Source: Massilia sp. PWRC2
Lineage (GTDB): Bacteria; Pseudomonadota; Gammaproteobacteria; Burkholderiales; Burkholderiaceae_D
DNA length: 64,000 bases
Assembly: GCF_049896725.1 (NCBI RefSeq)
Contig: NZ_JAFCUW010000005.1
Coordinates: 296,515-360,514, forward strand
Reading direction: 5' to 3'
Shown here: piece by piece, positions 1 to 64,000 of the stretch
Numbering within the stretch: the stretch's first letter is position 1
How the letters are laid out: each line of letters opens with the position of its first letter
The notes under the pieces: model-generated
The model's database searches: none
What the model was told of the DNA's origin: nothing
The model's input: the letters and a program-made list of their open reading frames with translations, nothing else
Translations under genes and position numbers: made by a program

Positions 1-997
1 GGCCGAGGCGATGGATGTGCAGGTGGCGATCCATTCCGACACCCTCAACGAAGCGGGTTTTCTGGAGAACACCCTGGCCGCCTTCAAGGGCCGCACCATC
101 CACACCTTTCACACCGAAGGCGCCGGCGGTGGCCATGCGCCCGACATCATCGCCGCCGTCGGCCAGTCGAATGTGCTGCCGTCGTCGACCAATCCGACCC
201 GGCCGTTCACCGTCAACACGCTCGACGAGCACCTCGACATGCTGATGGTGTGCCACCACCTCGACCCGGCGATTGCCGAAGATGTGGCGTTCGCCGAATC
301 GCGCATCCGCCGCGAAACCATCGCCGCCGAAGACATCCTGCACGACATGGGCGCCATCTCGATGATGTCGTCCGACTCGCAGGCCATGGGCAGGGTCGGT
401 GAGACCATCATGCGTACCTGGCAGAGCGCCCATAAAATGAAGCTGCAGCGCGGCGCGCTGGCGCCCGATGGCGAGCGCAATGACAATTTTCGGGTCAAAC
501 GGTATATCGCCAAGTACACCATCAACCCTGCCATCACCCACGGCATCGCGCACGTGGTCGGCTCCATCGAGGTGGGCAAGATCGCCGACCTGGTGCTGTG
601 GAAGCCGGCCTTTTTTGGCGTCAAGCCGTCGCTGATCGTCAAGGGCGGCATGATCGCCGCCGCCCAGATGGGCGACCCCAATGCCTCGATTCCCACGCCG
701 CAGCCGGTACACTACCGCCTGATGTTCGGCGCCTATGCTGGCGGCCTGAAAAAGTCGTTCACCTTTGTGTCGCAGGCAGCCTTCGATGCCGGCATCGGCG
801 AGCAGCTGGGGCTGAGCAAAACCGTCATTGCGGTCCACTCGACACGCGGCCTGAGCAAGGCCGACATGATCCACAACAGCGCCACCCCGCACATGCAGGT
901 CGATCCGGAAACCTATGAAGTACGCGCCGATGGCGAGCTGCTGGTGTGCGAAGCGGCGGCCGTGCTGCCGATGGCCCAACGTTATTTTCTGTTTTAG
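1..997 (+). CDS. ureC: Urease alpha subunit UreC, C-terminal part. The 5' end lies upstream of the window.
   Basis: The translation carries conserved urease alpha active-site region motifs ([25 protein letters not shown]) and a C-terminal ...RYFLF ending. The ORF is open to the window edge. Confidence 0.9.
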
Positions 998-1009
998 GAT
1001 GCGCCACCG

Positions 1010-1522
1010 ATGCTGACCTTTCACAGCAAGATCAAGAGCGCTGCGGCGCTCTACGGCACGCTCGTTCTGCCCTACGACCAGCGCGAAAAATGCCGCCTGC
1101 GCGCGCGCCTCGAATCGGGCGAAGAAGTGGCCATTTTTACCGTGCGCGGCACGCTGCTGCGCGATGGCGACCTGCTCACCGGTGAGCACGGCCAGGTGGT
1201 GCAGGTGCTGGCGGCGCTCGAGCCGACTTACGCCGTCCATTGCGACAGCGAGCACGCGCTGGTGCGCTGCGCTTACCACCTGGGCAATCGCCACACCCAG
1301 GTGGCGATCAGCGCCGGCGTGCTGCGCATGCGGGTCGATCCCGTGCTCAAGGAAATGGTCGAGGGCCTCGGCGCGCGCGTGCTGGCCGAGCGCGCCGTAT
1401 TCGAGCCGGAGGCGGGGGCCTACGCCGGCGCACATGCGGGCGCTGGCCACAGTCACGCCAGCGACCTGCTGGCGCCAGTACCGCTGCGCCAGCGCATCCA
1501 CCGCCCGGGCGACCCCGCTTGA
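1010..1522 (+). CDS. ureE: Urease accessory protein UreE (nickel metallochaperone).
   Basis: A 170 aa UreE-like sequence with a His-rich C-terminal tail (HAGAGHSHASD). It sits between ureC and ureF in canonical order. Confidence 0.88.
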   Translation: MLTFHSKIKSAAALYGTLVLPYDQREKCRLRARLESGEEVAIFTVRGTLLRDGDLLTGEHGQVVQVLAALEPTYAVHCDSEHALVRCAYHLGNRHTQVAISAGVLRMRVDPVLKEMVEGLGARVLAERAVFEPEAGAYAGAHAGAGHSHASDLLAPVPLRQRIHRPGDPA

Positions 1523-2184
1523 ACGCTGCGGCCCTGCTGCATTTGCTGCAGTTTGCCAGCCCGGCGCTGCCGATCGGCGGGTACAGCTATTCGCAGGGAT
1601 TGGAAACGGCCATCGAGCGCGGCCTGGTGGTCGACGCGGCCAGTGCGCGTGCCTGGATTGCCGCTTACCTGGCGCTGGTGATGGCGCGCTGGGATGGGCC
1701 GCTGCTGTGGCGCCTGATGCGCGCGTTTGCAGCCGGCGACATGGCCACGGTGGCCTTGTGGAGTGAACGTTTTATCGCCTCGCGCGACTGCGCCGAACTG
1801 CGCGCCGAAACAATCCAGATGGGTTATTCGCTGACCCGGCTGCTCGACGAACTGGCGCTGGGCGCGGTGGCGCGGCTCGGGGCCGAAGTATCGCTGCCGA
1901 CCGCCTTCGCCTGCGCCGTCGACGCCCTCGCCATCGATCACGGCGACGCCCTGGTCGCTTCGCTGTTTGCCTGGGCCGAAAACCAGGTGCTGGTGTGCGT
2001 CAAATCGGTGCCGCTGGGGCAGGTGGCCGGCCAGCGCCTGCTGCTGTCGCTGGCCCCCGACATCGAAGCGGCCGCCGCCGTCGCGCGCTCGTTGGCGGAC
2101 GAAGAGATGTCGAACTGGGCGCCCGGTTTATCTATCCTGTCGATGCAACACGAAGTGCAGCACGGTCGGCTGTACCGATCTTGA
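1519..2184 (+). CDS. ureF: Urease accessory protein UreF.
   Basis: The UreF-like sequence [20 protein letters not shown] is present. The likely start is TTG at 1519, overlapping the ureE stop. The N-terminal extension of the tracked ORF 1240..2184 is ureE read in another frame. Confidence 0.8.
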
Positions 2185-2210
2185 TCAACCATGTAGACGA
2201 AAGCACCATC

Positions 2211-2831
2211 ATGACTTCCAATCCCCTGCGCGTCGGTATCGGCGGCCCGGTCGGCTCCGGCAAGACCGCCCTGTGCGAGATGCTGTGCAAGGCCATGCGC
2301 GATCAGTACGACATGGCCGTCATCACCAACGATATTTATACGCGCGAAGACATGGATATATTGCTGCGTGCCGGCGCGCTGCCGGCTGAGCGCCTGATGG
2401 GGGTGGAGACGGGCGGTTGCCCGCACACGGCGATCCGCGAAGACGCCTCCATCAACCTCGAAGCGATCGCCCGCATGCAGGCCGATTTTCCCCACCTCGA
2501 CCTGATCTTGATCGAGTCGGGCGGCGACAACCTGGCCGCCACCTTCAGCCCGGAACTGTCTGACCTGACCCTGTACGTGATCGATGTGGCCGGCGGTGAA
2601 AAGATTCCGCGCAAGGGCGGACCGGGCATCACCCGCTCCGACCTGTTGATCATCAATAAGACCGATCTGGCGCCGCACGTGGGCGCCGACCTGGCGGTGA
2701 TGGCGCGCGACGCCGCCGCCCAGCGCGGCGCGGGGCCGTTCATCTTCACCAATTTGCGCAGCGGTGAGGGGGTGGCGGCGGTGGTGGCGTTTATTCGCGA
2801 GCAGGGCTTGCTGGAGCTCGCTGCTACATGA
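2211..2831 (+). CDS. ureG: Urease accessory GTPase UreG.
   Basis: There is a P-loop GGPVGSGKT and a characteristic UreG sequence (ESGGDNL, NKTDLA). An ATG at 2211 is in frame with tracked ORF 1995..2831. Confidence 0.95.
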
Positions 2832-2835
2832 GTGT

Positions 2836-3441
2836 TCAGCGCTGGCGCGGCGGCGCCAGCACGATCGGCGCCTCGCATGCGGGAAAGCGGCCATGGCGGC
2901 CCGCATAGGCGCGCGCGATGGCGGCCATGTCGGCGGCCTGGTCGCCAGTGAGCAGCAGGCTGTCGACCAGCCCCAGTTCCTTGTTGGGATAATCGATGTA
3001 CACCAGCAGCAGCGGCACGCGGGCGGCGCGGGCCAAATGATAAAAGCCGCTGCGCCAGTGCGGCTTGTAGCCGCGCGTCGCTTCCGGGGTGATGGCGACC
3101 CAGCACCATGGCGCTGCCCGCATGGCGGCGGCCAGCCGTTCGGTGGCGCCGCTGCTGGTGGAACGCTCGACCGCCATGCCGCCCCAGTGGCGCATCAGCA
3201 CCCCCAGCGGTCCCTTGAACAGGCTGTCCTTGCCCAGCCAGCGAAACGGCAGGCCGATCGCCCACTTGGTGAGCAGGCCGACGATAAAATCCCAGTTCGA
3301 GGTGTGCGGATAGACCACCAGCAGGCCGTGCGGCCCCGGCAGGGGCTTGAAGCGCACCTGCCAGCCGGCCAGGTGCAACAGGCGCAAGGCCGCGCGCTGG
3401 CGCCAGCCGGGCAGGGTCGCACTGAGCAGGTAATCGTTCAT
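2836..3441 (-). CDS. Lysophospholipid / 1-acyl-sn-glycerol-3-phosphate acyltransferase family protein (PlsC-like).
   Basis: A 201 aa sequence from MNDYLL... with an HTSNWD motif (HxxxxD acyltransferase motif) and a PEATRG-like motif. Confidence 0.75.
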   Translation of the reverse strand: MNDYLLSATLPGWRQRAALRLLHLAGWQVRFKPLPGPHGLLVVYPHTSNWDFIVGLLTKWAIGLPFRWLGKDSLFKGPLGVLMRHWGGMAVERSTSSGATERLAAAMRAAPWCWVAITPEATRGYKPHWRSGFYHLARAARVPLLLVYIDYPNKELGLVDSLLLTGDQAADMAAIARAYAGRHGRFPACEAPIVLAPPRQR

Positions 3442-3583
3442 CGTCTCTCCCCCGCAAGCACGCGCACTGAGTGCAACCGGCGCCCGTGCTATGTGTTTCG
3501 GATATTGCAAATGGGAGCGTATTTTAACGATTCGACTTGTTGCACGCAAGAATGTTTGGCCCTGCCGATGCTGTGTTCAAGCG

Positions 3584-4786
3584 TTAATTTTGCGCCGCAT
3601 GCTGAAGGGCGCCGATGTCGACCCCGCCAGCGCTGCTGCGGCGCACGCCGTTGAAATCGACCGGATGGGCATGCCTGAATTCACCTTTGCCGATGGCCGC
3701 CGAGGCCGCCGCCAGGCGCAGGTCGGGCATGCCCTGGCGGCGGTAGTCGATGAAGCCGGGGTCGGCCGTGACCGTGCCGACGTCGCGCATGCCTTTGGCC
3801 AGGCTCCAGTTGTCGCCCGTGTTACTGAACACCAGGTTGTTGCGGTACACATTGTTGTTGCCGGTCTGGCCCCGTTCGACGATGCCATCGACGTTGTCGT
3901 AGACGATGTTGTTGCTGACGTCAGTGAAATCGTTGATCCCAGGCTTGCCATAAAAATCGCCGCCACCGACCAGGATGCCCGTATGGGCGCCGGTGATCGT
4001 GTTGTTGAGCACGCGTACATGGTGGGCGTCGTGCCACAGGAAAATGCCGACATTGCCGCTGCGAAAAACGAGATTGTTGGCCACCAGCGCCGTGGTGTGA
4101 ATGGCGATGCCCTGCGGCGACGGGCAATCGCTGTTGCCGATGTCATAGATTTTATTGCCGATGACTTCGCCTTCAACTCCCTTGAAATAGCTCTCGATGG
4201 TGATGCCGGCGCCTTCGCTGGCGGCACAGGGGGCGCCGTTGGCGAGGTGGTGGACCAGGTTGTGGCGCAGCGAATCGAAGGCGCCGGCGCTGTACAGTCC
4301 ATTGTGCCAGCGCACGCCGCCCTGGTGGGCGCTGCCATCGATGTCAAAGCCGACGATGTCGACATAGCTGCCGCGGTTGTCCCAGGCGGTGGCGTTGACC
4401 GATTGCGGCGGCGGCACGATGCGGGCATGGCCGGGACGGCTGGCGATGTAATAGATGCGCTCGCTGGCGGTGCCGCTGGCGGTGGTCTTGAAACCCCCTG
4501 CATAATTACCCGGTGCGACGTGGATGGTGGTGCCGGGAAAGGCCACCTGGGCGGCCCGCTCGATGCTCAAAAACGGCGCCGACTGGCTGCCCAGATTGCT
4601 GTCCGAGCCATTGCTGGCGACGTACAGGTGGTAGGCAGTCGGTGGTGCCAGCGGCATCTCGGGCCCGGCCTGCGAGGCTGCGCCGGGGCTGCAGGCGGCC
4701 AGGGCGAACAGGGTCAGCGGAGTGAGCAGAGTCAGCAGAGTCAGCAGAGTCAGCAGGAAGCAGCGGCGGGGTGGAAGGGTGAGCAT
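3584..4786 (-). CDS. Secreted right-handed parallel beta-helix (pectate-lyase-like) repeat lipoprotein.
   Basis: A lipoprotein-type signal (MLTLPPRR...LFALAAC) is followed by repeated NN(I/L)(V/I)xxN and GIxLxxG beta-helix repeat motifs. The signal peptide contains a 9-bp coding tandem repeat that encodes (LLT)n. Confidence 0.7.
   Translation of the reverse strand: MLTLPPRRCFLLTLLTLLTLLTPLTLFALAACSPGAASQAGPEMPLAPPTAYHLYVASNGSDSNLGSQSAPFLSIERAAQVAFPGTTIHVAPGNYAGGFKTTASGTASERIYYIASRPGHARIVPPPQSVNATAWDNRGSYVDIVGFDIDGSAHQGGVRWHNGLYSAGAFDSLRHNLVHHLANGAPCAASEGAGITIESYFKGVEGEVIGNKIYDIGNSDCPSPQGIAIHTTALVANNLVFRSGNVGIFLWHDAHHVRVLNNTITGAHTGILVGGGDFYGKPGINDFTDVSNNIVYDNVDGIVERGQTGNNNVYRNNLVFSNTGDNWSLAKGMRDVGTVTADPGFIDYRRQGMPDLRLAAASAAIGKGEFRHAHPVDFNGVRRSSAGGVDIGALQHAAQN
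4712..4757. repeat. 9-bp tandem repeat (cagagtcag-like) of about 4-5 units inside the signal peptide of the beta-helix lipoprotein; it encodes LLTLLTLLT.
   Basis: Read directly in the sequence gagcagagtcagcagagtcagcagagtcagcag. Confidence 0.85.
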
Positions 4787-4947
4787 GGCAATTTTCCTGG
4801 TCAAGGGACGAACCGCCCAAGTTTGAACCAATCCAAACGCCGCGCATTGCGACTGGCGCAAGCTTGCGTCTGATCGCTAAAAATGACGCTGCGCTTGCGT
4901 GTTGGCACAACATCAAGCGAACGTTTAGGCTAGCGCTTATTTCGCGA

Positions 4948-4987
4948 CCATCAACCATCAACCATCAACCATCAACCATCACCGATC
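4948..4987. repeat. Heptanucleotide tandem repeat (AACCATC) x about 5 in the 5' leader, immediately upstream of the RBS of the aldo-keto reductase gene.
   Basis: The sequence reads ccatcaaccatcaaccatcaaccatcaaccatcacc. It is followed by the RBS aaggagg at 4991-4997 and the ATG at 5002. Confidence 0.85.
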
Positions 4988-5001
4988 ATGAAGGAGGCGC
5001 C

Positions 5002-5835
5002 ATGCGCAGATTGAGCATGCCCGGTGGCCGCAGCATTGCCGTGCTGGGCCAGGGCACCTGGAATATGGGCGAAGATCCCACCGAACAACAGCGCGAAGCC
5101 AATGCCTTGCGGCTCGGTCTCGATCTGGGTCTGGGCTTGATCGACACTGCCGAAATGTATGGCGAAGGCGGCGCCGAGCAGGTGGTGGCAGCGGCCCTGG
5201 CCGGCCGCCGCGATGAGGCCTACATCGTCAGCAAGGTCTATCCACACAACGCCGGCCTGCGCGCGGTGCAGCAGGCGTGCGAGCGCAGTTTGCGGCGCCT
5301 GAATACCGACCGCATCGATTTATATTTGCTGCACTGGCGCGGCGACGTCCCGCTGGCCGAGACCTTTGCCGGTTTCGCCGCGCTCAAGGCGGCCGGCAAG
5401 ATCGTCGATTATGGCGTCAGCAATTTCGACCGCGACGACCTGGTCGAGGCGCACGCCAGCGCCGGTGGCGCAGCGCTGGCGGTCAACCAGGTGCTCTATA
5501 ACCTGGCGCGCCGCGGCATCGAGTGGGATGTGCTGCCATGGTGCCGCCAGCAGCGCATGCCGCTGATGGCGTACAGCCCCCTCGAGCAGGGCGGCATGCT
5601 GGGCCACGCCACCCTGCGCGCGATCGCCTCGCTGCGCGGCGCCACCCCGGCCCAGGTGGCGCTGGCCTGGCTGCTGCGCCAGGACGGGGTGGTCGCCATT
5701 CCCAAGGCGGTCGAGGCGCGCCATGTGCGCGAAAACGCTGCCGCCCTGCAACTGCAACTGGGCAGCGAAGACCTGGCCGCGCTCGACGCCGCCTTTGCGC
5801 CACCACGGCGGGCGACGCCGCTGGCGATGCGCTAA
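5002..5835 (+). CDS. Aldo/keto reductase family oxidoreductase.
   Basis: The 277 aa sequence carries the AKR catalytic tetrad region (D..Y..K..H) within the motifs DTAEMYG, SKV and LYLLHW. There is a strong RBS AAGGAGG 4 nt upstream. Confidence 0.85.
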   Translation: MRRLSMPGGRSIAVLGQGTWNMGEDPTEQQREANALRLGLDLGLGLIDTAEMYGEGGAEQVVAAALAGRRDEAYIVSKVYPHNAGLRAVQQACERSLRRLNTDRIDLYLLHWRGDVPLAETFAGFAALKAAGKIVDYGVSNFDRDDLVEAHASAGGAALAVNQVLYNLARRGIEWDVLPWCRQQRMPLMAYSPLEQGGMLGHATLRAIASLRGATPAQVALAWLLRQDGVVAIPKAVEARHVRENAAALQLQLGSEDLAALDAAFAPPRRATPLAMR

Positions 5836-6602
5836 CTGGCGTTGATCAGGCTTACCCGCTGGCCGATGAGATAGAGCGGATTGGAGACCATGGCGGCGCC
5901 GCTGTAGGTGGCGTCATGGCCGCACTGGCCGCAGGTATGGCGGCGGTGCGCGCGGACGGCGAACGGTCCCAGGTCCAGGTGCGGATAACCGCAGCGCGCG
6001 CAGTCGACGCAGCCATCGGCGTGGGCCATGGCGGCCAGCGCCGGCGGCGTGACGTTCAGACGGGTGATGGCACTCTGGCGGAACAGGCCAGCCACGGCCA
6101 GCGCCAGCGCCGGCACGCTGGCCTCCACCCCGGCGCCGCGCACGTCGATGACGTCGCCGCGCAATGTCAGGCACAAGCGCTGTTGTCCCCCGGCCTGCTC
6201 CGGCGGTAGCGCCAGCAGCAGCGGCCCGCGCACCAGCTGCAGCGGCAGCGCCGCCGCGTGGCAGCGATCGTCGGCGCGCGCCAGGTCGGCCTTGACGCCC
6301 CAGTAGGTCTGGTGTGACACGCACCACCAGCGTGCGGCGCCATGGCGAAATTTACCGGCCGCGGTCAGCCGGCAGTCGACCAGGCCGGCGTCCAGATGCC
6401 CGCGCAGGCGGTTGTCGGCGACGGCGATGTGGCCGACGGTGGCGCTGGCGGACCAGGCGATGGCGTCGGTTTCACGCTCACCCGCGCCGGCAGCGGTTTC
6501 ACGCTCACCGGCGCCGGCAGCGGTTTCACGCTCACCGGCGCCGGCAGCGGTTTGATGGCCGCAGCGCGCTGGATCGCCGCACAGCCCTTGATCGCCGCTC
6601 AA
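5832..6602 (-). CDS. Hypothetical Cys-rich protein (possible Zn-binding) with N-terminal 9-aa repeats (TAAGAGERE x3).
   Basis: The 256 aa ORF has a start that overlaps the pepN stop by 4 bp, suggesting translational coupling. A C-terminal CxxC...CGQCGH cluster is present. I recognise no family with confidence. Confidence 0.45.
   Translation of the reverse strand: MSGDQGLCGDPARCGHQTAAGAGERETAAGAGERETAAGAGERETDAIAWSASATVGHIAVADNRLRGHLDAGLVDCRLTAAGKFRHGAARWWCVSHQTYWGVKADLARADDRCHAAALPLQLVRGPLLLALPPEQAGGQQRLCLTLRGDVIDVRGAGVEASVPALALAVAGLFRQSAITRLNVTPPALAAMAHADGCVDCARCGYPHLDLGPFAVRAHRRHTCGQCGHDATYSGAAMVSNPLYLIGQRVSLINAS
6468..6552. repeat. 27-bp perfect tandem repeat x3 inside the 5' end of the hypothetical CDS.
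   Basis: The unit cggtttcacgctcaccggcgccggcag occurs three times. Confidence 0.85.
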
Positions 6603-9316
6603 CTTTTCGGCGCCCCCGTCGTCATCGCCCGGCTGATGCTCACGCAGCGCTGGTCTTCTTCGCGCAGCGTGAGCAGGGCGCGGCGGGTGCCGGCCGACAG
6701 TTGCGCAAAGCTGGCGCTGGAGGCGGCGCTGTCGAGCCGCTTGACGCTGGCCGCACTGCAGGTGGCCGGGATCATCTCGGTGTAGCTGCGCATGAACACG
6801 GGACCGGCCACCTTGTCGAGCTCCGCCAGGCTGGCCAGGCGGGCCGCGGCGGTCGCTTCACTGAGCGCCTTCTGCTCGACCGGATAAAGGCTGTAGATGG
6901 CCACCCGCACCTTGGAGAATGGCAGCGCGGTTTTCTGGTCCTGCACCCGGGCCAGCCATTCCTGCTTGGTGGCCGCATCGGGCCGCGAGATGGTGGCGGC
7001 CAGCGCCTGCGCCTGGCCGGCGTCGGATTTGTCGCGCAGCCGTTCGGCTGTGACCAGTGCTTCACTGCCTGCATAGGCGAAGCGGTTCAGGCGCGTGATC
7101 AGGCTCCAGCGCTGGTCCTGGCCGATCTCCAGTCCGGCCACCTTGAGCGAGCCGTCGAGCAGTCCGGCCAGCCGCGCCAGCGCGGCGCGGCTGCTGGCGT
7201 TGTTCACATAAAAGCTGAACCAGCGGCGCTGAAAATTGCTGTTGTCGCTGTGTGCTTCGATGGCGCGCCAGCTGGTCTCTTCCAGCTGCGTGCCGATCGC
7301 ATTGGCGTAGGCCGGGGCGGCCTGCATGGCGTCGAGGTAGTGCTTGGCGCTGCCCAGCATGCCCAGCTCACTGCCCAGCAGCGTGTAGTCGCGTTCCTGC
7401 GGCGCGTTGGCCAGGGCAGTTTTGATAAAGTCATTGAGCGGCAGCTGGCCATCGCGCACGCCATCCCACAGGCTTTGCCACAGCATCGCGCGCAGCAGCG
7501 GATCGTCGACGCCGGCGACGCTGGCCTGGGCGGTGGCGAACGATTTTTTATCCAGCTGTACCTTGGCGAAGCCCCAGTCCTGGTAGTTCGGGTAGACCAG
7601 GTCGGGACAGGCGCTGCCGATGAGTGCCGGCACGGCGCTGACGGCGCCGCTGTAGGTGACGGCGGTGACGGCGGCGACGGCGAGCTTGCCGCCGCTTTGG
7701 CGGAAGGTGGCGATCTGCACGCGCTGTTCGCGCAGGGCAGGCAGGCTGGCCTTGGCCGATTGGGTCAGGCTAAAGCTGCTCACCTTGCCGGCGTTGCAGC
7801 GGTAGCTGGCGGCGATGGTGTTCACGCCCGCCTGGTAGAGCCACTGGCGGGTCCACGGGGTCAGGTCGCGGCCGGCCGCGTCGCCCAGGCTGCCGATAAA
7901 ATCGTCGAGGCGGGCGTTCTTAAACGCGTATTTTTGCAGGTAGTTGTGAACGCCCGTGCGGAATACCTCATCGCCCAGCAGGTGACGCAGCTGCATCAGG
8001 GTGGACGCGCCTTTGGCATAGGTGATGGCGTCGATATTGTCGAAGGCGTTGGCGGTCGATGGCACTGGCACTTCGATCGGATGGGTGGCCAGCGACTGGT
8101 CGGTGGCATACGCCCCCTGTTTGGCGCCGCTGTAGAAGGACAGCCAGGCGTGCTTGAATTCGGTCGCTTCGGCCACCGCCATGGTGCCCATGAAGGACGC
8201 AAAACTCTCGTTGAGCCACAGGCCATTCCACCACTTCATGGTCACCAGGTCGCCGAACCACTGGTGTGCCATCTCGTGCATGATGGTGCCGGCCAGCCCC
8301 TCGCGCTGGGCTTGGGTGGTGGGTGGCTGGTGCAGGAAGCCGCGCTCGCCGAAGGTGACGGCGCCGGCGTTTTCCATGGCGCCGTAGAGGAAGTCCGGCA
8401 CCAGCAGCTGATCGTATTTTTCCCACTGATAGGGCACGCCAAAATACTGCTCGAAGAAGGTCAAACCAGCCTTGGTGAACTTGAACCAGTCGCCCGGTTC
8501 CACCTGCGCGGCGACCGACTGGCGGGCGAACAGGCGCATCGGATAGGGCCCGCTATGGTCTTCCCACACCTTGTAAGGCCCCGCGTGCAGCGAAAAATTG
8601 TAAGGGCTGAGGACCTTGGAGACGGGGAAGCTCCAGCGGCGCGTGGCGGCGCTGGGGCTGCCAGTGCTATTGTCAGTGACCGCGCTGATGCTGCTTTCGC
8701 GGCGGGTCGACACCACCACCCAGTCGGCCGGCGCCGTCACGGTCAGCTCAAAGGTTGCCTTCAGGTCGGGTTGGTCGAACAGGGCGAACATCTGGTGGGC
8801 AGCGGCCGGCTCGAAGTGCGAATAGGTGTAGACCCTGCCATCGGCGGGATCGACCATGCGGTGCAGGCCTTCGCCGTTGGTGCTGTGGGCACGCGTGTAC
8901 TGCACCACCACGCTGTTGCGGCCGGCGACCAGGTCGGCGCCGGCAATGGTGATGAAAAACTGGTTGTAGTCGGCGGCGACGGCCTTGCCGTTGACGGTGA
9001 CGGCAGTCAGATTGGCCTTGTCCAGATCGATCGTCAGCGGCGCGCTGGCGTCGGTCAGGTCGAAATCGATGCGGCTGGTGGCGGCGAAATCGGCCTTGCC
9101 CGTCAGCGTAAAGTCGAGCACGTAGGCCACGTGCGAGACGCGCGCAGCGCGGGCGGCGGCATCCTGCTCGGTCAGATAGGTATTGACGGCGCGGCTGCTC
9201 ACGACAGGGGCGGTGGCGGCCATGGCGCTGGAGGTGCTGAAGGTGCTCAATGTGCCTAAAGTGCTCAAGGCACCGAAGACGGCAAGGACGGCGAGGCGGC
9301 GGGCAAATGGGATCAC
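6599..9316 (-). CDS. pepN: Aminopeptidase N (M1 family zinc metallopeptidase), secreted/periplasmic.
   Basis: It has the GAMEN motif and the HEMAHQWFG...E zinc motif. The proposed GTG start at 9316 gives the signal peptide M-IPFARRLAVLAVFGALS...SSAMA, with the RBS aagga upstream. Confidence 0.93.
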   Translation of the reverse strand: MIPFARRLAVLAVFGALSTLGTLSTFSTSSAMAATAPVVSSRAVNTYLTEQDAAARAARVSHVAYVLDFTLTGKADFAATSRIDFDLTDASAPLTIDLDKANLTAVTVNGKAVAADYNQFFITIAGADLVAGRNSVVVQYTRAHSTNGEGLHRMVDPADGRVYTYSHFEPAAAHQMFALFDQPDLKATFELTVTAPADWVVVSTRRESSISAVTDNSTGSPSAATRRWSFPVSKVLSPYNFSLHAGPYKVWEDHSGPYPMRLFARQSVAAQVEPGDWFKFTKAGLTFFEQYFGVPYQWEKYDQLLVPDFLYGAMENAGAVTFGERGFLHQPPTTQAQREGLAGTIMHEMAHQWFGDLVTMKWWNGLWLNESFASFMGTMAVAEATEFKHAWLSFYSGAKQGAYATDQSLATHPIEVPVPSTANAFDNIDAITYAKGASTLMQLRHLLGDEVFRTGVHNYLQKYAFKNARLDDFIGSLGDAAGRDLTPWTRQWLYQAGVNTIAASYRCNAGKVSSFSLTQSAKASLPALREQRVQIATFRQSGGKLAVAAVTAVTYSGAVSAVPALIGSACPDLVYPNYQDWGFAKVQLDKKSFATAQASVAGVDDPLLRAMLWQSLWDGVRDGQLPLNDFIKTALANAPQERDYTLLGSELGMLGSAKHYLDAMQAAPAYANAIGTQLEETSWRAIEAHSDNSNFQRRWFSFYVNNASSRAALARLAGLLDGSLKVAGLEIGQDQRWSLITRLNRFAYAGSEALVTAERLRDKSDAGQAQALAATISRPDAATKQEWLARVQDQKTALPFSKVRVAIYSLYPVEQKALSEATAAARLASLAELDKVAGPVFMRSYTEMIPATCSAASVKRLDSAASSASFAQLSAGTRRALLTLREEDQRCVSISRAMTTGAPKS

Positions 9317-9455
9317 GATGTTCCTTCGGCTGATGGTGCCAAAAGAATAGCATGGCATATTGCCGATGCACATCGCGAATTGATATGCATGTCGGCGACC
9401 AATTAAAAAGGGCACAGAGCGGCTGCCGCTCTGTGCCCTCGGTCATGCCGACAAC

Positions 9456-10514
9456 TTACGCCTGCAGGGCAGGGTAGTCGGTGTAACCTTCAGCGCCCGA
9501 ACCGTAGAACAGCTGCGGCCGTTGTGGGTTCATGGGGGCATCTTCCTGCAGGCGGCGCGGCAAGTCTGGATTGGCAATAAACAGTTTGCCGAAGGCGACG
9601 GCGTCGGCCTTGCCCTCGTTAATCAATTGCTCGGCCGATGCGCGCGTCATCGATTCGTTGGCGATGTAGACGCCGCCGAATGTTTCCTTGAGCAGGGGAC
9701 CCAGGCTGTCGGCGCCGATCGCTTCGCGGGCGCAGATGAAGGCGATGTTGCGCGCCTTGAGTTGACGGGCGACGTAGCTGAAGGTGGCGGCCGGGTTCGA
9801 GTCACCCATGTCGTGGGCATCGCGGCGCGGCGCCAGGTGCATGCCGACCTTGCCGGCGCCCCATACGTCGATACATGCATCGGTAATCTCGAGCATCAGG
9901 CGGGCGCGGTTTTCGATCGAGCCACCGTACTGGTCGGTGCGGGTGTTGGTGCTGTCTTGCAGGAACTGGTCGAGCAGGTAGCCATTCGCACCGTGAATTT
10001 CGACGCCGTCAAAGCCGGCCAGCTTGGCGTTTTCGGCGCCCTTGCGGAATGCCGCCACCACGCCGGCGACCTCGGCCGTTTCCAGCGCGCGCGGCAGCGG
10101 GTAGGCGCGCTCGGGGCGCAGCAGGCTGACGTGGCCAGCGGCGGCGATGGCGCTGGGCGCCACCGGTGCATCTCCGCCGAGCAGGCTGGGGTCGGAGATG
10201 CGGCCGACGTGCCACAGTTGCAGGAATATCAGGCTGCCGGCCGCGTGGACGGCGTCGGTCACCACTTTCCAGCCGGCCACCTGTTCATCGGACCAGATGC
10301 CGGGGGTGTTTTCGTAGCCGACCCCTTGTGCGACCACCGAGGTCGCTTCCGACAGGATCAGGCCGGCGCTGGCGCGCTGCACATAGTAGTCGGCCATCAG
10401 GGCGTTCGGCACGCGGGCGCCACCGACGGCGCGGGCGCGGGTGAGCGGCGCCATGACGACGCGGTTGCGTAAAGTAAAGTCGCCGACGACGAGGGGTTCG
10501 AAAAGAGTGGTCAT
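9456..10514 (-). CDS. nemA: NADH:flavin oxidoreductase / N-ethylmaleimide reductase (Old Yellow Enzyme family).
   Basis: The 352 aa sequence is typical of OYE. It carries the motifs APLTRAR, the HGANGYLLDQFL active-site region and the RTDQYGGS motif. Confidence 0.9.
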   Translation of the reverse strand: MTTLFEPLVVGDFTLRNRVVMAPLTRARAVGGARVPNALMADYYVQRASAGLILSEATSVVAQGVGYENTPGIWSDEQVAGWKVVTDAVHAAGSLIFLQLWHVGRISDPSLLGGDAPVAPSAIAAAGHVSLLRPERAYPLPRALETAEVAGVVAAFRKGAENAKLAGFDGVEIHGANGYLLDQFLQDSTNTRTDQYGGSIENRARLMLEITDACIDVWGAGKVGMHLAPRRDAHDMGDSNPAATFSYVARQLKARNIAFICAREAIGADSLGPLLKETFGGVYIANESMTRASAEQLINEGKADAVAFGKLFIANPDLPRRLQEDAPMNPQRPQLFYGSGAEGYTDYPALQA

Positions 10515-10525
10515 GGGTACAGCTC

Positions 10526-10831
10526 CTAAAGTCCGTGATGCAGTTGATTGAGAAAGGTCGTAATGACCGCTTCGTTACGTTTGTAATAGACCCATTGGCC
10601 GACCCGGTGGGCGCTGATCAGGCCCGCCTTTTGCAGGCTGGCCAGGTGCGCCGACACGGTCGACTGCGACAGGCCGCTGCGCTGGTCGATCAGGCCGGCA
10701 CACACGCCCATCTCCAGCCCATGCACCTGGTGCGAAAAATAATGCTGTGGCTCTTTCAGCCACAATAAGATTTGCCGCCGCACGGGATTGGCTAGTGCTT
10801 TGTGAATGGCGTCAATGGCGTCGATATCCAT
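10526..10831 (-). CDS. ArsR-family (metalloregulator-like) HTH transcriptional regulator.
   Basis: The 101 aa sequence has a winged-HTH ArsR signature (ALANPVRRQIL...LSQSTVSAHLASLQKAGLI). Confidence 0.8.
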   Translation of the reverse strand: MDIDAIDAIHKALANPVRRQILLWLKEPQHYFSHQVHGLEMGVCAGLIDQRSGLSQSTVSAHLASLQKAGLISAHRVGQWVYYKRNEAVITTFLNQLHHGL

Positions 10832-10927
10832 GAGGTTTCCTGTATCGGGTTTCTACGAACCTAATATCGTTATTTTACGATATGTCCAGATTTTTTGCTG
10901 GAGGTGGCGCGTTTTACGTCCAGCCCC

Positions 10928-11851
10928 TCAGCGGCGCAGCATGGCCCACCAGCGTTCGCCGAACTGGTTTAAGGCCAGCCCGCCCAGCACCAGCAGGCCG
11001 GCGCCTATGGCCCAGCCATGCAGTGTTTCGCCCAGGATCAGGGCGGCGCTGAGCATGCCGGCGACCGGCACCAGCAGGGAAAACGGGGCGATGGTGGCTG
11101 TCGGGTATTTGCGCATCAGCATCGACCAGATGCCAAACCCCAGCAAGGTATTCGGATAGGACTGAAACAGCACCGCGCCCAGCGTGCGCCAGCTAAAATT
11201 GTGCGCCGCCAGCCGCCACGCCGCTTCGCCTTCGACCAGCCAGGACGCCAGCAACAGCGGCGGCGTCGCCACCAGCGCCGCCCACACCATCAGCGCCAGC
11301 GCATTGACGGGCGCCGCCGCCGCGCCAGGGCGGCTGGCGCCAGCCTTGCCCATCTGCTTGCTGGCGATATTTGCCACCGCCCACGACAGCCCGGCCAGCA
11401 CCACCAGGGCGAAGCCGATCAGGGTGGCGCGCGCCTGCAGGTTGGCCGCCACCACGCCCATCCCCGCCAGCGCCACCAGCGCGCCCAGCAGTTGCGCCGC
11501 GCGCGGCCGCTCGCCCAGCAGCAGCACGGCCAGGCCGATGGTAAAAAACGCTTGCAACTGGACCACCAGCGACGCCAGGCCCGCTGGCAGTCCCAGCTTG
11601 ATGCCGGTGAACAGCAGGGTGAACTGGATGGCGAACTGGAACAGGCCGAAGATCAGTACCAGGTGCAGCGAGGTGCGCGGCGGCTTGATCACCAGCACCA
11701 GCGGCAGCGCGGCAAACAGGAAGCGCAGGGCGGAAAACAGGATGGGCGGCAAATCGCGCAAGCCCAGCTTGATGACCACGAAGTTGCCACCCCAAATGGT
11801 GACGACGGCCAGCGCCATGCCGATGTCGCCGGCGCTCATGCTGTGCTTCAT
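10928..11851 (-). CDS. EamA/DMT superfamily transporter.
   Basis: The 307 aa sequence is a 10-TM protein with two EamA-like repeats. Confidence 0.85.
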   Translation of the reverse strand: MKHSMSAGDIGMALAVVTIWGGNFVVIKLGLRDLPPILFSALRFLFAALPLVLVIKPPRTSLHLVLIFGLFQFAIQFTLLFTGIKLGLPAGLASLVVQLQAFFTIGLAVLLLGERPRAAQLLGALVALAGMGVVAANLQARATLIGFALVVLAGLSWAVANIASKQMGKAGASRPGAAAAPVNALALMVWAALVATPPLLLASWLVEGEAAWRLAAHNFSWRTLGAVLFQSYPNTLLGFGIWSMLMRKYPTATIAPFSLLVPVAGMLSAALILGETLHGWAIGAGLLVLGGLALNQFGERWWAMLRR

Positions 11852-12008
11852 GCGCTATCCTTATTATTGCCCGAAGAACATTGATTATGGCTGAGATCGG
11901 AATTCGCCGTGCACGCCTGGCCGGCGCCCGCTTGCCCGCATCGGCACCCCGTGCTACGGTCGGGCCTGTCACGCTTTTCGCATGGCGCATGATTTTTCAG
12001 GAGCGGGT

Positions 12009-12329
12009 ATGAGCTGGTTGTTGCTGGTGGTGGCGGGATTGCTGGAAGTGGCGTGGGCGGTCGGCCTCAAATACACCGAAGGGTTCACCCGGCTGGTGCC
12101 GTCGGGCTTGACGCTGGCGGCGATGGCGGCCAGTGTCGGCTTGCTGGGGCTGGCCTTACGCCACTTGCCGCTGGGAACAGCGTACGCGGTCTGGACCGGC
12201 ATCGGCACCGTCGGCACGGCGATTTTCGGCATGCTGGTGCTGGGCGAGTCGGCCGGTGCACTGCGCCTGCTGTCGATCGGCTTGATCGTCGCCGGCATCG
12301 CCGGCCTCAAACTGCTTACGCCTGCCTGA
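12009..12329 (+). CDS. sugE: SMR-family quaternary ammonium compound efflux protein (SugE/EmrE-like).
   Basis: From the ATG at 12009 it gives 106 aa with four TM segments and the conserved Glu-containing TM1 ([16 protein letters not shown]). Confidence 0.85.
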
Positions 12330-12351
12330 ACGGCGCAGCGCACCGGCCGTG

Positions 12352-13113
12352 TTAGCGGGCACTGGTCCAGCGCCCGCAGATGCGCCCGAGTTCGCCGCTC
12401 GCCTTGAGCGTGGCCAGGGCCGCCTCGATGGCCGGCGCCAGTGCCGGGCTGGCGCGATGGCTCACCCAGAAATACAGGGAGCCGGTCCCGAAGCGGGTTG
12501 GCAGCAGCGTCAGATGCTGGTCGAGTCCGGCGGTGCGCATGTAATACAACATGCTCGCTTCGTTCAAATAGGTGTAGCGGCCATGGCCGTGGATAGTCTT
12601 GCGTAAATTGGTGACGCTGTCGCCCGTGCTGTCATCGATTTCCATGCCGAGCGCTTTGAGTTCGTCGATATAGCCGGAACCGCGCGGGGTGTTCACCAGC
12701 GTCTTGGCGCGCGCCAGCTCGGCCAGGCTGGTCACAGTGCCATCGTCGCCGGCGGCGGCGGCCAGCCGGTAGACGGCGTCGTACAGGGGCACGCTGATGC
12801 GCACGGCGATGCGGCGCCGACCCGGTGAATCGACCAGCGCGCAGGCGGCCCAGACATCGCCGCGCGCCAGGCTGCTTTCAATGACTGCCAGCGAGCGCAC
12901 CTGCTGGTGGCCGACGAAGCGGATCGCCGGATCGAGCCGCTCGATGGCCGCCAGCAGGTCAGCACAGATACCCTGCGGCTTGCCTTCGCCCGGTATCCAC
13001 TTGGGCGCCACACTTTCCTGGGCAATGATAGGCACCGTCAACCGCGCCCGCGCGGGGCAGCAAGCCAGGCCAAGCAACATCAATACGCAACAGGCGCCGT
13101 CAGCAAATCGCAT
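12352..13113 (-). CDS. Periplasmic solute-binding protein (family 3, amino-acid ABC transporter type).
   Basis: The 253 aa sequence has a signal peptide and an SBP_bac_3-like architecture. Confidence 0.7.
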   Translation of the reverse strand: MRFADGACCVLMLLGLACCPARARLTVPIIAQESVAPKWIPGEGKPQGICADLLAAIERLDPAIRFVGHQQVRSLAVIESSLARGDVWAACALVDSPGRRRIAVRISVPLYDAVYRLAAAAGDDGTVTSLAELARAKTLVNTPRGSGYIDELKALGMEIDDSTGDSVTNLRKTIHGHGRYTYLNEASMLYYMRTAGLDQHLTLLPTRFGTGSLYFWVSHRASPALAPAIEAALATLKASGELGRICGRWTSAR

Positions 13114-13223
13114 AACCCACCAGTTAAATCAGATGTTCATGATCTTCTCATATTAAAGAGCGCAAAAGTGCAATATTTTAGACACATTATTGTCGGTCTT
13201 GCGACACATTGTGCCGTGCCCTG

Positions 13224-14198
13224 TCAGTCCTTGGCAAACGCCGGGTTGGCGGTGGTCAGGTAATACCATTCCTGGTTGGCGCCCGCATTCACGTCCGGAA
13301 ACAGGATGCGGCCGTCGAGTTCCGACCGCACCGAAGTGCCATCGGCGCGCGTGCCGATCACGGTACCGACGCGTACTTCGTCGAAACTGCGCCAGGTGCG
13401 GGCGAAGCTGTCGGCCTTGTCGAGTTTGTCATGGACGACCACCATCGACAGCGCTTCGATGTCGGCGGCGGCAACGGCCGCTGGCGCTGGCGCATCGATC
13501 AGGCCCAGGTGGGCCAGCGTATTGATGATGGCGCGGTAGCCCACCGCGGGCGCCTGCGGGTCGCGGTGCTGGCCGCATTCGAGCGTCAAGGCGTAGCCGC
13601 CGGTGCTGCGCATGAATTCGGTGGTGCCGACGCCGTAGCGCAGCACCGTTTGCAATTGCGACGCATCGCTCAGGCGGCGCTGCACGCCGGCGCCGTAAGT
13701 GGCCAGCCAGCCGTCGACAAAGCGGCGCACGCCGAGCCGCTTGGCCAGTGCGCGCTCCTGGTCAGCGTGCGCGAACGGCTGCAGGGGGCCATCGTTATTC
13801 GGCGGGCCGACCATGACGAACGGTTCGCTGTCAGCATTGAACGAGTGCAGGTCGAGCAGCACATCGTGCCGGGCCAGCAGGGGACAGAGCCAGTTGGCGA
13901 TCCGGTCTTCGAAGTCTTGCGGGTCGTCGTTGGGGAACAGGTTGCGGTTCAGGTTGCGCTGGCCCGAGCGCTGTTCGAGCCGGTACGCCAGCGGGTTGGT
14001 GACCGGGACGAAGGTCACGCTGCCGCGGGCAATCACCAGTTCGCCGCTATCGATCTGCGCCATCACCCGTTCGATGGCGCGGGTACCGCAGGTTTCATTG
14101 CCGTGCACGGCGCCGGTGACGATCAGGCGCGCGCCCTTGTCCAGTCCCGTGTAGTTGATCGATTTGAATTGGAGGTCGCGCGGGCTGGGCTGGGTCAT
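13224..14198 (-). CDS. Succinylglutamate desuccinylase / aspartoacylase (AstE/AspA) family zinc hydrolase.
   Basis: The 324 aa sequence has the motifs GAVHGNETCG and LDLHS, typical of the AstE_AspA family. Confidence 0.8.
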   Translation of the reverse strand: MTQPSPRDLQFKSINYTGLDKGARLIVTGAVHGNETCGTRAIERVMAQIDSGELVIARGSVTFVPVTNPLAYRLEQRSGQRNLNRNLFPNDDPQDFEDRIANWLCPLLARHDVLLDLHSFNADSEPFVMVGPPNNDGPLQPFAHADQERALAKRLGVRRFVDGWLATYGAGVQRRLSDASQLQTVLRYGVGTTEFMRSTGGYALTLECGQHRDPQAPAVGYRAIINTLAHLGLIDAPAPAAVAAADIEALSMVVVHDKLDKADSFARTWRSFDEVRVGTVIGTRADGTSVRSELDGRILFPDVNAGANQEWYYLTTANPAFAKD

Positions 14199-14324
14199 TG
14201 CGGGTCAACTTTACGTGGTGAGCTAGATCGCATATTTTAGCGGGAATCGCCGGCGTCGACGAGCGCGCCGTGGTCGGCTACAATCGCAGCTCCCCATGAC
14301 CAGGGTCCGCCACCCTGTTCGCCC

Positions 14325-15482
14325 ATGCCGCCGTCGCCGTTTTCGCCCCCGCCTGCTCCGCCGCGCCTGCACGGCCTCGACACCCTGCGCGCGCTGGCGG
14401 TGACCCTGGTGGTGCTGCACCACTACGTCCTGTTCGTCAGCGAGCGCGCCACCTTCGGCTGGCTCGGCGAGATCGGCTGGGTCGGCGTCGACCTGTTTTT
14501 TGCCCTGTCCGGCTACCTGATCGGCAACCAGATCTTTGCCGCCCTGGCTGGCCCTGGCCACTTTTCACTAACGCGTTTTTATGGCCGCCGCCTGCTGCGC
14601 ACACTGCCGAATTTTTACGTGGTGCTGGCCCTGTACTACCTGTGGCCGTGGTTTGCCGACGGCGCCCCGTTGCTGCCGCTGTGGCGGTTTATATCGTTTA
14701 CCCAGAATATCCTGCTGGTGCCGGGCAGCGCTTTTTCGCATGCCTGGTCGCTGTGCATCGAAGAGCAGTTTTATGTGGTGCTGCCGGTGCTGGCACTGGC
14801 GTTGGCGGCGCAGCGGCGCAGCCTGGCGCTGGGCTGGGCGGCGCTGGCGGCGGCCGTGCTGGTGGGCCTGGTGGCGCGCGGCTGCTTGTGGCGTCTGCAT
14901 GTCAATGTCGACGCCAATGTCGGCGTCGGCGGCGCCGGTGCCGTGCAGGCGCAAGCGGCCTACTTCACCTACATCTACTATGCCTCCGTGTGCCGGCTCG
15001 ACGAGCTGCTCGCCGGCGTGGCGCTGGCGCTGCTGAAAAATTTTCACCCGCTTCTGTGGCAGCGACTGACCCGCCATGGCGAGCTGGCGCTGGCGCTGGG
15101 CGCTGCCGTGCTGGCGCTGGCGGCCTGCTGGTTTCTCGCTGACCGCTATGATTTTGCCGTCACCGTCTTCGGCTACCCGCTGCTGGCGCTGGGCTTCGGT
15201 TTGCTGCTGCTGGCAGCGCTCGATCCATCGGCGCGCCTGGCGGCACGGCGCGTGCCCGGCTGCCAGCGCCTGGCGCTGTGGTCGTATGCCATCTACCTGG
15301 TGCACCGGCAAATCAGCGTGCTGGCGGCGCGACCGCTGGCAGCGGCCGGCTTTGGCGCCGAATCGCCGCTGGCGATTGTCATGCTGATGGGCTTGTCGCT
15401 GCTGGGCGGGGCGCTGCTCTACACGCTGGTGGAAGCGCCCTGCATGGCCTTGCGCGCGCGTTACCTGCCCTTGAAACGCTAA
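14325..15482 (+). CDS. Acyltransferase family 3 (OafA/YrhL-like) membrane O-acyltransferase.
   Basis: The 385 aa multi-TM sequence begins with the conserved N-terminus GLDTLRALAVTLVVLHH...DLFFALSGYLI. Confidence 0.85.
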   Translation: MPPSPFSPPPAPPRLHGLDTLRALAVTLVVLHHYVLFVSERATFGWLGEIGWVGVDLFFALSGYLIGNQIFAALAGPGHFSLTRFYGRRLLRTLPNFYVVLALYYLWPWFADGAPLLPLWRFISFTQNILLVPGSAFSHAWSLCIEEQFYVVLPVLALALAAQRRSLALGWAALAAAVLVGLVARGCLWRLHVNVDANVGVGGAGAVQAQAAYFTYIYYASVCRLDELLAGVALALLKNFHPLLWQRLTRHGELALALGAAVLALAACWFLADRYDFAVTVFGYPLLALGFGLLLLAALDPSARLAARRVPGCQRLALWSYAIYLVHRQISVLAARPLAAAGFGAESPLAIVMLMGLSLLGGALLYTLVEAPCMALRARYLPLKR

Positions 15483-15985
15483 GGCGCGGGCAGGCGCTGC
15501 TGGTCGATCATATCGATGACGCCGAACGGCGCCTGCATCTGCCCTAAAAATTCCAGCACGGCGAAAGCACGCATCGATGGATTGCCAGCGCGACTGTCTT
15601 CAATTGCCCGGCGCAGTCCCGGCACCGCTTCGATCGTGTGCGGTGCATCGTAGGCGGCAATCAGCAGGGTGACCAGCGCGGTGGGGTCGCCGCGCCGCAT
15701 CACCGCCTCGATCACGGCGATTAACGCGCGCTGCATGGCGGGGGTAGGGTGGCTGATATGGGCAAACACCAGCGGGGTGTTGGTGATGGCGTCGGCCAGG
15801 ATGCGCTCGATTTTTTCCGCTTTGGTGTCGGAGGCGATGTCGAAATACGCGCGGTTCCAGCGCGTACTGGCGTAGGGGTGGCCGGGCGGGAAGCCATCGA
15901 TGGTGTCGAAGCCGCAGATGCGGGACAGGTGGGCGAGGCCAGCGGCGAGCGTGTCGAGAAGGGGCATGGCGGCAGTGTAGCGCAA
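15479..15985 (-). CDS. Hypothetical protein.
   Basis: A 168 aa ORF with high coding potential and the correct GC3 skew. I recognise no domain. The start could instead be MPLLDT at 15967. Confidence 0.4.
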   Translation of the reverse strand: MRYTAAMPLLDTLAAGLAHLSRICGFDTIDGFPPGHPYASTRWNRAYFDIASDTKAEKIERILADAITNTPLVFAHISHPTPAMQRALIAVIEAVMRRGDPTALVTLLIAAYDAPHTIEAVPGLRRAIEDSRAGNPSMRAFAVLEFLGQMQAPFGVIDMIDQQRLPAP

Positions 15986-16016
15986 ACGACGGGGGCGCTG
16001 GCCGCCCCCGGTCGGC

Positions 16017-16946
16017 TCAGCTTTGCGCGAGGCCTTCGAAGCGGCCAGCGCGGAAGTCTTCGACCGCCTGCTGCAGCTCGGCCTGGGTGTTCATGACGAA
16101 CGGCCCGTACTGGGCGATCGGTTCGCCCAGCGGCCGGCCGGCAATCAGCAGCACCCGCAAGTCGCTGGCGGCGTGGATGCGCACACCGTCGGCGCCGGCG
16201 GGGTTGGCCAGGATGGCCATGCGGGTCGCTGGCACCGCTTTGCCTTCGACCACCGCTTCGCCACGGAACACATAGATAAACGCGTTGTGCCCTGCTGGCA
16301 GCTGCTGCTCGAAGCTGGCGCCGGCCGGCAGTGCGATGTCGAGGTACACCGGCTCGCTGCCGTCGCGGGTGACGGCACCGGCGACGCCATGGCTGCTGCC
16401 GGCGATCACCCGGACCACTGCGCCGCCCTGTGTTGTCACCTGCGGCAGCTGCTCGGCCGGGATGTCGCGGTACCACGGTTTGCTCATCTTGTCGCGCGCC
16501 GGCAGGTTCAGCCACAACTGGAAACCTTCCATCAAGCCCTCGTTCTGCTCGGGCATTTCCGAGTGCACCACGCCGCGCCCGGCCGTCATCCACTGCACGC
16601 CGCCATCGGTGATCAAGCCTTCATGGCCGGCGCTGTCCTTGTGGCGCATGCGGCCATGGATCATGTAAGAGATGGTCTCGAAACCGCGGTGCGGATGCTC
16701 GGGGAAGCCGGCGATGTAGTCGCCCGGCTTGTCGCTGCCGAAGGCGTCGAGCATCAGGAAGGGATCGAGGCGACGCTGCAGCGACTGCGTCAGCACCCGG
16801 TTGATGCGCACGCCGGCGCCATCCATCACGAACTGGCCGGCGATGAGCCGCTCGACGCCGCGCGGGGCCCGCACGCTGTAGGCGTGGGTGGCGAGGGTGC
16901 CGTTGTTGACGGGGTTTTGCACGGGGTTTTCCAAGGGGGGTTCCAA
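16017..16946 (-). CDS. Pirin family protein (cupin; quercetinase-like).
   Basis: It has the pirin N-terminal cupin motifs HPHRGFETISYMIHG and MTAGRGVVHSE. Confidence 0.85.
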   Translation of the reverse strand: MEPPLENPVQNPVNNGTLATHAYSVRAPRGVERLIAGQFVMDGAGVRINRVLTQSLQRRLDPFLMLDAFGSDKPGDYIAGFPEHPHRGFETISYMIHGRMRHKDSAGHEGLITDGGVQWMTAGRGVVHSEMPEQNEGLMEGFQLWLNLPARDKMSKPWYRDIPAEQLPQVTTQGGAVVRVIAGSSHGVAGAVTRDGSEPVYLDIALPAGASFEQQLPAGHNAFIYVFRGEAVVEGKAVPATRMAILANPAGADGVRIHAASDLRVLLIAGRPLGEPIAQYGPFVMNTQAELQQAVEDFRAGRFEGLAQS

Positions 16947-17017
16947 ATTCGGCTCCTGTTACATACAAAAAAGGCGCCGCATCGACTGACCGGCGCCTTG
17001 CTGCCAGACGGCGGCGC

Positions 17018-17617
17018 TTACGCCAGCACGGCGGCGATCTGGGCGTCAGCGTCAGCCTGCGCCTGGGCGACGGCGTCAGGACCCATGCCGAGGCCTTCGC
17101 TGTACAGGAACGTCACATCGGTCATGCCGAGAAAACCGAGGAAGGTGCTCAGGTGCGGCACTTGCGAGTCGCTGGCGCCATTGCGGTGCACGCCGCCACG
17201 CGACAGGTTGACGTAGACTTTTTTTCCCGTCAACAGGCCTTCGGGGCCGTTGGCGCCGTAGCGGAAGGTCACGCCGGCACGGGCGATGGCGTCGAACCAG
17301 GTCTTGAGCTGGCTGGTGATGCCAAAGTTGTACATGGGCGCGCCGATGACGATGACGTCGGCTGCCTGCAGCTGGGCGATCAGAGCATCGTCGAGGGCCA
17401 CGCGCGCAGCCTGCGCCGGCGAGCGCTGATCGGCCGGGGTGAACAGGGCGCCCAGGGTCGCTTCGTCGATCACCGGATGGGGTTCGCTGGCGAGGTCGCG
17501 GCGCACTACCGACGCACCGGCATTCGCAGCGACCAGGCCGGCAACGAGTTTGTCGCCCATGCGGGTCGATTCGGAACCGCTGCTGCGGGCGCTGGAATTA
17601 ATTTGCAGAATGTTCAT
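17018..17617 (-). CDS. azoR: FMN-dependent NADH-azoreductase.
   Basis: The 200 aa sequence starting [12 protein letters not shown]... is the typical AzoR/flavodoxin-like fold N-terminus. Confidence 0.9.
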
Positions 17618-17703
17618 ATAGTTTTCCTCAGTCAATTGTAGTTGTGGTGGAATTTGATGTAGGCCACTGTAGCAGTTCCATTTGACTCAAGATAGGCCGT
17701 AAA

Positions 17704-18651
17704 ATGGATAACATTATCTCGCCAATGGAACAATCCATGATCGATCCGAATGATTTGCTGCTGTTTGCCCGCATCGCTGACACTGGCAGTTTTAGCAAGG
17801 CGGCAGTGCGCCTCAACTTGCCCAAGTCAACCGTCTCGCGCCGCATCGCGCTGCTTGAAGCGACCCTGGGCGAGCGGCTGCTCCAGCGCACCACGCGGCG
17901 CCTGGTGCTGACCGAATTTGGCGACAGCCTGCTCGAACACGCGCGCCAGGTAGCCCAGCAGGTCGAAGCGGTGGCGGCGCTGGCCGAGCACCGTCAGCAG
18001 GAACCGAGCGGCAAACTGCGGCTGTCGATGCCGAGCGACTTTGCCAATCTGGGCTTATCGGGCCTGCTGGCAGCTTTCATGGTGCGCTATCCGGCCATCA
18101 CGCTCGAGCTGGACCTGTCGCCGCGGCGGGTCGACCTGGTGGCGGAAAACTTCGATGTCGCCATTCGCATGGGCGACCTGCCGGACGACGCCACGCTGGC
18201 GGCGCGCCGCATCACCTTCGAGCGCATCGGCTTGTATGCGGCGCCTGCCTATCTGGCCATGCGCGGCTTGCCGGAGTCGCCCGACGACCTCGAGCAGCAC
18301 GACCTGTTGTGTCTGTTGAGCCGCAATGGCGGCGCCCATCCGTGGCAGCTCACGCGCGGCAAGGTGCAGTGGTCGCGGCCACTGCCGGCCAAGCTGACCG
18401 CCAATTCGCCGGACCTGCTGGCGCGTATTGCCTGCGCCGGCGCCGGTATCGCTGCCAGCTCTGACCTGTTCGCCACGCCCTATCTGAAAAAAGGCGAGCT
18501 GGTACGGGTACTGCCTGAATGGGATTTGCCGGCGGTGACGGGGTGGGCCGTGTTTCCTGGCAGGCGGCTGATGCCGGCCAAGACGCGGGCGTTTCTCGAC
18601 ATGATGCAGTCGCTGTCGTGCGAGGAAGCCAGAGCCAGGCTGCTCGCCTGA
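17704..18651 (+). CDS. LysR-family transcriptional regulator, divergent from azoR.
   Basis: An N-terminal HTH (LLLFARIADTGSFSKAAVRLNLPKSTVSRRIALLE) is followed by a LysR substrate-binding domain. Confidence 0.9.
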   Translation: MDNIISPMEQSMIDPNDLLLFARIADTGSFSKAAVRLNLPKSTVSRRIALLEATLGERLLQRTTRRLVLTEFGDSLLEHARQVAQQVEAVAALAEHRQQEPSGKLRLSMPSDFANLGLSGLLAAFMVRYPAITLELDLSPRRVDLVAENFDVAIRMGDLPDDATLAARRITFERIGLYAAPAYLAMRGLPESPDDLEQHDLLCLLSRNGGAHPWQLTRGKVQWSRPLPAKLTANSPDLLARIACAGAGIAASSDLFATPYLKKGELVRVLPEWDLPAVTGWAVFPGRRLMPAKTRAFLDMMQSLSCEEARARLLA

Positions 18652-18656
18652 GCGTC

Positions 18657-19514
18657 CTATGTGGCGGCTGGCTGTGACCCCATCATCTCGCCCAGCCGGA
18701 TCGGGCGTTCCGGTCCCCATGCCGGATTAAAAGCGATGGTATCGGCCTGGAACAGCATGACGATGGTCGAGCCGAGCAGGAAGCGGCCAAACTCGTCACC
18801 CTGTTTCAGTTCGATTTGCTGGTCGTCGTAGGTCCATTCGCACAGCCGCCCCGGGCGGGTGGCGTTGACCACGCCATGCCACACCGTTTGCATGCTGCCG
18901 ACAATGGTGGCGCCTACCAGCACCAGCACGAACTGGCCATGCGCCTTCGATTCGAACACGCAGACCACCCGCTCGTTGCGGGCGAACAGTCCGGGAATGC
19001 CGCGCGCGGTGGTGGGGTTGACCGAGAACAGTGCGCCCGGCACATAGATCATGCGGATCAGGCGGCCGTCGCACGGCATGTGCAGGCGGTGGTAATCCTT
19101 CGGGCTCAGATACAGGTTGGCGAAGCTGCCATGCTGGAAGTGCGATGCCAGGCGGGCGTCGCCGCCAACCAGTTCGGTGGTGCTAAAGCGGTGGCCCTTG
19201 GCCTGAAAAATCTGGTGGTCATCGATGGCGCCGATCTGGCTGATGGCGCCGTCGACCGGGCAGACGAAGGCAGCGGCGGCCAGCGGGCGCACGCCGGCGC
19301 GCAGGGGGCGGGTAAAAAATTCGTTGAAGCTGCTGTAGCTGGCAATGTCGGGATTGACGGCTTCGCTCATGTCGACGCCGTACTTGGTGACGAACCATTT
19401 GATCAGATTGGTCGTCCACGCGCCACCTTTGGCGCCGGCCACGCGGCCGGCAAAGCTGGTGAGCGCCTGCTTTGGCAGCAGGTACTGCGGCAATACCTTG
19501 AGACGGTCGGACAC
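18657..19514 (-). CDS. psd: Phosphatidylserine decarboxylase proenzyme.
   Basis: The sequence has the Psd motifs (YHRLHMPCDG) and the LGSTIV self-cleavage site (G-S-T). Confidence 0.9.
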   Translation of the reverse strand: MSDRLKVLPQYLLPKQALTSFAGRVAGAKGGAWTTNLIKWFVTKYGVDMSEAVNPDIASYSSFNEFFTRPLRAGVRPLAAAAFVCPVDGAISQIGAIDDHQIFQAKGHRFSTTELVGGDARLASHFQHGSFANLYLSPKDYHRLHMPCDGRLIRMIYVPGALFSVNPTTARGIPGLFARNERVVCVFESKAHGQFVLVLVGATIVGSMQTVWHGVVNATRPGRLCEWTYDDQQIELKQGDEFGRFLLGSTIVMLFQADTIAFNPAWGPERPIRLGEMMGSQPAAT

Positions 19515-19782
19515 GATGTCGCCCTTTCAACTTAAATGAGGGGCAATTATAGCGGGGTGGCGCCAGCGCGGGTAGTCAGGCGGGCGCGGGTCATGCGGGC
19601 TCAGGCCAGGCGCATCAGCACGGCGCCGCCGGCGACCACGCTAGGCAAGCACGGATTCATTCATGACGGCGGACCGGGCATCCTGAAAAAGCGTCCGGCT
19701 GCGTTGCCAATACCCGCCATGCCCCGGCATTGCTGGCATTGCCGGCATGGCTGCGGTATTGCGCGCTGCTGGCTGCGTTTTC

Positions 19783-20094
19783 TTAAAAACGCTTTGGTGA
19801 CCGATTCCATCGGCCATAATGAAGCAGCGCTTCCCTGAGGTGGCTAGTCGACCGCAGTCGAGGCAGCGATACATGACCAGCTGACCAGCTGGCCGGTACC
19901 GGCGATGCCAGCGAGGGCAGCAGCAGGGCAGCAATGACAGCGGCGGCGGTTGCCACGGCCATGGTCATGAAGACGGTCTCAGAGCGCGCCTTGACGTTGG
20001 CGTTCCAGCCGGCGTGGAGAAAAGCGCCAGCGAGGACGGCGCCGAAGACGACCGGGTTGACCAGCGCTGCACTCATGGTGCACTTATGGCGCAC
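19783..20094 (-). pseudogene. Possible remnant of a DMT/EamA transporter N-terminus (fragment).
   Basis: The 103 aa ORF has an N-terminus resembling the first TM helices of an EamA protein and then degenerates. It sits in a 600-bp low-coding region. Confidence 0.25.
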
Positions 20095-20128
20095 TCATGG
20101 CGCACTCATGGCGCACTCATGGTCCACT
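20068..20128. repeat. 11-bp tandem repeat (cgcactcatgg) x about 5, immediately downstream of the HD-hydrolase gene stop.
   Basis: Read directly: ...tgcactcatggtgcacttatggcgcactcatggcgcactcatggcgcactcatggtccactcacgg. Confidence 0.85.
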
Positions 20129-20781
20129 CACGGCGCACGGCCCCACTCGAGGGCAAATTCATCCCTGAACGCCAGCAGCCGCGCCAGTCGCTGTCCGGCC
20201 AGTGCGCGGCCGGCAGCGGTCTGCATCAGCGCCGGCAGCCTGGCCAGCTTGACGACGATGTGATCGAGTGCATAGGCGCGGTCGTCCAGCGCGTGCGCCA
20301 GCGCGCTGCCCATCTGGCCGGCGATATAAAACAGCCGCGCCAGGCCGATCGCGCCGAGGCCGTCGAGGCGGTCGGCGTCCTGCACCAGGCGCGCTTCGAG
20401 CGTGCGCGCCGGCAGCGCCGCCGAAAAACTGTGCGCTTCGATGGCATGGGCGACGGCCTGCAGGCGCGCAGCGGGAAAGCCGGCGGCCGCCAGCGCGGCG
20501 ACGGCGCGGGCGGCTGACAGGCGCGACGCAGTGGCCCGTTCAGGGTGGTTTTTCGGCAGGTTGACCAGGTCGTGCAGATAGCAGGCGGCCATGACGATCA
20601 GGGGATCAGCATCAGCATCGGCACCTGAACCGGCAGCCATCAGCGCCTCGGCATTGGTCCATACACGGTGCAGGTGATGGAGGTCGTGGGCGCCGTCGTT
20701 GTCATTCACAGAAGCGGCGCTGGCGATGGCGATCAGGACCGGCTGCCAGGCGGCCAGCGAGGGGGCGACGGCGTCACGCAT
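20128..20781 (-). CDS. HD-domain phosphohydrolase (YedJ-like).
   Basis: The 217 aa sequence has the HD motif (LHHLHRV ... YLHDL ... QDADRLDGLGAIG). Confidence 0.75.
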   Translation of the reverse strand: MRDAVAPSLAAWQPVLIAIASAASVNDNDGAHDLHHLHRVWTNAEALMAAGSGADADADPLIVMAACYLHDLVNLPKNHPERATASRLSAARAVAALAAAGFPAARLQAVAHAIEAHSFSAALPARTLEARLVQDADRLDGLGAIGLARLFYIAGQMGSALAHALDDRAYALDHIVVKLARLPALMQTAAGRALAGQRLARLLAFRDEFALEWGRAP

Positions 20782-21502
20782 CGGTGGCCTGGTGTGGCAC
20801 GCCGGTCAAGCGTCGCGCTTGCTGCGACAGGGCATCGGCGGCGCCGTTGCGGTGGCGTGGAATCCAGCGCAGCGTTACCTGCGGCAGACCGGCCAGCAGT
20901 GCCTGCGCCACCTGCCGCAGCGGCGCCAGCGAGGCTGCCTGCGCACTGGCCGGGGCGCCGACGTCGTCGATCACCACCTTGCTGTCGCCATACACGGTGA
21001 GGCGGTCGGCGCCTGCTTCCAGCGCTGTTTCCAGCAGTGCGATCAGGGCGCGGTATTCCGCTTCGCTGCTGTTGCCATGGCCGGCCGCGCGCGACAGCGA
21101 GAACTGCTGGCCATCCGGTCCGGTCAGCAGGGCGCCGATGCCGCAGCGGCCCGGATTGGGCCAGGCCGAGCCATCGAACCAGCCGCGCCACGGGGTCAGG
21201 GTGCCATCGTGGTGATGCTGGCGGCGCGCCAGCACGGTTGCGCGCTGTCGCACGCGGGCGGCCGTCTTGTCCAGTTGCGTCTGCAGCACGGCGGCGCGCT
21301 GCGCCAGCATTGCCGGCAGCCTGGCCGCGCCACCGGCGGCGCTGCACAGGGTCGCCTGCAACGCCGCCTCGTAACTGCAGCCGTCGCGGGCGGCCAGCCG
21401 GCGGCTGGCGCTGCGCTCCCTGCGATAGGCGAGGGCGGCAAGCGCAGCGCATTGGTCGGGCAGGGCAGGCGCAGGCAAGGGTAGCAACACAGGCAAAGAC
21501 AT
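20774..21502 (-). CDS. RNase H-like (RVT_3-type ribonuclease H) domain protein with an uncharacterised N-terminal region.
   Basis: The C-terminal 130 aa match the RNase H fold (WFDGSAW...GIGALL, AEYRALIALLE, YGDSKVVID, IPRHRNGAADAL). The proposed start is MSLPV at 21502. The longer tracked ORF's N-terminus is translated tandem repeats. Confidence 0.6.
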   Translation of the reverse strand: MSLPVLLPLPAPALPDQCAALAALAYRRERSASRRLAARDGCSYEAALQATLCSAAGGAARLPAMLAQRAAVLQTQLDKTAARVRQRATVLARRQHHHDGTLTPWRGWFDGSAWPNPGRCGIGALLTGPDGQQFSLSRAAGHGNSSEAEYRALIALLETALEAGADRLTVYGDSKVVIDDVGAPASAQAASLAPLRQVAQALLAGLPQVTLRWIPRHRNGAADALSQQARRLTGVPHQATDA

Positions 21503-21509
21503 GGGCGAA

Positions 21510-21625
21510 CAGACGGAGGAAGACATGGATGAAGACATGGGCGAAGACATGGACGAAGACACGGACAAAAAAATGACAAAAACACGCACAAAGACACGCA
21601 CAAAGACACGCACAAAAACACGCAC
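21510..21625. repeat. Two adjacent 12-bp tandem arrays, (gaagacatggay)x about 5 and (aaagacacgcac)x about 4, at or upstream of the RNase H-like gene start.
   Basis: Read directly in the sequence from 21510 to 21625. Confidence 0.85.
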
Positions 21626-21795
21626 GAAGGCACCGCCGAAGCATAGCATTGCTGTCTACATTGCTGCTCTGCCGGCGCAACATTTTTCCGTTCATTGACG
21701 ACAAAAAGGCAGGCCGCCGATCGTGCTGATCGGCGGCCTGCCTTGACGGTGTTGTCTCGTTATTGTCTCGTTACTGTCTCGTTGTGGTCTGGCTG

Positions 21796-22563
21796 TTAGT
21801 TGCGGCGCGGATTGTCCGGCCGCGCATCGCGGTTGTTCGGCACACCGTCACCGTCGCGGTCGCGGTCGACGCGATTGGGGACGCCATCGTGGTCGTTGTC
21901 GCGGCGGCCATTGTGTTCGAGGCGGTCGGGAATGCCGTCGCGGTCACGGTCGCGGCCATGTTCGAAGCGGTCGGGCACACCGTCGTGGTCGCGGTCACGG
22001 CCATCGCGCGACGTCCAGCGCGGCTGATCGAAGACCCAGCGGCCACCGCGTTCGATCCACTGCGGACGCGAATAGACATAGCCGGGGCGGTCGGCCACCC
22101 AGACGCCCTGCACCCACTCGTAGCGGTTGCCGTGCCAGTCCCAGTAACCGGGTTGCCACAGATAGCCATTGCGGCCGCTGGGGGCGCGCTCAAAGCGCGG
22201 TGGTGGTGGTGCCACCCGCACCTCGTCATAGCGGGTCGCTGCCACCACCGGGTACCAGCCGCCCTGCTGCAGGCGGTAGCCGCCGCCGTCGCGGATCCAT
22301 TCGTTGGCGCGGTATTGATGGCCTTCGCGGGCCGGCTCCCAGTGACCGGCCATCCAGACGTGGCGGTGGCCGTCCCAGTTCCAGTAGCCGGGCGCCCAGG
22401 CGTAGCCGCGGCGTGCGGCCGGCACGGTTTCAAAGCGCGGCGTCGGCGGCGCGGTGTTGATGATCAGGCTCACGCCCGACTGGGCCAGCGCCGGCAGTGG
22501 CAACCAGGCGGCGGCGCTGACGGCGATCAGGGCGGCGATACTGATACTGAGAGTGCGTTTCAT
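21796..22563 (-). CDS. Secreted protein with two WXXGXW (RcnB/YXWGXW-like) repeats and a C-terminal array of Asp-rich calcium-binding-type repeats (DxDxDGxxD, TSP3-like).
   Basis: There is a signal peptide (MKRTLSISIAALIAVSAAAW...ALA). The two WXXGXW repeats read GYAWAPGYWNWDGHRHVWMAGHWE and GYLWQPGYWDWHGNRYEWVQGVWV. These are followed by a DRDRDGIPDR repeat tail. Confidence 0.65.
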   Translation of the reverse strand: MKRTLSISIAALIAVSAAAWLPLPALAQSGVSLIINTAPPTPRFETVPAARRGYAWAPGYWNWDGHRHVWMAGHWEPAREGHQYRANEWIRDGGGYRLQQGGWYPVVAATRYDEVRVAPPPPRFERAPSGRNGYLWQPGYWDWHGNRYEWVQGVWVADRPGYVYSRPQWIERGGRWVFDQPRWTSRDGRDRDHDGVPDRFEHGRDRDRDGIPDRLEHNGRRDNDHDGVPNRVDRDRDGDGVPNNRDARPDNPRRN

Positions 22564-22697
22564 GAGGTGTCTCCGAGGATGTGTTCCAACGGCCTCAATA
22601 TAGCAATCTCCCTTTGGCTTGCGCAGCGTTGAAGCAGAAACTTACAACTGAAACAGCTCGGTGCAGGTCGCCGCAGGTGCGTGCACATGCCCGCTTT

Positions 22698-22982
22698 TTA
22701 ACCGCGCGGCGCCGCTGCCGCCCGCGCCAGTGCCCGTTCATCTGCCAGCGAACGCATTTTTTGCGCGGGCGTCAGGCGCCGTGCCGCCACCTTGACCACC
22801 GCTACGTGTGACGGGGTGGCGACGGCGGTCGCGCGCGGGGTTGCTGCTGTAGCCGCGGCCGCAGCCGCGGCCGCGGCAGAGGCAGCGGCGTCGGCCGTGT
22901 GCTGCGGCAGCATGCTGGCGCTGCCCACTGCCAGCGCGGCGGCGAGGGTAAACACGGCTTCGGCATGGTGCAGGATGTTCAT
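22698..22982 (-). CDS. Small Ala-rich putative secreted protein (speculative).
   Basis: A 94 aa ORF with a signal-like N-terminus. Otherwise it is low complexity. Confidence 0.2.
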   Translation of the reverse strand: MNILHHAEAVFTLAAALAVGSASMLPQHTADAAASAAAAAAAAATAATPRATAVATPSHVAVVKVAARRLTPAQKMRSLADERALARAAAAPRG

Positions 22983-23163
22983 GGCTGGCCTCTCAAGGTG
23001 GTCGGTGGATGCTTCACTGTAGGCAGCTGACCGGCAGCGCGCCAGCGCCGTGCGACAGACGGCAGATCGGACGCGCCGGAATGCGCATGGCGGCGACCAA
23101 ATGCGGCTGCTGTTTCAGCGCCCCTCCGCTAAGCCCGTGCAGGCAGCGCAGCTGGACCGGCGC

Positions 23164-23218
23164 GCTGTTTTTAGGCTGTTTAAACGCTGCTTTAACGCTG
23201 TTTTAACGCTGTTTTAAT
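23164..23218. promoter_or_regulatory. Three direct repeats of gctgttttaacg in an otherwise GC-rich stretch, about 25-80 bp upstream of the start of the large + strand operon; a candidate operator or UP-like element.
   Basis: The sequence reads ggctgtttaaacgctgctttaacgctgttttaacgctgttttaattg. It is the only AT-rich island for several kb. Confidence 0.45.
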
Positions 23219-23245
23219 TGAGTCAACGGCACCCCACAGGACACC

Positions 23246-26200
23246 ATGGCAGGCGCGATTCGAACTTTTTTGCAGGCGGTCCGGGCCCACCGCGTGGCCT
23301 GGCGGCGATCGCGCAACCTGCAGCGCAGGGGGCCAGCGGTGCGCCCTTCAGTCAAGGCCGCCGCCGCAGTGGCTACTGCTGCCGCGCTGCGCCCGGCGCG
23401 CCTGCCGGCTGGCAGTGCCGCGTGGTGGATCAGTATGGCCGGCGTGCTGGCCGCCAGCGTCGGCGCCGTCGTCATCGTCCGCCATGCACACAGCCTGGCG
23501 CGCGCGGTCGAGCTCACCAGCGCGCCGGCGGCGGGTGTCGTGCGCCCGCTAGCAGCATTTCAGACCCTGCTACCGGGCGCCGCCCTGACGGTGCCGGCCG
23601 ATGGCAGCATCGAGGTGCTGCAGCGCGGCAGTGCCAGCGTGCTGGTGCTGGGCGCCGGCACCCGCGCCGCGCCGCTGCTGCGCATCGACCTGTGCCAGCA
23701 GCTTGGCAGCGCCAGCCCGGCGGCGCGGCTCCCCATGGTGCCGCTGCGGATCGGCTACCCGTTCGCTGACGTCGTCCGCTGGGCTGGCGCCGGCGCCGCC
23801 CCCGCGCTGCGCGCAGTGGTACTCGGCAGCGCCGACAGTGCGATGCCGAAGGTGCGCATCAGCGGCAATCCCGGCGTGACCGGCGAACCCCTGCAGCTGC
23901 GCTGGGAGGGCGCCAGCGCCGCTACCAGCTGGGTTGGTGCCGCTGCCGCTGCCGATGCCAATGCTGGCAACGCCGGCGGCGAGCACGGCGCAGTTGCCTT
24001 CCATGGCGACGGCTGGCTGGTCTGGGGCGCAGCCGCGATCCACTTTCAGCGCCAGGGACAAGCGCCATCGGCGCCGGGCGGCGGTCGCTGTGGCGCCGGC
24101 CAGTTGCTGCTGCAAGTGGTGCGCGGCGGCGCCACTGGCACCACTGGCACCACTGGCGGCACTGGCGTTGGCGGCGCGCGCGGGCAAATCACGGCATATG
24201 CGCGCGACAAGGCGTCGGCGTCGCTGTCGGCCTGGCTGGCGCCGGGCGATTACCAGGTCGCTGGCGCCGCCGCCGCCGATCTGGAAGACCACGCCTTGTT
24301 CACGCAATTGCGCGCGCGCGGCATGCTGCGGCTGGGCGCCGGCGGGCTGGCCGAACTGGCGCCACGCGACCTGCCGGCGTGGCGCGCCGCACCGGCGCCG
24401 GCGCGCGCGGCCGAACTGGCCAGCTGGGACGCGGTGCAGTTCGATGACGGCGCCCGCAGGCTCTACAAGCACCTGTACCGCATGGCCGATGGCGCCTACC
24501 TGCGCGAACAGCTACGTATTTTTAATGGTGAGCAGCATCTGCTGGCATGGCGCCTGCCAGCGTCGGCCGCAGCGTCGGCCTGGCAGGCCGAAGTCGCTGG
24601 CGAGCGCGCCAGCATCAGTACTGCCATGCCGGCGGCGGCGACGCGCCTGTTTGCCGGCGTCGCCCCGGGCTGGCAACCCTGGCAGCGCATCGAACGCTGG
24701 CCGGCCGCCGCCGCCGCCGGAGCGGTGCGGCTGACCCTGAACGTCACGCCGGCTGCCGTTAATGCACCGATTGAACTGATGCTGATCGGCCGCGCCAGCG
24801 CCGTCACTGGTGCCGTCATCCGCCAGCGCCGCGCCGTCTGCGATGGCCGCGCTTGCGCTGGGACTGCTGCTGGCACTGGCACTGGCGCCGACGCCGCCCA
24901 GCTGCTGCTGCTCGATGTGTTGCCGGGCGCGCGCAGCGTGTCGCTGGCGGTGGCGCCGCTGGACATGGCCGCGCTGGCGCAGCCGGCCGACCAGCAGTAC
25001 CGCCACCTGCGGGTCACTGACGGCCAGCTTGACTGGCAGCCACTGGCGAGCGCCGCGCCGGTGTCGCCAGCTGCCAGCACCGCCGCTTCAGCCGGCCCCG
25101 CCGGCCCCGCCGGTCCCGCCGGCCCCATCGCGCTGGTCGACCGCAACGGCGTCTCCCTGTGGGCCGATGGCGCCCCCAGTGCCGCTGCCAGCGCTGCCGG
25201 CCTGGCGCCGTTGCTGGGCTTGGGCGCCGATCACACCAGCAGTGTGGCCGGCATGCTGGCGCGCCTGCCGCCACCGGCGCCGGGCGCCGGCCACCATGCC
25301 CGCCTGAGCCTCGATCTGGCCCTGCAGGCGGCCAGCAACGGCGCCGTCGACTGCATCGGCATGCGTCACGGCCGCTGGGATGGCGTCAGCTGCACAGGGG
25401 CCCAGCCGGTGCCGCCCGGCCGCCATGCGGGCATGGTCATCATCGACGCCGAAAACGGCGACATCCTGGCCGCCGCCGGCGCCGGGGGCGTGGCCGTCAA
25501 TGCCGCCAACTGGCTCGAGGTGCGCAATTTCGACCGCAGCGATCCGGCCCGCAGCCCGCTGCGTCTGCCCGCCCTGCAGCACGATGGCGGCGCCCACGCC
25601 AGCCCTGGCTCGACCTTCAAGGTGATCAGCGCGCTGGGCCTGGAGCAGGCGGCGCAGGGCGATGCCCGCCTCGACGCCCTGCTGGCCGGCCAGCCGCTGG
25701 CCGACATCAATCGCCTGGCGCGCCAGCACGGCTTTGCGTTCGATACCAGTGCCGCCATCTATCCCATGCAAGAGCGCAGCGCCCACATCACCAACTACCA
25801 GCGGCAAAGCCTGGAGCGCCACGCCGCCAATGGCCGGCTGGGGCTGGCGCAGGCGCTGACCTTCAGCCAAAACACCTGGTTTGCCTGGCTCGCTGAACTG
25901 AGCGACGGCAGCCTGTTTGGCCGTGCCGATGGCGGCGTGCCCGACCTGCAGGCGCTCGAGCCGGGCGCCCTCGATGCCGTGCGGCCGATTGTCGGCATGG
26001 CGCGCCGGCTGGGCTTTGGCACGGCGCTGCGCCTCGATGGCGGCCTGTTGCCAGCCGATTTTCGCTGGGGCCAGTGGGATGCCCTGCAGGCGAGCGCATC
26101 GAACATCGACCCGGTGCACAGCCGCCACGAACTGCGGCAGATGGCGATCGGCCTGCGCATGCAGGTCACGCCGCTGCAGATGGCGCTGGCCGCCGCCGCC

Positions 26201-26614
26201 GTCGGCCAGGGCAGTGTGGTGGTACCGCGCCTGCTGCTGGCACTGGACCAGCGCGCGGCCAGGCCAGCGGCCGCGCAGGCGCTCGGCGTGCGCCTCGAGC
26301 GCATCCGCGCCGGCATGAAAGGGGTGGTCGATGTCGGCACCGCCGCCAGCGCCTTTGCCGATGTGCGCCTCGCTGGCGTGCGGCGCGGTCTGTTTGGCAA
26401 AACCGGTACCGCCCCCACCGGCGACGGCAGCGCCGCCACGGTCTGGTTCACCGGCTGGCTGGAAGCGGGCAGCCTGCCAGGGCAGACGCACCGGCTGGCG
26501 CTGGCGGCGTTTGTCAGCCACTCGGCGGGCAGCGGCGGCGAACATGCGGCGCCGATGATCGCTGCGGTGCTGGCGGCCAGCGCCGGCGAGAAGCCCAAAC
26601 AGAGGGGTAAATAG
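23246..26614 (+). CDS. Large membrane-anchored protein with a C-terminal class-B penicillin-binding-protein transpeptidase domain and a novel N-terminal region of about 750 aa.
   Basis: In the C-terminal 340 aa the motifs run in order: MVIIDAENGDILAAAG, SxxK (STFK), SxN (SQN), the PBP signature QVTPLQMA...GQGSVVVP, then KTG(T). There is one N-terminal TM (AAWWISMAGVLAASVGAVVIV). The N-terminal region has internal low-complexity repeats (TGTTGTTGGTG, GPAGPAGPAGP). Confidence 0.8.
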   Translation: MAGAIRTFLQAVRAHRVAWRRSRNLQRRGPAVRPSVKAAAAVATAAALRPARLPAGSAAWWISMAGVLAASVGAVVIVRHAHSLARAVELTSAPAAGVVRPLAAFQTLLPGAALTVPADGSIEVLQRGSASVLVLGAGTRAAPLLRIDLCQQLGSASPAARLPMVPLRIGYPFADVVRWAGAGAAPALRAVVLGSADSAMPKVRISGNPGVTGEPLQLRWEGASAATSWVGAAAAADANAGNAGGEHGAVAFHGDGWLVWGAAAIHFQRQGQAPSAPGGGRCGAGQLLLQVVRGGATGTTGTTGGTGVGGARGQITAYARDKASASLSAWLAPGDYQVAGAAAADLEDHALFTQLRARGMLRLGAGGLAELAPRDLPAWRAAPAPARAAELASWDAVQFDDGARRLYKHLYRMADGAYLREQLRIFNGEQHLLAWRLPASAAASAWQAEVAGERASISTAMPAAATRLFAGVAPGWQPWQRIERWPAAAAAGAVRLTLNVTPAAVNAPIELMLIGRASAVTGAVIRQRRAVCDGRACAGTAAGTGTGADAAQLLLLDVLPGARSVSLAVAPLDMAALAQPADQQYRHLRVTDGQLDWQPLASAAPVSPAASTAASAGPAGPAGPAGPIALVDRNGVSLWADGAPSAAASAAGLAPLLGLGADHTSSVAGMLARLPPPAPGAGHHARLSLDLALQAASNGAVDCIGMRHGRWDGVSCTGAQPVPPGRHAGMVIIDAENGDILAAAGAGGVAVNAANWLEVRNFDRSDPARSPLRLPALQHDGGAHASPGSTFKVISALGLEQAAQGDARLDALLAGQPLADINRLARQHGFAFDTSAAIYPMQERSAHITNYQRQSLERHAANGRLGLAQALTFSQNTWFAWLAELSDGSLFGRADGGVPDLQALEPGALDAVRPIVGMARRLGFGTALRLDGGLLPADFRWGQWDALQASASNIDPVHSRHELRQMAIGLRMQVTPLQMALAAAAVGQGSVVVPRLLLALDQRAARPAAAQALGVRLERIRAGMKGVVDVGTAASAFADVRLAGVRRGLFGKTGTAPTGDGSAATVWFTGWLEAGSLPGQTHRLALAAFVSHSAGSGGEHAAPMIAAVLAASAGEKPKQRGK

Positions 26615-26695
26615 GGGGCTGACGTGCGGCTGCCCGGGCGCCAATCTGTGGCATGATTTCCATGCGCCCGTCATGGGCATTGGAACGGGGAAGGT

Positions 26696-28027
26696 ATGCG
26701 TCTGCCGGGAACACGGTATCAGGAACACGGCTGGGAACTGGTGCGAAAACTGTTGGGGCAGTGTTCGTTGCAGGCCTGCGCCGCTGGCCTGCCCGCACGG
26801 ATTGTCAACGTCAACGTTAACAACAGCGCCAGCGCCGCGCTGGCGGACTGCCTGGACGACTACATCGAGCGTTGCAGCGGCGCCTTGCGCGCCAGCGCCC
26901 GCCAGCCACGCGCCGCCGCCGATGGCAACAGCTATGGCGAGAGCGTGCTGGAACTGGCGCTGGCGCTGCTGTGCGAGCTGCAGGCGCGGCCAGCCGACTG
27001 GCACGCCCTGGCGGCGGCGCTTGGCGCCGACGCGGCCCGTCTGGGCCATTTCTGGCAGCAGCCCGGCGGCGAGGCCATGCTGCGCAAAAAATTCAACGAT
27101 ATGTATGCGCTCCTGCGCGACAAGGTCGATTGCGACAATTACATCGTCGCCTGCGGCCGCCCGTGCAGCGCCAACCGCATGTACGCTTACCGCATGCTCG
27201 ACACCGCATATGCCGACATTGCCCGCCTGTTCGACAGCTGGCGCGAGGCGCCCGAGCAGGTGGCGGCGATTCTAGGGCGCGCCGTCGATGCCGCTGCCGC
27301 CCCCATTGAAGTGCGCCAGATGAAGTCGATCGGCGACTGCCAGGCGGCGTGGCTGATCGCCTGGAGCGCCTCGCGCGAGCGCTTCACCGGTGCCGCTGGC
27401 CCGCTGCACACCCACTCGAAGCGTTTTGCCAATTTAAAAAACAGCCCCGATAAAATCGCCGCCATGCTGGCGGAAATCGGCGACTATGAACAACTGTCGG
27501 CCAACGGCGACGGCCCGTGGCAGCAGGATGCCGCCGACGCCAGCGCCTGGCTGGACGATCTGGCGCGGGTGTTGGACGACGCGGTCGATGATGACGGCGA
27601 TGGCGGGCGCGTGCTGGCCCGGCCCGCCGCCGCCGCCGCTGCCGATGCCGATGCCGATGCCGATGGCGCCGACCACAGTGCAGCGCGCAGCGCACTTTCA
27701 GCGCCCCCCAGCTACGTTTCAGTGGCGCTGCTGGCCGGCGACGCTGCTCTCTGGGCGGCGCGGGCGATGGCCGGCTGTTCGCTGCCGGTGCAGCTGGCGG
27801 TCTATTTGAAGCTGGTCGGGGCACGCGACGACTGCTACCGGGCCGAATGGCTCGACGGCGTCAGCGGCGAGCTGCCCACCATGGCCCAGCTGGCGGCCCT
27901 CGACGGCGTCTCGCTGCCAACCCTGCGCAAGCGGCGCGACAGTGCCATCGCGGCGCTGCAGGCCGGTACGCAGGCCGGGCCGCGGCCGGGCGGCGGCACC
28001 GATGAACCAATCAGGAGAGCACAGTGA
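26696..28027 (+). CDS. Hypothetical protein with a C-terminal sigma-70 region-4-like HTH.
   Basis: The 443 aa sequence ends in ...ELPTMAQLAALDGVSLPTLRKRRDSAIAALQ, which resembles sigma-70 region 4. Its stop overlaps the next start (ATGA-type coupling at 28024). Confidence 0.5.
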   Translation: MRLPGTRYQEHGWELVRKLLGQCSLQACAAGLPARIVNVNVNNSASAALADCLDDYIERCSGALRASARQPRAAADGNSYGESVLELALALLCELQARPADWHALAAALGADAARLGHFWQQPGGEAMLRKKFNDMYALLRDKVDCDNYIVACGRPCSANRMYAYRMLDTAYADIARLFDSWREAPEQVAAILGRAVDAAAAPIEVRQMKSIGDCQAAWLIAWSASRERFTGAAGPLHTHSKRFANLKNSPDKIAAMLAEIGDYEQLSANGDGPWQQDAADASAWLDDLARVLDDAVDDDGDGGRVLARPAAAAAADADADADGADHSAARSALSAPPSYVSVALLAGDAALWAARAMAGCSLPVQLAVYLKLVGARDDCYRAEWLDGVSGELPTMAQLAALDGVSLPTLRKRRDSAIAALQAGTQAGPRPGGGTDEPIRRAQ

Positions 28028-28617
28028 ACAAGCGGGTAAGCGATTCATCCACCCTGGCGCGCAAGCTCGCTGGCGCGGCGCTGCTGGCGCGCCGCGTCGA
28101 CGGTGATTATCTGGTGCTCAGTGACGCCACCTTGTGTGCGGCCATCGATGGCAGCTGCCCCTTGCGCAGCGCCGAAGCGCAGGCGCTGGCGGGCTCGCCG
28201 TTGACTTTGCGGCGCCTGCGCCTGCTGGCCGATGGCATGCGGGCGACGCCGTGGAGCGCCAGCGCCGGCATGCTGCGCGCTGCCGCCAGCGCTGACAGTT
28301 CGATGGCAGTCCTCGAGACCGACGACGGCCACTGGGCGCTGCACTTTGTTTTGCAGGATGGCCAGTGGCAGCTGGTGCTCAAGCTCGACGCCGCCGCGCC
28401 GTTTGCCGCCCGCCTGCTCGCTGGCGACGGCGCGCCCTTCATCGAAGTGCGCGACGGCGCCGGCGGCCTGCTGCTGCAGGGACGCCTCGATGGCGACGGC
28501 GAATGCGAACAGGCGTGGCCATGCGCGCTGGCGCCAGCCTTGCATTTCCAGCAGCACGGGGCGCGCTTTACGGTGACGCCGGTGACCCTGGTGGCGCCGG
28601 CGGGGCCGGCGCGATGA
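28024..28617 (+). CDS. Hypothetical protein (197 aa).
   Basis: Coding statistics and GC3 support it. It is translationally coupled to its neighbours, with stop/start overlaps at both ends. No recognisable domain. Confidence 0.5.
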   Translation: MNKRVSDSSTLARKLAGAALLARRVDGDYLVLSDATLCAAIDGSCPLRSAEAQALAGSPLTLRRLRLLADGMRATPWSASAGMLRAAASADSSMAVLETDDGHWALHFVLQDGQWQLVLKLDAAAPFAARLLAGDGAPFIEVRDGAGGLLLQGRLDGDGECEQAWPCALAPALHFQQHGARFTVTPVTLVAPAGPAR

Positions 28618-29783
28618 TCGAGCTGGCCAGCCGCTGGTGGCAGCGCTCGCGCCGCGCCGCGCCGCCCGACAATGCAGCGCTGGGCGAGAGCGTGCTGGCC
28701 ATCGCGGTGCCCGCTGCCAGCGTGCAGGGCAGCGCCTGCGATGCGGTGCTGATCGCCGGTGGCGGCCGCAGCCGCCGCAGCAGCGCTGCGGCGCCGCTGG
28801 CGCCCGAGCCGGACGAGACGGCCTGGCTGTTTCACCCCGGTCCCTACCACTGCGTGCTGCGGCCCTTTGCCGCCGCCCCCGAGCTGGGACTGCAGCTGTG
28901 CTTTGTCATCGATGGGTCTGACCCGCGGCTGGCGCAGCAGCGCTTTGACCTTTACCTGGCCAGCGAAGTGCAGGGCAGCGCGGTGGTTCTGGCGCTGGCG
29001 CCGTTTTGCGCCGCCCTCGAAGCGGCGCTGCAGCAGCAATTGACGCAAGGACAGCTGGAGCTGCCGCCTTGCACCAGCGTGGCCGAATGGAACCGCTTTC
29101 GCGCTGGCCTGAACCGCCTGCTGTACCAGCGCTTTGGCGTGACGCTCGACGATTGCCTGCCGGTCGATCTCGGTGACCGCATTGATTTTGCCGCCATGCT
29201 GGCCGCGCGCGTTGCCAGTGCACCAAAAGCGCAGCAGGATGCCGAAGTGGCGCCTGCAGCGGCGCCAGCACAATCACAATCACCAGCACCAGCACCAGCA
29301 CCAGCACCAGCGCCGGCCGCCGTCGACGCCGCGGCCCTGCGCCGCCTGTTCCTCGAGCTGCCGTGCCTGACGGCCGCGCTGCGCGCCGCCGTGCTGCAAG
29401 ATGAGACGATGGCGGCGAACACGGCGCAAACTGCGGCGCTCGATGGGTCCCCGCAATTCCGCCGCCAGCAGGCACTGTGGCGTCGTCTTGACCTGGTTAA
29501 CTTGCAGGTCAGCACCATGCCGGCGCTGGCGCTCGCTGCGCCCGGGCTGGCGCTCGGCCGCAGCGAGCAGGCGCGGCGTGCCCGCCACAGCCAGCGCGCC
29601 TGCGCTGCGCTCGACGATGGCTGGGCGCTGCTGGCCCGGCTGGACGGCACTCCCCGCCGCGCCGCCGACACTGCCGCCGCTGCCAGCGACGACGCCGAGC
29701 GCATCGTCGCCAACCTCGAATTCGATCTGCAGGAACGGCGCGCGATTGCCGCGCCGGACAGCGGCGAGATGGCAGCGTCATGA
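28614..29783 (+). CDS. Hypothetical protein (389 aa) with a PAPAPAPA linker.
   Basis: It starts at MIELASRWW (an ATG overlapping the upstream stop). No recognisable domain. Confidence 0.5.
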   Translation: MIELASRWWQRSRRAAPPDNAALGESVLAIAVPAASVQGSACDAVLIAGGGRSRRSSAAAPLAPEPDETAWLFHPGPYHCVLRPFAAAPELGLQLCFVIDGSDPRLAQQRFDLYLASEVQGSAVVLALAPFCAALEAALQQQLTQGQLELPPCTSVAEWNRFRAGLNRLLYQRFGVTLDDCLPVDLGDRIDFAAMLAARVASAPKAQQDAEVAPAAAPAQSQSPAPAPAPAPAPAAVDAAALRRLFLELPCLTAALRAAVLQDETMAANTAQTAALDGSPQFRRQQALWRRLDLVNLQVSTMPALALAAPGLALGRSEQARRARHSQRACAALDDGWALLARLDGTPRRAADTAAAASDDAERIVANLEFDLQERRAIAAPDSGEMAAS

Positions 29784-30811
29784 GCGCCGCCGCACCTGTA
29801 CCATCGGCCAGCGCCAGCGTGTGCAGCGTCCTGGCCGATGGCAGCACGCTGACGGTGACGGCCACGCGCCGCCCGCGCGCCAACCGCGCCGACATCAAGT
29901 GCAGCGTGCCGGCCTCGCCGGCACTGGCCGCGCGCCTGCAGCAGGTGCTGCAACTGGCGCGTCTGACCGAAGCGCGCTTCGACAGTCGCGATCAGGTGGT
30001 GGTCAGTTTTGATGCCACCCCTGCCGATCTGGAGCGCGACTGGGAACTGCCAGCAGTGCTGGCCGACCGCCTGGTGCGTGGCCTGTATCAGCCACGCAAA
30101 GCGGTGTGGGCAAATGGCTGGTCGGACCACTGGCAGCTTGGCCGCATCGATGGCAGCGCGCTCGCCGCTACCGATGCGCCAGACGTACCGGCGGGGACGC
30201 TGGTGGGCGGGCCTGACGGCCTGGCTCACCTGGGCATGTTGACCGGCCGGCCCGACCAGGCCGGGGCGGTATCGAGCGCACGCACCTGGTTCCCGCTGCA
30301 CAGCGGTGGCGTCAACGACAGCCTGTGCTGGGTCGAGGTCAGCGTCTATCCGCTGCTTGCTGGCGCCGCTGAAGAAGAAGAGTGCATCGCCGTGCCGGGG
30401 CTCGATGTGCTGGGGCAGACAGCGGTGCGGGCGACGCTGGCGGCGGCGCGCCGCTTCGACCCCTATGGCAGTGGGCGCTGGAACAGCGTGGTGCGCTTCG
30501 GCGCGTCGCGCTTCCAGGGCAATTCGTGGCAACTGGCGGCGGTGATGGCCGATCGGCTGGCGCGCGGGCGCGAATTCGTGCCGCGCGGGCGCATCCTGGC
30601 CAGCGGCTGTTCGGCCGACTGGCAAAGCGGCCGCGTCGACACCGTCGAGGCGCGCGAGGCCAAGCTGGCGCTGCTGCTGGCGCAGGCGGTGACGGGGGAC
30701 CGCCTGCTGTTGCCGGCGGCGTGGGAGGCGGCACTGCCAGCCGGCTTTGTCGAAGCGCTCGCCGCCAGCGGCGCCAGTGTCGCCTGTGTCGAACGCATTG
30801 GCATGATTTGA
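29780..30811 (+). CDS. Hypothetical protein (343 aa).
   Basis: It overlaps the upstream stop by 4 bp. No recognisable domain. Confidence 0.5.
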   Translation: MSAAAPVPSASASVCSVLADGSTLTVTATRRPRANRADIKCSVPASPALAARLQQVLQLARLTEARFDSRDQVVVSFDATPADLERDWELPAVLADRLVRGLYQPRKAVWANGWSDHWQLGRIDGSALAATDAPDVPAGTLVGGPDGLAHLGMLTGRPDQAGAVSSARTWFPLHSGGVNDSLCWVEVSVYPLLAGAAEEEECIAVPGLDVLGQTAVRATLAAARRFDPYGSGRWNSVVRFGASRFQGNSWQLAAVMADRLARGREFVPRGRILASGCSADWQSGRVDTVEAREAKLALLLAQAVTGDRLLLPAAWEAALPAGFVEALAASGASVACVERIGMI

Positions 30812-30917
30812 AACTCGTCCCTGCGCGCGCCCTGCTAGAATCGGAGGGCGGCGCGGGCAATGCAGGGCAGGGCAAGCCTGCTTCGATAGCGCCAACTGAT
30901 GAACCGGGAGCAGGTAT

Positions 30918-33083
30918 ATGCAGATGTTTGGAATGGGCGGCGCCAAGTGTCCCCGCTGTGAGCACAAGAATGCCGGCACGGCCGCTTACTGCGCGCAGTG
31001 CGGCCTGCTGCTGGGCGCGCCCCGCAATGCGCCCGTGCTGGTCGATAATCGCTGGATCGCCGGCGCTGACGAACTGGCGGTGTTCTTCGGTGTGCAGGCG
31101 CTAGCGGGCCTGTTTGTCAAGACCTTGCGGGTACCGGCCACCACCCGCGCCTATATTCTTCAGGGTGGCGCCGCCACCGAGGTGCCGCAGGGCGACTACG
31201 AGATCGAAGGTTTTTTTAGCCGCTTGAACAACCTGCTGCGCGACGACCACGCCGAAATCCTGATCACCCGCAGCACCCCGGTGGTGCTGGTGTTTGCCTT
31301 CGACGAGCTGGCCAGCGCCGAGCACCTGGCGCTGTCGGTGCAGCTGTCGGTGAGCGTGCAGATCGAACAGGTGGCCGCGTTTGCGCGCCACTTCATGACC
31401 ATGCCGGGTACCGTCAGCAGCGCGCAACTGGTCGAACTGCTGGCGCCGTCGGTGCGCCAGCTGGCCGCCGAATTCATCGCCGGCCAGTCACTGCGCGACA
31501 TGAGCCGCAATGGCGCGCTGCGCGCCCAGTTTGACGAACGCCTGCAGGGCGGCCTGCAGCAGCGCCTGGCGCTGTATGGGCTGGCGGTGGTGCAGGTCGA
31601 CACCCTCAGTCTGAAACACGATAAATTCGACGCCCACCGTGCCCGCATCGGCAGCCTGTGGCTGCTGGCCGACGAGCGCAACGTCGAACTCGAACATGCG
31701 GGCCACCTCGACGCACTGTATGACGACGGCGAGTGGCAAAAAATCCGCCGCGCCGAAGCCGACAGCCGGCTGCGTTACCGGCGCGCCGAACTGGCGCAGG
31801 ACGATGCCATCGACAAGGCCGAACTGTCGCTGCAAAACAGCGAACGCCTGCAGGCGGTGCGCGCGCGTGAAATCGAACTGTACTCGCGCATCGTCGAAGC
31901 GAAAAACCGCCAGCAGGCCATCGCCGCCGGTGCCGGCGAAGTGCTCGCTGAACTCGAACACGAGCAGGCGCAGAAAAACGCCGCGCGTGGCGATGTCGCT
32001 GCCGACTGGGCCCATTCGCGTCACATCGCCCAGATCCGCATGCGCACCGAACTGGAATTGTCGCAGCAGCAGGCGGTGGAAAGCCGCCAGCTGGCGCAGC
32101 AGCGCTTTTCGCACCAGCTGTTGCAGCAGCAGATCGGCAACAAGGTGGCGCAAGCGCTGCTGATCGAAGATGAAACGGCCAAGCGCAATGAACTGGCGCG
32201 CCTGCGCCAGGCGCGCCAGAGTGCCGACGGTCGCCAGGCGGCCATCGAGCACGAGCAGCACATTGCGCGCCACCAGGCGCTGGCGCTGGTCAATGCCGCC
32301 CATGCGCGCGAGGCGGCGCGCCTGCAGGAATGGGAAGACCAGCTGGCGCAGGAGCGCGCGCGCGAACTGGCGCGCAGCAGCGGCGCCCAGGACGCCCTCA
32401 GCCAGCACGAAAAACTGCTGCGTACCATCGCCGCCGACGATCTGCACAGCCGCAACGCCGACCAGCGCATGCTGGCCATCGAACAGGCCCGCCACCAGCA
32501 GGGACAAGACAGCCAGGAAGCCCAGTGGCAGCAAGAGCTGCGCCGCATCGGCGCGCAGCGCGAAGCGCGCTTTGCCGAGCTGACCCAGCAGGCCGACCTG
32601 GCGCGCCTGGAGATCGCCCGCGCCGACAGCCTTGGCGCCATGAGCGACACTGCCAAGCTGGCGCTGGCCGGTGCCGCCAATGCAGCGGTGCTGGCCGATT
32701 ACCTCAAAACCCAGGTCCACGCCGGCATGGGCGCCGACCAGCTGGCGGCACTGGCGGCGGTGGTGGGCGCCACCAATAGCGTCACGCCGCAGGAAGCGCT
32801 GCGGCTGGCCGACCTCCGCGAGCAGCGCGACAGCGCGCGCCGCGAGCGTGACATCGACAAGGACCGCCAGCACCAGCTCGAGCTGATCAAGCTGCAGAAT
32901 GATGTCAACAAGGCGGCGCTGGCGGCGCAGTCGCAGCTGGGGATCGGCGTCGCCGGCGGCGGCGCTGCTCCTGCCGTTGCTGCGGCCGCGCCTGGCGCGG
33001 ACGTGCCGCGCTGCCCGCACGGCCATCCGGTGCGCGCCGGTGAGCGCTTTTGCGGCCACTGCGGCGCCGCCCTGGGAGCGTAA
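30918..33083 (+). CDS. Double zinc-ribbon protein with a long Q/R/E/A-rich coiled coil (possibly a band-7/SPFH-like segment).
   Basis: An N-terminal CPRCEHKNAGTAAYCAQCG and a C-terminal CPHGHPVRAGERFCGHCG zinc ribbon flank about 450 aa of predicted coiled coil. Confidence 0.55.
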   Translation: MQMFGMGGAKCPRCEHKNAGTAAYCAQCGLLLGAPRNAPVLVDNRWIAGADELAVFFGVQALAGLFVKTLRVPATTRAYILQGGAATEVPQGDYEIEGFFSRLNNLLRDDHAEILITRSTPVVLVFAFDELASAEHLALSVQLSVSVQIEQVAAFARHFMTMPGTVSSAQLVELLAPSVRQLAAEFIAGQSLRDMSRNGALRAQFDERLQGGLQQRLALYGLAVVQVDTLSLKHDKFDAHRARIGSLWLLADERNVELEHAGHLDALYDDGEWQKIRRAEADSRLRYRRAELAQDDAIDKAELSLQNSERLQAVRAREIELYSRIVEAKNRQQAIAAGAGEVLAELEHEQAQKNAARGDVAADWAHSRHIAQIRMRTELELSQQQAVESRQLAQQRFSHQLLQQQIGNKVAQALLIEDETAKRNELARLRQARQSADGRQAAIEHEQHIARHQALALVNAAHAREAARLQEWEDQLAQERARELARSSGAQDALSQHEKLLRTIAADDLHSRNADQRMLAIEQARHQQGQDSQEAQWQQELRRIGAQREARFAELTQQADLARLEIARADSLGAMSDTAKLALAGAANAAVLADYLKTQVHAGMGADQLAALAAVVGATNSVTPQEALRLADLREQRDSARRERDIDKDRQHQLELIKLQNDVNKAALAAQSQLGIGVAGGGAAPAVAAAAPGADVPRCPHGHPVRAGERFCGHCGAALGA

Positions 33084-33092
33084 CAGGCCACG

Positions 33093-35426
33093 ATGTCAGC
33101 GCCGCCGCCCACCCCGATGCCGTCCGCCCGCGACAAGTTGCGCGAGCTGCGCGCGCTGCATGAAGATGGCCTGCTCAGCCAGCAGGAGTTCGACAGCCGC
33201 CGCAACGCCATCCTCGACGCTGCATATGCACCGACGGCGCCACCTGCAGCGTCAGCCACAGCGTCAGCAAGGGCGGCGCCGGCAGCTGATTCTTTTGGGA
33301 TGGCGCGCCCGGGCACCGAGCTCGGTCTGATGGTGGGCCAGGAAATCGGCCCGCAGCAGCGCCGCTACCGGCTCGAACGCCTGATCGCCCAGGGTGGCAT
33401 GGGCCAGGTGTGGCAGGCGCTCGATCTGGCCACCCACCAGGAACTCGGTCACAGCGCGTCGGTGGCAGTGAAAATCCTGCCACCCCAGCTGACCGTCAGC
33501 GCCACCCATGCGCGCCTGCTGCTGGAGGAGGCGACCCAGGCGCGCCGGCTGGCGCATGAGCACATTGTGCGGGTCTACGAATGGGCCCAGGACCCGGCCA
33601 CTTCCAGCTATTTTTTGATCATGGAATGCCTCGAGGGCGAAGACCTCGACAGCCTGCTGGCGCGCGAGACGCGCATGCCCTTCGACCGTGCGCTCGGTCT
33701 GCTCGAACCGGTCGCCGGCGCGCTCGCCTATGCGTGGGACAAGCACCGGCTGGTGCACCGCGATATCAAGCCGGGCAATGTGTTCGTCACCAGCAGCGGC
33801 GACGTCAAGCTGCTCGACTTTGGCATCGCCGCGCGCGCGCGCTCGTCGGCCAGCAGCATTGGCCTGGAAGCGCCGGCCGATTCCGGTACCGCCGGCTACC
33901 GCGCGCCGGAAGCCGGTGTGCACCAGCGCAAACCGGCGCCCACCCAGGATGTCTATGGGGTGGCGGTGATGCTGTACCAGATGCTGGAAGGGCGCCTGCC
34001 ATTCGATGGCCCGCGCGACCCTGCCAGCACGCTGACGCCAGCGCGTCCGCCCGGTCTGAACGATGCCCAGTGGCGCCTGCTGCAGACGGGCTTTGCCATC
34101 GATGCGGCGCGGCGCCCCGCCAGCGTGCAGAAATTGCTGGTGCAGCTGCGCGCCGCAGGCAGCGCGCCAGCGTCGTCGTCGGCGGCGGCAGCAGCAGCGG
34201 CAATGGCGCCGGCAGCGGTGCGGCCGGCCGCCAGTGCCGTCGAACTGGCCGCCGCCAGCCAGCGCGAACAGCTGCGCGCGCAACAGCAAGCGCAGCGCAC
34301 GCTGGAAGCGGCGGCCGCCGTCCAGCAAGCCAATCGCGAGCGGCGCGAACAGGAAAAAGCCCAGCGCCTGCTGCTCGACGCCGCCCGCAGCGAGCGCAAG
34401 GAAGCGCTGCGCCGCCAGCTGCTCGAACGGCGCGCGCTCGATGCCGAGACAGCGCGCATCGAGCGCGAAGAGGCGCACAGGAAGGCGCTGCAAGCCAGAG
34501 CGGCAGCGGCCTACCGCCAGGAACAGCAGCGTGCGCGCGCCGAGGTGGCCGCCCGCGTGCAGGCCGAACTGGCGGCGCTACTGCCGTCAGCATCGAGCCC
34601 GGTGGCCGACAGTGAGGGGGTGCTGCGCGACCGCTTTCTCGATGGCTCGGCGGTGGCGCCCGACCTGGTGCTCATACCCACCGGGCGCTTTCAAATGGGT
34701 TCGCCCGAGCATGAGCGCAAGAAGGCGATCGACGCCGGCTCGCAGCAGTCGTGGGTCGAGCGCGAAACGCCGCAGCGCTGGGTCGGCATCGAAAAGCCCA
34801 TCGCCATGGGCCGCTTTCCCATTACCGTCGGCCAGTGGCGCCTGTTTGTTGCCGCCAGCGGCTGGCAGGCGCCGGCCCAATTCAATTGGGCCGAGCCGGG
34901 TTTTCGCCAGGCTGACGATCACCCGGTGGTGGGCGTGAGCTGGCATGACGCCGTCGCCTACGCCGCCTGGCTGTCAAGCATGACGGGCCAGCGCTACCGC
35001 CTGCCCAGCGAAGCCGAATGGGAATACGCCTGCCGCGCCGGCACCCGCAGCGCGTTTAGTTTTGGCGACTCCATCAGTACCGATCTGGCCAACTACGACG
35101 GCAACTTCAGCTACAACGACAGCCCGAAAGGGGTGTACCGCAAGGGCACCACAGCGGTCACGCAATTCCCGCCCAACCAGTGGGGGCTGTACGACATGCA
35201 CGGCAATGTGTGGGAATGGGTGCAGGACGTGGTGCACGATAATTACCAGGGCGCGCCCAATACCGGCCGCGCGTGGGAAGATGGCGGCGATCCGGGACGG
35301 CGCATCTTGCGCGGCGGCTCGTGGCTGTACAATCCGCGTTATCTGCGTTCGAGCCTGCGCAACGGCTTTTCGGCCACGCGCAGCAACGGCATCATCGGCT
35401 TTCGGCTGGCGCGCGAGCTCCTTTAA
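33093..35426 (+). CDS. Hanks-type Ser/Thr protein kinase fused to an N-terminal SHOCT domain and a C-terminal formylglycine-generating-enzyme (FGE-sulfatase/SUMF1-like) domain.
   Basis: The SHOCT domain reads KLRELRALHEDGLLSQQEFDSRRNAIL. The kinase domain has the motifs VAVK, HRDIKPGN, DFG and GTAGYRAPE. The FGE domain has VGVSWHDAVAYAAWLS, RLPSEAEWEYACRAGT, WGLYDMHGNVWEWVQD and RGGSW. Confidence 0.9.
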   Translation: MSAPPPTPMPSARDKLRELRALHEDGLLSQQEFDSRRNAILDAAYAPTAPPAASATASARAAPAADSFGMARPGTELGLMVGQEIGPQQRRYRLERLIAQGGMGQVWQALDLATHQELGHSASVAVKILPPQLTVSATHARLLLEEATQARRLAHEHIVRVYEWAQDPATSSYFLIMECLEGEDLDSLLARETRMPFDRALGLLEPVAGALAYAWDKHRLVHRDIKPGNVFVTSSGDVKLLDFGIAARARSSASSIGLEAPADSGTAGYRAPEAGVHQRKPAPTQDVYGVAVMLYQMLEGRLPFDGPRDPASTLTPARPPGLNDAQWRLLQTGFAIDAARRPASVQKLLVQLRAAGSAPASSSAAAAAAAMAPAAVRPAASAVELAAASQREQLRAQQQAQRTLEAAAAVQQANRERREQEKAQRLLLDAARSERKEALRRQLLERRALDAETARIEREEAHRKALQARAAAAYRQEQQRARAEVAARVQAELAALLPSASSPVADSEGVLRDRFLDGSAVAPDLVLIPTGRFQMGSPEHERKKAIDAGSQQSWVERETPQRWVGIEKPIAMGRFPITVGQWRLFVAASGWQAPAQFNWAEPGFRQADDHPVVGVSWHDAVAYAAWLSSMTGQRYRLPSEAEWEYACRAGTRSAFSFGDSISTDLANYDGNFSYNDSPKGVYRKGTTAVTQFPPNQWGLYDMHGNVWEWVQDVVHDNYQGAPNTGRAWEDGGDPGRRILRGGSWLYNPRYLRSSLRNGFSATRSNGIIGFRLARELL

Positions 35427-35460
35427 GGGCGCGCCACCCACACTTTTTTCAGGCACCCAC

Positions 35461-36360
35461 ATGAGCATCGCACATTACCTCAAAGCGCACGACAAGGACC
35501 TCGGCGGCGGCTTCACCGTGCGCCGCCTGCTGCCGGCAGCGGCCATGCAGTCGGTTGGGCCGTTCATTTTTTTCGACCATTTCGGCCCCATCGATGCCGA
35601 TGCGGCCGCCAACCACGATGTGCGGCCGCATCCGCACATTGGCCTGGCCACCGTCACCTATCTGTATGAAGGGGCGATGATGCACCGCGATAGCGTCGGC
35701 TCGGTGCAGCGCATCGAGCCCGGTGCCGTCAACTGGATGACGGCCGGCAGCGGCATCGTCCACTCCGAGCGCACCCCGGCCGACCTGTTGGGCAAGCCGC
35801 GCCGCAGCCATGGCCTGCAGTTGTGGGCGGCGCTGCCGCAAGCGCACGAGGAGGTGGCACCCTCGTTCAGTCACACACCGGCGGTCGACATTCCCACAGT
35901 AGCCCTCGATGGTGCCAGCGTGCGCGTGCTGATCGGCAGCGCCTTCGGCCGCAGCTCGCCGGTGCCGACCTTTAGCGAGACGCTCTACCTCGATATCGCG
36001 CTGGAGGATTGCGCCGAAGTGCTGCTGACCGATCTGCCACAGCAGGCCGCTCTTTACGTGGTGCAGGGCACGCTGCTGGTCGATGGCGCTGCGCTGGCGC
36101 CGGCCACCATGGCAGTGCTCGAAGAGGGCCGCGCTGCTGGCAGCAGCACGCGCTTGCGTGCCGTGGGAAGCGTAAAATTGGTGGTGATCGGCGGCGCCCC
36201 GCTCGACGGCCCCCGTTATATCTTCTGGAATTTTGTATCGTCGAGCAAGGAGCGCCTGGCGCAGGCGGCCGACGACTGGGAACAGCAGCGTTATGCCATG
36301 GTGCCGGGCGAGACGGAGTTTATTCCGTTACCGAAAATGGTAGCCAAGCCGCTGCGCTGA
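35461..36360 (+). CDS. Pirin family protein (second paralogue in the window).
   Basis: The 299 aa sequence has the pirin cupin motifs HPHIGLATVTYLYEG and MTAGSGIVHSE. Confidence 0.85.
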   Translation: MSIAHYLKAHDKDLGGGFTVRRLLPAAAMQSVGPFIFFDHFGPIDADAAANHDVRPHPHIGLATVTYLYEGAMMHRDSVGSVQRIEPGAVNWMTAGSGIVHSERTPADLLGKPRRSHGLQLWAALPQAHEEVAPSFSHTPAVDIPTVALDGASVRVLIGSAFGRSSPVPTFSETLYLDIALEDCAEVLLTDLPQQAALYVVQGTLLVDGAALAPATMAVLEEGRAAGSSTRLRAVGSVKLVVIGGAPLDGPRYIFWNFVSSSKERLAQAADDWEQQRYAMVPGETEFIPLPKMVAKPLR

Positions 36361-36408
36361 ATCGATGCACGTGTGCAGTGGCGTGCTCAACGTTGTGATG
36401 GAGGCGTC

Positions 36409-36510
36409 ATGCACATCCCGCCCAAGCTGCACATTCCCATGACCGTGTTCACCCTGCTGGCCATCATGCTGGCGGGTTTTGCGCTGATTTTCCTGGTGCT
36501 GGCACCGTAA
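36409..36510 (+). CDS. Candidate 33-aa single-TM small protein (MHIPPKLHIPMTVFTLLAIMLAGFALIFLVLAP), absent from the ORF track.
   Basis: An ATG has a GGAGG 6 nt upstream. The product is a hydrophobic helix, in an intergenic gap between convergent genes. Confidence 0.3.
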   Translation: MHIPPKLHIPMTVFTLLAIMLAGFALIFLVLAP

Positions 36511-36522
36511 AGGTACGCCAGC

Positions 36523-38070
36523 TCAGGCCGTATGCAAGTCGCCCGTCATGGCCTGCTGCAGCTGGCCGGCGGCGGTGCGGATGATCCACGACTCTGGATA
36601 CGGTTCGCCGGCAAAGCGCACGTGGCGGGCACAGCCGCCCAGGCGGTCCAGTTGCGCGCCCGGCGCCAGCGCCGTTTCGACGCCGCTGGCAGGGTCAAGG
36701 TGCCAGAAACCGCCATCGCGGTGAAACAGCAGCGGCATGGCCGCCGCGCGCGGCGCGCAGGCGCTGGCCGCCAGCGGAAAGCCGGGGTGGCGGCCGGGCG
36801 CCATCAGGTAAAAACTCTCGGCACAGTCGCCCTGGTCGAGGCGGTGCAAGATCACTGCGTGCGGCAGCAGCGCCGTCACGCACAGCACCACCACGCCCTT
36901 GATGCTGGCGGTCAGTTCAATTTTCATGCCCAGCCGCAGCGGCACCGCAGCGTGCTTGCCGGGCCAGACGCCGTCGAGCAGGATGCCGTAGCGCGACACA
37001 TCTTCGATCTCGAAGCCCCGTTCGCCCCGGCGCAACAACGCATGGCGGCCCGACAGGCGCCGCGTCAGGCCGCCCGTCTCCTGGCCGGCATCGCCGAAAT
37101 GGGCCAGCAGCACGTCGCCTTCGGGATCGTACTGTTCCCACCGTCCCAGCACGCATTCATCGAGGGCGAACAGGCGCAGCTGGCGCTGGTCGCCGCAGTC
37201 CGGGGCGGCATTGACCAGGCAGGCGGCAGTCAGCGGACACGGATGGGGCGCGGCGTTCGCTGGCAGGTCAATTTCAATCAAGTCTTCGTCCCAGGCGATG
37301 CTGGCACAGCCCAGGTCGACCTTGCCGATGGCGTCCAGATTGAGCTGGGCGATCGAGGCATTGCGCGCCAGCACCTCGATATCGAGGCGGCCGCTGCTGC
37401 TGCCGTTGAGTTTGGCGATCGAGCCGTCGTCAGCCACCACCCGCACATTTTTATGGGTGGCCAGGAAAGTCTGGTGGATGTCGGTCAGGCTGGCATCGGC
37501 GCGCGGCACCAGCAGCAGCATGGTGCAGACCCAGCGGCGCGCCGGCTGACCGTCGTTGCCGCCGCTGTTGACACTCATGCTGGTCAGTTCGACATCGATC
37601 TGGTACTGGCCGTGTTCCTTGTCGCGCGAAGAAAATTCGATGAACAGGGGCCGCCATTCGCCGCGCGTGGTGCGCTCGAGCTTGTGGGTGGCGCCACCGC
37701 CGGCCATCAGGGCCGAGCGCAGGCGCATGCTCAGCAGGGGGGCGGCGCCCGGCGCCATGCCGCGCAATTCCACCTTGATCGCTTGCCTGCCACCGGCGGC
37801 GCGCGGATCGAAGCCGCTCACGTGCAGGTAACAGCGGGCGGCGGTGGGCAGGGTCATGCCGACCGCTGCGGCGGTGGCCACGGTGGTGGTCGCCATGGCG
37901 CCACTGCGCGTCGCCCGCGCCGCGCTGACCAGCTCAAAACTGCCGGGCGCGGCTGCCGCCGCTGCCACCGCAGTCACTGCTACCTGCGCATGGCCGGCCG
38001 CGCACACTGGGTCGCCGGGCAAGACCCAGAGCGTGCAATGCGGGTGGTCGACGTTGCTGCACTTGTTCAT
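36523..38070 (-). CDS. FHA-domain protein (FhaA-like architecture, with the FHA in the C-terminal half).
   Basis: The FHA signature reads ...CVLGRWEQ...DVLLAHF...LSGRHALLRRGERGFEIEDVSRYGILLDGVW...LRLGMKIEL. It lies immediately downstream of the PP2C gene on the same strand. Confidence 0.7.
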   Translation of the reverse strand: MNKCSNVDHPHCTLWVLPGDPVCAAGHAQVAVTAVAAAAAAPGSFELVSAARATRSGAMATTTVATAAAVGMTLPTAARCYLHVSGFDPRAAGGRQAIKVELRGMAPGAAPLLSMRLRSALMAGGGATHKLERTTRGEWRPLFIEFSSRDKEHGQYQIDVELTSMSVNSGGNDGQPARRWVCTMLLLVPRADASLTDIHQTFLATHKNVRVVADDGSIAKLNGSSSGRLDIEVLARNASIAQLNLDAIGKVDLGCASIAWDEDLIEIDLPANAAPHPCPLTAACLVNAAPDCGDQRQLRLFALDECVLGRWEQYDPEGDVLLAHFGDAGQETGGLTRRLSGRHALLRRGERGFEIEDVSRYGILLDGVWPGKHAAVPLRLGMKIELTASIKGVVVLCVTALLPHAVILHRLDQGDCAESFYLMAPGRHPGFPLAASACAPRAAAMPLLFHRDGGFWHLDPASGVETALAPGAQLDRLGGCARHVRFAGEPYPESWIIRTAAGQLQQAMTGDLHTA

Positions 38071-38170
38071 GACGGCGTTATAAATTCCTCAGGTTTGCCA
38101 GCTTACCCCCAAACGGTGCAGTTACGGCAAAGCAATACATTTGCAGTGTAACATTTGTTTCCATGCGAAC

Positions 38171-39202
38171 TTAATTTTTCTCCATCGATGCATACGTATG
38201 ATCATCATTGTGGTTGCCGCTGTTGCTCGCAGCGGACAGCGGCCGGATGACGATGGCTGTCAGATTGTCCAAATGTAAATTGTCGGGTGGATGGTGGCCG
38301 AGCGCAGAAAACAGCCGCTCCACCATGGCGTTGGCGTCGGTTTCTCCCAGCAAGGCCGGCCAGCTGTTGACCCACGCTTGCGGCGCCGCGCACGACCAGA
38401 AGCCGTCGGTGGCCAGCAGATAACTGGCGTGCGCACGCAGTGTCAGCGCGCGGCGGTCGGGCAGGTGGCGCAAAAACGGCGGCAGCCGTTCGCTGCTGAG
38501 CGGATACAGACCGTCGGCCAGCGTCGACGGGTCGGCAAACGCGTTGCCCAGTACAAAAGCCTGGGCGATTTGCGGGCGGTGTTCGCCGTGCACCTGCTGC
38601 CACCATTCAGCGGCCTGCAGCACCCCGGCCATGGCAAATGCGGTGGCCGGCACATGGTCAACGGTGAGCACGCTGATGCTGTCGTGGCCCAGTTCATACA
38701 ACCGCGAGTCGCCCACGTGGTACAGCATGGGCGCCTGGCCGGGGGCGATTTCCAGCAGGGTGAGGGTGGTGCCGGGGCGCCGCGAGGGCGGCCGCACGGC
38801 GCCAGCCTGGCTGGCAAAATCGGCCTGCAGGCGGGTGTGCAGGGCGTCGAGGTCGGCGCACACCTCGGCCAGCGTCGACCATGCGGGCAGCGCCAGCAGG
38901 CCGGCGACGACCGCCTCGGCTGCCTCGCGGCCATGGCCGTGCCCCCCCATGCCGTCGAGCACCGCCACGCGCAGGTGGCCGGCCGGCCAGTTTGCCAGCT
39001 GGGTATCTTGCAGTTGCTGGCCGTGCAGAAAGCGGGCACGGCCGGTGGCGTCGATCAGCAGGAAATTGTCCTGGTTTTCAAGGGGCGTGGCAGGGTCGGC
39101 GCTGGCGCGCGAGGCGGCGGCGATGTCGAAGTGCTGACCAAAATCTAAGGGGGGTAAGGCAGGCATCGGGCTGTCCTGGAAGGCGAAGCCACAGCTTAAC
39201 AA
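38171..39202 (-). CDS. PP2C-family Ser/Thr protein phosphatase.
   Basis: PP2C motifs are present: VLDGMGGHGHGREAAE, and LTVDH.. / DG with metal-binding Asp residues. The start may instead be 39166 (MPALPPL). Confidence 0.85.
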   Translation of the reverse strand: MLSCGFAFQDSPMPALPPLDFGQHFDIAAASRASADPATPLENQDNFLLIDATGRARFLHGQQLQDTQLANWPAGHLRVAVLDGMGGHGHGREAAEAVVAGLLALPAWSTLAEVCADLDALHTRLQADFASQAGAVRPPSRRPGTTLTLLEIAPGQAPMLYHVGDSRLYELGHDSISVLTVDHVPATAFAMAGVLQAAEWWQQVHGEHRPQIAQAFVLGNAFADPSTLADGLYPLSSERLPPFLRHLPDRRALTLRAHASYLLATDGFWSCAAPQAWVNSWPALLGETDANAMVERLFSALGHHPPDNLHLDNLTAIVIRPLSAASNSGNHNDDHTYASMEKN

Positions 39203-39227
39203 GGATTGGTTCCTGCTAAAGGCCCGA

Positions 39228-40481
39228 TTAGAGGGGGTTTTCCCGCTTGCCCAGCCACAGCGCGATGGCGTTGACGATCACGCAGGCACCAGCAACTGCC
39301 AGCGCCGCCTGCACGCCGAGATGGTCGGCCAGGCGTCCCCACACCAGGCTGCCGACGGTATAGCCGCCGGCCATGACGAACAGGTAAATCGACAAGGTGC
39401 GCGCCCGTATGTGGATGGGGAATGAGGACTGCGCGGCAGCATTCAGGGTCGACACCACTGCCGACCAGGCCATGCCGCCACACAGCACCAGCGACAGCAG
39501 CACCGGTAGCGAGCGCACACAGGCCATGGCGATCAGCATCACGCCATAGACCAGCAGCGCGCAGCTGAGCAGGCAGCGGCGGTCGTAGCGGCAGCGCAGG
39601 CTGGGCAGCAGGAAGGCCGCCAGCACGGCGCCGCAACCGAGCGCGCCCATCAGGGTGCCGAACACGCTCGAATTCATGTGCAGCACGTCGCGTACGAATA
39701 CCGGCAGCAGGCTGGCAAAGGCGATCGTGGCAAAGAACACCGTGCACACGTTGCACAGGATGTGGCGGTAGCGCGGGCAGCCGAAGGCGCAGGCCAGGCC
39801 CGCCTTGAGGCTGTCGGCAAAGCCAATGCTGGCGATCACGGCCGGCCGGCCTTCGCGCCACCACGACCAGTACACCGTCAGCAAACCAATGAAGGAGATG
39901 GCATTGACGAAAAACAGCACGCCGGGGCCGATCCAGCTGAACAGCACGCCACCGAGGGCGGGACCGATGACGGCGGCGACGTTGTAGCTGAAGTTGTTGA
40001 GGGTGGCGGCCGCTTCCACTTCATCGGGCTCGACCAAGCCGGATATGGCCGCCTGCCAGGCCGGCCACATGAAAGCCGAACCGGCGCCCAGGCAAAACGT
40101 CAGCGCCAGCACCGGGCTGGCCGAGACGTGGCCGGTCAGCACCAGGCCGGCCAGGGTGCAGGCGCACAGGGCCATGAACAGATTGCAGTAAAACAGGAAG
40201 CGGGGGCGGTCGACGGCATCGGCCACCACCCCGGCGATCAGCGCGAACAGAAAGATCGGTACGTAACTGGCGGTCTGCACCAGCGAAGTGGTCGAGGCCG
40301 AATGCGACATCGAAGCGATCATCCAGGCCGAAGCGAAGGTCTGGATCCAAGAGCCGAGATTGGAGAGCAGGTTGGCGCACCACAGGTGGCGGTAACGCAC
40401 GTGGCGCAACGGCTGCGTCAGGGGGACCTTATGACGCACGGTACGCGCGGGCAGGGGGGCGGTGGCGCTGTCTTTGGACAT
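39228..40481 (-). CDS. MFS transporter.
   Basis: A 12-TM protein with an EntS/efflux-like N-terminus, starting at MSKDSAT. Confidence 0.85.
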   Translation of the reverse strand: MSKDSATAPLPARTVRHKVPLTQPLRHVRYRHLWCANLLSNLGSWIQTFASAWMIASMSHSASTTSLVQTASYVPIFLFALIAGVVADAVDRPRFLFYCNLFMALCACTLAGLVLTGHVSASPVLALTFCLGAGSAFMWPAWQAAISGLVEPDEVEAAATLNNFSYNVAAVIGPALGGVLFSWIGPGVLFFVNAISFIGLLTVYWSWWREGRPAVIASIGFADSLKAGLACAFGCPRYRHILCNVCTVFFATIAFASLLPVFVRDVLHMNSSVFGTLMGALGCGAVLAAFLLPSLRCRYDRRCLLSCALLVYGVMLIAMACVRSLPVLLSLVLCGGMAWSAVVSTLNAAAQSSFPIHIRARTLSIYLFVMAGGYTVGSLVWGRLADHLGVQAALAVAGACVIVNAIALWLGKRENPL

Positions 40482-40656
40482 GCACCCGAGTCTACGGTGC
40501 GGGCGCGACACTGGTCAATGCTTGATGGAATTAATTGTGACTGTCGGGTATGAACGTTGTAGCGCGGCCATGTCGAAACGCCATGCAGCTTGGCGTGCTG
40601 CTATCGAATAAACCAATCATATGAATGATAATGACCATGGCATGGCGGTGCGATCC

Positions 40657-41130
40657 TCAGCGTTGGCGCGCGTGCGCTTCTTCTGCGCGCCGCAACCACA
40701 GGCTGCTGACCCAGCCGTCGAGCTGGCGCTGGCCGATGCTGGCGCGCACCTGCCACCAGTCGCCTGCGCGCACGCCGGTGGTGGTGACCGTTGCGCCGGC
40801 CGGCACCAGCGCCAGGCGCGCGCCATCGATGCTGGCGCTGGCGCGCAGATTGAGGTCGTCGAAGGCGCGGTAGCTGGTGCGCTGATACGTCGGTGGCGTA
40901 CTCGCAGCGGCGCTGCGCGCGGCGGCTTGACCGGCCAGCTGTGCTGGCGCTGGCGCCGTGGTCGGTGGCGCCAGCGCCAGTAGCGCACTGCCGATGCCCC
41001 AGCTGCCCGCCGCCACCAGCGTGATCGCTTTCAGATTGGGGCGGCGCCACCAGTGTGCTGGCGTGCAGACCGAGGCCAGCGCCAATGTCAGCACGAAGGC
41101 GGCGGCGAAGATGGCAAACAGGTAGCCCAT
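40657..41130 (-). CDS. Membrane-anchored bacterial SH3 (SH3b) domain protein.
   Basis: An N-terminal TM is followed by an SH3_3-like segment (YRAFDDLNLRASASIDGARLALVPAGATVTTTGVRAGDWWQVRASIGQRQLDGWVSSLWL). Confidence 0.6.
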   Translation of the reverse strand: MGYLFAIFAAAFVLTLALASVCTPAHWWRRPNLKAITLVAAGSWGIGSALLALAPPTTAPAPAQLAGQAAARSAAASTPPTYQRTSYRAFDDLNLRASASIDGARLALVPAGATVTTTGVRAGDWWQVRASIGQRQLDGWVSSLWLRRAEEAHARQR

Positions 41131-41139
41131 GTGCCTGCC

Positions 41140-42753
41140 TCAGGCGTCGAAACGCAGCACGTAGTGACCGGCCACCAGGTGGTGCCCGGGCGGCAGCAGA
41201 TACGGCGCGGCGCCGTCGAGGGTGGCGACGAAATCTAGCCGGGCGTCGAGGTGATAGAGCGCCTGGGTGGCAGCGAGCCGGCCGATCTGAAAGCCGCCGG
41301 CGGTGGCCTCGAAACTGAAGGCATTGCGCGACAGGCCGATCCGGTCGGCGCTGGCGCTGTCATCGGTGAGCCCAGCGGCGCTGCGCACGAAACGGGGCGA
41401 GTCGAGCACGCGCAGGGCCGCCAGCATGGGGGCGCCACGGCCGAACACAAAGCGGGCGCCGCCGGGTACCGGTAATCCCGGCGGGTTCGACAGCCTGGGC
41501 TGCGCCGGCAAGATCAGCAGCGCGCAATAGCGCTCGGCCATGGCGGCGGCGACGCTGGCCAGGCCGATGCTGGCGCCATCCATCGGGCTGAAGCTCGACG
41601 GTACGCTGATCGCTTCGCGGCCGGCGGCGGTGATCGCCATCAGCGCATCGTTGCCATCGACGGCAAAGCGGATCACCGCTTCGACCCCGGGCGCGGCCAC
41701 CGCCAGCTGTTCGTCAAAACCAATTTCGAGGGCGGCGGCGCCGGTTTCGCGGTAGCGCGACAGGCGCGGCAGGGCCAGCGCGGCCAGCGTCACGCGCTGG
41801 CCGGCCAGCGGTGCATACGTGGCATCGGCGCTGTCAAGCGCGCCAGCGCCGCGCGCGGTCGCGGGCGCCGCCGCCAGTGGCAGCGCGGTGGCGTCGCTCG
41901 CTGCCGGTACCTCGGCGCTGCTCGCTGCCGCTGTCTCTGCGCCGCGCTGCTTCCAGACTGTGGCGGCACGCGCGGGCGCGCCTGCGCTGGCGGCGCTCGC
42001 AATCGGCGCACGCGCCGGCGCCGGCGCCCCCAGCCGGGTCACCTTGAGCAGCAGGCGGCGCGCCGGCGTCAAGCCAGCCTTCGAGCGGATTACGTAGTAG
42101 CCGCCCAGCGGATCGAAACTGCAGTCGAAGGCTTGCTTGGGCCGCACTTGCACTTCGAGGGGAGCGTCGGCGCCGTCGTTGATCAACAGGATGGCCGGTT
42201 CACCGTTGCTGCCACCGGCAGCATCGGCAGCATCGGCAGCATCGGTAGCAGCGGCACCCACCAGCGCCAGCCGCTGGTTCTGGTAGATCGGGCACCGTGT
42301 CTGCCAGATCGCGCTGTCGCTGGAGGTGGCGACCTGGTAGAGCACCGCTTCGCCGGCCGCTGGCAGATAGACGGCGTGGCCGAAGCGCACTTCGACCTGG
42401 CCCGCTGCGAGCGACTCGGCGCCGACGACGTCGTAGCGCACTTCGTCGTTGCCGAGCAGGTCGCCGAAATCCTTCTGGTGCAGCGCCGCTAGCGAAGCGG
42501 CCAGGTCGCGCACGCGCGCGCCGCGCGTGAGGTGGCGGTCATCGTCGACGTCGTCCTGCGGCAGCATCAGGGTGATGTGCGAAAAGCAGCGGGTGGCAGC
42601 GCGCCCGCGCTGCTCGCGTGGCGAGCGCTCGAGCAGGTCGCGCAGCAGCGGGCGGCGCGCAAACAGCGCCAGGCCGGGCGCCTGCCACAAGGCTTCGGCA
42701 TTAAAGACGTCGGCCACCTTGCCTAGCACTTCGTGTTGTACGTAGACGGGCAT
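41140..42753 (-). CDS. Hypothetical protein (537 aa) co-operonic with the FHA-SEDS gene, possibly with a degenerate FHA-like C-terminus.
   Basis: The proposed start MPVYVQHEVLGK at 42753 has the RBS GGAG upstream and overlaps the SEDS gene's 3' end. There is a 9-bp repeat encoding (DAA)n. The C-terminal FVFGRGA...LSRNAFSFE segment is FHA-like, but this is a weak call. Confidence 0.5.
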   Translation of the reverse strand: MPVYVQHEVLGKVADVFNAEALWQAPGLALFARRPLLRDLLERSPREQRGRAATRCFSHITLMLPQDDVDDDRHLTRGARVRDLAASLAALHQKDFGDLLGNDEVRYDVVGAESLAAGQVEVRFGHAVYLPAAGEAVLYQVATSSDSAIWQTRCPIYQNQRLALVGAAATDAADAADAAGGSNGEPAILLINDGADAPLEVQVRPKQAFDCSFDPLGGYYVIRSKAGLTPARRLLLKVTRLGAPAPARAPIASAASAGAPARAATVWKQRGAETAAASSAEVPAASDATALPLAAAPATARGAGALDSADATYAPLAGQRVTLAALALPRLSRYRETGAAALEIGFDEQLAVAAPGVEAVIRFAVDGNDALMAITAAGREAISVPSSFSPMDGASIGLASVAAAMAERYCALLILPAQPRLSNPPGLPVPGGARFVFGRGAPMLAALRVLDSPRFVRSAAGLTDDSASADRIGLSRNAFSFEATAGGFQIGRLAATQALYHLDARLDFVATLDGAAPYLLPPGHHLVAGHYVLRFDA

Positions 42754-45125
42754 GATTGCATCTCCTCGAAAGTTTGCGCGCTGATCGCAGTAAACGCTAG
42801 CAGGGGGCAGATGAAAAACAGCAGGTGGCTGCCGCCCGCCGACAGAAAGCTCATGGGCTGGCCCATGATGGGAAAGATCGATAGATTGGTGCCCCATGAC
42901 AGCAGCAGGTGACCGAGCACGAAGGCGGCGCCGCCGCACAGGGCAAAGCAGCAGAAGCGCCCCAGCCAGGCCTGGCGAAAGTCACGCGCTGCCTGCGCCG
43001 CCGCATGGGCGCGCGCCGCCACCTGCAGCACCCCAGTGAGGAACAGCGCCTGCAGCAGCCACAGGACGAGGGCCGCCGCCAGGCCGTGGCGGTAGAGGAA
43101 AAACGCCGGCGCGAAATCGTCCTGGACCTGGGGGATGCGCAGGGCGGCGCCGCCATCCTGGCCCAGGCTGGCCACGCCCAGCAGATGATCTTCACCCCAC
43201 CAGCCGCCGGCGGCAATCGCGCGCGCGCCTTGCAGCAGTTGCTGGCCCGTGTGCGGGTGGCTGGCCGGGTCGAGCCAGACCAGGAAGCGGTCGGCATAAA
43301 AACTCCAGCCGGCCACTTCGCCAGCGCCGGCGAGGCGCAGCCAGACGATGGCCGCCACAGCCGCCAGCGCCAGAGCGCCGATGGCCGCCACCGCCAGGCG
43401 GCTGCGCGCACTCAAGGCCCAGGCAAAGGCCAGCGCCGTGCTCCACACCAGCAGCAGGATCAGCGGCGAGTAATCATCGACTTCCAGCAGCGCCAGCATC
43501 AGCAGGGCGGCAAACAGCAGCGCCGGCGCCGCCAGCCGGCACCAGCGCCACAACGGGTGGCTGTGGACCGGCATGGCCACGGCCAGCGGCTGATACCAGC
43601 CCATGCCGATCGCCAGGCAGTGCGCCGCCAGCGCGCACAAGGCGAGCTTGGCCAGTTCGACCGGCTGCAGGTCGAATACCCCGGTTTCGTCACCGAACAG
43701 CACCTGGGCCGCCAGCGCCAGCAGGGCCACCCCGGCCAGCAGCAGCAGCAGCCATTCGAGGCGGCCCTGGCTGATCAAGCCCGGCCGGCCCAGCCAGCGC
43801 AGGCGCAGGTGGGCGCCCACCCCCAGGCCGATTGCCAGCAGGGCAGTGCTTTTCTGGTAGTGGCGCAGCCACGACGATTCTTGCGCCGCCAGTCCCAGGT
43901 CGAGCTGGGCCAGCAGACCGATGGCCAGCAGCAGCGCGGCGGCGGCGCTGGCCAGCTGCAGGCGTGCCGGCAGCAGCAGTAACGAAAACAGGGCGGCGCA
44001 GCCGAGCAGCACCGACCAGCCGACGCCGGGCGCCGTGCCGGCACGCTGCAGCAGCAGCGCGCCAAGGCCGGCGATGGCCAGCAGGGCGCTGGCGGCGGCG
44101 CCGCTGGCCAGCGCCAGGCTGGTGGCGCCCGCTTCGAACGGCCAGCGGCCACGCTGCCAGGCCTGCGCCAGCCACACCACCAAGGCGGCGCACAACGCTG
44201 CGGCAATACCCCAGGCGGACCCGCCCGGCAGCTGCCACAGCGTGCGCGTGCGCCATTGCCAGCGCACTGCTGACGGTAAGGGCGCGGCGCTGTCCTGTGC
44301 ATACAGGGCGACGTGGCCGAGCGGGCGCAAGCTCAGGGTGGCGCCATCGACATGGGCGGCAAAGCGGGTGTGGCCAGCGACGATCGACGTTACAGCATCG
44401 AGGCCGTCGGCGCCATCGAGCCACTGGCGCTGCTGCGCCAGGGCGAAGCTGGCGCCGCTGGCCGGCATCATGGTGACGCCGCTACCGGCCAGCAGCAGGC
44501 GGCCGTGGTCGATGGCCAGCCCGGCGAGCGCCGCGTCGATACCGGCGATACCGAGCCGGTTGCCGCAATACAGATTGCCGCCAAAGACCAGCGGCCGCGC
44601 CAGCGCCAGCGCCGCGGGCAGCAGCCGGTTCCACCAGCCTAGCGCCCGCGCTGCCAGCGTGGCGTCGGGGCAGGCTGGCTGGGCGGCACCGGCGCGCAGC
44701 AGTTGCGCACCATCGTACTGCCAGCTGCCGCCAGCGCCGTGAAAGCCGATGCTTTGTTCGCCGGCGTGGTCAACCACGAAGCGCGCCGTGCCCAGCGCAA
44801 AAGCGTCACCGGTTGCCAGCGCGATGGCGCCACTGCGCTGGTCGATGCCGCCGCGCTGGATCAGCAGCTGGCGGCTGGCGCTGGCGTTGGCCAGCGACCA
44901 GCGGCCGTCGGCGTCGCGCTGCAGATCGAGGTGGGCGCGGTCGGCCTGGGGCGCGGCCAGTTCGCGCGCGCCCAGCGTGAGCTGCTGGCCCGGCGCCAGG
45001 CGGATGTCGATGCGTTCGGGTGAGGCCAGCGCCGGCGTCCGGGCGAGCGTCAACCACTGCAGGGCGCACAGCAGCGCCAGCGCCAGGCCGACGACGGCCA
45101 GCCGTGCAGGTAGCGGGGCCTTCAT
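42723..45125 (-). CDS. SEDS-family (FtsW/RodA/SpoVE-like) peptidoglycan glycosyltransferase with an N-terminal FHA-like domain.
   Basis: The C-terminus carries the SEDS signature (IPQVQDDFAPAFF ... IFPIMGQPMSFLSAGGSHLLF). There are more than 10 TM segments. The N-terminal FHA-like segment after the first TM reads LTLGARE...AHLDLQRDADGRWSLANASASRQLLIQRGG...GDAFALGTARFVV. The ATG overlaps the stop of the upstream kinase gene. Confidence 0.78.
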   Translation of the reverse strand: MKAPLPARLAVVGLALALLCALQWLTLARTPALASPERIDIRLAPGQQLTLGARELAAPQADRAHLDLQRDADGRWSLANASASRQLLIQRGGIDQRSGAIALATGDAFALGTARFVVDHAGEQSIGFHGAGGSWQYDGAQLLRAGAAQPACPDATLAARALGWWNRLLPAALALARPLVFGGNLYCGNRLGIAGIDAALAGLAIDHGRLLLAGSGVTMMPASGASFALAQQRQWLDGADGLDAVTSIVAGHTRFAAHVDGATLSLRPLGHVALYAQDSAAPLPSAVRWQWRTRTLWQLPGGSAWGIAAALCAALVVWLAQAWQRGRWPFEAGATSLALASGAAASALLAIAGLGALLLQRAGTAPGVGWSVLLGCAALFSLLLLPARLQLASAAAALLLAIGLLAQLDLGLAAQESSWLRHYQKSTALLAIGLGVGAHLRLRWLGRPGLISQGRLEWLLLLLAGVALLALAAQVLFGDETGVFDLQPVELAKLALCALAAHCLAIGMGWYQPLAVAMPVHSHPLWRWCRLAAPALLFAALLMLALLEVDDYSPLILLLVWSTALAFAWALSARSRLAVAAIGALALAAVAAIVWLRLAGAGEVAGWSFYADRFLVWLDPASHPHTGQQLLQGARAIAAGGWWGEDHLLGVASLGQDGGAALRIPQVQDDFAPAFFLYRHGLAAALVLWLLQALFLTGVLQVAARAHAAAQAARDFRQAWLGRFCCFALCGGAAFVLGHLLLSWGTNLSIFPIMGQPMSFLSAGGSHLLFFICPLLAFTAISAQTFEEMQSCPSTYNTKC

Positions 45126-46105
45126 GCGATGGCCTGCTCGCGCGCCCGCCTGGCTGGCGCCATTGCGGCGGCCAGCAGGCGGGCAATCGCCAGCGCATGC
45201 GGCGGCCGCGCCGCTGGCTGCGGTGCCAGCAGGGTGCGCAGCAGCAGCAGCGCATGGCCAGCTGCGCCGCGTGCGGGCAAATCGTCACAGTGGCGCACGA
45301 ACAGCGCCGCTTCGTCATCGGCCAGGGTGTGGCAGGCTGCGGGCTGGTTTGCCAGACCGTGCTGCTGGCGCCAGGCCTGGGCCGCATCGATGCAAAAGCG
45401 CAGTGGCACGCCACCCGTGATCAGGTAGTACAACAGGGCGCCCAGCGTAAAATAATCGGTGGCGGCGCAGGTGACGTACCCGCTGCCGTCGTGGCCGGCC
45501 GTGGCCGCCCACAGCTGTTCCGGCGCCTGCCAGTGGGGAGTGCCGGCATAGGGATGGGGAGCGCGGTCGGCCAGCGCCCGGCTGGTACCGAAATCGGCCA
45601 GCTTGAGGGTGGTGTCGCGTGCGCCTCTGCTGAGCAACAGGTTCGAGGGTTTCAGGTCGAGGTGGCGGCGGCCGTACTGGTGCACCTTGGCCAGCGCCTG
45701 GTTGACCTGGCCGATCCACACCAGGGCCTGCAGCGGATCGACCGTGCTGCCGGCGGCGCGGCGGCATGCGACCCAGGCGCCAAGATCGCCGCCGAGCAGC
45801 TCGAGCGCCAGCACCGGCAGGCCGGCGTCGACGCCGCTGTCGAGCAGGCGCACGATGTGGCGGCCGTCCCACGGCGCCAGCTGGCGCAGGAAGGCCAGTT
45901 CGTCGTGGGCACCGTCGATCCAGCGCTGGCGCTGGTCAGGGACGGCCTGCACCATCTGCGCCTGGTTGACAAATTTGAGGGCCACCGCCGGCCCGGCCGG
46001 CAAGCGGGCGGCGCGCCATACCAGGCCGTAAGCGGAACTGGCCAGCGGCGCGTCGAGCCGGTAGCTGTGTGACGCCAGTGTAATAATGGTTCCTGCTGCC
46101 AGCAT
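45122..46105 (-). CDS. Hanks-type Ser/Thr protein kinase (no PASTA domains).
   Basis: The kinase motifs VALKFV, HLDLKPSNLLL, DFGTSRA and GTPHWQAPE are present. The start is MLAAGTII at 46105. Its stop overlaps the SEDS start (ATGA). Confidence 0.85.
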   Translation of the reverse strand: MLAAGTIITLASHSYRLDAPLASSAYGLVWRAARLPAGPAVALKFVNQAQMVQAVPDQRQRWIDGAHDELAFLRQLAPWDGRHIVRLLDSGVDAGLPVLALELLGGDLGAWVACRRAAGSTVDPLQALVWIGQVNQALAKVHQYGRRHLDLKPSNLLLSRGARDTTLKLADFGTSRALADRAPHPYAGTPHWQAPEQLWAATAGHDGSGYVTCAATDYFTLGALLYYLITGGVPLRFCIDAAQAWRQQHGLANQPAACHTLADDEAALFVRHCDDLPARGAAGHALLLLRTLLAPQPAARPPHALAIARLLAAAMAPARRAREQAIA

Positions 46106-46254
46106 GGCTTCCCGCTTCACGACCGGTTGTGGACACGGCGTGTGCCGTCCGCAAAGGCTTAGCAGGGGGCTGCAGCAATATCGGTCAGTAAAGCAACAAT
46201 GGGACAGGCGCGCGCCCATCCCATTGTTACTTCATTGCAGTGGCAGCCGGTCGA

Positions 46255-46722
46255 TCAGCGGTGATGACCGCCATGGCCCCAGCCGCCGTGGTGACCGCCG
46301 TAATAGCCGCCACCGCCGTAGCCGCCGCCCACATACACCACCGCCGATGGCTGGTTGTAGTAGTAGGTGGGTGCCGGCGCGTAATATACCGGCCGCTGTT
46401 CCACATAAACGGGGGCCGGCTCGTAATAGCGGGCGCGGTCATCGTAGTAGGCGCTGCGGTTGTCGACATAGCCGCCATTGCTGTAGCTTACGTTGCTGTA
46501 ACCACGGTTGTCATACCGGTCATTGGTCTGGATCGAATTACCCACCGCCGCGCCCAGCACGCCGCCGATCAGGGCGCCGTTGCGGTCATGGGTGCTGTTA
46601 CCGATGGCCGCGCCGATGACGGCGCCGGCGACCGTGTTAAAGCCACGGTCCTGGGCCATGGCCGTCGACGAGACGGCCGTTGCGGCCAAGAGCAGGGCGC
46701 CTACGAATTTTTTATTCAACAT
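46255..46722 (-). CDS. Glycine-zipper (Gly-zipper 2TM / outer-membrane-lipoprotein-like) secreted protein with a Gly/Tyr-rich tail.
   Basis: There is a signal peptide (MLNKKFVGALLLAATAVSSTAMA), followed by a glycine-zipper region (GAVIGAAIGN...GALIGGVLGAAVGN) and a GGGYGGGGYYGGHHGGWGHGGHH tail. Confidence 0.65.
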   Translation of the reverse strand: MLNKKFVGALLLAATAVSSTAMAQDRGFNTVAGAVIGAAIGNSTHDRNGALIGGVLGAAVGNSIQTNDRYDNRGYSNVSYSNGGYVDNRSAYYDDRARYYEPAPVYVEQRPVYYAPAPTYYYNQPSAVVYVGGGYGGGGYYGGHHGGWGHGGHHR

Positions 46723-46981
46723 GGCGATTTTCCTTTTGCCCCAGGCTCGATCAGGTTGATCAACAAACGCCGGGCATGAGTTCACTATAGCGACCGCCGC
46801 CAGCAGTGCTATTGTTAATACAGACGCTTACATCTGCGGCGGCTGTGTAACAAAGCGCTGTAACAAAGCTGTGCAACAATCGAGCCCAGCGCGACCGGGC
46901 ACCCGCTGTGTTTCCGCGCGCCGCCTTGCAGAGGCGCACTTGCTCCCCATCTGTTGACCTTCTTCATAGCCAAAGCCTGCC

Positions 46982-48115
46982 ATGCCCCGTCGTGCTTTTT
47001 ATAAACTGCTCGCCCTGGCGGCGCTCTTGCATCTCTATCTGGGGCTGCGCCTGCTGCCCGCGATGGCCCTCGGCCAGGCGGCGCTGGCGGCCGCCATCGG
47101 CTTGTTGCTGGTGTCGTCGGTGCTGGTACCCACCGGGCTGATCGTCTCGAGCCTGCGGCGCGCGCACTGGACGACACCGCTGACCTGGGCCGCGCTATTG
47201 TCGATGGGACTGTTTTCCTCGCTGCTGCTGCTGACCGTGGCGCGCGATCTGCTGCTGCTCGTGCTGACGCTGGCCGGCGTTGCCGATCCCGCCGTGCTGC
47301 GGCTGTCGGCCTTCGCCGCGCCACTACTGGCGCTGGCGCTGACGGCCCTTGGTCTGGTCAACGCGCGCCGGCTGGCGCGCGTGGTGACGGTGGAAGTGCC
47401 GATTGCCGGCTTGCCGGCAGCACTGCATGGCTACACCATCGTGCAGTTGTCCGATATCCATGTCGGCCCCACCATCAAGCGCGCCTACCTGGAAGCGATC
47501 GTCGCCCGCGCCAATGCCCTGCGCGGCGACGCCATCGCCATCACCGGTGACCTGGTCGACGGCAGCGTGGCGCAACTGGCCGAGCACACGGCGCCGCTGG
47601 CCCAGCTGGTGGCCCGCGACGGCGTGTTTTTCGTCACTGGCAACCATGAATACTATTCGGGCGCGCAGGCGTGGATCAGCGAACTGCGCCGGCTGGGTTT
47701 GACCGTGCTGATGAACGAACACGTCCTGCGCGAGCGCGCCGGCGCCGTCGTCATGATCGCCGGTGTGGCCGATTTTCATGCCCACCATTTCGACGTCAGC
47801 CACCGCAGCGATCCGCACCAGGCTGCCGCCGGCGCGCCCGCCGGCATCAGCGCGCGCATCCTGCTGGCGCACCAGCCGCGCAGCGCCCTTGAGGCGGTCG
47901 ATGCCGGTTTCCACCTGCAACTGTCCGGCCACACCCACGGCGGCCAGTTCTTCCCATGGAATCTGCTGGTGCCCCTGCAGCAGCCCTACGTGGCCGGCTT
48001 GCGCCAGCTGCGCAGCCTGTGGGTCTATACCAGCCGCGGCACCGGCTACTGGGGACCGCCAAAGCGGCTCGGCGCGCCATCTGAAATCACCCGCGTGCGG
48101 CTGGTGGCGGCGTAA
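46982..48115 (+). CDS. Membrane-anchored calcineurin-like metallophosphoesterase (YkuE-like).
   Basis: Three N-terminal TM segments precede the metallophosphoesterase motifs DIHVGP, GDLVDG and GNHEY. Confidence 0.85.
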   Translation: MPRRAFYKLLALAALLHLYLGLRLLPAMALGQAALAAAIGLLLVSSVLVPTGLIVSSLRRAHWTTPLTWAALLSMGLFSSLLLLTVARDLLLLVLTLAGVADPAVLRLSAFAAPLLALALTALGLVNARRLARVVTVEVPIAGLPAALHGYTIVQLSDIHVGPTIKRAYLEAIVARANALRGDAIAITGDLVDGSVAQLAEHTAPLAQLVARDGVFFVTGNHEYYSGAQAWISELRRLGLTVLMNEHVLRERAGAVVMIAGVADFHAHHFDVSHRSDPHQAAAGAPAGISARILLAHQPRSALEAVDAGFHLQLSGHTHGGQFFPWNLLVPLQQPYVAGLRQLRSLWVYTSRGTGYWGPPKRLGAPSEITRVRLVAA

Positions 48116-48202
48116 GGGCACAGCACTGGCCGGCAGCGCGGTGGCGCCGCTATACTGTTGTTCGTCAGTATTTTTTAACCACCCACTTGTTGAAGGAACC
48201 GC

Positions 48203-49636
48203 ATGAACCGTTCTTGCCGCCGCCTGTCCCTTTCCCTGATTGCCCTTGCCGTCGCCGGCACCGCCAGCGCGGCTGCGCCCGGTAACGATGGTGTGGCCCT
48301 GGGCAAGATTCGCGATAGCGCCCTGGCCAGCGACTGGGCCTATGAACGGCTGGCCGACATGACCGATCTGATCGGCCCGCGCCTGTCCGGTTCGGCCGGC
48401 GCCAGCGCCGCCGTGGTGCAAGTGGCCGAGGCGATGCGCCAACTCGGCGCCAGGGTCACCCTGCAGCCGGTCAAGGTGCCGCACTGGGTGCGCGGCCTCG
48501 AGACGGCCACGCTGGTCGATTACGCCGGCCGTCCAGCCGGACTGAGCCAGAAGGTGGTACTGACCGCGCTGGGCGGCTCCGGCGCCACCCCGGCCGCCGG
48601 CCTGCGCGCCCAGGTACTGGTGCTGCACGACCTCGACGAACTCAAGGCGCGTGTCGCCGAAGTGAAGGGCCGCATCGTGCTGTTCGACGTCGCCTTCGAC
48701 CAGCGCATGGCCGATCACGGCATGGCCGGCCAGGCGTACGGCCAGGGCGTGCTGTACCGCGGCATGGGGACCAGGCTGGCGGCGCAGATGGGCGCGGCGG
48801 CGGTGCTGGTGCGCTCGGTGGGCGGCGCCGATTTCCGCCTGCCGCACACCGGCTCGTCCGGTTTGCAGGACGGCGCCCGCATTCCTGCTGCTGCCGTCGC
48901 CGCCGAGGATGCCATGCTGATGACGCGTCTGGCTGCGCGCGGTCCCTTGACCATGGAACTGGTGCTGACCCCGCAGATCCTGGCCGATGCCGACAGTTTT
49001 AATGTGATTGCCGATCTGCCTGGCCTGGACAAGGCCGACGAAGTGGTGGTGGTGTCAGGCCACCTCGATTCCTGGGATCTGGCCACCGGCGCCAATGACG
49101 ATGCCACCGGCGTCGTCAGTGCGATGGCGGTGCTGGAGACGCTCAAGAAACTCGATTATCAACCGCGCCGCACCATCCGCATGATTGCCTGGATGAACGA
49201 GGAAAACGGCACGCGCGGTGCCCAGGCGTATGTAGAGGCGAACCGGGCGCTGGTGGCGAAACACGTGGCGGCCATCGAAAATGACGAAGGTTCGGGGCGC
49301 GTGTTCGGCATGCGCACCAGTATTCCGGTGGCATCGATGGTGCACTTCGCCGGCCTGCGCGCCGCCTTGCTGCCGATGGGGGCGGCCGGTCTGCAGCGTA
49401 CCGATGTGCTGGGCACGGGCGATTTGAGCGGCCTCGAGCGCGCTGGCGTGCCCAGTTTCTCGCCGCTGATCGATGACTCGACCTATTTTAATTATCACCA
49501 CACCGCTGCCGATACCTTCGACAAGGTCAAGCCGGAAGAGCTGCGCCGGCATGTGGCGGTGATGGCCACCACCGCCTGGTACCTGGCGAATATGAACGAG
49601 CCGATCGGCCGTACGCCGCCAGCGCCGGCCCGCTGA
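48203..49636 (+). CDS. M28-family secreted aminopeptidase with a PA domain.
   Basis: It has a signal peptide and the M28 zinc ligands (HLDSWD...GANDDATG...NEENGTRG). Confidence 0.88.
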   Translation: MNRSCRRLSLSLIALAVAGTASAAAPGNDGVALGKIRDSALASDWAYERLADMTDLIGPRLSGSAGASAAVVQVAEAMRQLGARVTLQPVKVPHWVRGLETATLVDYAGRPAGLSQKVVLTALGGSGATPAAGLRAQVLVLHDLDELKARVAEVKGRIVLFDVAFDQRMADHGMAGQAYGQGVLYRGMGTRLAAQMGAAAVLVRSVGGADFRLPHTGSSGLQDGARIPAAAVAAEDAMLMTRLAARGPLTMELVLTPQILADADSFNVIADLPGLDKADEVVVVSGHLDSWDLATGANDDATGVVSAMAVLETLKKLDYQPRRTIRMIAWMNEENGTRGAQAYVEANRALVAKHVAAIENDEGSGRVFGMRTSIPVASMVHFAGLRAALLPMGAAGLQRTDVLGTGDLSGLERAGVPSFSPLIDDSTYFNYHHTAADTFDKVKPEELRRHVAVMATTAWYLANMNEPIGRTPPAPAR

Positions 49637-49652
49637 ACGGCGCAATGGCGTA

Positions 49653-49678
49653 AAAAAACCCGGCGTGCCGGGTTTTTT
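49653..49678 (+). terminator. Rho-independent terminator after the M28 peptidase gene.
   Basis: The sequence is aaaaaacccggcgtgccgggttttttg, a GC-rich stem followed by a T-run. It is also bidirectional, since an A-run precedes it. Confidence 0.85.
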
Positions 49679-49729
49679 GCTTTGTACTGCAGCTGCTGGC
49701 ATGGCGCCCGCAAGGACTGCCTGCGCGGA

Positions 49730-49921
49730 CTATATGTTCAGCCGTGGCAGGTAACCGGCGGGCACGATGCCAAACACCGACAGCACGATCAAGATCAGCA
49801 GGATGATAAACAGCACGCGCACGATCTGCGCGACAGGCGAGGGCAGCGGCAGCATGCTGACCAGCCACCAGATAAGGCCGAAGATGACCAGGTAAATGAT
49901 CAGGGTAACAAGAACGTTCAT
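49730..49921 (-). CDS. Small (63 aa) two-TM membrane protein.
   Basis: An ATG has a GAGGA RBS. The product MNVLVTLIIYLVIFGLIWWLVSM... is very hydrophobic. Confidence 0.4.
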   Translation of the reverse strand: MNVLVTLIIYLVIFGLIWWLVSMLPLPSPVAQIVRVLFIILLILIVLSVFGIVPAGYLPRLNI

Positions 49922-50043
49922 GAATTTTCCTCTGCAGCGTGGGATGAAGTTGTCGGATTGGACATAGCCATCATGCCCCAGCCATCCAGAGGCCACTGTT
50001 CGCCAAAGCACATATGATTGAAAAATCTTGCCATTCGAGCAGC

Positions 50044-50442
50044 TTACTGTTCGGAATGGTGTGCGCCTGCCCAACTGACGGCGATGCGGCGCACGGAGCG
50101 GGCACGGCCGTGGAACTGGCGGCCATACATGGTCTGGATGCCGCTGGAAAAATTCTGGCCCCAGACCAGCTGCGAGCGCGTCTCTGACTGCTCGGCCGAC
50201 CAGTACCAGACGCGCAAGAACAGCTCCTTCAGGTTGGCGTGCAACAGCGATAACTCGCGCCGGCTGGGCAAGTCACCACCGCGGTTGATGGCCCAGGCGC
50301 GCGCGGCCGACCAGGTGACGTCGTCGATGTCGCCGTCCAGCAAAACCAGGTGATGGTCGGGCGCGCCATTCTTGCCCAGGATGAGACCGGCGTAGACCTC
50401 GCCGTCCGGCAAGGATTGCTTGATTGACTCATGGCTACTCAT
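50044..50442 (-). CDS. DUF1566-like (Lcl C-terminal domain-type) protein.
   Basis: The 133 aa sequence starting MSSHESIKQ... has GKNGAPDHHLVLL and WSAARAWAINRGGDLPSRRELSLLHANL motifs. This family assignment is from memory and is tentative. Confidence 0.45.
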   Translation of the reverse strand: MSSHESIKQSLPDGEVYAGLILGKNGAPDHHLVLLDGDIDDVTWSAARAWAINRGGDLPSRRELSLLHANLKELFLRVWYWSAEQSETRSQLVWGQNFSSGIQTMYGRQFHGRARSVRRIAVSWAGAHHSEQ

Positions 50443-50628
50443 ACATTTCTCCAGCGGTGAATCCGGCAATGGATCAGACAGCCATGACGGCCGGAAGTTG
50501 CGCCCAATGGTGACCGCTGCGCGCAAAGCTAATCTGGATCAAAGGAGGGCGCTGTCGGCGCCGCGCACGGGCGCGCACGCGCCGGCGCGGTCTTCTCTGG
50601 CAGGGCGGGCGAGGTCGCGTAAAATTGG

Positions 50629-50658
50629 GGTTGCGGTTGCGGTTGCGGTTGCGGTTCC
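50629..50658. repeat. Hexanucleotide repeat (ggttgc)x5 upstream of the VanZ-like gene.
   Basis: Read directly in the sequence. Confidence 0.8.
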
Positions 50659-50804
50659 GTGAGCCGGCGGCTGAAGTTGTCCGCTGCGCTGTGCTGTGCT
50701 TGCCTGGGCCTTGGGTGCGGGAAAGATGCGACAGCACCCTGCGCTGCCAGTTCCCCCCTCAAGCAGGTGCCTGCAGCCCCTTTTTTGTTCGTTCCCTCAC
50801 TGCC

Positions 50805-52088
50805 ATGCTCCGACTCACCCTCCTGTTCCTGATCCTGATTGTGTATGGCAGCCTGTACCCGTTCACTGAATGGACGCCGGCGCGCACGCCGCTGTTTGCC
50901 TTTCTGTTGCAGTGGCCGGTGCACATTCCCCGCGCCGACCTGGTGCAGAACGTGCTGGCGTACGCGCCGTTTGGGCTGTTTCTGGGCCTGTACCGGCTGC
51001 GCCGGCCGGGCGCACGCGCCGCTGCCGCGCTGCGCTGGACCGTCGAGGCGGGCTTTTTACTCAGTTTGACCATGGAATGCCTGCAGCAGTTCGAACCGGT
51101 GCGCACGGCGTCGACCGCCGACATCGCCATGAACGTGCTCGGCAGCGCTGCCGGCGCCGTACTGGCGCTGATTCTGGCAGCCACGCCGCTGCCGCCGGCG
51201 TGGTCGGCGGCGCGCCACCCGGGTTTGCTGATCGCCCGTCTGCATGACTGGCGGCAGCGCTGCTTCTACGGTGGCACCCTGCCCAATCTGGGGCTGGCGG
51301 CAGTGGCGCTGTGGGTGCTCTCCCAGACCAGCCCGCTGGTGCCCGCCTTCGACCTGGCCTACCTGGGCCACAAGCTGGTCGTGCTGGCCTGGCAGCTGCG
51401 CGCGGCGGCGCATGCGGCGCTGGCGCCGCTGCTGGTCGTTGCCGCCCAGCTCGTCGCGCTCGGTCTGCTCATGCGCACCGTGCTGCGGCCACGGCCAGAG
51501 CAGCGCTACGGCGACGGCGTGTTCGCCGCCATGCTGGCGCTGGTGTTCGCCGTCAAGCTGCTGATGGTGGGGCGCTACCTGGTGCTCTCCGATGTGGCCG
51601 GCGCTGCCATCGCGCTGGCCGTGCTGGCCGTGCTGCAGCGCGATCGACGCAGCGGCCGCCGGCGCGCGGCCCTGGCCGGCAGTGTGCTGCTGGTGGCCGG
51701 CTTCATTGTCGGCGAATCGCTGGTCGGTGATGGTGGCGGCCTGCACCCGTTCAACTGGGTGCCCCTGTCAGGGCAGATGCGTTCGCTGACGGGGCTGGAA
51801 AACATCCTCGAACTGTTCTGGCCATTTTTTGCGCTGGCGTATTTCGTCCGCTGGCTCACGGCCGCCGGGCGCCGCTTCCAGGTCATGATGCTCGGGGCGC
51901 TGCTGGTGCTGGCGCTGGTGTTTCAGCTCGAATGGATGCAGCAGGCCTTGCCGGGACGCTACGGCGACATCACCCAGGTGTTGCTGGCTGTGTGCGGCTG
52001 GCTGCTGCCGTGGAGCTTCCGCTCGGCTGACTTTCAACGAGCCGCACGGCGCGCCAGCGCGGCCGTCACGCCGGTGGCGATACCTTGA
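50805..52088 (+). CDS. VanZ-like family membrane protein with an extended C-terminal multi-TM region.
   Basis: The VanZ core motifs are present (LILIVYGSLYPFTEW ... ECLQQFEPVRTASTADIAMNVLGSAAG). It is followed by more than 6 further TM helices. Confidence 0.75.
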   Translation: MLRLTLLFLILIVYGSLYPFTEWTPARTPLFAFLLQWPVHIPRADLVQNVLAYAPFGLFLGLYRLRRPGARAAAALRWTVEAGFLLSLTMECLQQFEPVRTASTADIAMNVLGSAAGAVLALILAATPLPPAWSAARHPGLLIARLHDWRQRCFYGGTLPNLGLAAVALWVLSQTSPLVPAFDLAYLGHKLVVLAWQLRAAAHAALAPLLVVAAQLVALGLLMRTVLRPRPEQRYGDGVFAAMLALVFAVKLLMVGRYLVLSDVAGAAIALAVLAVLQRDRRSGRRRAALAGSVLLVAGFIVGESLVGDGGGLHPFNWVPLSGQMRSLTGLENILELFWPFFALAYFVRWLTAAGRRFQVMMLGALLVLALVFQLEWMQQALPGRYGDITQVLLAVCGWLLPWSFRSADFQRAARRASAAVTPVAIP

Positions 52089-54480
52089 AGGCATCCAGCA
52101 GGTGTTCGCTGGCTGCCAGCCGCGCCTGCAGCTCGTGCTGGGTGGTATTGTCGAGCACCATGCCAAACACGCCGATGACCTTGCCGTGGCGATCGCGGTC
52201 GGGCAGGTAGTGCACCTGCAGCTTGGCGGGGGCACCGGCAATCGTATTGTCCAGTTCGAACGACACCTCGGCGCCGGCCAGCGCCTGCTCGATCTGTACG
52301 CGGACGGTTTCAAAGGCGCTGTGTCCGAACACGTCGCTGATGGTCTTGCCGGCGAGGGCATCGGGCGGCAGGTTGAACCAGCGCTGGTAGCTTTTGTTGG
52401 TGAAGCGGTAGCGGAAGTCGCGGTCGATGTAGGACACCAGCACAGGCAAGTTGTTGGCGATCAGGCGCAGCCGTTTCTCGCTCTGGCGCAGCGCCTCGCG
52501 CGCCGCCTGGCGTGCTGAAATGTCCTGGATAAATACATGGGCCAGGTAACCATCGTCGGTCAGTTCGCTCTTGAGTGACAGTTCCACCGGCAGCTGGCGG
52601 CCGTCGCGATGGCTGGCGCGCAGCTCGATGCGGTGGTTGAGGGCATTGTCACGGCCGCTGTCGTCCATCGCAGCTGCCAGTTTGGCGTGGTCGGCGGTAT
52701 GCAGAATCAGGCTGGCAAGGTGGCGGCCGTGCGCCTCGTCTGCAGTCCAGCCGAACAGCCGCGCGGCCTGGGCATTCCAGTCGGTGATCAGGCCGTGCTC
52801 GTCGAGGGCGACGAAGGCGTCGTTGCAGCCCTCCAGGATGCGCGCCGTGCGCCGCTGGGCGCGGCCCAGCGCCGTTACCAGCGGACGCACCAGGCGGCGC
52901 AGGATCAGGGTGCCGCCGGCGACCACCGCCGCCAGCACCAGCAGCAGTTGCAGTACGCGCCCGCGCAAGGGGGCGTACAGCGACTCGACTGCCGAGGTCA
53001 CCCCCAGAGCGAGGCCGAAATTGCTCACTGGCGTGTAGGCCGAGATGATGCTGGCGCTGTCGGTGGTATCGTTGACGATCCCTGTACCGCTGACGCCGCC
53101 AAGGGCCAGCGCCAGGCTGCCGGCCACGCTGCCGGGGTCGGCCTGCATCGGCTGCAGCAGGAAGCTGCGCTGAAAGCGCGTCGGACCACAGGCGAAGCTG
53201 GCCTCGGCCGCCGGCACGCCGCTGGCGACCACGCTGCACAGCGCGGTGTCGGTGGTGGCACCCGATTCCTGTACCTCGGCGAGCAGCGCATGGATGCGCG
53301 GCAAGCGCGTCTCTACCACCAGCACGCCCACCGTGCGGCCATGGTCGACGATGTCATTGCGCGTTTCCAGTACGTAGCCATCGGCCCAGAACAAAATGGC
53401 GCCACCGCCGCTGCCTTGCAGGATATGTTTGACGGTGGCATCACGGATGCTCAGGATGCCGGCGGAAAAGAGTACGGTGCCGTTGGCGGAGAGGAACTGG
53501 GCGCCCGTCACCTGCTCGTCAAAATAGCGTTCGGCCAGCTGCGACAGGGAAGCCGTGGCGGCGCGATCGACCGCCCCAGCCTGGCTGCTCAGCCTGGTCA
53601 TTGCCGAGCGCACGCTGGTGCGCGCGACGATCACTTTCGGATACCACAGGTTCGATTCGATTTCGTTGGCGATCGAGGCGGCGGTGGTGTGGGTGGTCAG
53701 CAGCAGGTTGCTGGCGGTCGCTTCTTCGAAACTGCTGCGTAGCACGGCAAAGCCGGCCACCCCGCCGATCACGGCAACAAAGGCGAACAGCACAGCGGAG
53801 CGGCGGTTGATGCGGGCTTCGGTGTGGTCGTCCGTGCGCGCCGCTGCCGCCGGGTACAGCAGCGACCATAGCCCCACCGCGCACACGCACAGCACCACTG
53901 CGGTCAGTGGCAGCAGGCGGTTGAAGCCAGCCAGGCGGTACAGGTCCTGCAGGCCGAGGGCGTGGCCGATCAAGGCCGCCACGCCGATCATCGCCACCAT
54001 GGCGGCGGCAGCGCCACCGACACTGGCACGCAAGCCGGGCCGCGGGCTCAACTGGCAGGCAAGGGCGACGCCGATCATCAGCATGGCGAGCGCGCCGTTG
54101 GGTGAGGTGCGGCCCGGGTGCGGGATGGCGGCGCTGGGGCGCGCCCCTGCAGCGGCCAGGTCGATCCCCAGCGCGATGTCAAATACGGTTTCCACAATGA
54201 AGCCGAGCGGCAGCAGCGTCAGCACCAGCAGGCACAGCAGCACGCTGGCGCGGCGCGCCGCCGCCATTTGCCGCCACGGCACCTCGAGCACGGCGATGGC
54301 GTAGCCGGCGCAGGCCATCATCGCCATGTTGAGCAGGCCCATGCGTTCGCCACCGGGCAGCATGTCGTACAACGTCGACAGGCCAGGCGCGCGCCCCAGC
54401 AGCAGCAGCACTGCGACAGCGACGACCAGCATGCCGCAGATACGGGAGGTAGGGTAGCGCTGCACGTAAAGGCCGCTCAA
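52066..54480 (-). CDS. Multi-TM sensor protein with tandem PAS domains and no recognisable output domain.
   Basis: An N-terminal 8-10 TM region (MASE-like) is followed by an extracytoplasmic or linker region and then 2-3 PAS folds (ILEGCNDAFVALDEHGLITDWN...; LIANNLPVLVSYIDRDFRYRFTN...). The protein ends right after the last PAS. I see no HisKA/HATPase, GGDEF or EAL motif. Confidence 0.7.
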   Translation of the reverse strand: MSGLYVQRYPTSRICGMLVVAVAVLLLLGRAPGLSTLYDMLPGGERMGLLNMAMMACAGYAIAVLEVPWRQMAAARRASVLLCLLVLTLLPLGFIVETVFDIALGIDLAAAGARPSAAIPHPGRTSPNGALAMLMIGVALACQLSPRPGLRASVGGAAAAMVAMIGVAALIGHALGLQDLYRLAGFNRLLPLTAVVLCVCAVGLWSLLYPAAAARTDDHTEARINRRSAVLFAFVAVIGGVAGFAVLRSSFEEATASNLLLTTHTTAASIANEIESNLWYPKVIVARTSVRSAMTRLSSQAGAVDRAATASLSQLAERYFDEQVTGAQFLSANGTVLFSAGILSIRDATVKHILQGSGGGAILFWADGYVLETRNDIVDHGRTVGVLVVETRLPRIHALLAEVQESGATTDTALCSVVASGVPAAEASFACGPTRFQRSFLLQPMQADPGSVAGSLALALGGVSGTGIVNDTTDSASIISAYTPVSNFGLALGVTSAVESLYAPLRGRVLQLLLVLAAVVAGGTLILRRLVRPLVTALGRAQRRTARILEGCNDAFVALDEHGLITDWNAQAARLFGWTADEAHGRHLASLILHTADHAKLAAAMDDSGRDNALNHRIELRASHRDGRQLPVELSLKSELTDDGYLAHVFIQDISARQAAREALRQSEKRLRLIANNLPVLVSYIDRDFRYRFTNKSYQRWFNLPPDALAGKTISDVFGHSAFETVRVQIEQALAGAEVSFELDNTIAGAPAKLQVHYLPDRDRHGKVIGVFGMVLDNTTQHELQARLAASEHLLDAFKVSPPA

Positions 54481-54791
54481 AACGTGGGTGAAGCGCTATT
54501 GTTACCGAAGATCAATAGACTGGCAATCCTCATTGCCGCAGCGGCCAGTGCGTTCAGTGCGGCTGGGGCGGCGTCAGCGCCCATGCTTTGTTGATAGATA
54601 CCAATTGTGTAGGATCGATCCCACACAGACGCGGTCGCCTGTCCGGTTGGCATATTGGCTCAGTTGGTTATTCTGGTGGTCCCGAGTCACACGGCTCGAG
54701 CATGCCGTCATCATCCCGCGGTGCCGTATGGTGCTCAACGAGAGCGCCGACCAGGGATCGCCCATCCGGGCCAACTCACAGGAGAAACTCC

Positions 54792-55247
54792 ATGCGCACT
54801 ACTTTGACCACCAGCTTGCTTGCAAGCGCTTTGCTGACCGCCACCTTGTCCACTGCGGCGTTCGCTCAAACTACCAAACAGCCCACCACCACGCCGGGTA
54901 CGGCGCCAGCGCCGGGCAGTGCCATGCCGGATGCCGGCATGGTCACGCCGCCGGTGGCTGGCAGTGCCGCTGCCAGCGGGGTGATTGATCAGTCGCCGAA
55001 CGGCGTGAACGGTATGAATGGTTTGAACGGCAGCGCCGGCGCCAGCGGTAGTGCCGGCACCAATGGCATGACGGGTTCGTCGACCTCTGGCAGCACGGCC
55101 GCCGGTGCGAACAGCGGCACCATGATGCCGCCAGCGCCCGATGCCATGCAAGGGGGCGCCAAGGCAGGTGCCGCTGGTAGCACTGGTGTTACCGATGGCA
55201 GCACCAGCAAATCGGGCAAGAAAAGCAAAACCGACAAAAAGAATTGA
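54792..55247 (+). CDS. Secreted low-complexity Gly/Ser/Thr/Ala-rich protein with a Lys-rich C-terminus.
   Basis: There is an RBS aggag and an ATG at 54792. The signal peptide is MRTTLTTSLLASALLTATLSTAAFA. The tracked ORF's upstream extension lacks coding character. Confidence 0.5.
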   Translation: MRTTLTTSLLASALLTATLSTAAFAQTTKQPTTTPGTAPAPGSAMPDAGMVTPPVAGSAAASGVIDQSPNGVNGMNGLNGSAGASGSAGTNGMTGSSTSGSTAAGANSGTMMPPAPDAMQGGAKAGAAGSTGVTDGSTSKSGKKSKTDKKN

Positions 55248-55267
55248 TTTGTCGCGCAGTGTGCATC

Positions 55268-55357
55268 GTTTGTACAGTTTGTACAGTTTGTACAGTTTGT
55301 ACAGTTTGTACAGTTTGTACAGTTTGTACAGTTTGTACAGTTTGTACAGTTTACACG
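55268..55357. repeat. Perfect 9-bp tandem repeat (gtttgtaca) x9 plus one degenerate unit; each unit contains the palindrome TGTACA.
   Basis: Read directly. It starts 21 bp after the stop of the secreted low-complexity protein. Confidence 0.95.
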
Positions 55358-55665
55358 GTTTAGTGAGCCGCTCCAAGCCGCCATCGCCAGCCTCGGGGCA
55401 GGCGGGGCGGTAATCGCACCGGCGCGCGCCTGTTGCGCTCGCCCCTCGCGCTTCGGCGCGCGTGACGCCACTGTGTCGTGCAAACGACATGGTGGCGTTG
55501 TGTTGTCTGCTGCAAGGGCCGCTCATGCCGGCTGGTTTTTTATCGGTAAGGTGCGCACAGGTCCGCGCCAACGGCGTAGCATCTGAGGTCGCTGGCCGTA
55601 CTGGCCGCAGCAGCCAGGCAAGTGATCCTGCATGCGGCGCCATTCGTCACTGAAGGGATAAACTG

Positions 55666-56112
55666 ATGAGCACAGGGACCATCCACCTGCACCGCGTACT
55701 GCGCGCCAGACCAGAGCGCATCTACCGCGCATTTCTCGACGCCGACGCCATGTCAAAATGGTTGCCGCCCTGCGGCTTCACCTGCAAGGTTGACCACATG
55801 GACGCCCGCGTGGGCGGCAGCTACAAGATGCTGTTTACTAATTTTTCGACCGGGCAAAGTCACTCGTTTGGCGGCGCCTACCGCGAACTGCAGCCCTACC
55901 AAAAGATTCGTTATACGGACAGCTTCGACGATCCCGCACTGCCCGGTGAGATGCAGACCACGGTAACCTTGCGGCCGGTGGCCGGCGGCACCGATGTCAG
56001 CATCGCGCAGGAAGGCGTGCCGGCCTCGATTCCCATCGAAATGTGTTACCTCGGCTGGCAGGAGTCGCTGGAACAGCTGGCCCGGCTGGTTGAGCCGGAA
56101 CTGGGGCAGTAG
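55666..56112 (+). CDS. SRPBCC (AHSA1 / START-like) family protein.
   Basis: The 148 aa sequence (RVLRARPERIYRAFLDADAMSKWLPP) is typical of the Activator-of-Hsp90-ATPase-like SRPBCC fold. Confidence 0.8.
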   Translation: MSTGTIHLHRVLRARPERIYRAFLDADAMSKWLPPCGFTCKVDHMDARVGGSYKMLFTNFSTGQSHSFGGAYRELQPYQKIRYTDSFDDPALPGEMQTTVTLRPVAGGTDVSIAQEGVPASIPIEMCYLGWQESLEQLARLVEPELGQ

Positions 56113-56142
56113 GCCTGCAGCCGGCAGCGCCAGCAGATCATT

Positions 56143-56628
56143 ATGCGCAGCAAGAATATGGTGTGCCTGTGGTACGACGGTGGCGCCCTCGAGGCCGCCA
56201 CCTTTTACGCCAGCACCTTTGCCGACAGTGCCGTCCACGCCGTGCAGCGGGCGCCGCTCGATTACCCGTCGGGCAAGCAGGGCGACGTGCTGACGGTGGA
56301 ATTTACCGTGATGGGGATACCCTGCATGGGGCTCAATGGCGGCCCCGGCTTTCCTCATAGCGTGGCGTTTTCCTTTCAGGTGGCAACCAGTGACCAGGCC
56401 GAGACGGACCGCCTGTGGGATGCCATCGTCACCAATGGTGGCGCGGAGAATGCCTGCGGCTGGTGCCGCGATCGCTGGGGCCTGTCAGGGCAGATCACGC
56501 CGCACGCGCTCAGCGATGCCATCAGCAACAGCAACCCAGCGGTGGCCCGGGCCGCGTTCGCCGCCATGATGCAGATGCGCAAAATCGACATTGCCGCCAT
56601 CGAGGCGGCGGTGGCGGCGGTGCAGTGA
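56143..56628 (+). CDS. VOC/glyoxalase-superfamily protein (PhnB-like / 3-demethylubiquinone-9 3-methyltransferase-domain type).
   Basis: The motifs VCLWYDGGALEAATFYASTF and LTVEFTVMGIPCMGLNGGP are characteristic of the PhnB-like family. Confidence 0.78.
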   Translation: MRSKNMVCLWYDGGALEAATFYASTFADSAVHAVQRAPLDYPSGKQGDVLTVEFTVMGIPCMGLNGGPGFPHSVAFSFQVATSDQAETDRLWDAIVTNGGAENACGWCRDRWGLSGQITPHALSDAISNSNPAVARAAFAAMMQMRKIDIAAIEAAVAAVQ

Positions 56629-56639
56629 CGGTGCCGGCG

Positions 56640-56830
56640 CCGGTGCCGGTGCGCCCCGCAGCGGCAGAAGACGGGCGCCGCTGCGGTGGCCCAGGAGCGG
56701 AACCGCTGGGGTGGCGATGGAGCGGCGCCCCTGCTGCGGCTCAGGTGCGGCGCCACCTGCGGTGGCTAAGGAGCGGCGTCCCTGCGGTGGTTTACGCGCG
56801 GTGCCGCTGCGGTGGTGTAAGAGCGGCGCG
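56640..56830. repeat. Cluster of 4-5 degenerate repeat units of about 30-40 bp (core ctgcggtgg ... aggagcggcg) in the gap between convergent genes.
   Basis: The units ccgctgcggtggcccaggagcgg, ccacctgcggtggctaaggagcggcg, ccctgcggtggtttacgcgcgg and ccgctgcggtggtgtaagagcggcgcgg can be read in the sequence. Confidence 0.7.
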
Positions 56831-56834
56831 GGGC

Positions 56835-57806
56835 TTACGCGGGGCGCTCCGGCGCCAGCGGCGCGCTGTTGCGCGCGCAGTTGCGCCCGCTGCGTTTGGC
56901 CGCGTACATGGCCTGGTCTGCCTTGCTGAGCAATTGTTCTGGGGAATCGCCGTCGCGCGGGAAAACGGCCACGCCCACGCTGGCCGATAACTGTACCTGG
57001 CGCTGCGCCAGCGCCACTGGCTGGTGGGCGGCGTCGATCAGGCGGCCAATCAGCGAGGCTAGCAGCAATTCATCTTGCAGCGCGGGCAGCACGGCGACAA
57101 ATTCATCGCCGCCGAAGCGTGCCAGGGTGTCCGACATGCGCAGCGCCTTTTGCAGTCGCTGCGCGATGATGGCCAGCAACTGGTCGCCGGCCGCGTGGCC
57201 GAGTTCGTCGTTGATGGCCTTAAAGCCGTCCAGATCGATGAATGCCGCCGCTACTTGGCCGCCGTCGGCCCGGGCGCGGGCGATGGCGCGGCTCAGGCGC
57301 TCGTGCAACAGCAGGCGGTTGGGCAAACCCGTGAGTGCGTCAAAATTGCTGCGCTGTTCCAGCAGCTGGCGCTGTTGACTGGCAGTGGTGATGTCGGCGA
57401 ATACGGCGACGTAGTGATGGGGCTGGCCCGCAGCATCGGGGACGGTACTGATGCTGATCCGCTCAGCGTAATCGCTACCATCCTTGCGGCGGTTCCATGC
57501 CTCGCCCTGCCAGTGACCGTCGCGCATGATGGCATCCCACATGGCGCGATAAAACGCCGGCCCCTGGCGTCCCGACTTGAGCAGGCGCGGATTGTGGCCT
57601 AGCACTTCATCCGCGCGATAACCGGTGATGGCGCTGAAGGCGTCGTTGACCGCCAGAATGTTACCGTCGAGGCTGGTAATCATGATGCCGTCGCGGCTGT
57701 AATAGAAAACTGAGGCGGCCAGGGCTTGCATGGCGTCGGCATCGACGGCAGGGGAGACTGGCAAGGCTGAAGGAGCCTGAACCGCGTGGTGCGAGTTTGT
57801 GGACAT
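56835..57806 (-). CDS. PAS-GGDEF diguanylate cyclase.
   Basis: The PAS domain (GIMITSLDGNILAVNDAFSAITGYRADEVLG) is followed by GGDEF with an intact RFGGDEF active site. Confidence 0.9.
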   Translation of the reverse strand: MSTNSHHAVQAPSALPVSPAVDADAMQALAASVFYYSRDGIMITSLDGNILAVNDAFSAITGYRADEVLGHNPRLLKSGRQGPAFYRAMWDAIMRDGHWQGEAWNRRKDGSDYAERISISTVPDAAGQPHHYVAVFADITTASQQRQLLEQRSNFDALTGLPNRLLLHERLSRAIARARADGGQVAAAFIDLDGFKAINDELGHAAGDQLLAIIAQRLQKALRMSDTLARFGGDEFVAVLPALQDELLLASLIGRLIDAAHQPVALAQRQVQLSASVGVAVFPRDGDSPEQLLSKADQAMYAAKRSGRNCARNSAPLAPERPA

Positions 57807-58301
57807 GACCGGACACGGGCACCGTCAATGGGCGAAGCCTCCATCATAGCGAGGCAGGTCAGTGGCGTCGAGACGATGGCGCGCCGGTGCAAAGGGGTTT
57901 ATGCCCATTTTGAGGTAGATCAAATTGGCCATGTAAATGCGCGCAGCGATCATCGTTTTTGTCCGGGCGTCTTGCTCAAACGGGATGCCAAGCGTTGGCA
58001 ATTTTGATGTGCCTCACCCGGTTTTACAGCGCCGGTCGAGCGCCGATCAATATATTGGCTGGCCCCCCAGCCGTCGAGCAGTCAGCCCGTGGATTGTTGC
58101 GCGGCTAGTGCCAACAGCCGGGCCGGCAGCTGCAGACCCGCAGTACCTCCGTCGCCAACGATGCGATGCAGACGCTGGCCCGCTCGCGCGGCTTGATGCT
58201 GGCGTGCTGAAGATGGCATGGCGTTATTGCAGCTGCCACTGGCGACAGCGCCACCTGCCTGCATTGGCATACACCGACACTCCCGGCCCTGTGCTGCCGT
58301 A

Positions 58302-59132
58302 CTAATGGGACATCAGCACCGGTGCCGTCATACTTTCCAGAATCGTCTCGGTGACGCCACCGAGCATGATTTCGCGGAAGCGCGAGTGGCCGTAGGCGCC
58401 CATGACGATGAGATCGGCTTGCAGATCGGCGGCCGCGGATAGCAGTTGCTCGCCAGCGCGGATTGGCGTGGTGCTGGCGCGCACGGTACAGCGCACGCCA
58501 TGGCGCGCCAGGTACAAGGCCAGGTCGGCACCGGGTTCGTGGCCGGCGGCGGGCGCCGGGTTAAACACCACCACCGAAATCAGGGCGGCGCGGCGCAACA
58601 GGGGCAGGGCGTTGAACACCGCATGGGTTGCCTCGAGGCCGCCGTCCCACGCCAGCAAGATCTTGCTGCCAACGGTGGGAAAACTGGCGGCGTAGGGCAG
58701 GATTAGCACGGGGCGGCCGCCATCGAGCACGACCTGTTCTGGCAGCGCGCCGACCAGGTGGCTGGAGGCTGGTTCGTCGAGGTCGGTCTGGCTCAATACC
58801 ATCAGATCGGCATAGCGTGCCTGCAAGGCCAGGCCGCCGGCCGGATCGTCTTCCATCAGGCGGCGCTCGACGCTGGCGACACCTGCGCTGGCGGCGATGG
58901 CCTCGAAGCGCGCCAGCGCTGCTTCGTTGCGTTGGGCAATGGCACTCGCTTCAGACGGCGCCAGCATGGCCAGCTCGAGCGTCACTTCGCGGCCCGCATA
59001 GCGCGACACGCCAGAAAAAGCGCTGCCGATCAGGTGGCTGTCGAACTGCACTGCCAGCTGCGCTGCATGGCGCATGCGCGCCTCGGCGTGGCGCGAGGAA
59101 TCGACATGGACGACGATGGTCTTATAGGACAT
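58302..59132 (-). CDS. Tandem-domain universal stress protein (UspA x2).
   Basis: The 276 aa sequence starts MSYKTIVVHVD. Two USP domains each end in a ...GSR/ETILESMTAPVLM-type motif. Confidence 0.88.
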   Translation of the reverse strand: MSYKTIVVHVDSSRHAEARMRHAAQLAVQFDSHLIGSAFSGVSRYAGREVTLELAMLAPSEASAIAQRNEAALARFEAIAASAGVASVERRLMEDDPAGGLALQARYADLMVLSQTDLDEPASSHLVGALPEQVVLDGGRPVLILPYAASFPTVGSKILLAWDGGLEATHAVFNALPLLRRAALISVVVFNPAPAAGHEPGADLALYLARHGVRCTVRASTTPIRAGEQLLSAAADLQADLIVMGAYGHSRFREIMLGGVTETILESMTAPVLMSH

Positions 59133-59434
59133 TTTTCGGCTCGCTGTGGATTGGGTAGCACCAGCGTACGGCGGCGCGCGCGCGCGGTCCAGCGCTAGCT
59201 GGCGCTGGGCGGTGCTAGTTTTGGCATTTTTGAGGCAGATCAAAAGTCGCCAGCCTTCCTTTCAAGCGGCCTCAACACAGCCATCGCGCCGCTTGCCGCC
59301 GTCCTGGCGCACACTTGATCTAGCGCATACCGTGCGGTGATTCAGGGCGGGTAGGATATATACAAGCAGACCGGCCGTCTTCGATGATCCTGGCCTGCGC
59401 CCAATGTTTCTGCACTCACCGATGGAGACTCACC

Positions 59435-59887
59435 ATGGCCCACTCTCAATCATTGACGCGCTTCGATCCCATTGCACGCATGCTCAGCGCCGACCCTTTT
59501 CGCAATATCGATGACTTTTTTACTTCCATGCGCATGCCCGCGCTGTTCAGCGGGGCCGAACTCACCCCGCTGATCCGCATGGACGTGACTGAATCGGAAC
59601 AGTCGTACAAGGTCACGGCTGACCTGCCTGGCGTCAAGAAGGATGACATCAAGGTCAACATCAATGGCAACCAGGTATCCATTTCCGCGCAGACGGAAAG
59701 CCGCACCGAGCAGGCCAGCGCCAACCTGCTGTGCGCCGAACGTTCGGTGGGGCAATACTATCGCAGTTTCACGCTACCGCAGGCGGTCGACGATAGCCAG
59801 GCGCAGGCGCAATTGAATGACGGCGTGCTCGAGCTGACCCTGCCCAAAAAATCGGCTGGCAGCACCAAATCGCTGACCATCCAATGA
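59435..59887 (+). CDS. Hsp20/alpha-crystallin family small heat-shock protein.
   Basis: The alpha-crystallin domain motifs are present (PLIRMDVTESEQSYKVTADLPGVKKDDIKV ... GVLELTLPK). There is an RBS GGAG upstream of the ATG at 59435. Confidence 0.9.
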   Translation: MAHSQSLTRFDPIARMLSADPFRNIDDFFTSMRMPALFSGAELTPLIRMDVTESEQSYKVTADLPGVKKDDIKVNINGNQVSISAQTESRTEQASANLLCAERSVGQYYRSFTLPQAVDDSQAQAQLNDGVLELTLPKKSAGSTKSLTIQ

Positions 59888-59974
59888 GGGCGCCTTTGCC
59901 GCAGCAGGGCTGCCTGCGATGTCATCTACAGCGCGGTGTTCGGTGCGGCTTTAATGGGAGCAAGCACCGGCATG

Positions 59975-60379
59975 CGTAAGCTGACATCGGCTGATCTCAC
60001 TGAAATCGAAGAGCGCTTGCGTGGCATGCGTATCGCGCTGCTCGAAGCGGTGCGCGAGAGGCGGGCGCAGGGTGGCGGGCAGATGCACTGTGCTGGCAGT
60101 GTTCAGCGTGCGCCGCCGGGAGCCCTCAGTGCCGCCTTCGGCGACGTCAATGCCGCCTTTAACGACGCCTTGACCCAAGATGAGATCGCCATGCTGCAAC
60201 ACGAACTCGAAGAGCTGCGCGCGATTGACGACGCGCTCAAGCGGATTGAATTTGGCGTCGGTGGCCTGTGCACCCATTGTGGCGTGCAAATCCCTCTGGG
60301 ACGCCTGCGGGCCGTGCCTGCAGCGGCCACCTGCATTGCGTGCGCTGCGCTGGTGCAGCGTGAGAGTCGATCCGGCTAG
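59975..60379 (+). CDS. DksA/TraR-family C4 zinc-finger protein.
   Basis: The C-terminus has the C4 finger CTHCGVQIPLGRLRAVPAATCIAC. The start could be 59936 or 59975. Confidence 0.7.
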   Translation, partial: RKLTSADLTEIEERLRGMRIALLEAVRERRAQGGGQMHCAGSVQRAPPGALSAAFGDVNAAFNDALTQDEIAMLQHELEELRAIDDALKRIEFGVGGLCTHCGVQIPLGRLRAVPAAATCIACAALVQRESRSG

Positions 60380-60399
60380 TCCGGCGCCGCAGCTGGCGT

Positions 60400-60560
60400 C
60401 GCTGTTGGCTTAGTTGATCGTTCAGTCGCTAGTTCAGTTGCCAGCGCAGTTGTTGGCGCAGTTGTTGGCGCAGTTGTTCGCTCAGCTGCTAGCTCGGTTG
60501 CTCGCTTCGCTGCTGTTCTTGTTGCTGGCTTGCTTGCTGGCTTGGTTGCTGGCCTACTTA
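60400..60560. repeat. About 160-bp low-complexity tract of degenerate short repeats (agttg[ct]tggc / gcttgctggc families) downstream of the DksA/TraR-like gene.
   Basis: Read directly: cagttgttggcgcagttgttggcgcagttgttcgc ... ttgcttgctggcttggttgctggc. Confidence 0.75.
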
Positions 60561-60687
60561 CTGCCTTAGTTGCTTGCTCCACAGTCAGTCGCGCTGCTGC
60601 CACCGCTGACTGTGATCGCTGCAAGTCGACTTTACGGGGGGCAACGGCAAGGCGAATGCGGACGCTGTAGCGGCTGTTCTCGCCCCC

Positions 60688-61158
60688 TTACGGTTGTTCG
60701 TCGGCGGCTGATGGCACTCCTGGGTGCAGCACCAATACGGGGATCGTTGATTCTGCCACCATTTTTTGCGTTTGACTGCCTGCCAGCAGGCGGCTCAGGC
60801 CGTGTCGGCCGTGCGAGGCCATGACGACCACGTCGCATTGCTGCGTGCGCGCAGTGTCGGTCAACGCTGTGTGCACCGAGTGTGATAGCACCGTGATGGC
60901 CCTGCATGGCACGCCAGCCGCTGTGGCCGCGGCGCACACGCGCTCCGCATGGACACGGGCGGCATCGACCGCCAGGCGTGTTTCGCCCACCACATCGATG
61001 GTCAGGGCTGCCTCCGACGGTGGCATCACCAGCGCCGGCTGGGCGACGGCGACGGCGACAAGTTCGCTGTGCCACTGGCGCGCCAGATCAATCGCCAGCG
61101 GTATTACCAGGTCGGACAGGGGTGAGCCATCAGTGGGCAGGAGGATGCGTTGATACAT
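60688..61158 (-). CDS. Universal stress protein.
   Basis: The 156 aa sequence runs MYQRILLPTDGS ... VVMASHGRHGLSRLLAGSQTQKMVAESTIPVLVL. Confidence 0.85.
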   Translation of the reverse strand: MYQRILLPTDGSPLSDLVIPLAIDLARQWHSELVAVAVAQPALVMPPSEAALTIDVVGETRLAVDAARVHAERVCAAATAAGVPCRAITVLSHSVHTALTDTARTQQCDVVVMASHGRHGLSRLLAGSQTQKMVAESTIPVLVLHPGVPSAADEQP

Positions 61159-61641
61159 GGTGTATTCCTTGGTGGTGCGCCGGCACGGCCGGCATTTTTT
61201 GCCGTGCCGAGCGCAATTAATTATGCTGCGGTGAGCGCTAGCGCGACGCTGCCGTCACAGCGAAGCGCGCGGATCATGTCGCACGAATTGTCGAAGTGCG
61301 TGCTGCAGAACCTCATGGCCAACTGATGCTGTGAACCAGGATGCGGATTACTGCGATGACAGACGGTGATGGCGCTGCCGTCTTAACATACCATTGCGCA
61401 TGCCACTGTGCCGCCCGCGCAGCGACGATGGATGCCAGTGTTGCCGTGTTGAAGTCCATCTCACTTGATGCACCTCAATTATTTGCTAAGCGCTCCCCTT
61501 CATCCTTTGCCTGCAGGGCTTGCGCGATGATGAAAGCATGCTTGTTCGGCACGCGGAACGCGCTCTTCCTCGCTTCTCTTGTATCGTATCCCCTGGTAGT
61601 TCACCTTTGTAGTCTAATCAATCCAACCAAACGGCGGCGCC

Positions 61642-62061
61642 ATGTTCAAACACATCCTGATGCCTGTGGACGGCACCCTCACCATGTTGCCGGGGGTGCG
61701 CCGCTGCCTGCGCATGGCGCTCGAGATGGCTGCACGGGTGGAGGCCATCCACGTGGTGGCTCCGGCGGGCAGCAACGCTGCTGTCGACGCTCGTAGCGGC
61801 GCGGGCACCGCCCACACCCGCGCCGCGCAGATCATGCAGCTGGTCGAGCGCGAGGCCCGCGAGCAGGGTGTGGCATGCACGACGGCGATTATCGAAGGGG
61901 CCATGCCGTGGCAGGAAATTGTCGCCGCCGCGCGCGCTGGCGGTGCCGACCTGATCTGTATGAGTTCGCACGGTCGCAGCGCGCCGTCCGGCGCAGCCCT
62001 CGGAAGCCAGACGGCGCAGGTACTCCTGCATGCGCCGGTCGCGGTGCTGGTATTGCGTTGA
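61642..62061 (+). CDS. Universal stress protein.
   Basis: The 139 aa sequence runs MFKHILMPVDGT ... ICMSSHGRSAPSGAALGSQTAQVLLHAPVAVLVL. Confidence 0.85.
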   Translation: MFKHILMPVDGTLTMLPGVRRCLRMALEMAARVEAIHVVAPAGSNAAVDARSGAGTAHTRAAQIMQLVEREAREQGVACTTAIIEGAMPWQEIVAAARAGGADLICMSSHGRSAPSGAALGSQTAQVLLHAPVAVLVLR

Positions 62062-62211
62062 GTTTGCCTGGCGACGCAGGCTGGGCTGCACTGCGCCGCC
62101 CGCGCAGCGGCCCGTTCGGGCCGGGCGGCATGCGCTTAGCATGATCGCTGCCGGTGCCGGCGCGCCTGTTGAGAGGCCCACCTGCGGCAGCCTTGAAAGG
62201 CAAGCTCGAAG

Positions 62212-62323
62212 AAACGACCTCAAATAAACGACCTCAAATAAACGACTTCAAATAAACGACTTCAATTAAACGACTTCAATTAAACGACCTCAAACAAACG
62301 ACCTCAAACAAACGACCTGAAAC
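62212..62323. repeat. 14-bp tandem repeat x8 (aacgacctcaaata with drift to ...ttcaatta / ...ctcaaaca), 150 bp downstream of a USP gene.
   Basis: Read directly. The units fall into three sub-variants in blocks of 2-3, implying stepwise duplication. Confidence 0.95.
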
Positions 62324-62451
62324 AAACGGCCCTGCAAGGTACTGCGTCGCCTGCGGTCGACATTGCTCGCCACTGCCAACGAGCGCGTGTCCTCACATTG
62401 ATTGCGAGGGGCGCCCGATGGGCGCGCGAGCAGCACCATGCCAGCAGAATT

Positions 62452-62889
62452 TCAACGGTAGACCAACACCGGAATGGTGCTGTTGACGAGCACCTTTTGG
62501 GTCTCGCTCCCCAGCAGCAGCCCCTTCCACCCCTTGCGTCCGTGCGAGGCCATCACCACAAGGTCGCACGCGTGCGCATGGGCGGTGTCGATGATGGCTT
62601 GCCACGGGTCGTCCGAGGTGCCGGTCTCGACTGTGCTGCTGACGCCGGCGTCGGCAGCGGCCTTGCTGACAAAGGCCAGGTCGTCGTCGGCGCGGGCCTG
62701 GGCGCTCTGGCGAAAGCGCTCTGCGGTGTCTTCCAGCATGTCAGGATCGAGCGACACGGTGTGAAAGCGGGGCATCACGCTCAGGCCGATAACTTCTGCG
62801 CCCAGTTTGCTGGCCAAGGTCATACCGGCGAGCACCGCCTGCTGCGATAGCTCGGAACCGTCAGTGGGAATGAGGATGCGGGTGAACAT
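62452..62889 (-). CDS. Universal stress protein.
   Basis: The sequence runs MFTRILIPTDGSELS ... VVMASHGRKGWKGLLLGSETQKVLVNSTIPVLVY. Confidence 0.85.
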   Translation of the reverse strand: MFTRILIPTDGSELSQQAVLAGMTLASKLGAEVIGLSVMPRFHTVSLDPDMLEDTAERFRQSAQARADDDLAFVSKAAADAGVSSTVETGTSDDPWQAIIDTAHAHACDLVVMASHGRKGWKGLLLGSETQKVLVNSTIPVLVYR

Positions 62890-63065
62890 GGTGCACTCCA
62901 TTTCAAGAGTCAGGTTTTAGTCTGGCTGCCTGTTCGCAGTGCTCGTTGAGCTGTCTCAAACGAATGCCTGCCGCTGACGATCCACTCTTGCTGAGTGTGC
63001 TTGCGGCCGGCCCCGAACCAGCGTTGCGGGTCGACCTTCCCGGGGTGGTATCGACGTTGTCGCTT

Positions 63066-63152
63066 GTGCTAAACTACGGCCCGCTGCCCGGATGGTGAAA
63101 CTGGTAGACACCCGAGACTTAAAATCTCGTGCCAGTAATGGCGTGCCGGTTC
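63066..63152 (+). tRNA. tRNA-Leu (anticodon UAA), class II with a long variable arm.
   Basis: The acceptor stem GCCCGGA/TCCGGGC plus ACCA is present. The anticodon stem cgaga/tctcg has the loop cuUAAaa. T-arm GGTTCGATTCC. Length 87 nt. Confidence 0.93.
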
Positions 63153-63195
63153 GATTCCGGCTCCGGGCACCAATAGACAGTGTTATAGAGCAGCA

Positions 63196-63232
63196 TGCAG
63201 TATCAAAACCCGCCTCTGTCATAGGAGAGCGG
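63196..63232 (+). terminator. Hairpin with a T-run downstream of the tRNA (terminator and/or att-proximal structure).
   Basis: The sequence is aaaacccgcctctgtcataggagagcgggttttttg. Confidence 0.6.
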
Positions 63233-63346
63233 GTTTTTTGTTGTGTTAAGCTGTGGCACTGAACATCACCGAAGGTTAGCGATTTCACGGTACTTCTGAC
63301 GGTACTTTGATTTAGCGCCATTTTGATACCGTCACCGGAGTAGGCC

Positions 63347-64000
63347 ATGCCGCTCAACGCAACGTTTGTCGACAAGGTAAAGCCGGGGCCGGCCGCCGCC
63401 GGCGACAAGCACGCGGACGGTGGCGGCCTCTACCTGCTGGTCAAGCAGTCGATCAAGAGTGTCAGCAAGTACTGGCGTCTTGATTATCGTTTTGATGGGA
63501 AGCGCAAGACCCTGGCGCTGGGCGTCTACCCAACGGTATCGCTAGCCAAGGCACGCAAACGGCGCGAGGACGCGCGCGAACTACTGGACGAGGGTATTGA
63601 CCCTGCCGAGGCGAAAGCGTCTGAGAAGCTCAGTAAGGCCCGTGATGCGAACAGCACGTTTGAGATGGTCGCGCGGACCTGGCTTGCGAAGACGTCGACC
63701 ACGCGCGTTGCAAGCACACAGGAGAAAAACACGACCTGGCTTGAGCGAAATATCTTTCCGGAGATTGGCCCAATGCCGATTGCTGCCATCGGCCCCCGCG
63801 ACGTGCTGGCCGCTCTGGCAAAAATTGAGGCCCGCGGCGCGATTGAGTCGGCCCACAAAATAAAGCAGCTCTGTGGCCAGGTATTCCGATTTGCCGTGGC
63901 CACCGGCCAGGCCGAGCGGGACGTAACGGCCGATCTTCGCGGCGCCCTCGCTGCGATTCCGCGCACCCACTACGCTGCCATCACTGAGCCCAGCGCCGCC
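63347..64000 (+). mobile_element. int: Tyrosine recombinase / phage P4-type integrase, N-terminal part; the CDS continues beyond the window.
   Basis: It begins MPLNATFVDKVKPGPAAAGDKHADGGGLYLLVKQSIK..KYWRLDYRFDGKRKTLALGVYP, the classic DUF4102 N-terminus of P4-like integrases. It lies 195 bp downstream of the tRNA-Leu 3' end. Confidence 0.9.

Follow-up and report, generated by a model that had tools for sequence, protein, structure and literature searches.

Our analysis points, with moderate confidence, to an accessory peptidoglycan synthase, regulated separately and under the control of Ser/Thr phosphorylation, as the product of a gene cluster at positions 23246-46105 of a 64-kb window (the whole stretch of 64,000 nucleotides analyzed) from Massilia sp. 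PWRC2. This reading draws on sequence comparison and modeling; the core enzymes would be a divergent SEDS glycan polymerase and a class-B-like transpeptidase, accompanied by a cytoplasmic protein of 537 aa. The analysis recovered the component set named in the original prediction, namely two Hanks kinases, a PP2C phosphatase, an FHA protein, a SEDS protein and a class-B-like transpeptidase. The cluster further holds an SH3b protein and a zinc-ribbon/SPFH protein, and one of the kinases is a kinase-FGE fusion. The coordinates matched GC3-supported ORFs. Rather than three transcription units, as first proposed, the genes form two convergent strings, (+) 23246-36360 and (-) 46105-36523, with overlapping start and stop codons inside both, and the cluster is flanked by ordinary metabolic genes. 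The features are as follows.

23110-23217, + strand: candidate control region 5' of the PBP string (conserved motif and direct repeats)
23246-26614, + strand: class-B-like PBP, 1122 aa, membrane-anchored (PF00905, 58 bits)
26696-28027, + strand: 443-aa cytoplasmic protein, first of four coupled ORFs (ORF call)
28024-28617, + strand: 197-aa protein, start overlapping the preceding stop (GTGA; ORF call)
28614-29783, + strand: 389-aa protein, start/stop overlap (ATGA; ORF call)
29780-30811, + strand: 343-aa protein with invariant G-x-S249 ... K295 (alignment including the distant locus L091)
30918-33083, + strand: zinc-ribbon/SPFH protein, 721 aa, cytoplasmic (two zinc ribbons and Band_7/SPFH)
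33093-35426, + strand: kinase-FGE fusion, 777 aa, soluble (Pkinase 124 bits; FGE-sulfatase 198 bits)
35461-36360, + strand: pirin gene, variable insert
36523-38070, - strand: FHA protein, 515 aa, cytoplasmic (FHA domain ~295-410)
38171-39166, - strand: PP2C-type Ser/Thr phosphatase, 331 aa from the ATG at 39166 (PP2C_2 28.8 bits, cut-off 24)
39228-40481, within the - string: MFS_3 transporter gene, variable insert
40657-41130, - strand: SH3b membrane protein, 157 aa, two TM helices (SH3_3 36 bits)
41140-42753, - strand: 537-aa cytoplasmic partner of the SEDS/PBP pair (homologues adjoin PBP-SEDS in distant loci)
42723-45125, - strand: SEDS glycosyltransferase, 800 aa, distinct family (N-terminal FHA-fold domain and SEDS core)
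45122-46105, - strand: Kin2, 327-aa soluble Hanks kinase, non-RD ('HLD'; Pkinase 87 bits)

The MFS_3 and pirin genes were present in 23 and 41 of 65 related loci, respectively. The candidate control region of the PBP string combines the motif TTTYC-N7-8-CCCYCYGCTAR (23110-23134), which was found again in most of 26 related upstream regions, with direct repeats. These are five 11-nt copies of CGCTGTTTTAA at 23163-23217 (TRF score 82); this tandem repeat was observed in the window alone.

Alignments and models showed that the SEDS and class-B-like PBP proteins keep every catalytic residue and carry large extra domains predicted to be periplasmic. The PBP consists of a cytoplasmic Arg-rich tail, a TM helix (60-78), approximately 560 aa of beta-rich periplasmic domains without assignment and a transpeptidase module (~640 to 1110). 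The predicted class-B transpeptidase domain was confirmed, with SxxK, SxN and KTG invariant among 46 homologues, and the closest structures were those of class B PBPs; Pfam detected no pedestal domain. The N-terminal part of the SEDS protein comprises TM0 and, at ~30-300, a periplasmic FHA-fold domain plus another beta domain that bears a conserved pair of Cys residues. Its C-terminal part holds the SEDS core of 10 TM helices (391-791), preceded by three extra ones (303-384). The family is small, with 410 matches among 1.84 billion representatives. The FHA domain originally described at the SEDS N-terminus is thus present as a fold but not as a phospho-reader: helix parity and charge bias predict a periplasmic placement, and the phosphate-binding Ser is missing. 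The domain therefore cannot hard-wire the polymerase to phospho-Ser/Thr signaling, as had been proposed for the SEDS-PBP pair. The likelier links are cytoplasmic and involve the 537-aa protein, through its FHA-like C-terminus, and the 515-aa FHA protein.

Analysis of the 537-aa protein predicted no TM segment and revealed an N-terminal domain, a linker rich in Ala and Pro that carries the conserved motif D-A-T312-Y-A-P, and, at the C-terminus, an FHA-like module in which G438-R439 and S475-R476 are invariant. None of 28 family members gave a Pfam match. A trimmed hhalign comparison of this C-terminus with the SEDS FHA-fold domain gave E = 1.2e-3, and the FHA-like assignment is weak (hhalign E = 1e-3 to 0.04). 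The A-T-Y motif of the linker was kept in kinase-linked lineages (Oxalobacteraceae and the distant locus L088) and was lacking from L085, L086 and L091, which have no kinase close by. The 515-aa protein, which matches with 100% identity an NCBI entry from Massilia sp. PWRC2 annotated 'FHA domain-containing protein', contains an N-terminal Cys/His knuckle, a middle domain without assignment, the FHA domain and a C-terminal domain. Its original FHA call stood at the family level; the protein itself gave no Pfam match, but PF00498 was matched by 25/34 family members, and G309-R310 and S340-x-x-H343 were invariant among 101 homologues.

Both kinase calls were upheld by their Pkinase matches, and both proteins are soluble, with neither TM segments nor PASTA repeats, the latter as previously noted. 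The 777-aa kinase is built from a SHOCT domain (25.5 bits; gathering score 27), the kinase domain, a coiled coil and an FGE-sulfatase-like (C-type-lectin-fold) domain from which the FGE catalytic cysteines are absent. K127, HRD222-224, N229 and DFG were invariant among its 62 homologues, none of which had a TM segment (0/62). Kin2 is the first gene of the (-) string and its stop overlaps the SEDS start; the start at 46105 is a conserved Met, as read before, and K82, D188, N193, DFG and APE were invariant among 76 homologues. The phosphatase was also correctly called, with a partial match to NCBIfam Stp1_PP2C (E = 7e-12) and metal-binding Asp motifs (DGMGGH, GDSR, DG, DN) invariant among 93 homologues; only its start was moved, from 39202 to 39166.

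Among the other partners, the 157-aa protein has two TM helices (4-22 and 35-53) joined by a basic loop, and its C-terminal SH3b domain is predicted to lie in the periplasm. The 721-aa protein has no TM segment and is ordered as zinc ribbon, SPFH/Band_7, long coiled coil and zinc ribbon (Zn_Ribbon_1 28.8 bits; Band_7 26.7 bits, cut-off 23.6; DZR 23.1 bits). For the four coupled ORFs, the 443-aa protein had no Pfam, NCBIfam, PADLOC or PDB-profile match, the 197-aa and 389-aa proteins had no family match, and the 343-aa protein had neither Pfam nor PDB support. The C-terminal stretch of the 443-aa protein can be read as helix-turn-helix-like, and by eye S249/K295 of the 343-aa protein resembles a Lon-type Ser-Lys dyad.

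Synteny marks the cluster as a core locus in all Oxalobacteraceae loci long enough to test (65/65 and 23/23). Each of the six (-) core genes was found in 63-65 of 65 genome loci (Kin2 and SH3b in 65, PP2C and the 515-aa FHA protein in 64, the 537-aa protein in 63). Five of the seven (+) core genes, including those for the 443-aa, 197-aa, 343-aa and 721-aa proteins, were present in 23/23 metagenome loci of 20 kb or more, and two in 19/23, one of these encoding the 389-aa protein (at ≥60% coverage). Inheritance is vertical, with the same housekeeping flanks across genera, and the locus is not a variable island. The PBP, SEDS and 537-aa triad recurs in scattered, distant bacteria at 24-36% identity, and 537-aa homologues adjoin PBP-SEDS in L085, L087, L088 (full length, 30% identity) and L091. 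The predicted link of the synthase pair to Hanks kinases also reappeared at a distance: a Kin2 homologue (34% identity) lies divergently upstream of PBP-SEDS in L088, a kinase-FGE fusion directly follows PBP-SEDS in L089, and a kinase-PEGA fusion lies directly beside SEDS in L090. Lytic transglycosylases (MltA, SLT, SLT-LysM) are encoded by adjacent genes in both L088 and L091. In L091, the genes upstream of the PBP include homologues of the 197-aa protein (full length, E = 2.7e-18), the 343-aa protein (E = 4e-12) and the zinc-ribbon protein (its N-terminal ribbon region matching a 242-aa protein, E = 2e-5), and a weak collinear 389-aa match (E = 0.014). At least two, and probably three, of the four coupled ORFs accompany the triad in this one distant lineage. 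The related loci and L091 identify these ORFs and the 537-aa ORF as real, conserved members of the cluster and not passengers, in line with their original inclusion. No kinase was found within the fetched flanks of 4/7 distant contexts, and control by kinases may therefore be an addition peculiar to certain lineages.

It is very improbable that the SEDS and PBP are simply the host's own RodA/PBP2 or FtsW/FtsI in an unusual location. The SEDS family profile is nearest to FtsW (68.7 bits) and RodA (44 bits), and the PBP is structurally like FtsI and PBP2; however, scores against the NCBIfam equivalogs fell far under the cut-offs (SEDS, 56 and 55 bits for FtsW and RodA, cut-offs ~337; PBP, 61 bits for PBP2, cut-off 455), a single-sequence search with the SEDS matched no PDB SEDS, and this protein has extra TM helices and extra domains. 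Neither protein has a dcw, mre or mrd neighborhood, and the earlier view that they are not canonical orthologues stands. Across 185,579 species genomes, the SEDS family turned up at only 391 loci, whereas canonical SEDS-PBP pairs are, to our knowledge, near-universal; presumably Massilia sp. PWRC2 has separate canonical rodA/mrdA and ftsW/ftsI. We give almost no credence to a T6SS control module (PpkA/PppA/Fha, TagE/TagG type) lying near wall genes by chance, a case raised in the original prediction. The trio of domain types is identical, but no T6SS structural genes were present in the 64-kb window or any related locus examined, the cluster kinases lack the PpkA vWA domain, and the kinase/PP2C/FHA trio co-varies with SEDS/PBP across genera.

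BlaR1/MecR1 sensor domains detect beta-lactams, and a transpeptidase-fold domain that detects beta-lactams or muropeptides in this way is one form of an unlikely, though not negligible, reading in which the PBP-like and SEDS-like proteins serve mainly as envelope sensors or a drug-insensitive bypass and not as a regulated morphogenetic synthase. The bypass form would provide PBP2a-style resistant cross-linking in beta-lactam-exposed soil bacteria; in either form the kinases would transduce or license the response. There is only a slim chance that the cluster serves conflict or anti-phage defense (of the abortive-infection type) by remodeling or damaging the envelope upon infection, with kinase, SPFH and protease-like parts as sensor and effector. 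Conflict systems include SPFH, zinc-ribbon proteins and FGE-like domains (PMC7159879), caspase-FGE genes lie near the module in L088, and a cluster kinase matches the PADLOC kinase models PD-T4-6 and mad6. These PADLOC matches are, however, generic to the kinase domain, and no other cluster protein matches; the locus is syntenic and vertically inherited between constant housekeeping flanks, and its conserved partners are wall enzymes (PBP, SEDS, lytic transglycosylases, SH3b).

On sequence grounds, the best reading is that the cluster is an analogue and not an orthologue of the actinobacterial fhaA-fhaB-pstP-rodA-pbpA-pknA-pknB locus (Mycobacterium, Corynebacterium, Streptomyces), and the statement that it holds exactly this set did not survive. 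In Massilia, the SEDS and PBP come from families of their own that have diverged deeply and carry extra domains, the kinases are soluble and lack TM and PASTA segments, the genes run in two convergent strings that place the PBP 16 kb away from the SEDS, at least six further conserved proteins are encoded, and the host is a Gram-negative betaproteobacterium. The pair shares its two folds and catalytic residues with RodA-PBP2 and FtsW-FtsI (PDB 8tj3, 6pl5, 8bh1), and PBP and SEDS genes are directly adjacent in its distant relatives. In contrast to those pairs, the SEDS has 14 TM helices instead of 10 plus a ~270-aa periplasmic domain, the PBP has ~560 extra periplasmic residues, and the cluster has a dedicated cytoplasmic FHA-like partner and lacks MreBCD, RodZ, FtsQLB or dcw context. 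The sporulation-specific SEDS-bPBP pair of Firmicutes, SpoVE-SpoVD, resembles the proposed system as a third pair given to a conditional wall-building programme; the Massilia SEDS differs in domain architecture and scored only 27.9 bits against NCBIfam SpoVE (cut-off 448.8), and we know of no sporulation in these Massilia-related genera. A 2025 survey of morphogenetic synthases described non-canonical SEDS/bPBP genes that have Ser/Thr kinase and phosphatase genes as neighbors, for example in Pedobacter ginsengisoli, Senegalimassilia faecalis and Streptomyces coelicolor, alongside intact canonical pairs and including PBPs without an annotated pedestal (PMC12516126). The synthases described there are fusions (GTase-GTase-TPase, TPase-PBPA_dimer-GTase) from other phyla, and Massilia is not mentioned in the survey's main text. 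We found no account of this SEDS family or cluster in the literature, consistent with the original view that it is not a described system.

In the phosphorylation-gated synthase that we favor, the triad of Oxalobacteraceae would be embedded in a Ser/Thr phospho-switch. The two soluble kinases would act on Thr residues in the cytoplasmic portions of the complex, the best candidate phosphorylation site being the conserved A-T-Y-A-P motif of the 537-aa linker, and the non-catalytic FGE/lectin-like domain of one kinase may bind a ligand, the trigger possibly being a cytosolic, cell-wall-derived one. The 515-aa FHA protein and the FHA-like 537-aa C-terminus would read the marks and assemble or activate the synthase, and PP2C would reset the switch. 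Positioning on the sacculus may involve the SEDS periplasmic FHA-fold/beta domains, the long PBP N-terminal region and the SH3b membrane protein, with the zinc-ribbon/SPFH protein as a putative membrane scaffold and the four coupled proteins as probable parts of the system. Its purpose would be conditional wall synthesis apart from elongasome and divisome, such as repair or remodeling; the originally suggested role in cysts, resting cells or a polar structure is conjecture. Kinase-flanked synthases are already known; what appears to be new is a divergent SEDS/PBP pair with added domains, conserved in Massilia and relatives. If the accessory-synthase reading is true, these bacteria may have a separately regulated route to build or repair the Gram-negative cell wall.

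Analysis of the region spanning 23246-46105 confirmed, with corrections, the original prediction of a cell-wall synthesis gene set joined to Ser/Thr-kinase signalling components. The cluster consists of two convergent gene strings, one per strand, in DNA with a GC content of 65-73%. The open reading frames (ORFs) proposed for it were backed by codon-position GC over many overlapping spurious ORFs, and the 515-aa minus-strand protein was 100% identical to a 'FHA domain-containing protein' of Massilia sp. PWRC2 (Oxalobacteraceae, Betaproteobacteria). The flanks comprise ordinary metabolic and transport genes, and no dcw, mre, mrd or T6SS genes were found in the window.

Genes of the cluster
23246-26614, plus strand: PBP, first gene of the plus string
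26696-30811, plus strand: four coupled uncharacterised genes (443-, 197-, 389- and 343-aa products), stop/start overlaps GTGA or ATGA
30918-33083, plus strand: zinc-ribbon/SPFH protein, plus string
33093-35426, plus strand: kinase-FGE fusion, plus string
35461-36360, plus strand: pirin, end of the plus string, at the convergence point
46105-45122, minus strand: kinase 2, first gene of the minus string
45125-42723, minus strand: SEDS polymerase, minus string
42753-41140, minus strand: 537-aa protein, minus string
41130-40657, minus strand: SH3b protein, minus string
40481-39228, minus strand: MFS_3 transporter, inside the minus string
39166-38171, minus strand: PP2C phosphatase, minus string
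38070-36523, minus strand: 515-aa FHA protein, last gene of the minus string

Scores above the Pfam cut-offs were obtained for both predicted kinase domains (124 and 87 bits) and for the predicted FGE-sulfatase (198 bits), transpeptidase (PF00905, 57.9 bits), FTSW_RODA_SPOVE (PF01098, 68.1 bits versus a gathering score of 26.4), PP2C (PP2C_2, 28.8 bits versus a cut-off of 24) and SH3_3 domains; Band_7 and Zn_Ribbon_1 also exceeded their cut-offs in the cluster. The two predicted FHA domains gave no Pfam FHA match on the window sequences alone, but were supported by other evidence.

The SEDS protein carries the 10-TM SEDS fold, and 26 of 34 family members matched PF01098. Residues Q487, P488, E490 and D670 were invariant in the family and K493 was present in at least 90%; these catalytic-motif residues align with QPSEIAK and TDF of Pseudomonas aeruginosa FtsW, with D670 as the loop Asp. 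A single-sequence search against all PDB sequences gave no match, and the family profile reached FtsW with 68.7 bits and RodA with 44 bits. Identity as a canonical FtsW or RodA orthologue was nevertheless rejected: the protein scored 56.5 bits against an NCBIfam equivalog cut-off of 337.5 for FtsW and 54.7 bits against 336.7 for RodA, and it has no dcw or mrd context. The class-B-like PBP, whose transpeptidase motifs SxxK, SxN and KTG (STFK789-792, S874-x-N876 and KTG1052-1054) were invariant in 46 sequences, was likewise rejected as a canonical PBP2 (MrdA) orthologue (61.5 bits versus the TIGR03423 equivalog cut-off of 455). The canonical SEDS-bPBP pairs are presumably encoded elsewhere in the Massilia sp. 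PWRC2 genome. When 1.84 billion representative proteins were searched exhaustively, only 410 SEDS relatives were recovered at E <= 1e-3, most of them 760-890 aa long and sharing the N-terminal extension; exact look-ups gave no record for the window SEDS sequence or for P0161, a homologue of the window PBP. The PBP model (pLDDT 77.5) comprises a cytoplasmic basic tail, one TM helix, approximately 560 residues of beta-rich domains without an assigned fold and then the transpeptidase module. No pedestal (PBP dimerisation) domain was detected by Pfam; alignment lengths of 360-403 residues, compared with approximately 285-292 for constructs holding the transpeptidase only, suggest that part of a pedestal may be present.

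In the SEDS model, a helix at the N-terminus (5-29) is followed by a beta-rich region (33-294) and thirteen more long helices. The FtsW alignment begins at approximately residue 394 and QPVELAK (487-493) marks the start of SEDS TM4; therefore the helices at 391-791 are the ten canonical TMs. Those at 303-384 are three extra TM helices beyond the canonical ten. An FHA beta-sandwich fold is present at the N-terminus, for which Pfam returned only Yop-YscD_cpl (E = 0.007) and no FHA match. By helix parity, residues 30-300 lie outside the cytoplasm, and parity combined with the K+R bias in 34 sequences positions the FHA-fold domain between two inward-facing segments, the N-tail and a loop. Across the 34 family members, net charge alternated from loop to loop as expected.

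Net charge of SEDS segments
N-tail: +1.5
a-b loop: +2.0
b-c loop: -0.2
c-d loop: +1.2
TM2-3 loop: +2.4
ECL2: -1.5
ECL4: -3.1

Within the second beta subdomain, the near-invariant cysteines C152 (31/34 sequences) and C187 (32/34) would fit a periplasmic disulfide. No conserved Ser, as in Ser-x-x-His, was found three residues before the conserved His in the FHA-fold domain of the family. On the basis of helix parity, loop charges, the Cys pair and the missing Ser, this domain is most likely a periplasmic, phospho-independent module. Its predicted site and the missing Ser contradict the earlier proposal that an FHA domain wires the polymerase to the kinases.

The signalling enzymes retain their active-site residues. 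The catalytic Lys, the catalytic-loop Asp/Asn and DFG were invariant in 62 homologues of the kinase-FGE fusion and 76 homologues of kinase 2, and D83, D165, D266, D312 and N313 of PP2C were invariant in 93 homologues. While the 515-aa window protein itself gave no Pfam match, PF00498 was matched in 25 of 34 close homologues (best E = 3e-7) and G309, R310, S340 and H343 (Gly-Arg, Ser-x-x-His) were invariant in 101 sequences; the protein has no real TM segment and is recognisable as an FHA protein via its homologues. No TM segment was present in any of the 62 Oxalobacteraceae kinase-FGE fusions. We take the C-terminal ~250 residues of the fusion to be an FGE-like domain without both catalytic FGE cysteines ('YLRSSLRN', 'GFRLA'); as judged from its sequence, this is most likely a cytoplasmic ligand-binding domain. 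In a bacterial kinase atlas, the 'Proteo1' family includes an FGE-sulfatase architecture, and the text of the atlas makes no mention of FtsW, SEDS or transpeptidase.

The 537-aa protein encoded next to SEDS is predicted to be soluble; its N-terminal domain and its C-terminus are both conserved and are joined by a variable linker rich in Ala and Pro. None of its 28 family members matched Pfam. G438-R439 and S475-R476 were invariant in 28 sequences, distant members included, and this GR/SR pattern in the C-terminus resembles that of FHA phosphothreonine-binding loops. Trimmed hhalign comparisons of the C-terminus gave weak matches to the SEDS FHA-fold domain (E = 1.2e-3) and the 515-aa FHA protein (E = 0.036); these came from trimmed domains only, and the full profile gave no FHA match to the 515-aa profile. 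The sole conserved island in the linker is D-A-T312-Y-A-P (residues 310-315), which is present where a kinase gene adjoins (the Oxalobacteraceae and the distant locus L088) and lost where none does (L085, L086 and L091). We propose T312 as a candidate phospho-threonine site.

A genome scan with the SEDS family alignment identified 391 loci, the best 80 of which were all from Oxalobacteraceae (Massilia, Duganella, Rugamonas, Telluria, Zemynaea or relatives). Among 65 loci of at least 20 kb, kinase 2, SEDS and SH3b were each present in 65, PP2C and the 515-aa FHA protein each in 64 and the 537-aa protein in 63; the MFS_3 gene (23/65) and pirin (41/65) are variable inserts. Plus-strand genes were counted in 23 metagenome loci of at least 20 kb centred on the 343-aa gene. 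This analysis revealed the PBP and the 443-, 197-, 343-aa and SPFH proteins in 23 of 23 loci each, and the 389-aa protein and kinase-FGE fusion in 19 each; the metagenome scan with the 343-aa family recovered close relatives only. An M28 peptidase flank was retained in 62 of the 65 loci, and the upstream neighbours psd, HD and RVT_3 were the same in Massilia sp. 9I. The cluster belongs to the vertically inherited core of these genomes rather than to a mobile island. The HD-domain gene overlaps the RVT_3/RNase H-like gene (window 20128-21649, minus strand), and in Massilia sp. 9I the pair is retained upstream of PBP beside a WXXGXW-repeat gene (window 21796-22563). A second pirin gene lies at window 16017-16958 (minus strand).

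More distant SEDS relatives, at 24-36% identity, were found in contexts with a GC of 40-71%; one of these distant members, L090, carried a taxonomic label ('Deltaproteobacteria' MAG).

Gene arrangements at distant loci
L085, L086: [590-603 aa protein]-[PBP]-[SEDS]
L087: PBP-SEDS; upstream gene cut at the contig end, product like the 537-aa C-terminus
L088: kinase 2 homologue (34% identity) divergent from PBP-SEDS-[610 aa protein]; then MltA, with SLT farther
L089: PBP-SEDS-[kinase-TM-FGE fusion]
L090: [kinase-TM-PEGA]-SEDS
L091: five small genes, SLT-LysM, PBP, SEDS, 485-aa protein

The ~485-610 aa proteins of L085, L088 and L091 and the truncated upstream gene product in L087 are homologues of the window 537-aa protein, with 30% identity over the full length in L088 and two collinear matches in L085 (E = 3e-6 and 5e-6). 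The distant PBPs are homologous to the window PBP (L088, 33% identity over residues 58-1109). PBP, SEDS and the 537-aa protein form a conserved triad. Hanks kinases and lytic transglycosylases turn up beside it repeatedly, but not in every context. The L089 FGE and L090 PEGA domains come after the TM segment and would be extracytoplasmic. When the five upstream L091 genes were compared in order with the window plus-strand proteins, matches were obtained for the 197-aa protein (E = 2.7e-18), the 389-aa protein (weak, E = 0.014), the 343-aa protein (E = 4e-12) and the zinc-ribbon N-terminus of the SPFH protein (E = 2e-5); the 443-aa protein had no match among them. These ordered matches indicate that the interleaved unknowns belong to the system, and thus bear out the original prediction of uncharacterised partners as components. 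The L088 module is followed by a caspase-like protein (Peptidase_C14) with an FGE-sulfatase fragment adjacent to it, and by another protein of the caspase-FGE type (15484-17650 and 21408-22403). A MamC (magnetosome) gene at 7803-8168 of L090, 1 kb from SEDS, hints at a magnetotactic host. A metagenomic protein of 1105 aa, P0377, contains FTSW_RODA_SPOVE and Transpeptidase in one SEDS-PBP fusion and matched the distant SEDS profile weakly (E = 3e-4); excerpts of a 2025 survey of morphogenetic synthases report fusions of this kind (PMC12516126).

Single-sequence Pfam, NCBIfam and PADLOC scans of the four coupled unknowns and the 537-aa protein gave nothing, as did domain scans of their distant homologues and profile searches of the 515-, 343-, 443- and 537-aa families against PDB sequences. 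A helix-turn-helix reading of the 443-aa protein was unsupported by Pfam, NCBIfam, PADLOC or PDB-profile searches. Residues 247-300 of the 343-aa protein (29780-30811, plus strand) contain G-x-S249-x-x-L-A-x-V-M-A-D-R ... W-x-x-G-R-V-x-x-V-E-x-x-x-x-K295, a motif invariant even in the L091 homologue (22% identical). By eye the S249/K295 region resembles the Ser-Lys dyad of Lon-type (S16) proteases; database searches gave no support for a Lon-like reading.

Five tandem copies of the 11-nt unit CGCTGTTTTAA (23163-23217, 84% matches) stop 29 nt before the PBP start codon and were not seen upstream in 25 related loci; their one-helical-turn spacing suggests a candidate regulator-binding array. A non-coding motif, TTTYC-N7-8-CCCYCYGCTAR (23110-23134), lies approximately 110 nt upstream of the PBP start in the window and upstream of PBP in most of 26 Oxalobacteraceae loci, and may be the promoter or operator for the plus-strand genes. 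A sigma-70 consensus scan of the 23110-23134 region found nothing, consensus scans for promoters and terminators gave nothing informative at three boundary regions, and Rfam returned upstream of PBP only a sub-threshold COG2908 RNA (19.6 versus 58.7 bits; minus strand, 23040-23095). A TGCGAC box is located near 23051-23057. Divergent from the PBP gene is an ORF of ~94 codons (22698-22982, minus strand) whose N-terminus looks like a signal peptide; related loci conserve the DNA around its start codon, and Massilia sp. 9I has a 71-aa gene at the same place.

Several described systems were weighed against these data. The cluster would work like the actinobacterial fhaA-fhaB-pstP-rodA-pbpA-pknA-pknB locus; however, gene order and strands differ, both Massilia kinases are without the PASTA domains and TM segment of actinobacterial PknB, and there is no orthology, with the Massilia SEDS and PBP far from the canonical families. 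With order, orthology and a PASTA receptor kinase all missing, the cluster is an analogue of that locus rather than an instance of it. A T6SS PpkA/PppA/Fha (TagE/TagG) module was rejected, with no T6SS structural genes in the window or in the related loci examined. Among known anti-phage systems, PADLOC matched only generic kinase models at the kinase domain, with a sub-threshold match of PP2C to PDC-M21C (E = 6e-4) and no match for eight other cluster proteins; membership of a known defence system was not supported. The vWA-ternary conflict systems (PMC7159879) were rejected because the cluster has no vWA, MoxR or STAND components. Excerpts of the 2025 survey describe surplus bPBPs in many Burkholderiales and some non-canonical SEDS/bPBP proteins flanked by Ser/Thr kinase and phosphatase genes, one kinase-flanked case being the Gram-negative Pedobacter ginsengisoli, which its authors call a novel phenomenon worth investigating (PMC12516126). 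The same excerpts contain no FHA-fold SEDS family, 537-aa partner, kinase-FGE link or four-gene module, and none of the other papers found describes them.

Taken together, sequence, predicted structure and gene neighbourhood favour an accessory, phospho-regulated peptidoglycan synthase as the best-supported reading, which we regard as reasonably probable. A broader reading is tentative and, taken jointly, rather unlikely. It holds that SEDS, the long PBP and the 537-aa FHA-like adaptor would form an unrecognised third SEDS-bPBP class scattered across Proteobacteria, recurrently coupled to Hanks kinases and lytic transglycosylases, that would insert or repair peptidoglycan apart from the elongasome and divisome. 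In the Oxalobacteraceae, a soluble kinase would act as the on-switch, its lectin-like FGE domain sensing a product of wall turnover in the cytosol, and the four-gene module would supply new dedicated accessory factors of the class.

Two SEDS-bPBP machines and class A PBPs normally account for wall growth in Gram-negative bacteria, and Ser/Thr-kinase control of wall synthesis is mainly Gram-positive and actinobacterial. The third pair has its own architecture, with 14 TM helices, a predicted periplasmic FHA-fold domain and a very long PBP, and is predicted to have its own cytoplasmic adaptor and a full kinase, phosphatase and FHA switch. This pair is a constant feature across several genera of common soil and rhizosphere bacteria and appears again in lineages unrelated to them. 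If functional, it would allow phospho-regulated peptidoglycan synthesis to be studied in a tractable Gram-negative model, might offer a route to beta-lactam tolerance or to repair of the envelope, and would give several conserved uncharacterised proteins a defined context for study.

Follow-up and report, generated by a model that had tools for sequence, protein, structure and literature searches.

An atypical class-B-type PBP of Massilia sp. PWRC2 with a large family-specific periplasmic region and a candidate SEDS partner

RodA-PBP2 and FtsW-PBP3 are the core SEDS-bPBP synthases of the cell wall and major antibiotic targets, and we know of no proteobacterial SEDS-bPBP pair that is wired to Ser/Thr kinases. 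A 64,000-nucleotide stretch of the Massilia sp. PWRC2 genome (contig NZ_JAFCUW010000005.1; hereafter the window) encodes a protein, g1, in which a transpeptidase-like domain follows a long N-terminal region. The locus raises the question of whether g1 is an enzyme of peptidoglycan synthesis, and with which partners, or a sensor of the cell envelope. The features of g1 are as follows.

23246-26614, + strand: g1, atypical class-B-type PBP, 1122 aa (open reading frame; GC3 0.84; 87 full-length homologues)
23246-23416, + strand: cytoplasmic tail, aa 1-57, Arg-rich (AF2 helix at aa 2-26; conserved motif ARRTAWRRARNLRAG)
23417-23485, + strand: single TM helix, aa 58-80, N-in, C-out (hydropathy 2.04; AF2 helix at aa 57-88)
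23543-24265, + strand: module A, aa ~100-340, beta-rich, Oxalobacteraceae subfamily only (AF2 models; profile matches)
24284-24529, + strand: module B, aa 347-428, helical, also present in the distant class (AF2; BLASTP to the distant-class proteins P0225 and P0237)
24545-25045, + strand: module C, aa 434-600, beta-sandwich with an invariant C532-x4-C537 pair
25046-25126, + strand: disordered linker, aa 601-627, including (GPA)4 (pLDDT <50 at aa 602-622; 9-bp x4 DNA repeat)
25127-25417, + strand: short PbpA-like pedestal, aa 628-724 (motifs LVDRNGxxLW and RLSLDLALQ; C703/C716 loop)
25418-26590, + strand: transpeptidase (TP) domain, aa 725-1115 (PF00905; invariant motifs; Foldseek to 4mnr, E 2.7e-14, TMt 0.63-0.70)

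The C-terminal part contains every acyl-serine transferase motif quoted in the initial annotation, with VIIDAENGDILA starting at aa 731, STFK at 789, SQN at 874, QVTPLQMA at 973, GQGSVVVP at 987 and KTGT at 1052, but the TP domain spans ~390 aa rather than the 340 first estimated. PF00905 matches aa 848-1107 (E 1.2e-15). S789-T-F-K792, S874-x-N876 and K1052-T-G-T1055 are invariant across 46 aligned homologues, and in a distant class of relatives the catalytic residues are invariant or at least 90% conserved. The GC content by codon position is coding-like. As judged from its sequence, g1 is a real and conserved class-B-type PBP gene with an intact acyl-serine transferase domain. The MrdA equivalog model TIGR03423 scores 61.5 bits against a cutoff of 455, over the C-terminal part only. 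A class A PBP was considered and rejected: PF00912 (GT51) has no match in g1, and PBP_1a_fam gives 13 bits where its cutoff is 509.

The sole hydrophobic segment, aa 58-80, follows the Arg-rich tail, in which R20 and R21 are at least 90% conserved in the consensus of homologues. This agrees with the single N-terminal TM helix and periplasmic bulk proposed initially. Six cysteines are invariant (C150, C282, C532, C537, C703 and C716), which fits an oxidising compartment.

In front of the TP domain, about 750 aa had been described as matching no family. The absence of a match held up, whereas the size came down to ~520 aa once the cytoplasmic tail, TM helix, linker and short pedestal were removed. 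Apart from PF00905, g1 has no Pfam match, and aa 1-632 have none even at E<=10. The large N-terminal region matched no family or fold, including the PBP_dimer pedestal and the MecR1/BlaR1 sensor, the two kinds of match that the initial annotation had named as evidence against novelty. Structural searches with the N-terminal modules gave no informative match, so any role given to these modules is a guess. Module A is absent from the distant class, whose alignment to g1 begins at aa 347.

It should be mentioned that the repeats in this region, although present as reported, do not carry the collagen-like meaning first attached to them. GPAGPAGPAGP begins at aa 617 and TGTTGTTGGTG at aa 297, the latter within a variable (TGT)n linker of module A (aa 295-310), and both correspond to 9-bp tandem repeats in the DNA (25091-25126, x4, and 24128-24167, x4.4) that lie in disordered, non-conserved linkers. 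Across homologues, aa 601-620 have a mean identity of 0.19 and a gap fraction of 0.52. From sequence and structure models, the collagen-like repeats are species-specific linker expansions. The Ala/Gly richness noted earlier is likewise real, at 36% in aa 1-750, but hardly special to the region; it is largely genome composition, because the C-terminal part also reaches 29% at ~70% GC.

The initial annotation also held that the usual class-B pedestal had been replaced. This was not borne out. In the AF2 model, aa 628-706 form strands and helices running into the TP domain with pLDDT mostly >80, and blocks within aa 631-720 reach pLDDT 82-96. A profile of aa 625-730 searched against the PDB matches class-B PBPs and hardly anything else, the site of the match being the LTLDxxLQ strand-helix, the last part of the pedestal before the TP domain (6pl5_B, E 4.3e-4). 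The first, DRNG-type pedestal motif gave no statistical match in the same search, and the Pfam pedestals PBP_dimer (PF03717) and PBP_dimer_2 (PF21922) were not matched by whole g1 at E<=1 or by aa 1-632 at E<=10. In Foldseek, the full-length model (pLDDT 77.8) is closest to short-pedestal PbpA-type PBPs, namely 4mnr (E 2.7e-14), Atopobium 4r3j and M. tuberculosis PBPA 3upo/3lo7 (TMt 0.63-0.67); the edge over PBP3 and PBP2 is small (E 1e-14 versus 1e-12). Sequence and model together support a pedestal that is reduced, not replaced, and a PbpA-type fold class.

The g1 family is found in at least 176 Oxalobacteraceae species, its hosts being Massilia-like soil bacteria, and clustering at 50% leaves 148 representatives. 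Evolution is slowest in the TP half, with 60-78% identity versus 37-53% in the N-terminal half. The distant relatives are ~800-900 aa long. When these were used as queries, scores fell from >430 bits within the family to <=115 bits for the next neighbours, which are SEDS-PBP fusions, PF21922 PBPs and conventional PF03717 bPBPs. The UniRef names of some g1 homologues read 'beta-lactamase'.

g1 heads a strictly syntenic seven-gene operon, colinear in all 80 loci fetched out of the 176 species genomes with a relative. The remaining genes are:

26696-28027, + strand: g2, 443 aa, no TM, no known family (synteny)
28024-28617, + strand: g3, 197 aa, no family assigned; start overlaps the g2 stop
28611-29783, + strand: g4, ~390 aa, no family assigned (synteny)
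29780-30811, + strand: g5, 343 aa, no family assigned (synteny)
30918-33083, + strand: g6, 721 aa, zinc ribbon, SPFH/Band7 and second zinc ribbon
33093-35426, + strand: g7, 777 aa, SHOCT, Ser/Thr kinase and FGE-sulfatase domains, no TM helix

Only g1 has a clear TM helix among the operon products. The first 24 residues of g2 are almost all invariant in 15 species, and its C-terminal segment is HTH-like. None of g2-g7 has an obvious part in making peptidoglycan; four of the six match nothing. Upstream, a divergent WXXGXW gene occurs in nearly all 80 loci, and psd occurs there too in the window, as it does at two of the three loci for which genes were called.

A second, convergent operon in the window, at 40.6-46.2 kb on the minus strand, brings in a candidate partner 16 kb downstream of g1.

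45122-46219, - strand: Ser/Thr kinase, 365 aa, first gene of the SEDS operon, homologous to the kinase of distant-class locus L084
42723-45125, - strand: large SEDS (FtsW/RodA/SpoVE), 800 aa, N-terminally extended (PF01098 at aa 481-773; ~12 hydrophobic segments)
41140-42939, - strand: protein X, longest ORF 599 aa, true start probably nearer 42750, homologous to 553-624-aa proteins beside PBP-like/SEDS pairs elsewhere (510-aa orthologue in locus L086)
40657-41130, - strand: SH3_3-domain protein, 157 aa, last gene of the operon, at the same position in locus L086

Both halves of the large SEDS are homologous to the SEDS proteins adjoining distant PBP-like genes, and the alignment shows that the QxDF motif and the C-terminal GxPxxFxSxGxS motif are retained. 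Massilia sp. R2A-15 has the same layout (PBP at 1.621 Mb, SEDS at 1.644 Mb); in both genomes the SEDS gene lies outside the g1 operon, 16-19 kb off on the opposite strand. In the distant class the linkage is tighter. At each of the four loci examined, the very next gene after the PBP-like one encodes a protein of 814-843 aa. Pfam identifies that of L084 as a SEDS, and the L085 and L087 proteins are homologous to it. Protein X is present at all three distant-class loci with DNA, where its homologues have ~550-700 aa, and a Pkinase and a PP2C are encoded in two of the four loci. Eleven PBP-like/SEDS pairs on contigs matching in size were found, one of them being JWQ01_4427 and JWQ01_4443 on a 37,371-bp contig.

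We have compared these arrangements to known systems. The best structural matches of g1 are actinobacterial PbpA-type proteins (M. tuberculosis PBPA 3lo7/3upo/3un7, Eggerthella 4mnr, Atopobium 4jbf/4r3j), which share with it a short pedestal without head subdomain (LVDRNG to LSLDLALQ is ~57 aa in g1 and ~78 aa in 4mnr) and the SxxK/SxN/KTG chemistry. The actinobacterial PbpA-RodA-PknA/B-PstP-FhaA/B locus is a parallel arrangement (PMC6554272), and distant g1 relatives similarly have SEDS, Ser/Thr kinase and PP2C phosphatase genes in their loci. However, g1 is only ~19% identical to the PbpA-type proteins, has a ~520-aa three-module insert between TM helix and pedestal (1122 aa in total versus about 490), carries a conserved cytoplasmic tail and belongs to a Gram-negative betaproteobacterium. 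The SEDS here, at ~800 aa, carries an N-terminal extension of ~270 aa. g1 heads a separate seven-gene operon that has no SEDS, and the window holds two kinases, the SEDS and a metallophosphoesterase gene (Metallophos) that adjoins the SEDS operon, beside which no PP2C gene was found. The only FHA in the context is one 'faint' match in an orthologous neighbour. g1 is not a plain PbpA-type member, though it would work like a PbpA-type module.

PBP2 (MrdA)/RodA and PBP3 (FtsI)/FtsW resemble the g1 system in the bitopic topology, the TP domain, the LTLDxxLQ strand-helix (6pl5_B, as above; 7kis, E 7.8e-5) and the genomic pairing with a SEDS. They differ in that g1 lacks PF03717 and a head subdomain and has large unrelated N-terminal modules and a kinase-associated context. 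The metagenomic SEDS-PBP fusions and PF21922 PBPs are without modules B and C, and their SEDS is fused, not adjacent. Like BlaR1/MecR1, g1 is membrane-anchored and has its penicillin-binding domain outside the cytoplasm. It has one TM helix and no multi-TM M56 zinc-protease domain, its sensor matches are not significant (1nrf, E 0.32; OXA-type, E ~0.2), and its fold matches bPBPs.

We lean slightly towards a reading in which g1 is the transpeptidase of a SEDS-bPBP synthase that works with protein X, is non-canonical and is probably regulated by kinases. g1 would be a bitopic inner-membrane class-B-type PBP whose catalytic half combines the short pedestal with a PbpA-type D,D-transpeptidase, and which appears to have gained the ~520-aa family-specific region of beta-rich, helical and beta-sandwich modules between TM helix and pedestal. 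It would most likely cross-link peptidoglycan stem peptides by the STFK acyl-serine mechanism. Its cognate glycan polymerase would be the N-terminally extended SEDS of the convergent operon, and protein X, a conserved ~550-aa cytoplasmic protein, would act together with both. The Ser/Thr kinases of the two operons may supply control. The extra periplasmic modules probably serve as a spacer or as a scaffold on which the SEDS extension, peptidoglycan or another partner docks, and g1 is probably coupled to g2-g7, all six of them cytoplasmic, by its conserved Arg-rich cytoplasmic helix.

This last feature also bears on a sensor role, which the initial annotation had raised for the N-terminal region. 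In an envelope sensor the PBP domain would bind beta-lactams, muropeptides or uncross-linked stem peptides and signal through the TM helix and tail helix to g2-g7, in function resembling BlaR1/MecR1 or the PASTA kinases. Signalling is conceivable given that the other operon products are cytoplasmic: g1, alone in having a clear TM helix, would be their sole connection to the periplasm, its conserved, predicted helical tail is unusual for bPBPs, a soluble kinase (g7) closes the operon, and g2 ends in the HTH-like segment. Nevertheless, the similarity to BlaR1 and class D sensor domains is at chance level (E 0.2-0.3), the M56 protease domain is absent by Pfam, and the nearest relatives of g1 adjoin SEDS genes as enzymes would. 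All three catalytic motifs are conserved, as in an enzyme, which would also fit an acylation-based sensor. We consider a sensor unlikely, and an enzymatic role is favoured because of the genomic association with a SEDS polymerase. The same association weighs against a stand-alone remodelling hydrolase (a D,D-carboxypeptidase, an endopeptidase or a membrane-bound beta-lactamase) acting by the same acyl-serine chemistry with no SEDS partner, since the SEDS gene adjoins the PBP-like gene in distant relatives. Hydrolases do exist among PF00905-type domains, some homologues bear the 'beta-lactamase' name in databases, and in Oxalobacteraceae the SEDS gene is outside the g1 operon; but fold and profile comparisons pair g1 with class-B transpeptidases rather than with class C or low-molecular-weight PBPs or class D enzymes, and the TM anchor and pedestal remnant are bPBP traits. 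A hydrolase is therefore improbable.

The make-up of the operon could also suggest an anti-phage or conflict module in which the PBP-like protein senses or acts at the envelope. g7 matches the PADLOC kinase models PD-T4-6 (E 7.6e-56) and mad6, and SPFH, zinc-ribbon and many orphan proteins are frequent in defence islands. The PADLOC matches cover the generic kinase domain only, however, and the other five products scanned (g4 left out) give none. Colinearity in 80/80 loci from several genera and the WXXGXW and psd context point to vertically inherited core genes, not mobile islands, and make a defence role very improbable. As to a non-catalytic relic or a spurious ORF, long spurious ORFs are abundant in high-GC DNA and the TIGR03423 score is far below its cutoff (61 versus 455 bits). 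The initial annotation had expected a relic to show loss of conservation at the active-site Ser or the KTG Lys; both are invariant in the 46 homologues, and with the GC3 value, the 87 full-length homologues and 148 representatives, and the confident AF2 model this explanation is effectively refuted.

The preferred synthase reading would add a lineage-specific synthase to the known set, with new extracytoplasmic modules on both PBP and SEDS, kinase-linked control like that of actinobacterial PbpA/RodA/PknB, and six co-transcribed partners, four of them without a known match. Cultivable Massilia, Duganella and Janthinobacterium offer a genetically tractable case for the function of accessory synthases and the purpose of large non-pedestal bPBP domains, and the ~520-aa region, which has no detectable PDB relative, is a target for structural biology. 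A bolder proposal, to which we give less than even weight, is that the g1-type PBP, the ~800-aa SEDS and X together make up a third kind of SEDS-bPBP synthase, not described before, kinase/phosphatase-regulated and Gram-negative, with the ~520-aa modules as a new partner or substrate docking apparatus and g2-g7 as a new cytoplasmic control module acting via the PBP tail. The Gram-negative hosts in that case are Oxalobacteraceae and a Desulfobacterota-like metagenomic clade.

The gene under study, g1 (23246-26614, plus strand), encodes a class-B penicillin-binding protein (PBP) catalytic module combined with an unprecedented periplasmic insertion of ~520 aa, set in an unusual genomic wiring. 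The window is ~70% GC and long spurious ORFs are abundant there. ORF calling identified g1 as a genuine ORF of 1122 aa, its codon-position GC content (0.77/0.60/0.84 at positions 1/2/3) is a coding signature, and 87 full-length homologues were found. All of the motifs quoted in the initial annotation are present, with VIIDAENGDILA at residue 731, STFK at 789, SQN at 874, QVTPLQMA at 973, GQGSVVVP at 987 and KTGT at 1052. PF00905 is the sole Pfam match (E 1.2e-15), and the MrdA equivalog model of NCBIfam gives 61 bits, well below its cutoff of 455. A PADLOC scan of g1 gave no match, and searching its single sequence against PDB sequences gave nothing significant. The one hydrophobic segment (aa 58-80) is preceded by an Arg-rich tail. 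In an alignment of 46 homologues (50-67% identity), S789, T790, K792, S874, N876 and K1052-T-G-T1055 are invariant, which favours a functional active site; the best-supported reading is that g1 would be an active D,D-transpeptidase.

Two AlphaFold2 (AF2) models were used, one of aa 85-632 (pLDDT 76.8) and one of full-length g1 (pLDDT 77.8).

Predicted architecture of g1 from the AF2 models (residue ranges)
aa 2-26, cytoplasmic helix
aa 57-88, transmembrane (TM) helix
aa ~100-340, module A, beta-rich
aa 347-428, module B, helical
aa 434-600, module C, beta-sandwich
aa 601-627, disordered linker
aa 628-706, compact strand/helix unit, pLDDT mostly >80
aa 725-1115, transpeptidase (TP) domain

Comparing A1, A2, B, C and the pedestal by hhalign showed no internal duplication, every probability being <4%.

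It had been proposed that the usual class-B pedestal is replaced in g1. The top PDB matches of the full-length model in Foldseek are short-pedestal class-B PBPs. Eggerthella 4mnr matches with E 2.7e-14 and TMt 0.63, Atopobium 4r3j and 4jbf are among the best matches, M. tuberculosis PBPA (3upo, 3lo7 and 3un7) gives TMt values of 0.64-0.66, and PBP3, PBP2 and SpoVD follow close behind. A pedestal-only profile, built from g1 aa 625-730 and the equivalent part of distant relatives (shorter proteins of ~800-900 aa without module A), was searched against 177,635 PDB sequences and retrieved almost only class-B PBPs, the sole exceptions being some chains of the Mss116 helicase (E ~1.5). The matches are located at the 'vLTLDxxLQ' strand-helix just before the TP domain, with E values of 4.3e-4 for T. 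thermophilus PBP2 (6pl5_B), 0.007 for 7rcw and 0.1 for 4mnr. Upstream, 'LVDRNGxxLW' is similar to the first class-B motif, a match without statistical significance, and the Pfam pedestal models did not match g1. We conclude from the profile and model comparisons that a reduced, PbpA-like pedestal is probably retained rather than replaced, and that the novelty is inserted between the TM helix and the pedestal.

For aa 1-630, PDB searches with both the single sequence and the family profile returned nothing, and Foldseek with the aa 85-632 model gave no match at E<=1e-3. An exhaustive search of 1.84 billion representatives with the aa 85-632 profile matched 148 proteins, and C-terminal PF00905 was present in all 10 of the complete proteins scanned. 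The matches form two classes, one of ~1000-1170 aa that covers the whole region, and a rarer one of ~780-990 aa in which only modules B and C are matched, at the N-terminus. The distant relative P0225 (810 aa) is colinear with g1 aa 347-1109 (27% identity, E 6e-39). Colinearity from aa 347 only, together with the two size classes, shows module A to be an addition in one lineage; the wider family is defined by modules B and C together with the short pedestal and TP domain. Modules A-C may serve as a scaffold, a spacer or a docking site.

The N-terminal region is constrained too: numerous Trp, Gly, Asp and Cys positions in it are invariant in the 46-homologue alignment (the cysteines being C150, C282, C532, C537, C703 and C716). 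It evolves faster, given that identity to orthologues is 37-53% in the N-terminal half versus 60-78% in the TP half. The (GPA)4 and (TGT)n peptides, the former described earlier as collagen-like, sit in the least conserved, gap-rich stretches (identity 0.19 and gaps 0.52 for aa 601-620), arise from tandem repeats of 9 bp in the DNA and are predicted by AF2 to be disordered; they are linker expansions and not collagen-like. The reported Ala/Gly richness of the N-terminal region is real (36% of aa 1-750) but mainly reflects genome composition, since the remainder of g1 has 29%.

The gene neighbourhood links this protein to a SEDS (FtsW/RodA/SpoVE-type) glycan polymerase.

Features around g1 in the window
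6599-9415, minus, 938-aa M1 aminopeptidase, no relation to the finding seen
26696-30811, plus, g2-g5, four co-transcribed orphan proteins
33093-35426, plus, g7, SHOCT + Ser/Thr kinase + FGE-sulfatase
40657-46219, minus, SEDS operon: 365-aa Ser/Thr kinase, 800-aa SEDS protein, homologue of partner protein X (orphan, ~510-600 aa), 157-aa SH3_3 protein
46982-49636, plus, calcineurin-like metallophosphoesterase and Peptidase_M28 gene, flanking the SEDS operon here and in Massilia sp. R2A-15
50625-52088, plus, 487-aa VanZ-like family protein, no relation to the finding seen

In all four distant-class loci examined, an 814-843-aa protein is encoded directly downstream of the PBP-like gene; the L084 protein carries PF01098, and its counterparts in L085 (E 2e-78) and L087 (E 3e-71) are homologues of it. 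Protein X (553-624 aa) is adjacent in 3/3 of the loci with nucleotide sequence, and Pkinase and PP2C are also present in two of the four. In the window SEDS protein, PF01098 matches aa 481-773. Of its hydrophobic segments, about 12 in number, the first is followed by a ~270-aa extension (aa ~31-298), and both halves of the protein match the distant-class SEDS proteins. Its operon is convergent with g1-g7 and syntenic with Massilia sp. R2A-15, where the PBP lies at 1,621,252-1,624,485 and the SEDS gene at 1,643,613-1,645,991 on the opposite strand. In 11 PBP-like/SEDS pairs both members are on same-size contigs, and one pair, on a 37,371-bp contig, has a distance of 16 genes between its locus tags. 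From the distant-class adjacency and the layouts in the window and R2A-15, the trio of PBP-like protein, large SEDS and X is conserved; its genes lie side by side in the distant class, whereas in Oxalobacteraceae they are separated but stay within ~20 kb. By eye, the SEDS extension has an FHA-like sequence pattern, with no Pfam match. In L085, a 1099-aa Tubulin_2 (PF13809) protein (19346-22433, minus strand) lies a few genes from the distant-class PBP-like/SEDS pair. The metallophosphoesterase could be a phosphatase counterpart of the kinases.

When species-representative genomes were scanned, 176 proved to contain a relative. Among the 80 listed, nearly all are Oxalobacteraceae by name or unclassified Burkholderiales/Pseudomonadota MAGs; the named genera are Massilia, Telluria, Duganella, Pseudoduganella, Rugamonas and Zemynaea, with Janthinobacterium fluminis as well, and one record bears the name Burkholderia sp. 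Public annotation goes no further than 'penicillin-binding transpeptidase domain-containing protein' or 'FtsI/PBP2', and a literature search found no description of the family or operon. In every sufficiently long locus g1-g7 are colinear with g1 first; in the window, neighbouring genes from g2 to g5 either overlap or abut, and a 9-nt gap separates g6 from g7. Neither lenient Pfam scans nor NCBIfam gave anything credible for g2-g5, and profiles of g2, g4 and g5 found nothing in the PDB. Haemoglobin-alpha matches of g4 were rejected as compositional, located in an Ala/Pro-rich variable segment. Across 15 species, nearly all of the first 24 residues of g2 are invariant; the C-terminus of g2 (SLPTLRKRRDxAI) looks HTH-like. 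In the g6 product, an SPFH domain is flanked by two zinc ribbons. An FGE-sulfatase domain recurs near this PBP family, fused to the g7 kinase here and to a Peptidase_C14-PEGA protein that adjoins the distant-class PBP-like/SEDS pair at the locus of P0246.

The best-supported reading of this arrangement is that g1 would be a D,D-transpeptidase paired with the large SEDS polymerase, the two forming an accessory, kinase-associated peptidoglycan synthase, analogous to the actinobacterial PbpA-RodA-PknA/B-PstP locus (PMC6554272). The conserved cytoplasmic helix of g1 may couple it to g2-g7. The main rival is that g1 acts as a sensor in the manner of BlaR1 or PASTA domains, because it is the only periplasm-exposed product of the operon and the only one with a clear TM helix; however, the PDB profile search matched neither BlaR1 nor class D sensors beyond chance. 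A relic, the other outcome considered in the initial annotation, is unlikely given the invariant catalytic residues. It is also unlikely that g1-g7 form a defence system, as PADLOC recognises only the kinase domain of the operon (g1, g2, g3, g5 and g6 were scanned with no match) and the gene order is colinear throughout the loci.

Upstream of g1, in the divergent intergenic region, an 11-bp unit (CGCTGTTTTAA) is repeated five times in tandem (23163-23217), ending 29 nt before the start codon. Spaced one helical turn apart, the copies could form an array that binds a regulator; a conserved operator was dropped as an interpretation, as the repeat has no counterpart upstream of the 80 orthologues checked. 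Two genes diverge from g1. A small Ala-rich protein of ~94 aa with one hydrophobic segment (22698-22982, minus strand) gave nothing credible in a lenient Pfam scan, and tblastn matches it in about one third of the 80 loci. The other gene (21796-22563, minus strand) encodes a protein that combines WXXGXW repeats with Asp-rich repeats of calcium-binding-like type, and nearly all of the 80 loci have it in this place.

Follow-up and report, generated by a model that had tools for sequence, protein, structure and literature searches.

CalpL, CalpT and CalpS are a type III CRISPR-associated SAVED-Lon protease, an anti-sigma factor and a sigma factor of ECF-like type. In this system, an ATP-independent Lon-fold protease drives a transcriptional response (PMC11417357; bioRxiv 10.1101/2024.05.08.593097). 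Proteases are also paired with SPFH proteins in HflK/C-FtsH and in stomatin PH1511-NfeD/STOPP PH1510, and STOPP, a Ser-Lys dyad protease, cleaves its own SPFH partner (PMC13086221). YdjI/SamI (Band_7_1), from the pspA-ydjGHI/samGHI operon, is a soluble SPFH protein that is recruited to membrane partners and whose role in stress signalling has consequences for transcription (bioRxiv 10.64898/2026.02.06.704340).

The locus described here lies in a window of 64,000 nucleotides (the whole stretch of DNA that was analysed) from Massilia sp. PWRC2, and consists of four ORFs followed by a gene for an SPFH protein (Table 1). As in HflK/C-FtsH and PH1511-PH1510, the SPFH-family scaffold gene adjoins the gene of a predicted protease. 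However, those proteases have AAA+ Zn-metalloprotease or ClpP-like folds and the pairs are membrane-anchored, whereas ORF4 has a Lon fold and both it and the SPFH protein are without a TM segment; this SPFH protein also stands apart by its Zn-ribbons and by a coiled coil that is about 400 residues long. The product of the SPFH gene resembles YdjI/SamI in being soluble, but PspA, YdjG and YdjH are missing and the partners are a predicted protease, a putative HTH protein, ORF2 and ORF3. Unlike CalpL/T/S, the module has no SAVED sensor, CRISPR locus or recognisable ECF sigma or anti-sigma domain. Its protease domain is tandemly duplicated with one copy apparently dead, ORF3 and the SPFH protein are additional components, and the locus is chromosomal and vertically inherited. 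The likeness to CalpL/T/S is functional and architectural only.

Table 1. Features of the locus, with positions in the window
Feature	Residues	Position	Strand	Description
PBP-like gene		23246-26614	+	1122 aa, bitopic, one TM (residues 60-78), transpeptidase domain with STFK, SQN and KTG motifs; lineage-specific partner
Box TGTGGCATGATTT		26647-26659	+	TRTG-n + CATGAT, extended -10-like; 37 nt upstream of ORF1 start codon
ORF1		26696-28027	+	443 aa, ATG start
ORF1 all-alpha domain	~10-270	26723-27505	+	no PDB match
ORF1 acidic disordered linker	~274-350		+	variable length
ORF1 C-terminal three-helix HTH	363-426	27782-27973	+	AF2 model
ORF2		28024-28617	+	197 aa, GTG start, AGGAG 8 nt upstream
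ORF3		28614-29783	+	389 aa, ATG start
ORF3 N-domain	~10-195	28641-29198	+	conserved (alignment)
ORF3 (PA)6 run	224-235	29283-29318	+	within Pro/Ala-rich linker
ORF4		29780-30811	+	343 aa, ATG start
ORF4 N copy	~8-143	29801-30208	+	without dyad; D87 replaces Ser
ORF4 C copy	~161-343	30260-30808	+	S249 (30524-30526), K295 (30662-30664)
Second box copy ATTGGCATGATTT		30797-30809	+	inside last ORF4 codons, 109 nt upstream of SPFH start
SPFH gene		30918-33083	+	721 aa: Zn-ribbon, SPFH/Band-7, long coiled coil, Zn-ribbon; Pfam Band_7 and Zn-ribbon matches; fifth module member
Kinase gene		33093-35426	+	777 aa: SHOCT, Ser/Thr kinase, coiled coil, FGE-sulfatase; start 9 nt past SPFH gene; lineage-specific partner

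An earlier note on this DNA had described the four ORFs with 4-bp overlaps at 28024/28027, 28614/28617 and 29780/29783. Both the coordinates and the junction sequences agree with this description, since cAGTGAa (ORF1/ORF2), cGATGAt (ORF2/ORF3) and tCATGAg (ORF3/ORF4) each contain a 4-bp start/TGA overlap. A further 4-bp overlap is present in the same window at 45122-45125. Codon-position GC was coding-like in the called frames (GC3 0.79-0.83, GC2 0.53-0.57) and not in the long antisense ORFs at 25088-27049 and 28952-30979 on the minus strand. The dN/dS of ORF1-4 against three relatives was 0.25-0.39. For ORF3, a longer GTG start at 28365 is mechanically possible, but the orthologue alignment favours 28614. 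Protein searches found more than 900 homologues of ORF4 and more than 1100 of ORF1. The homologues of ORF1-4 all carry the name 'hypothetical', and ORF1-4 had no match in Pfam, NCBIfam, PADLOC or the PDB sequences, as the description of the proteins as uncharacterised had implied. ORF1-4, the SPFH protein and the kinase all lack TM segments, which places them in the cytoplasm. The four ORFs encode real cytoplasmic proteins that are inherited vertically, and the genes look co-transcribed. The overlaps had also been taken as the hallmark of a stoichiometric complex. 4-bp overlaps are frequent in high-GC operons; they reflect tight operon packing and are no hallmark of such a complex. The only direct hint of physical association concerns ORF3 and ORF4, since distant relatives have the two as a single polypeptide.

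ORF1-4 were all found, in unchanged order, in 77-80 of the 80 Oxalobacteraceae loci, and identity within the family is 41-76%. Neither of the outcomes that the earlier note had named as refuting the calls, missing synteny or a wrong frame, was thus seen. The 4-bp overlap is kept between ORF3 and ORF4 in about 72 of 79 loci and between ORF1 and ORF2 in about 45 of 77, and the spacing at the ORF2/ORF3 junction is mostly -4 to +9. Across genera the locus sits at a single, fixed site of the chromosome, flanked by the same housekeeping genes, and it was seen in 195 species genomes. Its distribution in Oxalobacteraceae is vertical and near-universal, not patchy, and no plasmid or phage copies of the module were found. 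The SPFH gene is present in 80/80 loci; of the distant loci, L081, L082, L084, L085 and L087 have it after ORF4, and L086 and L088 have it close by, and the L082 orthologue gives a weak Band_7_1 match. ORF1-4 and the downstream SPFH gene are kept as a unit in all eight distant loci and form a conserved five-gene module that was undescribed before. L082, L084, L085 and L087 show the order ORF1-ORF2-ORF3-ORF4-SPFH with PBP and kinase both absent. L081, the most distant locus, encodes a 646-aa protein, an ORF2 homologue (E 3e-19), an ORF3::ORF4 fusion and an SPFH-like protein. The PBP-like gene is upstream of ORF1 in 76/80 Oxalobacteraceae loci and in L086 and L088, and is absent from L081, L082, L084, L085 and L087. 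In L086 and L088 the kinase and SPFH genes are likewise paired, and the kinase gene is absent from the PBP-less loci. Because the five genes occur without PBP or kinase in other lineages, PBP and kinase are lineage-specific add-ons to the module and not the reverse, and a view of ORF1-4 as simply the scaffold or cargo of a PBP/kinase system is not supported.

By structure, ORF4 consists of two tandem domains with the fold of the Lon proteolytic domain. The statement that none of the proteins belongs to a recognised family is therefore correct for sequence and incorrect for fold, as ORF4 is, on its model, a double Lon-type protease domain that had escaped annotation. ORF4 had no match in Pfam or NCBIfam at E <= 1, and its family profile found no PDB chain at E <= 10. 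The conserved motif is GxSxxLAxxxAD[RK] ... G ... GxV ... K ... P, and S249 is kept in 118/119 and K295 in 114/117 aligned representatives, including relatives at 25-35% identity. In the AF2 model, the two residues follow the order of the Lon dyad: GxS stands at the N-terminus of a helix, and K in the helix that follows GxV. From motif order and secondary structure, S249/K295 are the putative positional equivalents of Lon S679/K722. The dyad residues are kept in the C copy and lost in the N copy, a pattern that one catalytic and one structural domain would be expected to show. ORF4 carries no AAA+ ATPase module, no SAVED domain and no other domain besides the two Lon folds, and the conserved block has no AAA+ gene. 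ORF4 differs from Lon (MEROPS S16), LonB, BrxL, RadA/Sms and ComM in matching no Lon model or PDB chain by sequence, in lacking an AAA+/helicase module and in having two domains in tandem. The Ser-Lys proteases VP4 of birnaviruses are single-domain enzymes of viral polyprotein processing, and their structural likeness to ORF4 is much weaker.

The N-domain of ORF3 is homologous to the N-terminal region of the ORF4-like proteins P0306, P0313 and P0322 of about 700 aa (hhalign probability 95.6%, E 1.2e-8), which are natural fusions of the two in distant relatives. These fusions and the conserved 4-bp overlap link ORF3 with ORF4. The (PA)n linker noted before is a (PA)6 run; linker length is highly variable among orthologues and the C-terminal domain is conserved. 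No Pfam match was found in 28 orthologues of ORF3 or in distant orthologues, and no PDB match. hhalign of the N-domain against the neighbouring SPFH domain gave a topologically plausible alignment that was not significant (2.3% probability, P 0.02), and an SPFH identity is not supported. In ORF2, alignments show an invariant S-P-x-T-x-x-R (SPLTLRR in the window) in the N-terminal part and LDxDGE...W in the C-terminal part, and the domain search gave sub-threshold Ig-like or cadherin-like matches only.

ORF1 begins with an invariant N-terminus, MRLPGTRYQEhGWE, and is predicted to be a DNA-binding protein whose C-terminal HTH follows an acidic, disordered linker. The C-terminal sequence quoted in the earlier note is present and nearly invariant among orthologues. 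The AF2 model places the HTH helices at 363-374, 396-403 and 407-426 (pLDDT 76-91 over 390-420), in line with the HTH proposed there, but its assignment to sigma-70 region 4 is not established. The best Foldseek matches were sigma-70 factors at E 0.2-1, so that this likeness is a weak lead only; sub-threshold matches pointed to the HTH of GntR (E ~0.1) and of HipB/XRE (E 0.54). Sigma70_r2, r3 and r4 had no match in full ORF1 proteins, C-terminal fragments or distant orthologues, and hhalign against an E. coli RpoD fragment (an approximate query sequence) was negative. ORF1 is not identifiable as an ECF sigma factor, and is not demonstrably a sigma factor or a member of another known regulator class. 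Across 73 loci, the spacer between PBP and ORF1 has no well conserved block other than the promoter-like TGTGGCATGATTT box. TGGCATNAT is found 35-80 nt upstream of ORF1 in 64/77 loci, and distant loci have the variants TGTGGCAAGAT, TGTGGCAAAAT, TGTGGCAATAT and TGCGGTAAAAT upstream of ORF1. In 49/75 loci ORF4 uses ATT for its last Ile, compared with 12% of the Ile codons within the gene bodies of ORF1-4, and this enrichment argues for DNA-level constraint on the box at the end of ORF4. The conserved box may be a plain housekeeping extended -10 promoter.

Our best reading, which we put forward tentatively, is that the module is a signalling device built on an SPFH-associated, ATP-independent protease and having a transcriptional output. 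Like CalpL or birnavirus VP4, ORF4 would be a Ser-Lys endopeptidase that cuts at specific sites and needs no ATP. It would form a complex with ORF3, and the oligomeric SPFH protein would hold or gate it. Upon a signal, ORF4 would cleave a module component, most likely ORF1, in or near the linker or the invariant N-terminus, or the small ORF2 as an inhibitor of ORF1. Cleavage would free the HTH of ORF1 and change transcription, and the two conserved GGCATGATTT boxes, before ORF1 and before the SPFH gene, are possible ORF1 targets. The module's own promoter-like box, which is kept even in distant loci, speaks for this reading. The absence of a TM segment from the SPFH partner, unlike the HflK/C and stomatin precedents, is a point against it.

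It is somewhat unlikely that the module instead serves envelope or membrane-stress quality control without a dedicated transcriptional output. Here an SPFH cage would regulate a protease responsible for the turnover of proteins of envelope biogenesis or signalling (PBP, SEDS, kinase substrates), as in HflK/C-FtsH or Psp/YdjGHI, with ORF1 and ORF2 as adaptors. SPFH-protease pairing is a classical theme (PMC13086221), and membrane-stress sensing involves a cytosolic SPFH protein, SamI/YdjI (bioRxiv 10.64898/2026.02.06.704340). The locus lies among the PBP-like gene, a second kinase, PP2C, a SEDS (FtsW/RodA-like) gene and a second unknown gene, and in the loci without PBP and kinase a membrane M48 peptidase and DUF898 adjoin the module instead. 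However, this explanation does not account for the conserved putative HTH of ORF1, the module proteins have no TM segments, and processive degradation of folded proteins by an ATP-independent Lon-fold domain is unlikely.

An anti-phage or conflict system of the abortive-infection type also seems unlikely. The Lon-like protease would act as effector or activator and ORF1 and ORF2 as sensor and inhibitor, with phage perturbation of the membrane reported by the SPFH protein. CalpL is a defence-associated Lon-fold protease (PMC11417357), and ORF4-type Lon domains are elsewhere fused to HEPN_Swt1, TPR and Sel1 + PG-binding domains, which is typical of conflict systems. Distant loci adjoin genes for a TIR_2 protein (L088), caspase-like and AAA proteins (L081), Tse2/Tsi2 (L082) and RhuM (L087), and the identities and dN/dS values given above indicate fairly fast evolution. 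Against this, PADLOC-DB 2.0 had no match for ORF1-4, the SPFH protein or the PBP-like protein, and the kinase domain of the neighbouring gene matched generic kinase models only (PD-T4-6, Mad6). The fixed chromosomal position, the vertical, near-universal occurrence (195 species genomes), the lack of plasmid or phage copies and the absence of an obvious toxic effector domain also speak against defence.

That ORF4 is not a protease, its Lon-like domains being a ring-forming or nucleic-acid-binding module (cf. RadA/Sms, ComM) with the module acting on DNA or RNA, is quite improbable, given that the dyad Ser and Lys are kept in about 97-99% of representatives while both are lost in the N copy, and that the module has no ATPase or helicase. 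High-GC DNA gives long ORFs in all frames, and 73 ORFs with a length of 100 aa or more overlap 20000-38000, but spurious wrong-frame calls are refuted by the codon-position GC, the protein homologues, the gene order kept across 80 loci, dN/dS below 0.4 and the confident AF2 folds of ORF1 and ORF4.

If the module is a protease signalling device as we tentatively suggest, its signal would come from a membrane partner, and this partner varies between lineages. The bitopic PBP-like protein and the soluble Ser/Thr kinase with an FGE-sulfatase domain would be the partners in Massilia, Duganella and related genera, and in other lineages the DUF898/M48-peptidase pair may take this role.

Our data indicate that ORF1-ORF4 are, as a matter of essential certainty, genuine genes of one conserved module. 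The window is from Massilia sp. PWRC2 (Oxalobacteraceae), the name borne by the database proteins with 100% identity to ORF4 and ORF1. The earlier note had described four coupled ORFs; they lie on the + strand, and the stated positions and overlaps proved exact; neighbouring genes share 4 bp each (GTGA at ORF1/ORF2, ATGA at ORF2/ORF3 and at ORF3/ORF4). It had named a lack of conservation or synteny, or a wrong frame, as fatal to the calls. Neither was found, because codon-position GC is coding-like, synteny extends over 80 loci, dN/dS is 0.25-0.39 for ORF1-ORF4 (against three relatives) and the 4-bp overlaps are conserved among loci, most strongly at ORF3/ORF4. GC3 is 0.79-0.83 in the four frames, and a coding-like codon-position GC was not found in the long antisense ORFs overlapping the region; such antisense ORFs are inevitable in GC-rich DNA. 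Homologues number at least 929 for ORF4 and at least 1158 for ORF1, all named 'hypothetical' and none with a Pfam annotation. In GTDB, sampled at one genome for each species, 195 ORF4 relatives were found; the best 80 of these 195 loci, which belong to Massilia, Duganella, Rugamonas, Pseudoduganella, Janthinobacterium and Telluria, formed the synteny set. A WXXGXW lipoprotein gene on the - strand is followed there by the + strand PBP-like gene, ORF1, ORF2, ORF3, ORF4, the SPFH gene and the kinase-FGE gene, an order conserved in 76-80 of the 80 loci. Downstream, wherever the flank of the locus extends that far, genes for a 515-aa protein and a PP2C phosphatase are oriented towards this operon. 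Pfam, NCBIfam and PADLOC scans gave no usable match for the ORF1-ORF4 proteins; the Pfam scans also took in 28 ORF2 orthologues and as many of ORF3, distant orthologues and C-terminal fragments of ORF1. Profile searches against PDB sequences with ORF1-ORF4, a diversified ORF2 profile and an ORF1 HTH profile gave nothing significant.

Positions of the features discussed (window coordinates unless a distant locus is named)
Feature	Position	Strand	Remarks
PBP-like gene	23246-26614	+	
ORF1	26696-28027	+	443 aa; orthologues 50-68% identical to the window protein
ORF2	28024-28617	+	197 aa; 48-61% identical; GTG start, AGGAG 8 nt upstream of GTG
ORF3	28614-29783	+	389 aa; 41-56% identical
(PA)6 run of ORF3	29283-29318	+	
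ORF4	29780-30811	+	343 aa; 55-76% identical
S249, ORF4 C-terminal copy	30524-30526	+	G-x-S at helix start
K295, ORF4 C-terminal copy	30662-30664	+	in helix after G-x-V
SPFH gene	30918-33083	+	
Kinase-FGE gene	33093-35426	+	
Box TGTGGCATGATTT	26647-26659		upstream of ORF1
Box ATTGGCATGATTT	30797-30809		within last ORF4 codons
Tandem repeat CGCTGTTTTAA	23163-23217		11 bp, 5 copies
Further 11-12-bp arrays	20069-20138, 21496-21641, 21752-21783		neighbouring intergenic or 5' regions
RNase H-like gene	20774-21649	-	
Second signalling/cell-wall cluster	36523-46219	-	515-aa unknown, PP2C, MFS transporter, 599-aa unknown, 800-aa SEDS, second Ser/Thr kinase
DUF898 and M48 (DUF7092) genes, L082	4532-5668, 3463-4521		divergent, upstream of ORF1
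DUF898 and M48 (DUF7092) genes, L084	5485-6771, 4414-5463		divergent, upstream of ORF1
DUF898 and M48 (DUF7092) genes, L085	5671-6774, 4612-5661		divergent, upstream of ORF1
DUF898 gene, L087	467-1609		divergent, upstream of ORF1; only DUF898 recognisable; RhuM gene between

The conserved unit is five genes, ORF1-ORF4 plus the SPFH gene; it is not the four ORFs, nor the block that includes the PBP-like and kinase genes. The ORF1-ORF4 block is constant in seven of eight distant loci. Neither PBP nor kinase accompanies ORF1-ORF2-ORF3-ORF4-SPFH in L082, L084, L085 (Massilia sp. W12) and L087. In L086 and L088, PBP-ORF1-ORF2-ORF3-ORF4 is followed by 3.7-7 kb of unrelated genes and then by the SPFH-kinase-FGE pair. 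The exception is L081, whose first gene encodes a 646-aa protein (N-terminus MTFGGANYQD...) and has no detectable homology to ORF1; an ORF2 homologue, a fused ORF3::ORF4 gene and a gene for an SPFH-like protein make up the rest. The SPFH protein is the constant companion of ORF1-ORF4, and the PBP-like and SHOCT-kinase-FGE genes are additions in the Massilia-group lineage. The module also occurs, in diverged form, in other lineages, which are themselves known from metagenomes only. In the loci that have no PBP or kinase, a DUF898 membrane protein and an M48 peptidase may be an alternative membrane partner; this pair was not found in the window. The SPFH protein consists of a Zn-ribbon (residues ~10-33), a Band-7 domain, a coiled coil of ~400 residues rich in Gln, Glu, Arg and Ala, and a second Zn-ribbon (~697-719), and its L082 orthologue has no N-terminal ribbon. 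The PBP-like protein is membrane-anchored by one TM segment and keeps the STFK, SQN and KTG motifs intact. No TM segment was found in ORF1-ORF4, ORF2 included, in the SPFH protein or in the SHOCT-kinase-FGE protein.

The C-terminal half of ORF4 resembled the Lon active-site region by eye, and a Lon fold was therefore tested. The AF2 model had a pLDDT of 85.8 (22 homologues), and hhalign showed homology between the two halves of the protein (98%, E 1.4e-13). In alignment and model, the C-terminal copy follows the usual Lon arrangement, with G-x-S first, then (A/S)-(T/S)-G ... G-x-V ... K and, last, a buried strand ending in P. The N-terminal copy has D87 at the Ser position and no Lys. In an exhaustive profile search, 196 relatives emerged from 1.84 billion cluster representatives. 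Of the 128 listed relatives with at least 150 aa, those that could be aligned have the Ser in 118 of 119 cases and the Lys in 114 of 117. Lon sequence models and PDB chains gave no sequence-level match, and an AAA+ module is absent with ORF4. We conclude that ORF4 is probably a new and highly divergent Lon-fold protein that lacks an ATPase, with one domain probably catalytic and the other degenerate. It is likely to be a Lon-fold Ser-Lys enzyme, with predicted peptidase activity. Stand-alone Lon-fold enzymes such as CalpL and VP4 are site-specific, ATP-independent endopeptidases. According to an unlikely rival explanation, ORF4 would form a non-catalytic Lon-like ring; the near-invariant Ser and Lys of the C-terminal copy, together with their loss from the N-terminal copy, argue for the enzyme. 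The C-terminal type of domain, with Ser and Lys kept, also occurs as a single copy in the distant proteins P0361, P0379, P0382 and P0383. Proteins that carry Sel1 repeats and a PG-binding domain, or TPR repeats, have the single Lon-like domain close to their N-terminus; in proteins of ~1000 aa it stands C-terminal to a Swt1-like HEPN domain. Because the domain occurs singly in such proteins, its distribution points to a wider unannotated Lon-fold clade employed in other contexts.

In the orthologue alignment of ORF3, an N-domain (~residues 10-195) and a C-terminal domain are conserved, and a Pro/Ala-rich linker varies from ~20 to >150 residues. The (PA)n linker noticed earlier is present as (PA)6. 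The distant proteins P0306, P0313 and P0322 (~700-736 aa) have a region homologous to the ORF3 N-domain ahead of a double Lon domain (hhalign 95.6%, E 1.2e-8, 163 columns). Direct evidence for physical joint action among the four proteins comes solely from this 'Rosetta-stone' fusion, which suggests it for ORF3 and ORF4, in agreement with the near-universal overlap of the two genes. P0263, a further candidate fusion, was rejected as a frameshifted artefact and excluded from the evidence. The sequence pattern had led to the guess that ORF3 is an SPFH paralogue. All-against-all hhalign among the proteins of the locus was negative, domain-trimmed diversified hhalign of the N-domain gave P 0.02 only and Pfam scans found no match, and an SPFH identity is therefore not claimed. 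ORF2 has the invariant motifs S-P-x-T-x-x-R, W-x-x-S-x-G ... AA and LDxDGE ... W, and its only matches are sub-threshold ones of Ig-like or cadherin-like type. Its homologue is recognisable in L081, the most distant locus (E 3e-19).

The AF2 model of ORF1 (pLDDT 76.8, 30 homologues) shows an all-alpha domain at ~residues 10-270 (pLDDT ~90), an acidic disordered linker of variable length at ~274-350 and three C-terminal helices (363-374, 396-403 and 407-426). The N-terminus MRLPG(T/S)RYQE-GWE-VRKLL is invariant, distant loci included, and the nearly invariant motif LPxRLAVYxKxLG ... LPTxxQLAxxxxxSxPTLRKRR runs over the C-terminal helices. The earlier note had seen in this C-terminus a sigma-70 region-4-like HTH. 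The helices and the motif are in keeping with the HTH; the sigma assignment is unproven, because sigma Pfam models and hhalign against RpoD were negative and profile searches with the isolated C-terminus returned only generic HTH echoes (GntR, E ~0.1; HipB, E 0.54). Foldseek found nothing at E <= 0.001. Its top 12 hits, non-significant (E 0.2-1.1), all belong to the sigma-70 family, with most of each chain aligned, and a sigma factor is kept as a lead only. tblastn with RpoE and RpoD found no canonical sigma gene in the fetched loci.

The 81-bp spacer between the PBP-like gene and ORF1 is variable save for the box TGTGGCATGATTT, which in 64 of 77 loci precedes ORF1 by 35-80 nt; variants stand upstream of ORF1 in distant loci as well. 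The box reads as a putative extended -10 element (TRTG-n-CATGAT). A sigma-54 promoter was considered and rejected, the GG-to-GC spacing being 9 or 12 nt, not 10, and the GC element unconserved; the extended -10 (TRTGn) reading appears to fit better. A second copy, ATTGGCATGATTT, lies within the final codons of ORF4, 109 nt before the SPFH start, and GGCATGATTT is common to both sites. The final Ile codon of ORF4 is ATT in 49 of 75 loci, compared with 12% ATT elsewhere in these genes, and this strong preference for a rare codon argues for selection on the DNA. Intrinsic-terminator-like sites were not found in the + strand intergenic gaps. ORF1-ORF4 and SPFH-kinase are thus probably each transcribed from a promoter of their own, the two promoters being alike. 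A common regulator or type of promoter may serve both transcription units.

The CGCTGTTTTAA repeats recur at intervals of about one helical turn, ~30 bp before the PBP-like start codon; like the other 11-12-bp arrays, they may serve as phased elements for regulation or bending. The 12-bp array at 21496-21641 encodes the (VFVR)n and Ser/Met-rich N-terminal repeats of the RNase H-like gene as called from its first start codon; the real start is probably further downstream, or else the N-terminus is a variable repeat region. A gap of ~1.1 kb (35427-36522) separates the convergent kinase-FGE and 515-aa genes, and a GC3 filter found no convincing ORF in it; this interval ranges from ~0.3 to 5 kb in other loci. 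The second signalling/cell-wall cluster, convergent to the operon, resembles the FHA-PP2C-SEDS-PBP-kinase clusters of Actinobacteria. Its SEDS protein is FtsW/RodA-like with a weak FHA-like (Yop-YscD_cpl) match at the N-terminus, its kinase and SEDS genes overlap by 4 bp, and the 515-aa and PP2C genes are syntenic in many Oxalobacteraceae loci.

CalpL cuts an anti-sigma factor and so turns a signal into transcription (PMC11417357; 10.1101/2024.05.08.593097). In HflK/C-FtsH, SPFH oligomers gate a protease, and in PH1511/PH1510 an SPFH protein is cut by a Ser-Lys protease (PMC13086221). SamI, a soluble SPFH protein, mediates membrane-stress signalling (10.64898/2026.02.06.704340). By analogy, ORF3 and ORF4 would constitute an SPFH-associated protease, a signal via lineage-specific membrane partners would lead it to cut ORF1 or ORF2, and the cleavage would liberate the HTH domain of ORF1. 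We regard this whole chain as tentative, with a little less than an even chance of being correct. A more elaborate version is unlikely: ORF1-ORF4 and SPFH would be an undescribed, CRISPR-independent analogue of CalpL-CalpT-CalpS (SAVED-Lon protease, anti-sigma factor and ECF-like sigma factor), in which a soluble SPFH cage holds a pseudo-hexameric ORF4 ring with ORF3 as adaptor, and envelope or phosphorylation signals lead to cleavage of ORF2 or ORF1, freeing a highly divergent sigma-70-like or HTH factor with a new all-alpha fold that acts at TGTGGCATGATTT-box promoters. Two less likely rival explanations concern the module as a whole. A purely proteostatic envelope complex would accord with the SPFH-gated protease precedent, and the conserved HTH of ORF1 has to be weighed against it. 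A conflict or defence system would have a parallel in the CRISPR-associated CalpL; plasmid and phage searches found no copies of ORF4.

A description of this gene set was not found in literature searches, and the ORF1-ORF4 proteins all fall outside the curated families. Lon fold, HTH and SPFH neighbour are parts of known kinds; the features that appear to be undescribed are the tandem Lon architecture without an ATPase, the fold of ORF1 and the assembly of five genes. Our study turns ~4 kb of 'hypothetical' sequence into a module present in 195 sampled Oxalobacteraceae species genomes. It adds a new predicted Lon-fold architecture, in which a live and a dead site stand in tandem and no ATPase is present; a new predicted kind of SPFH-protease pairing, all of whose partners are soluble; and a predicted HTH protein with a 260-residue domain that lacks a PDB counterpart. 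Because of the family-wide conservation and the clear predicted catalytic residues, the module is directly testable in culturable Massilia, Duganella and Janthinobacterium. If proteolytic signalling is true, it would tie Ser/Thr-kinase and PBP-type envelope sensing to transcription by a route undescribed in proteobacteria, and the CalpL principle would extend beyond CRISPR.
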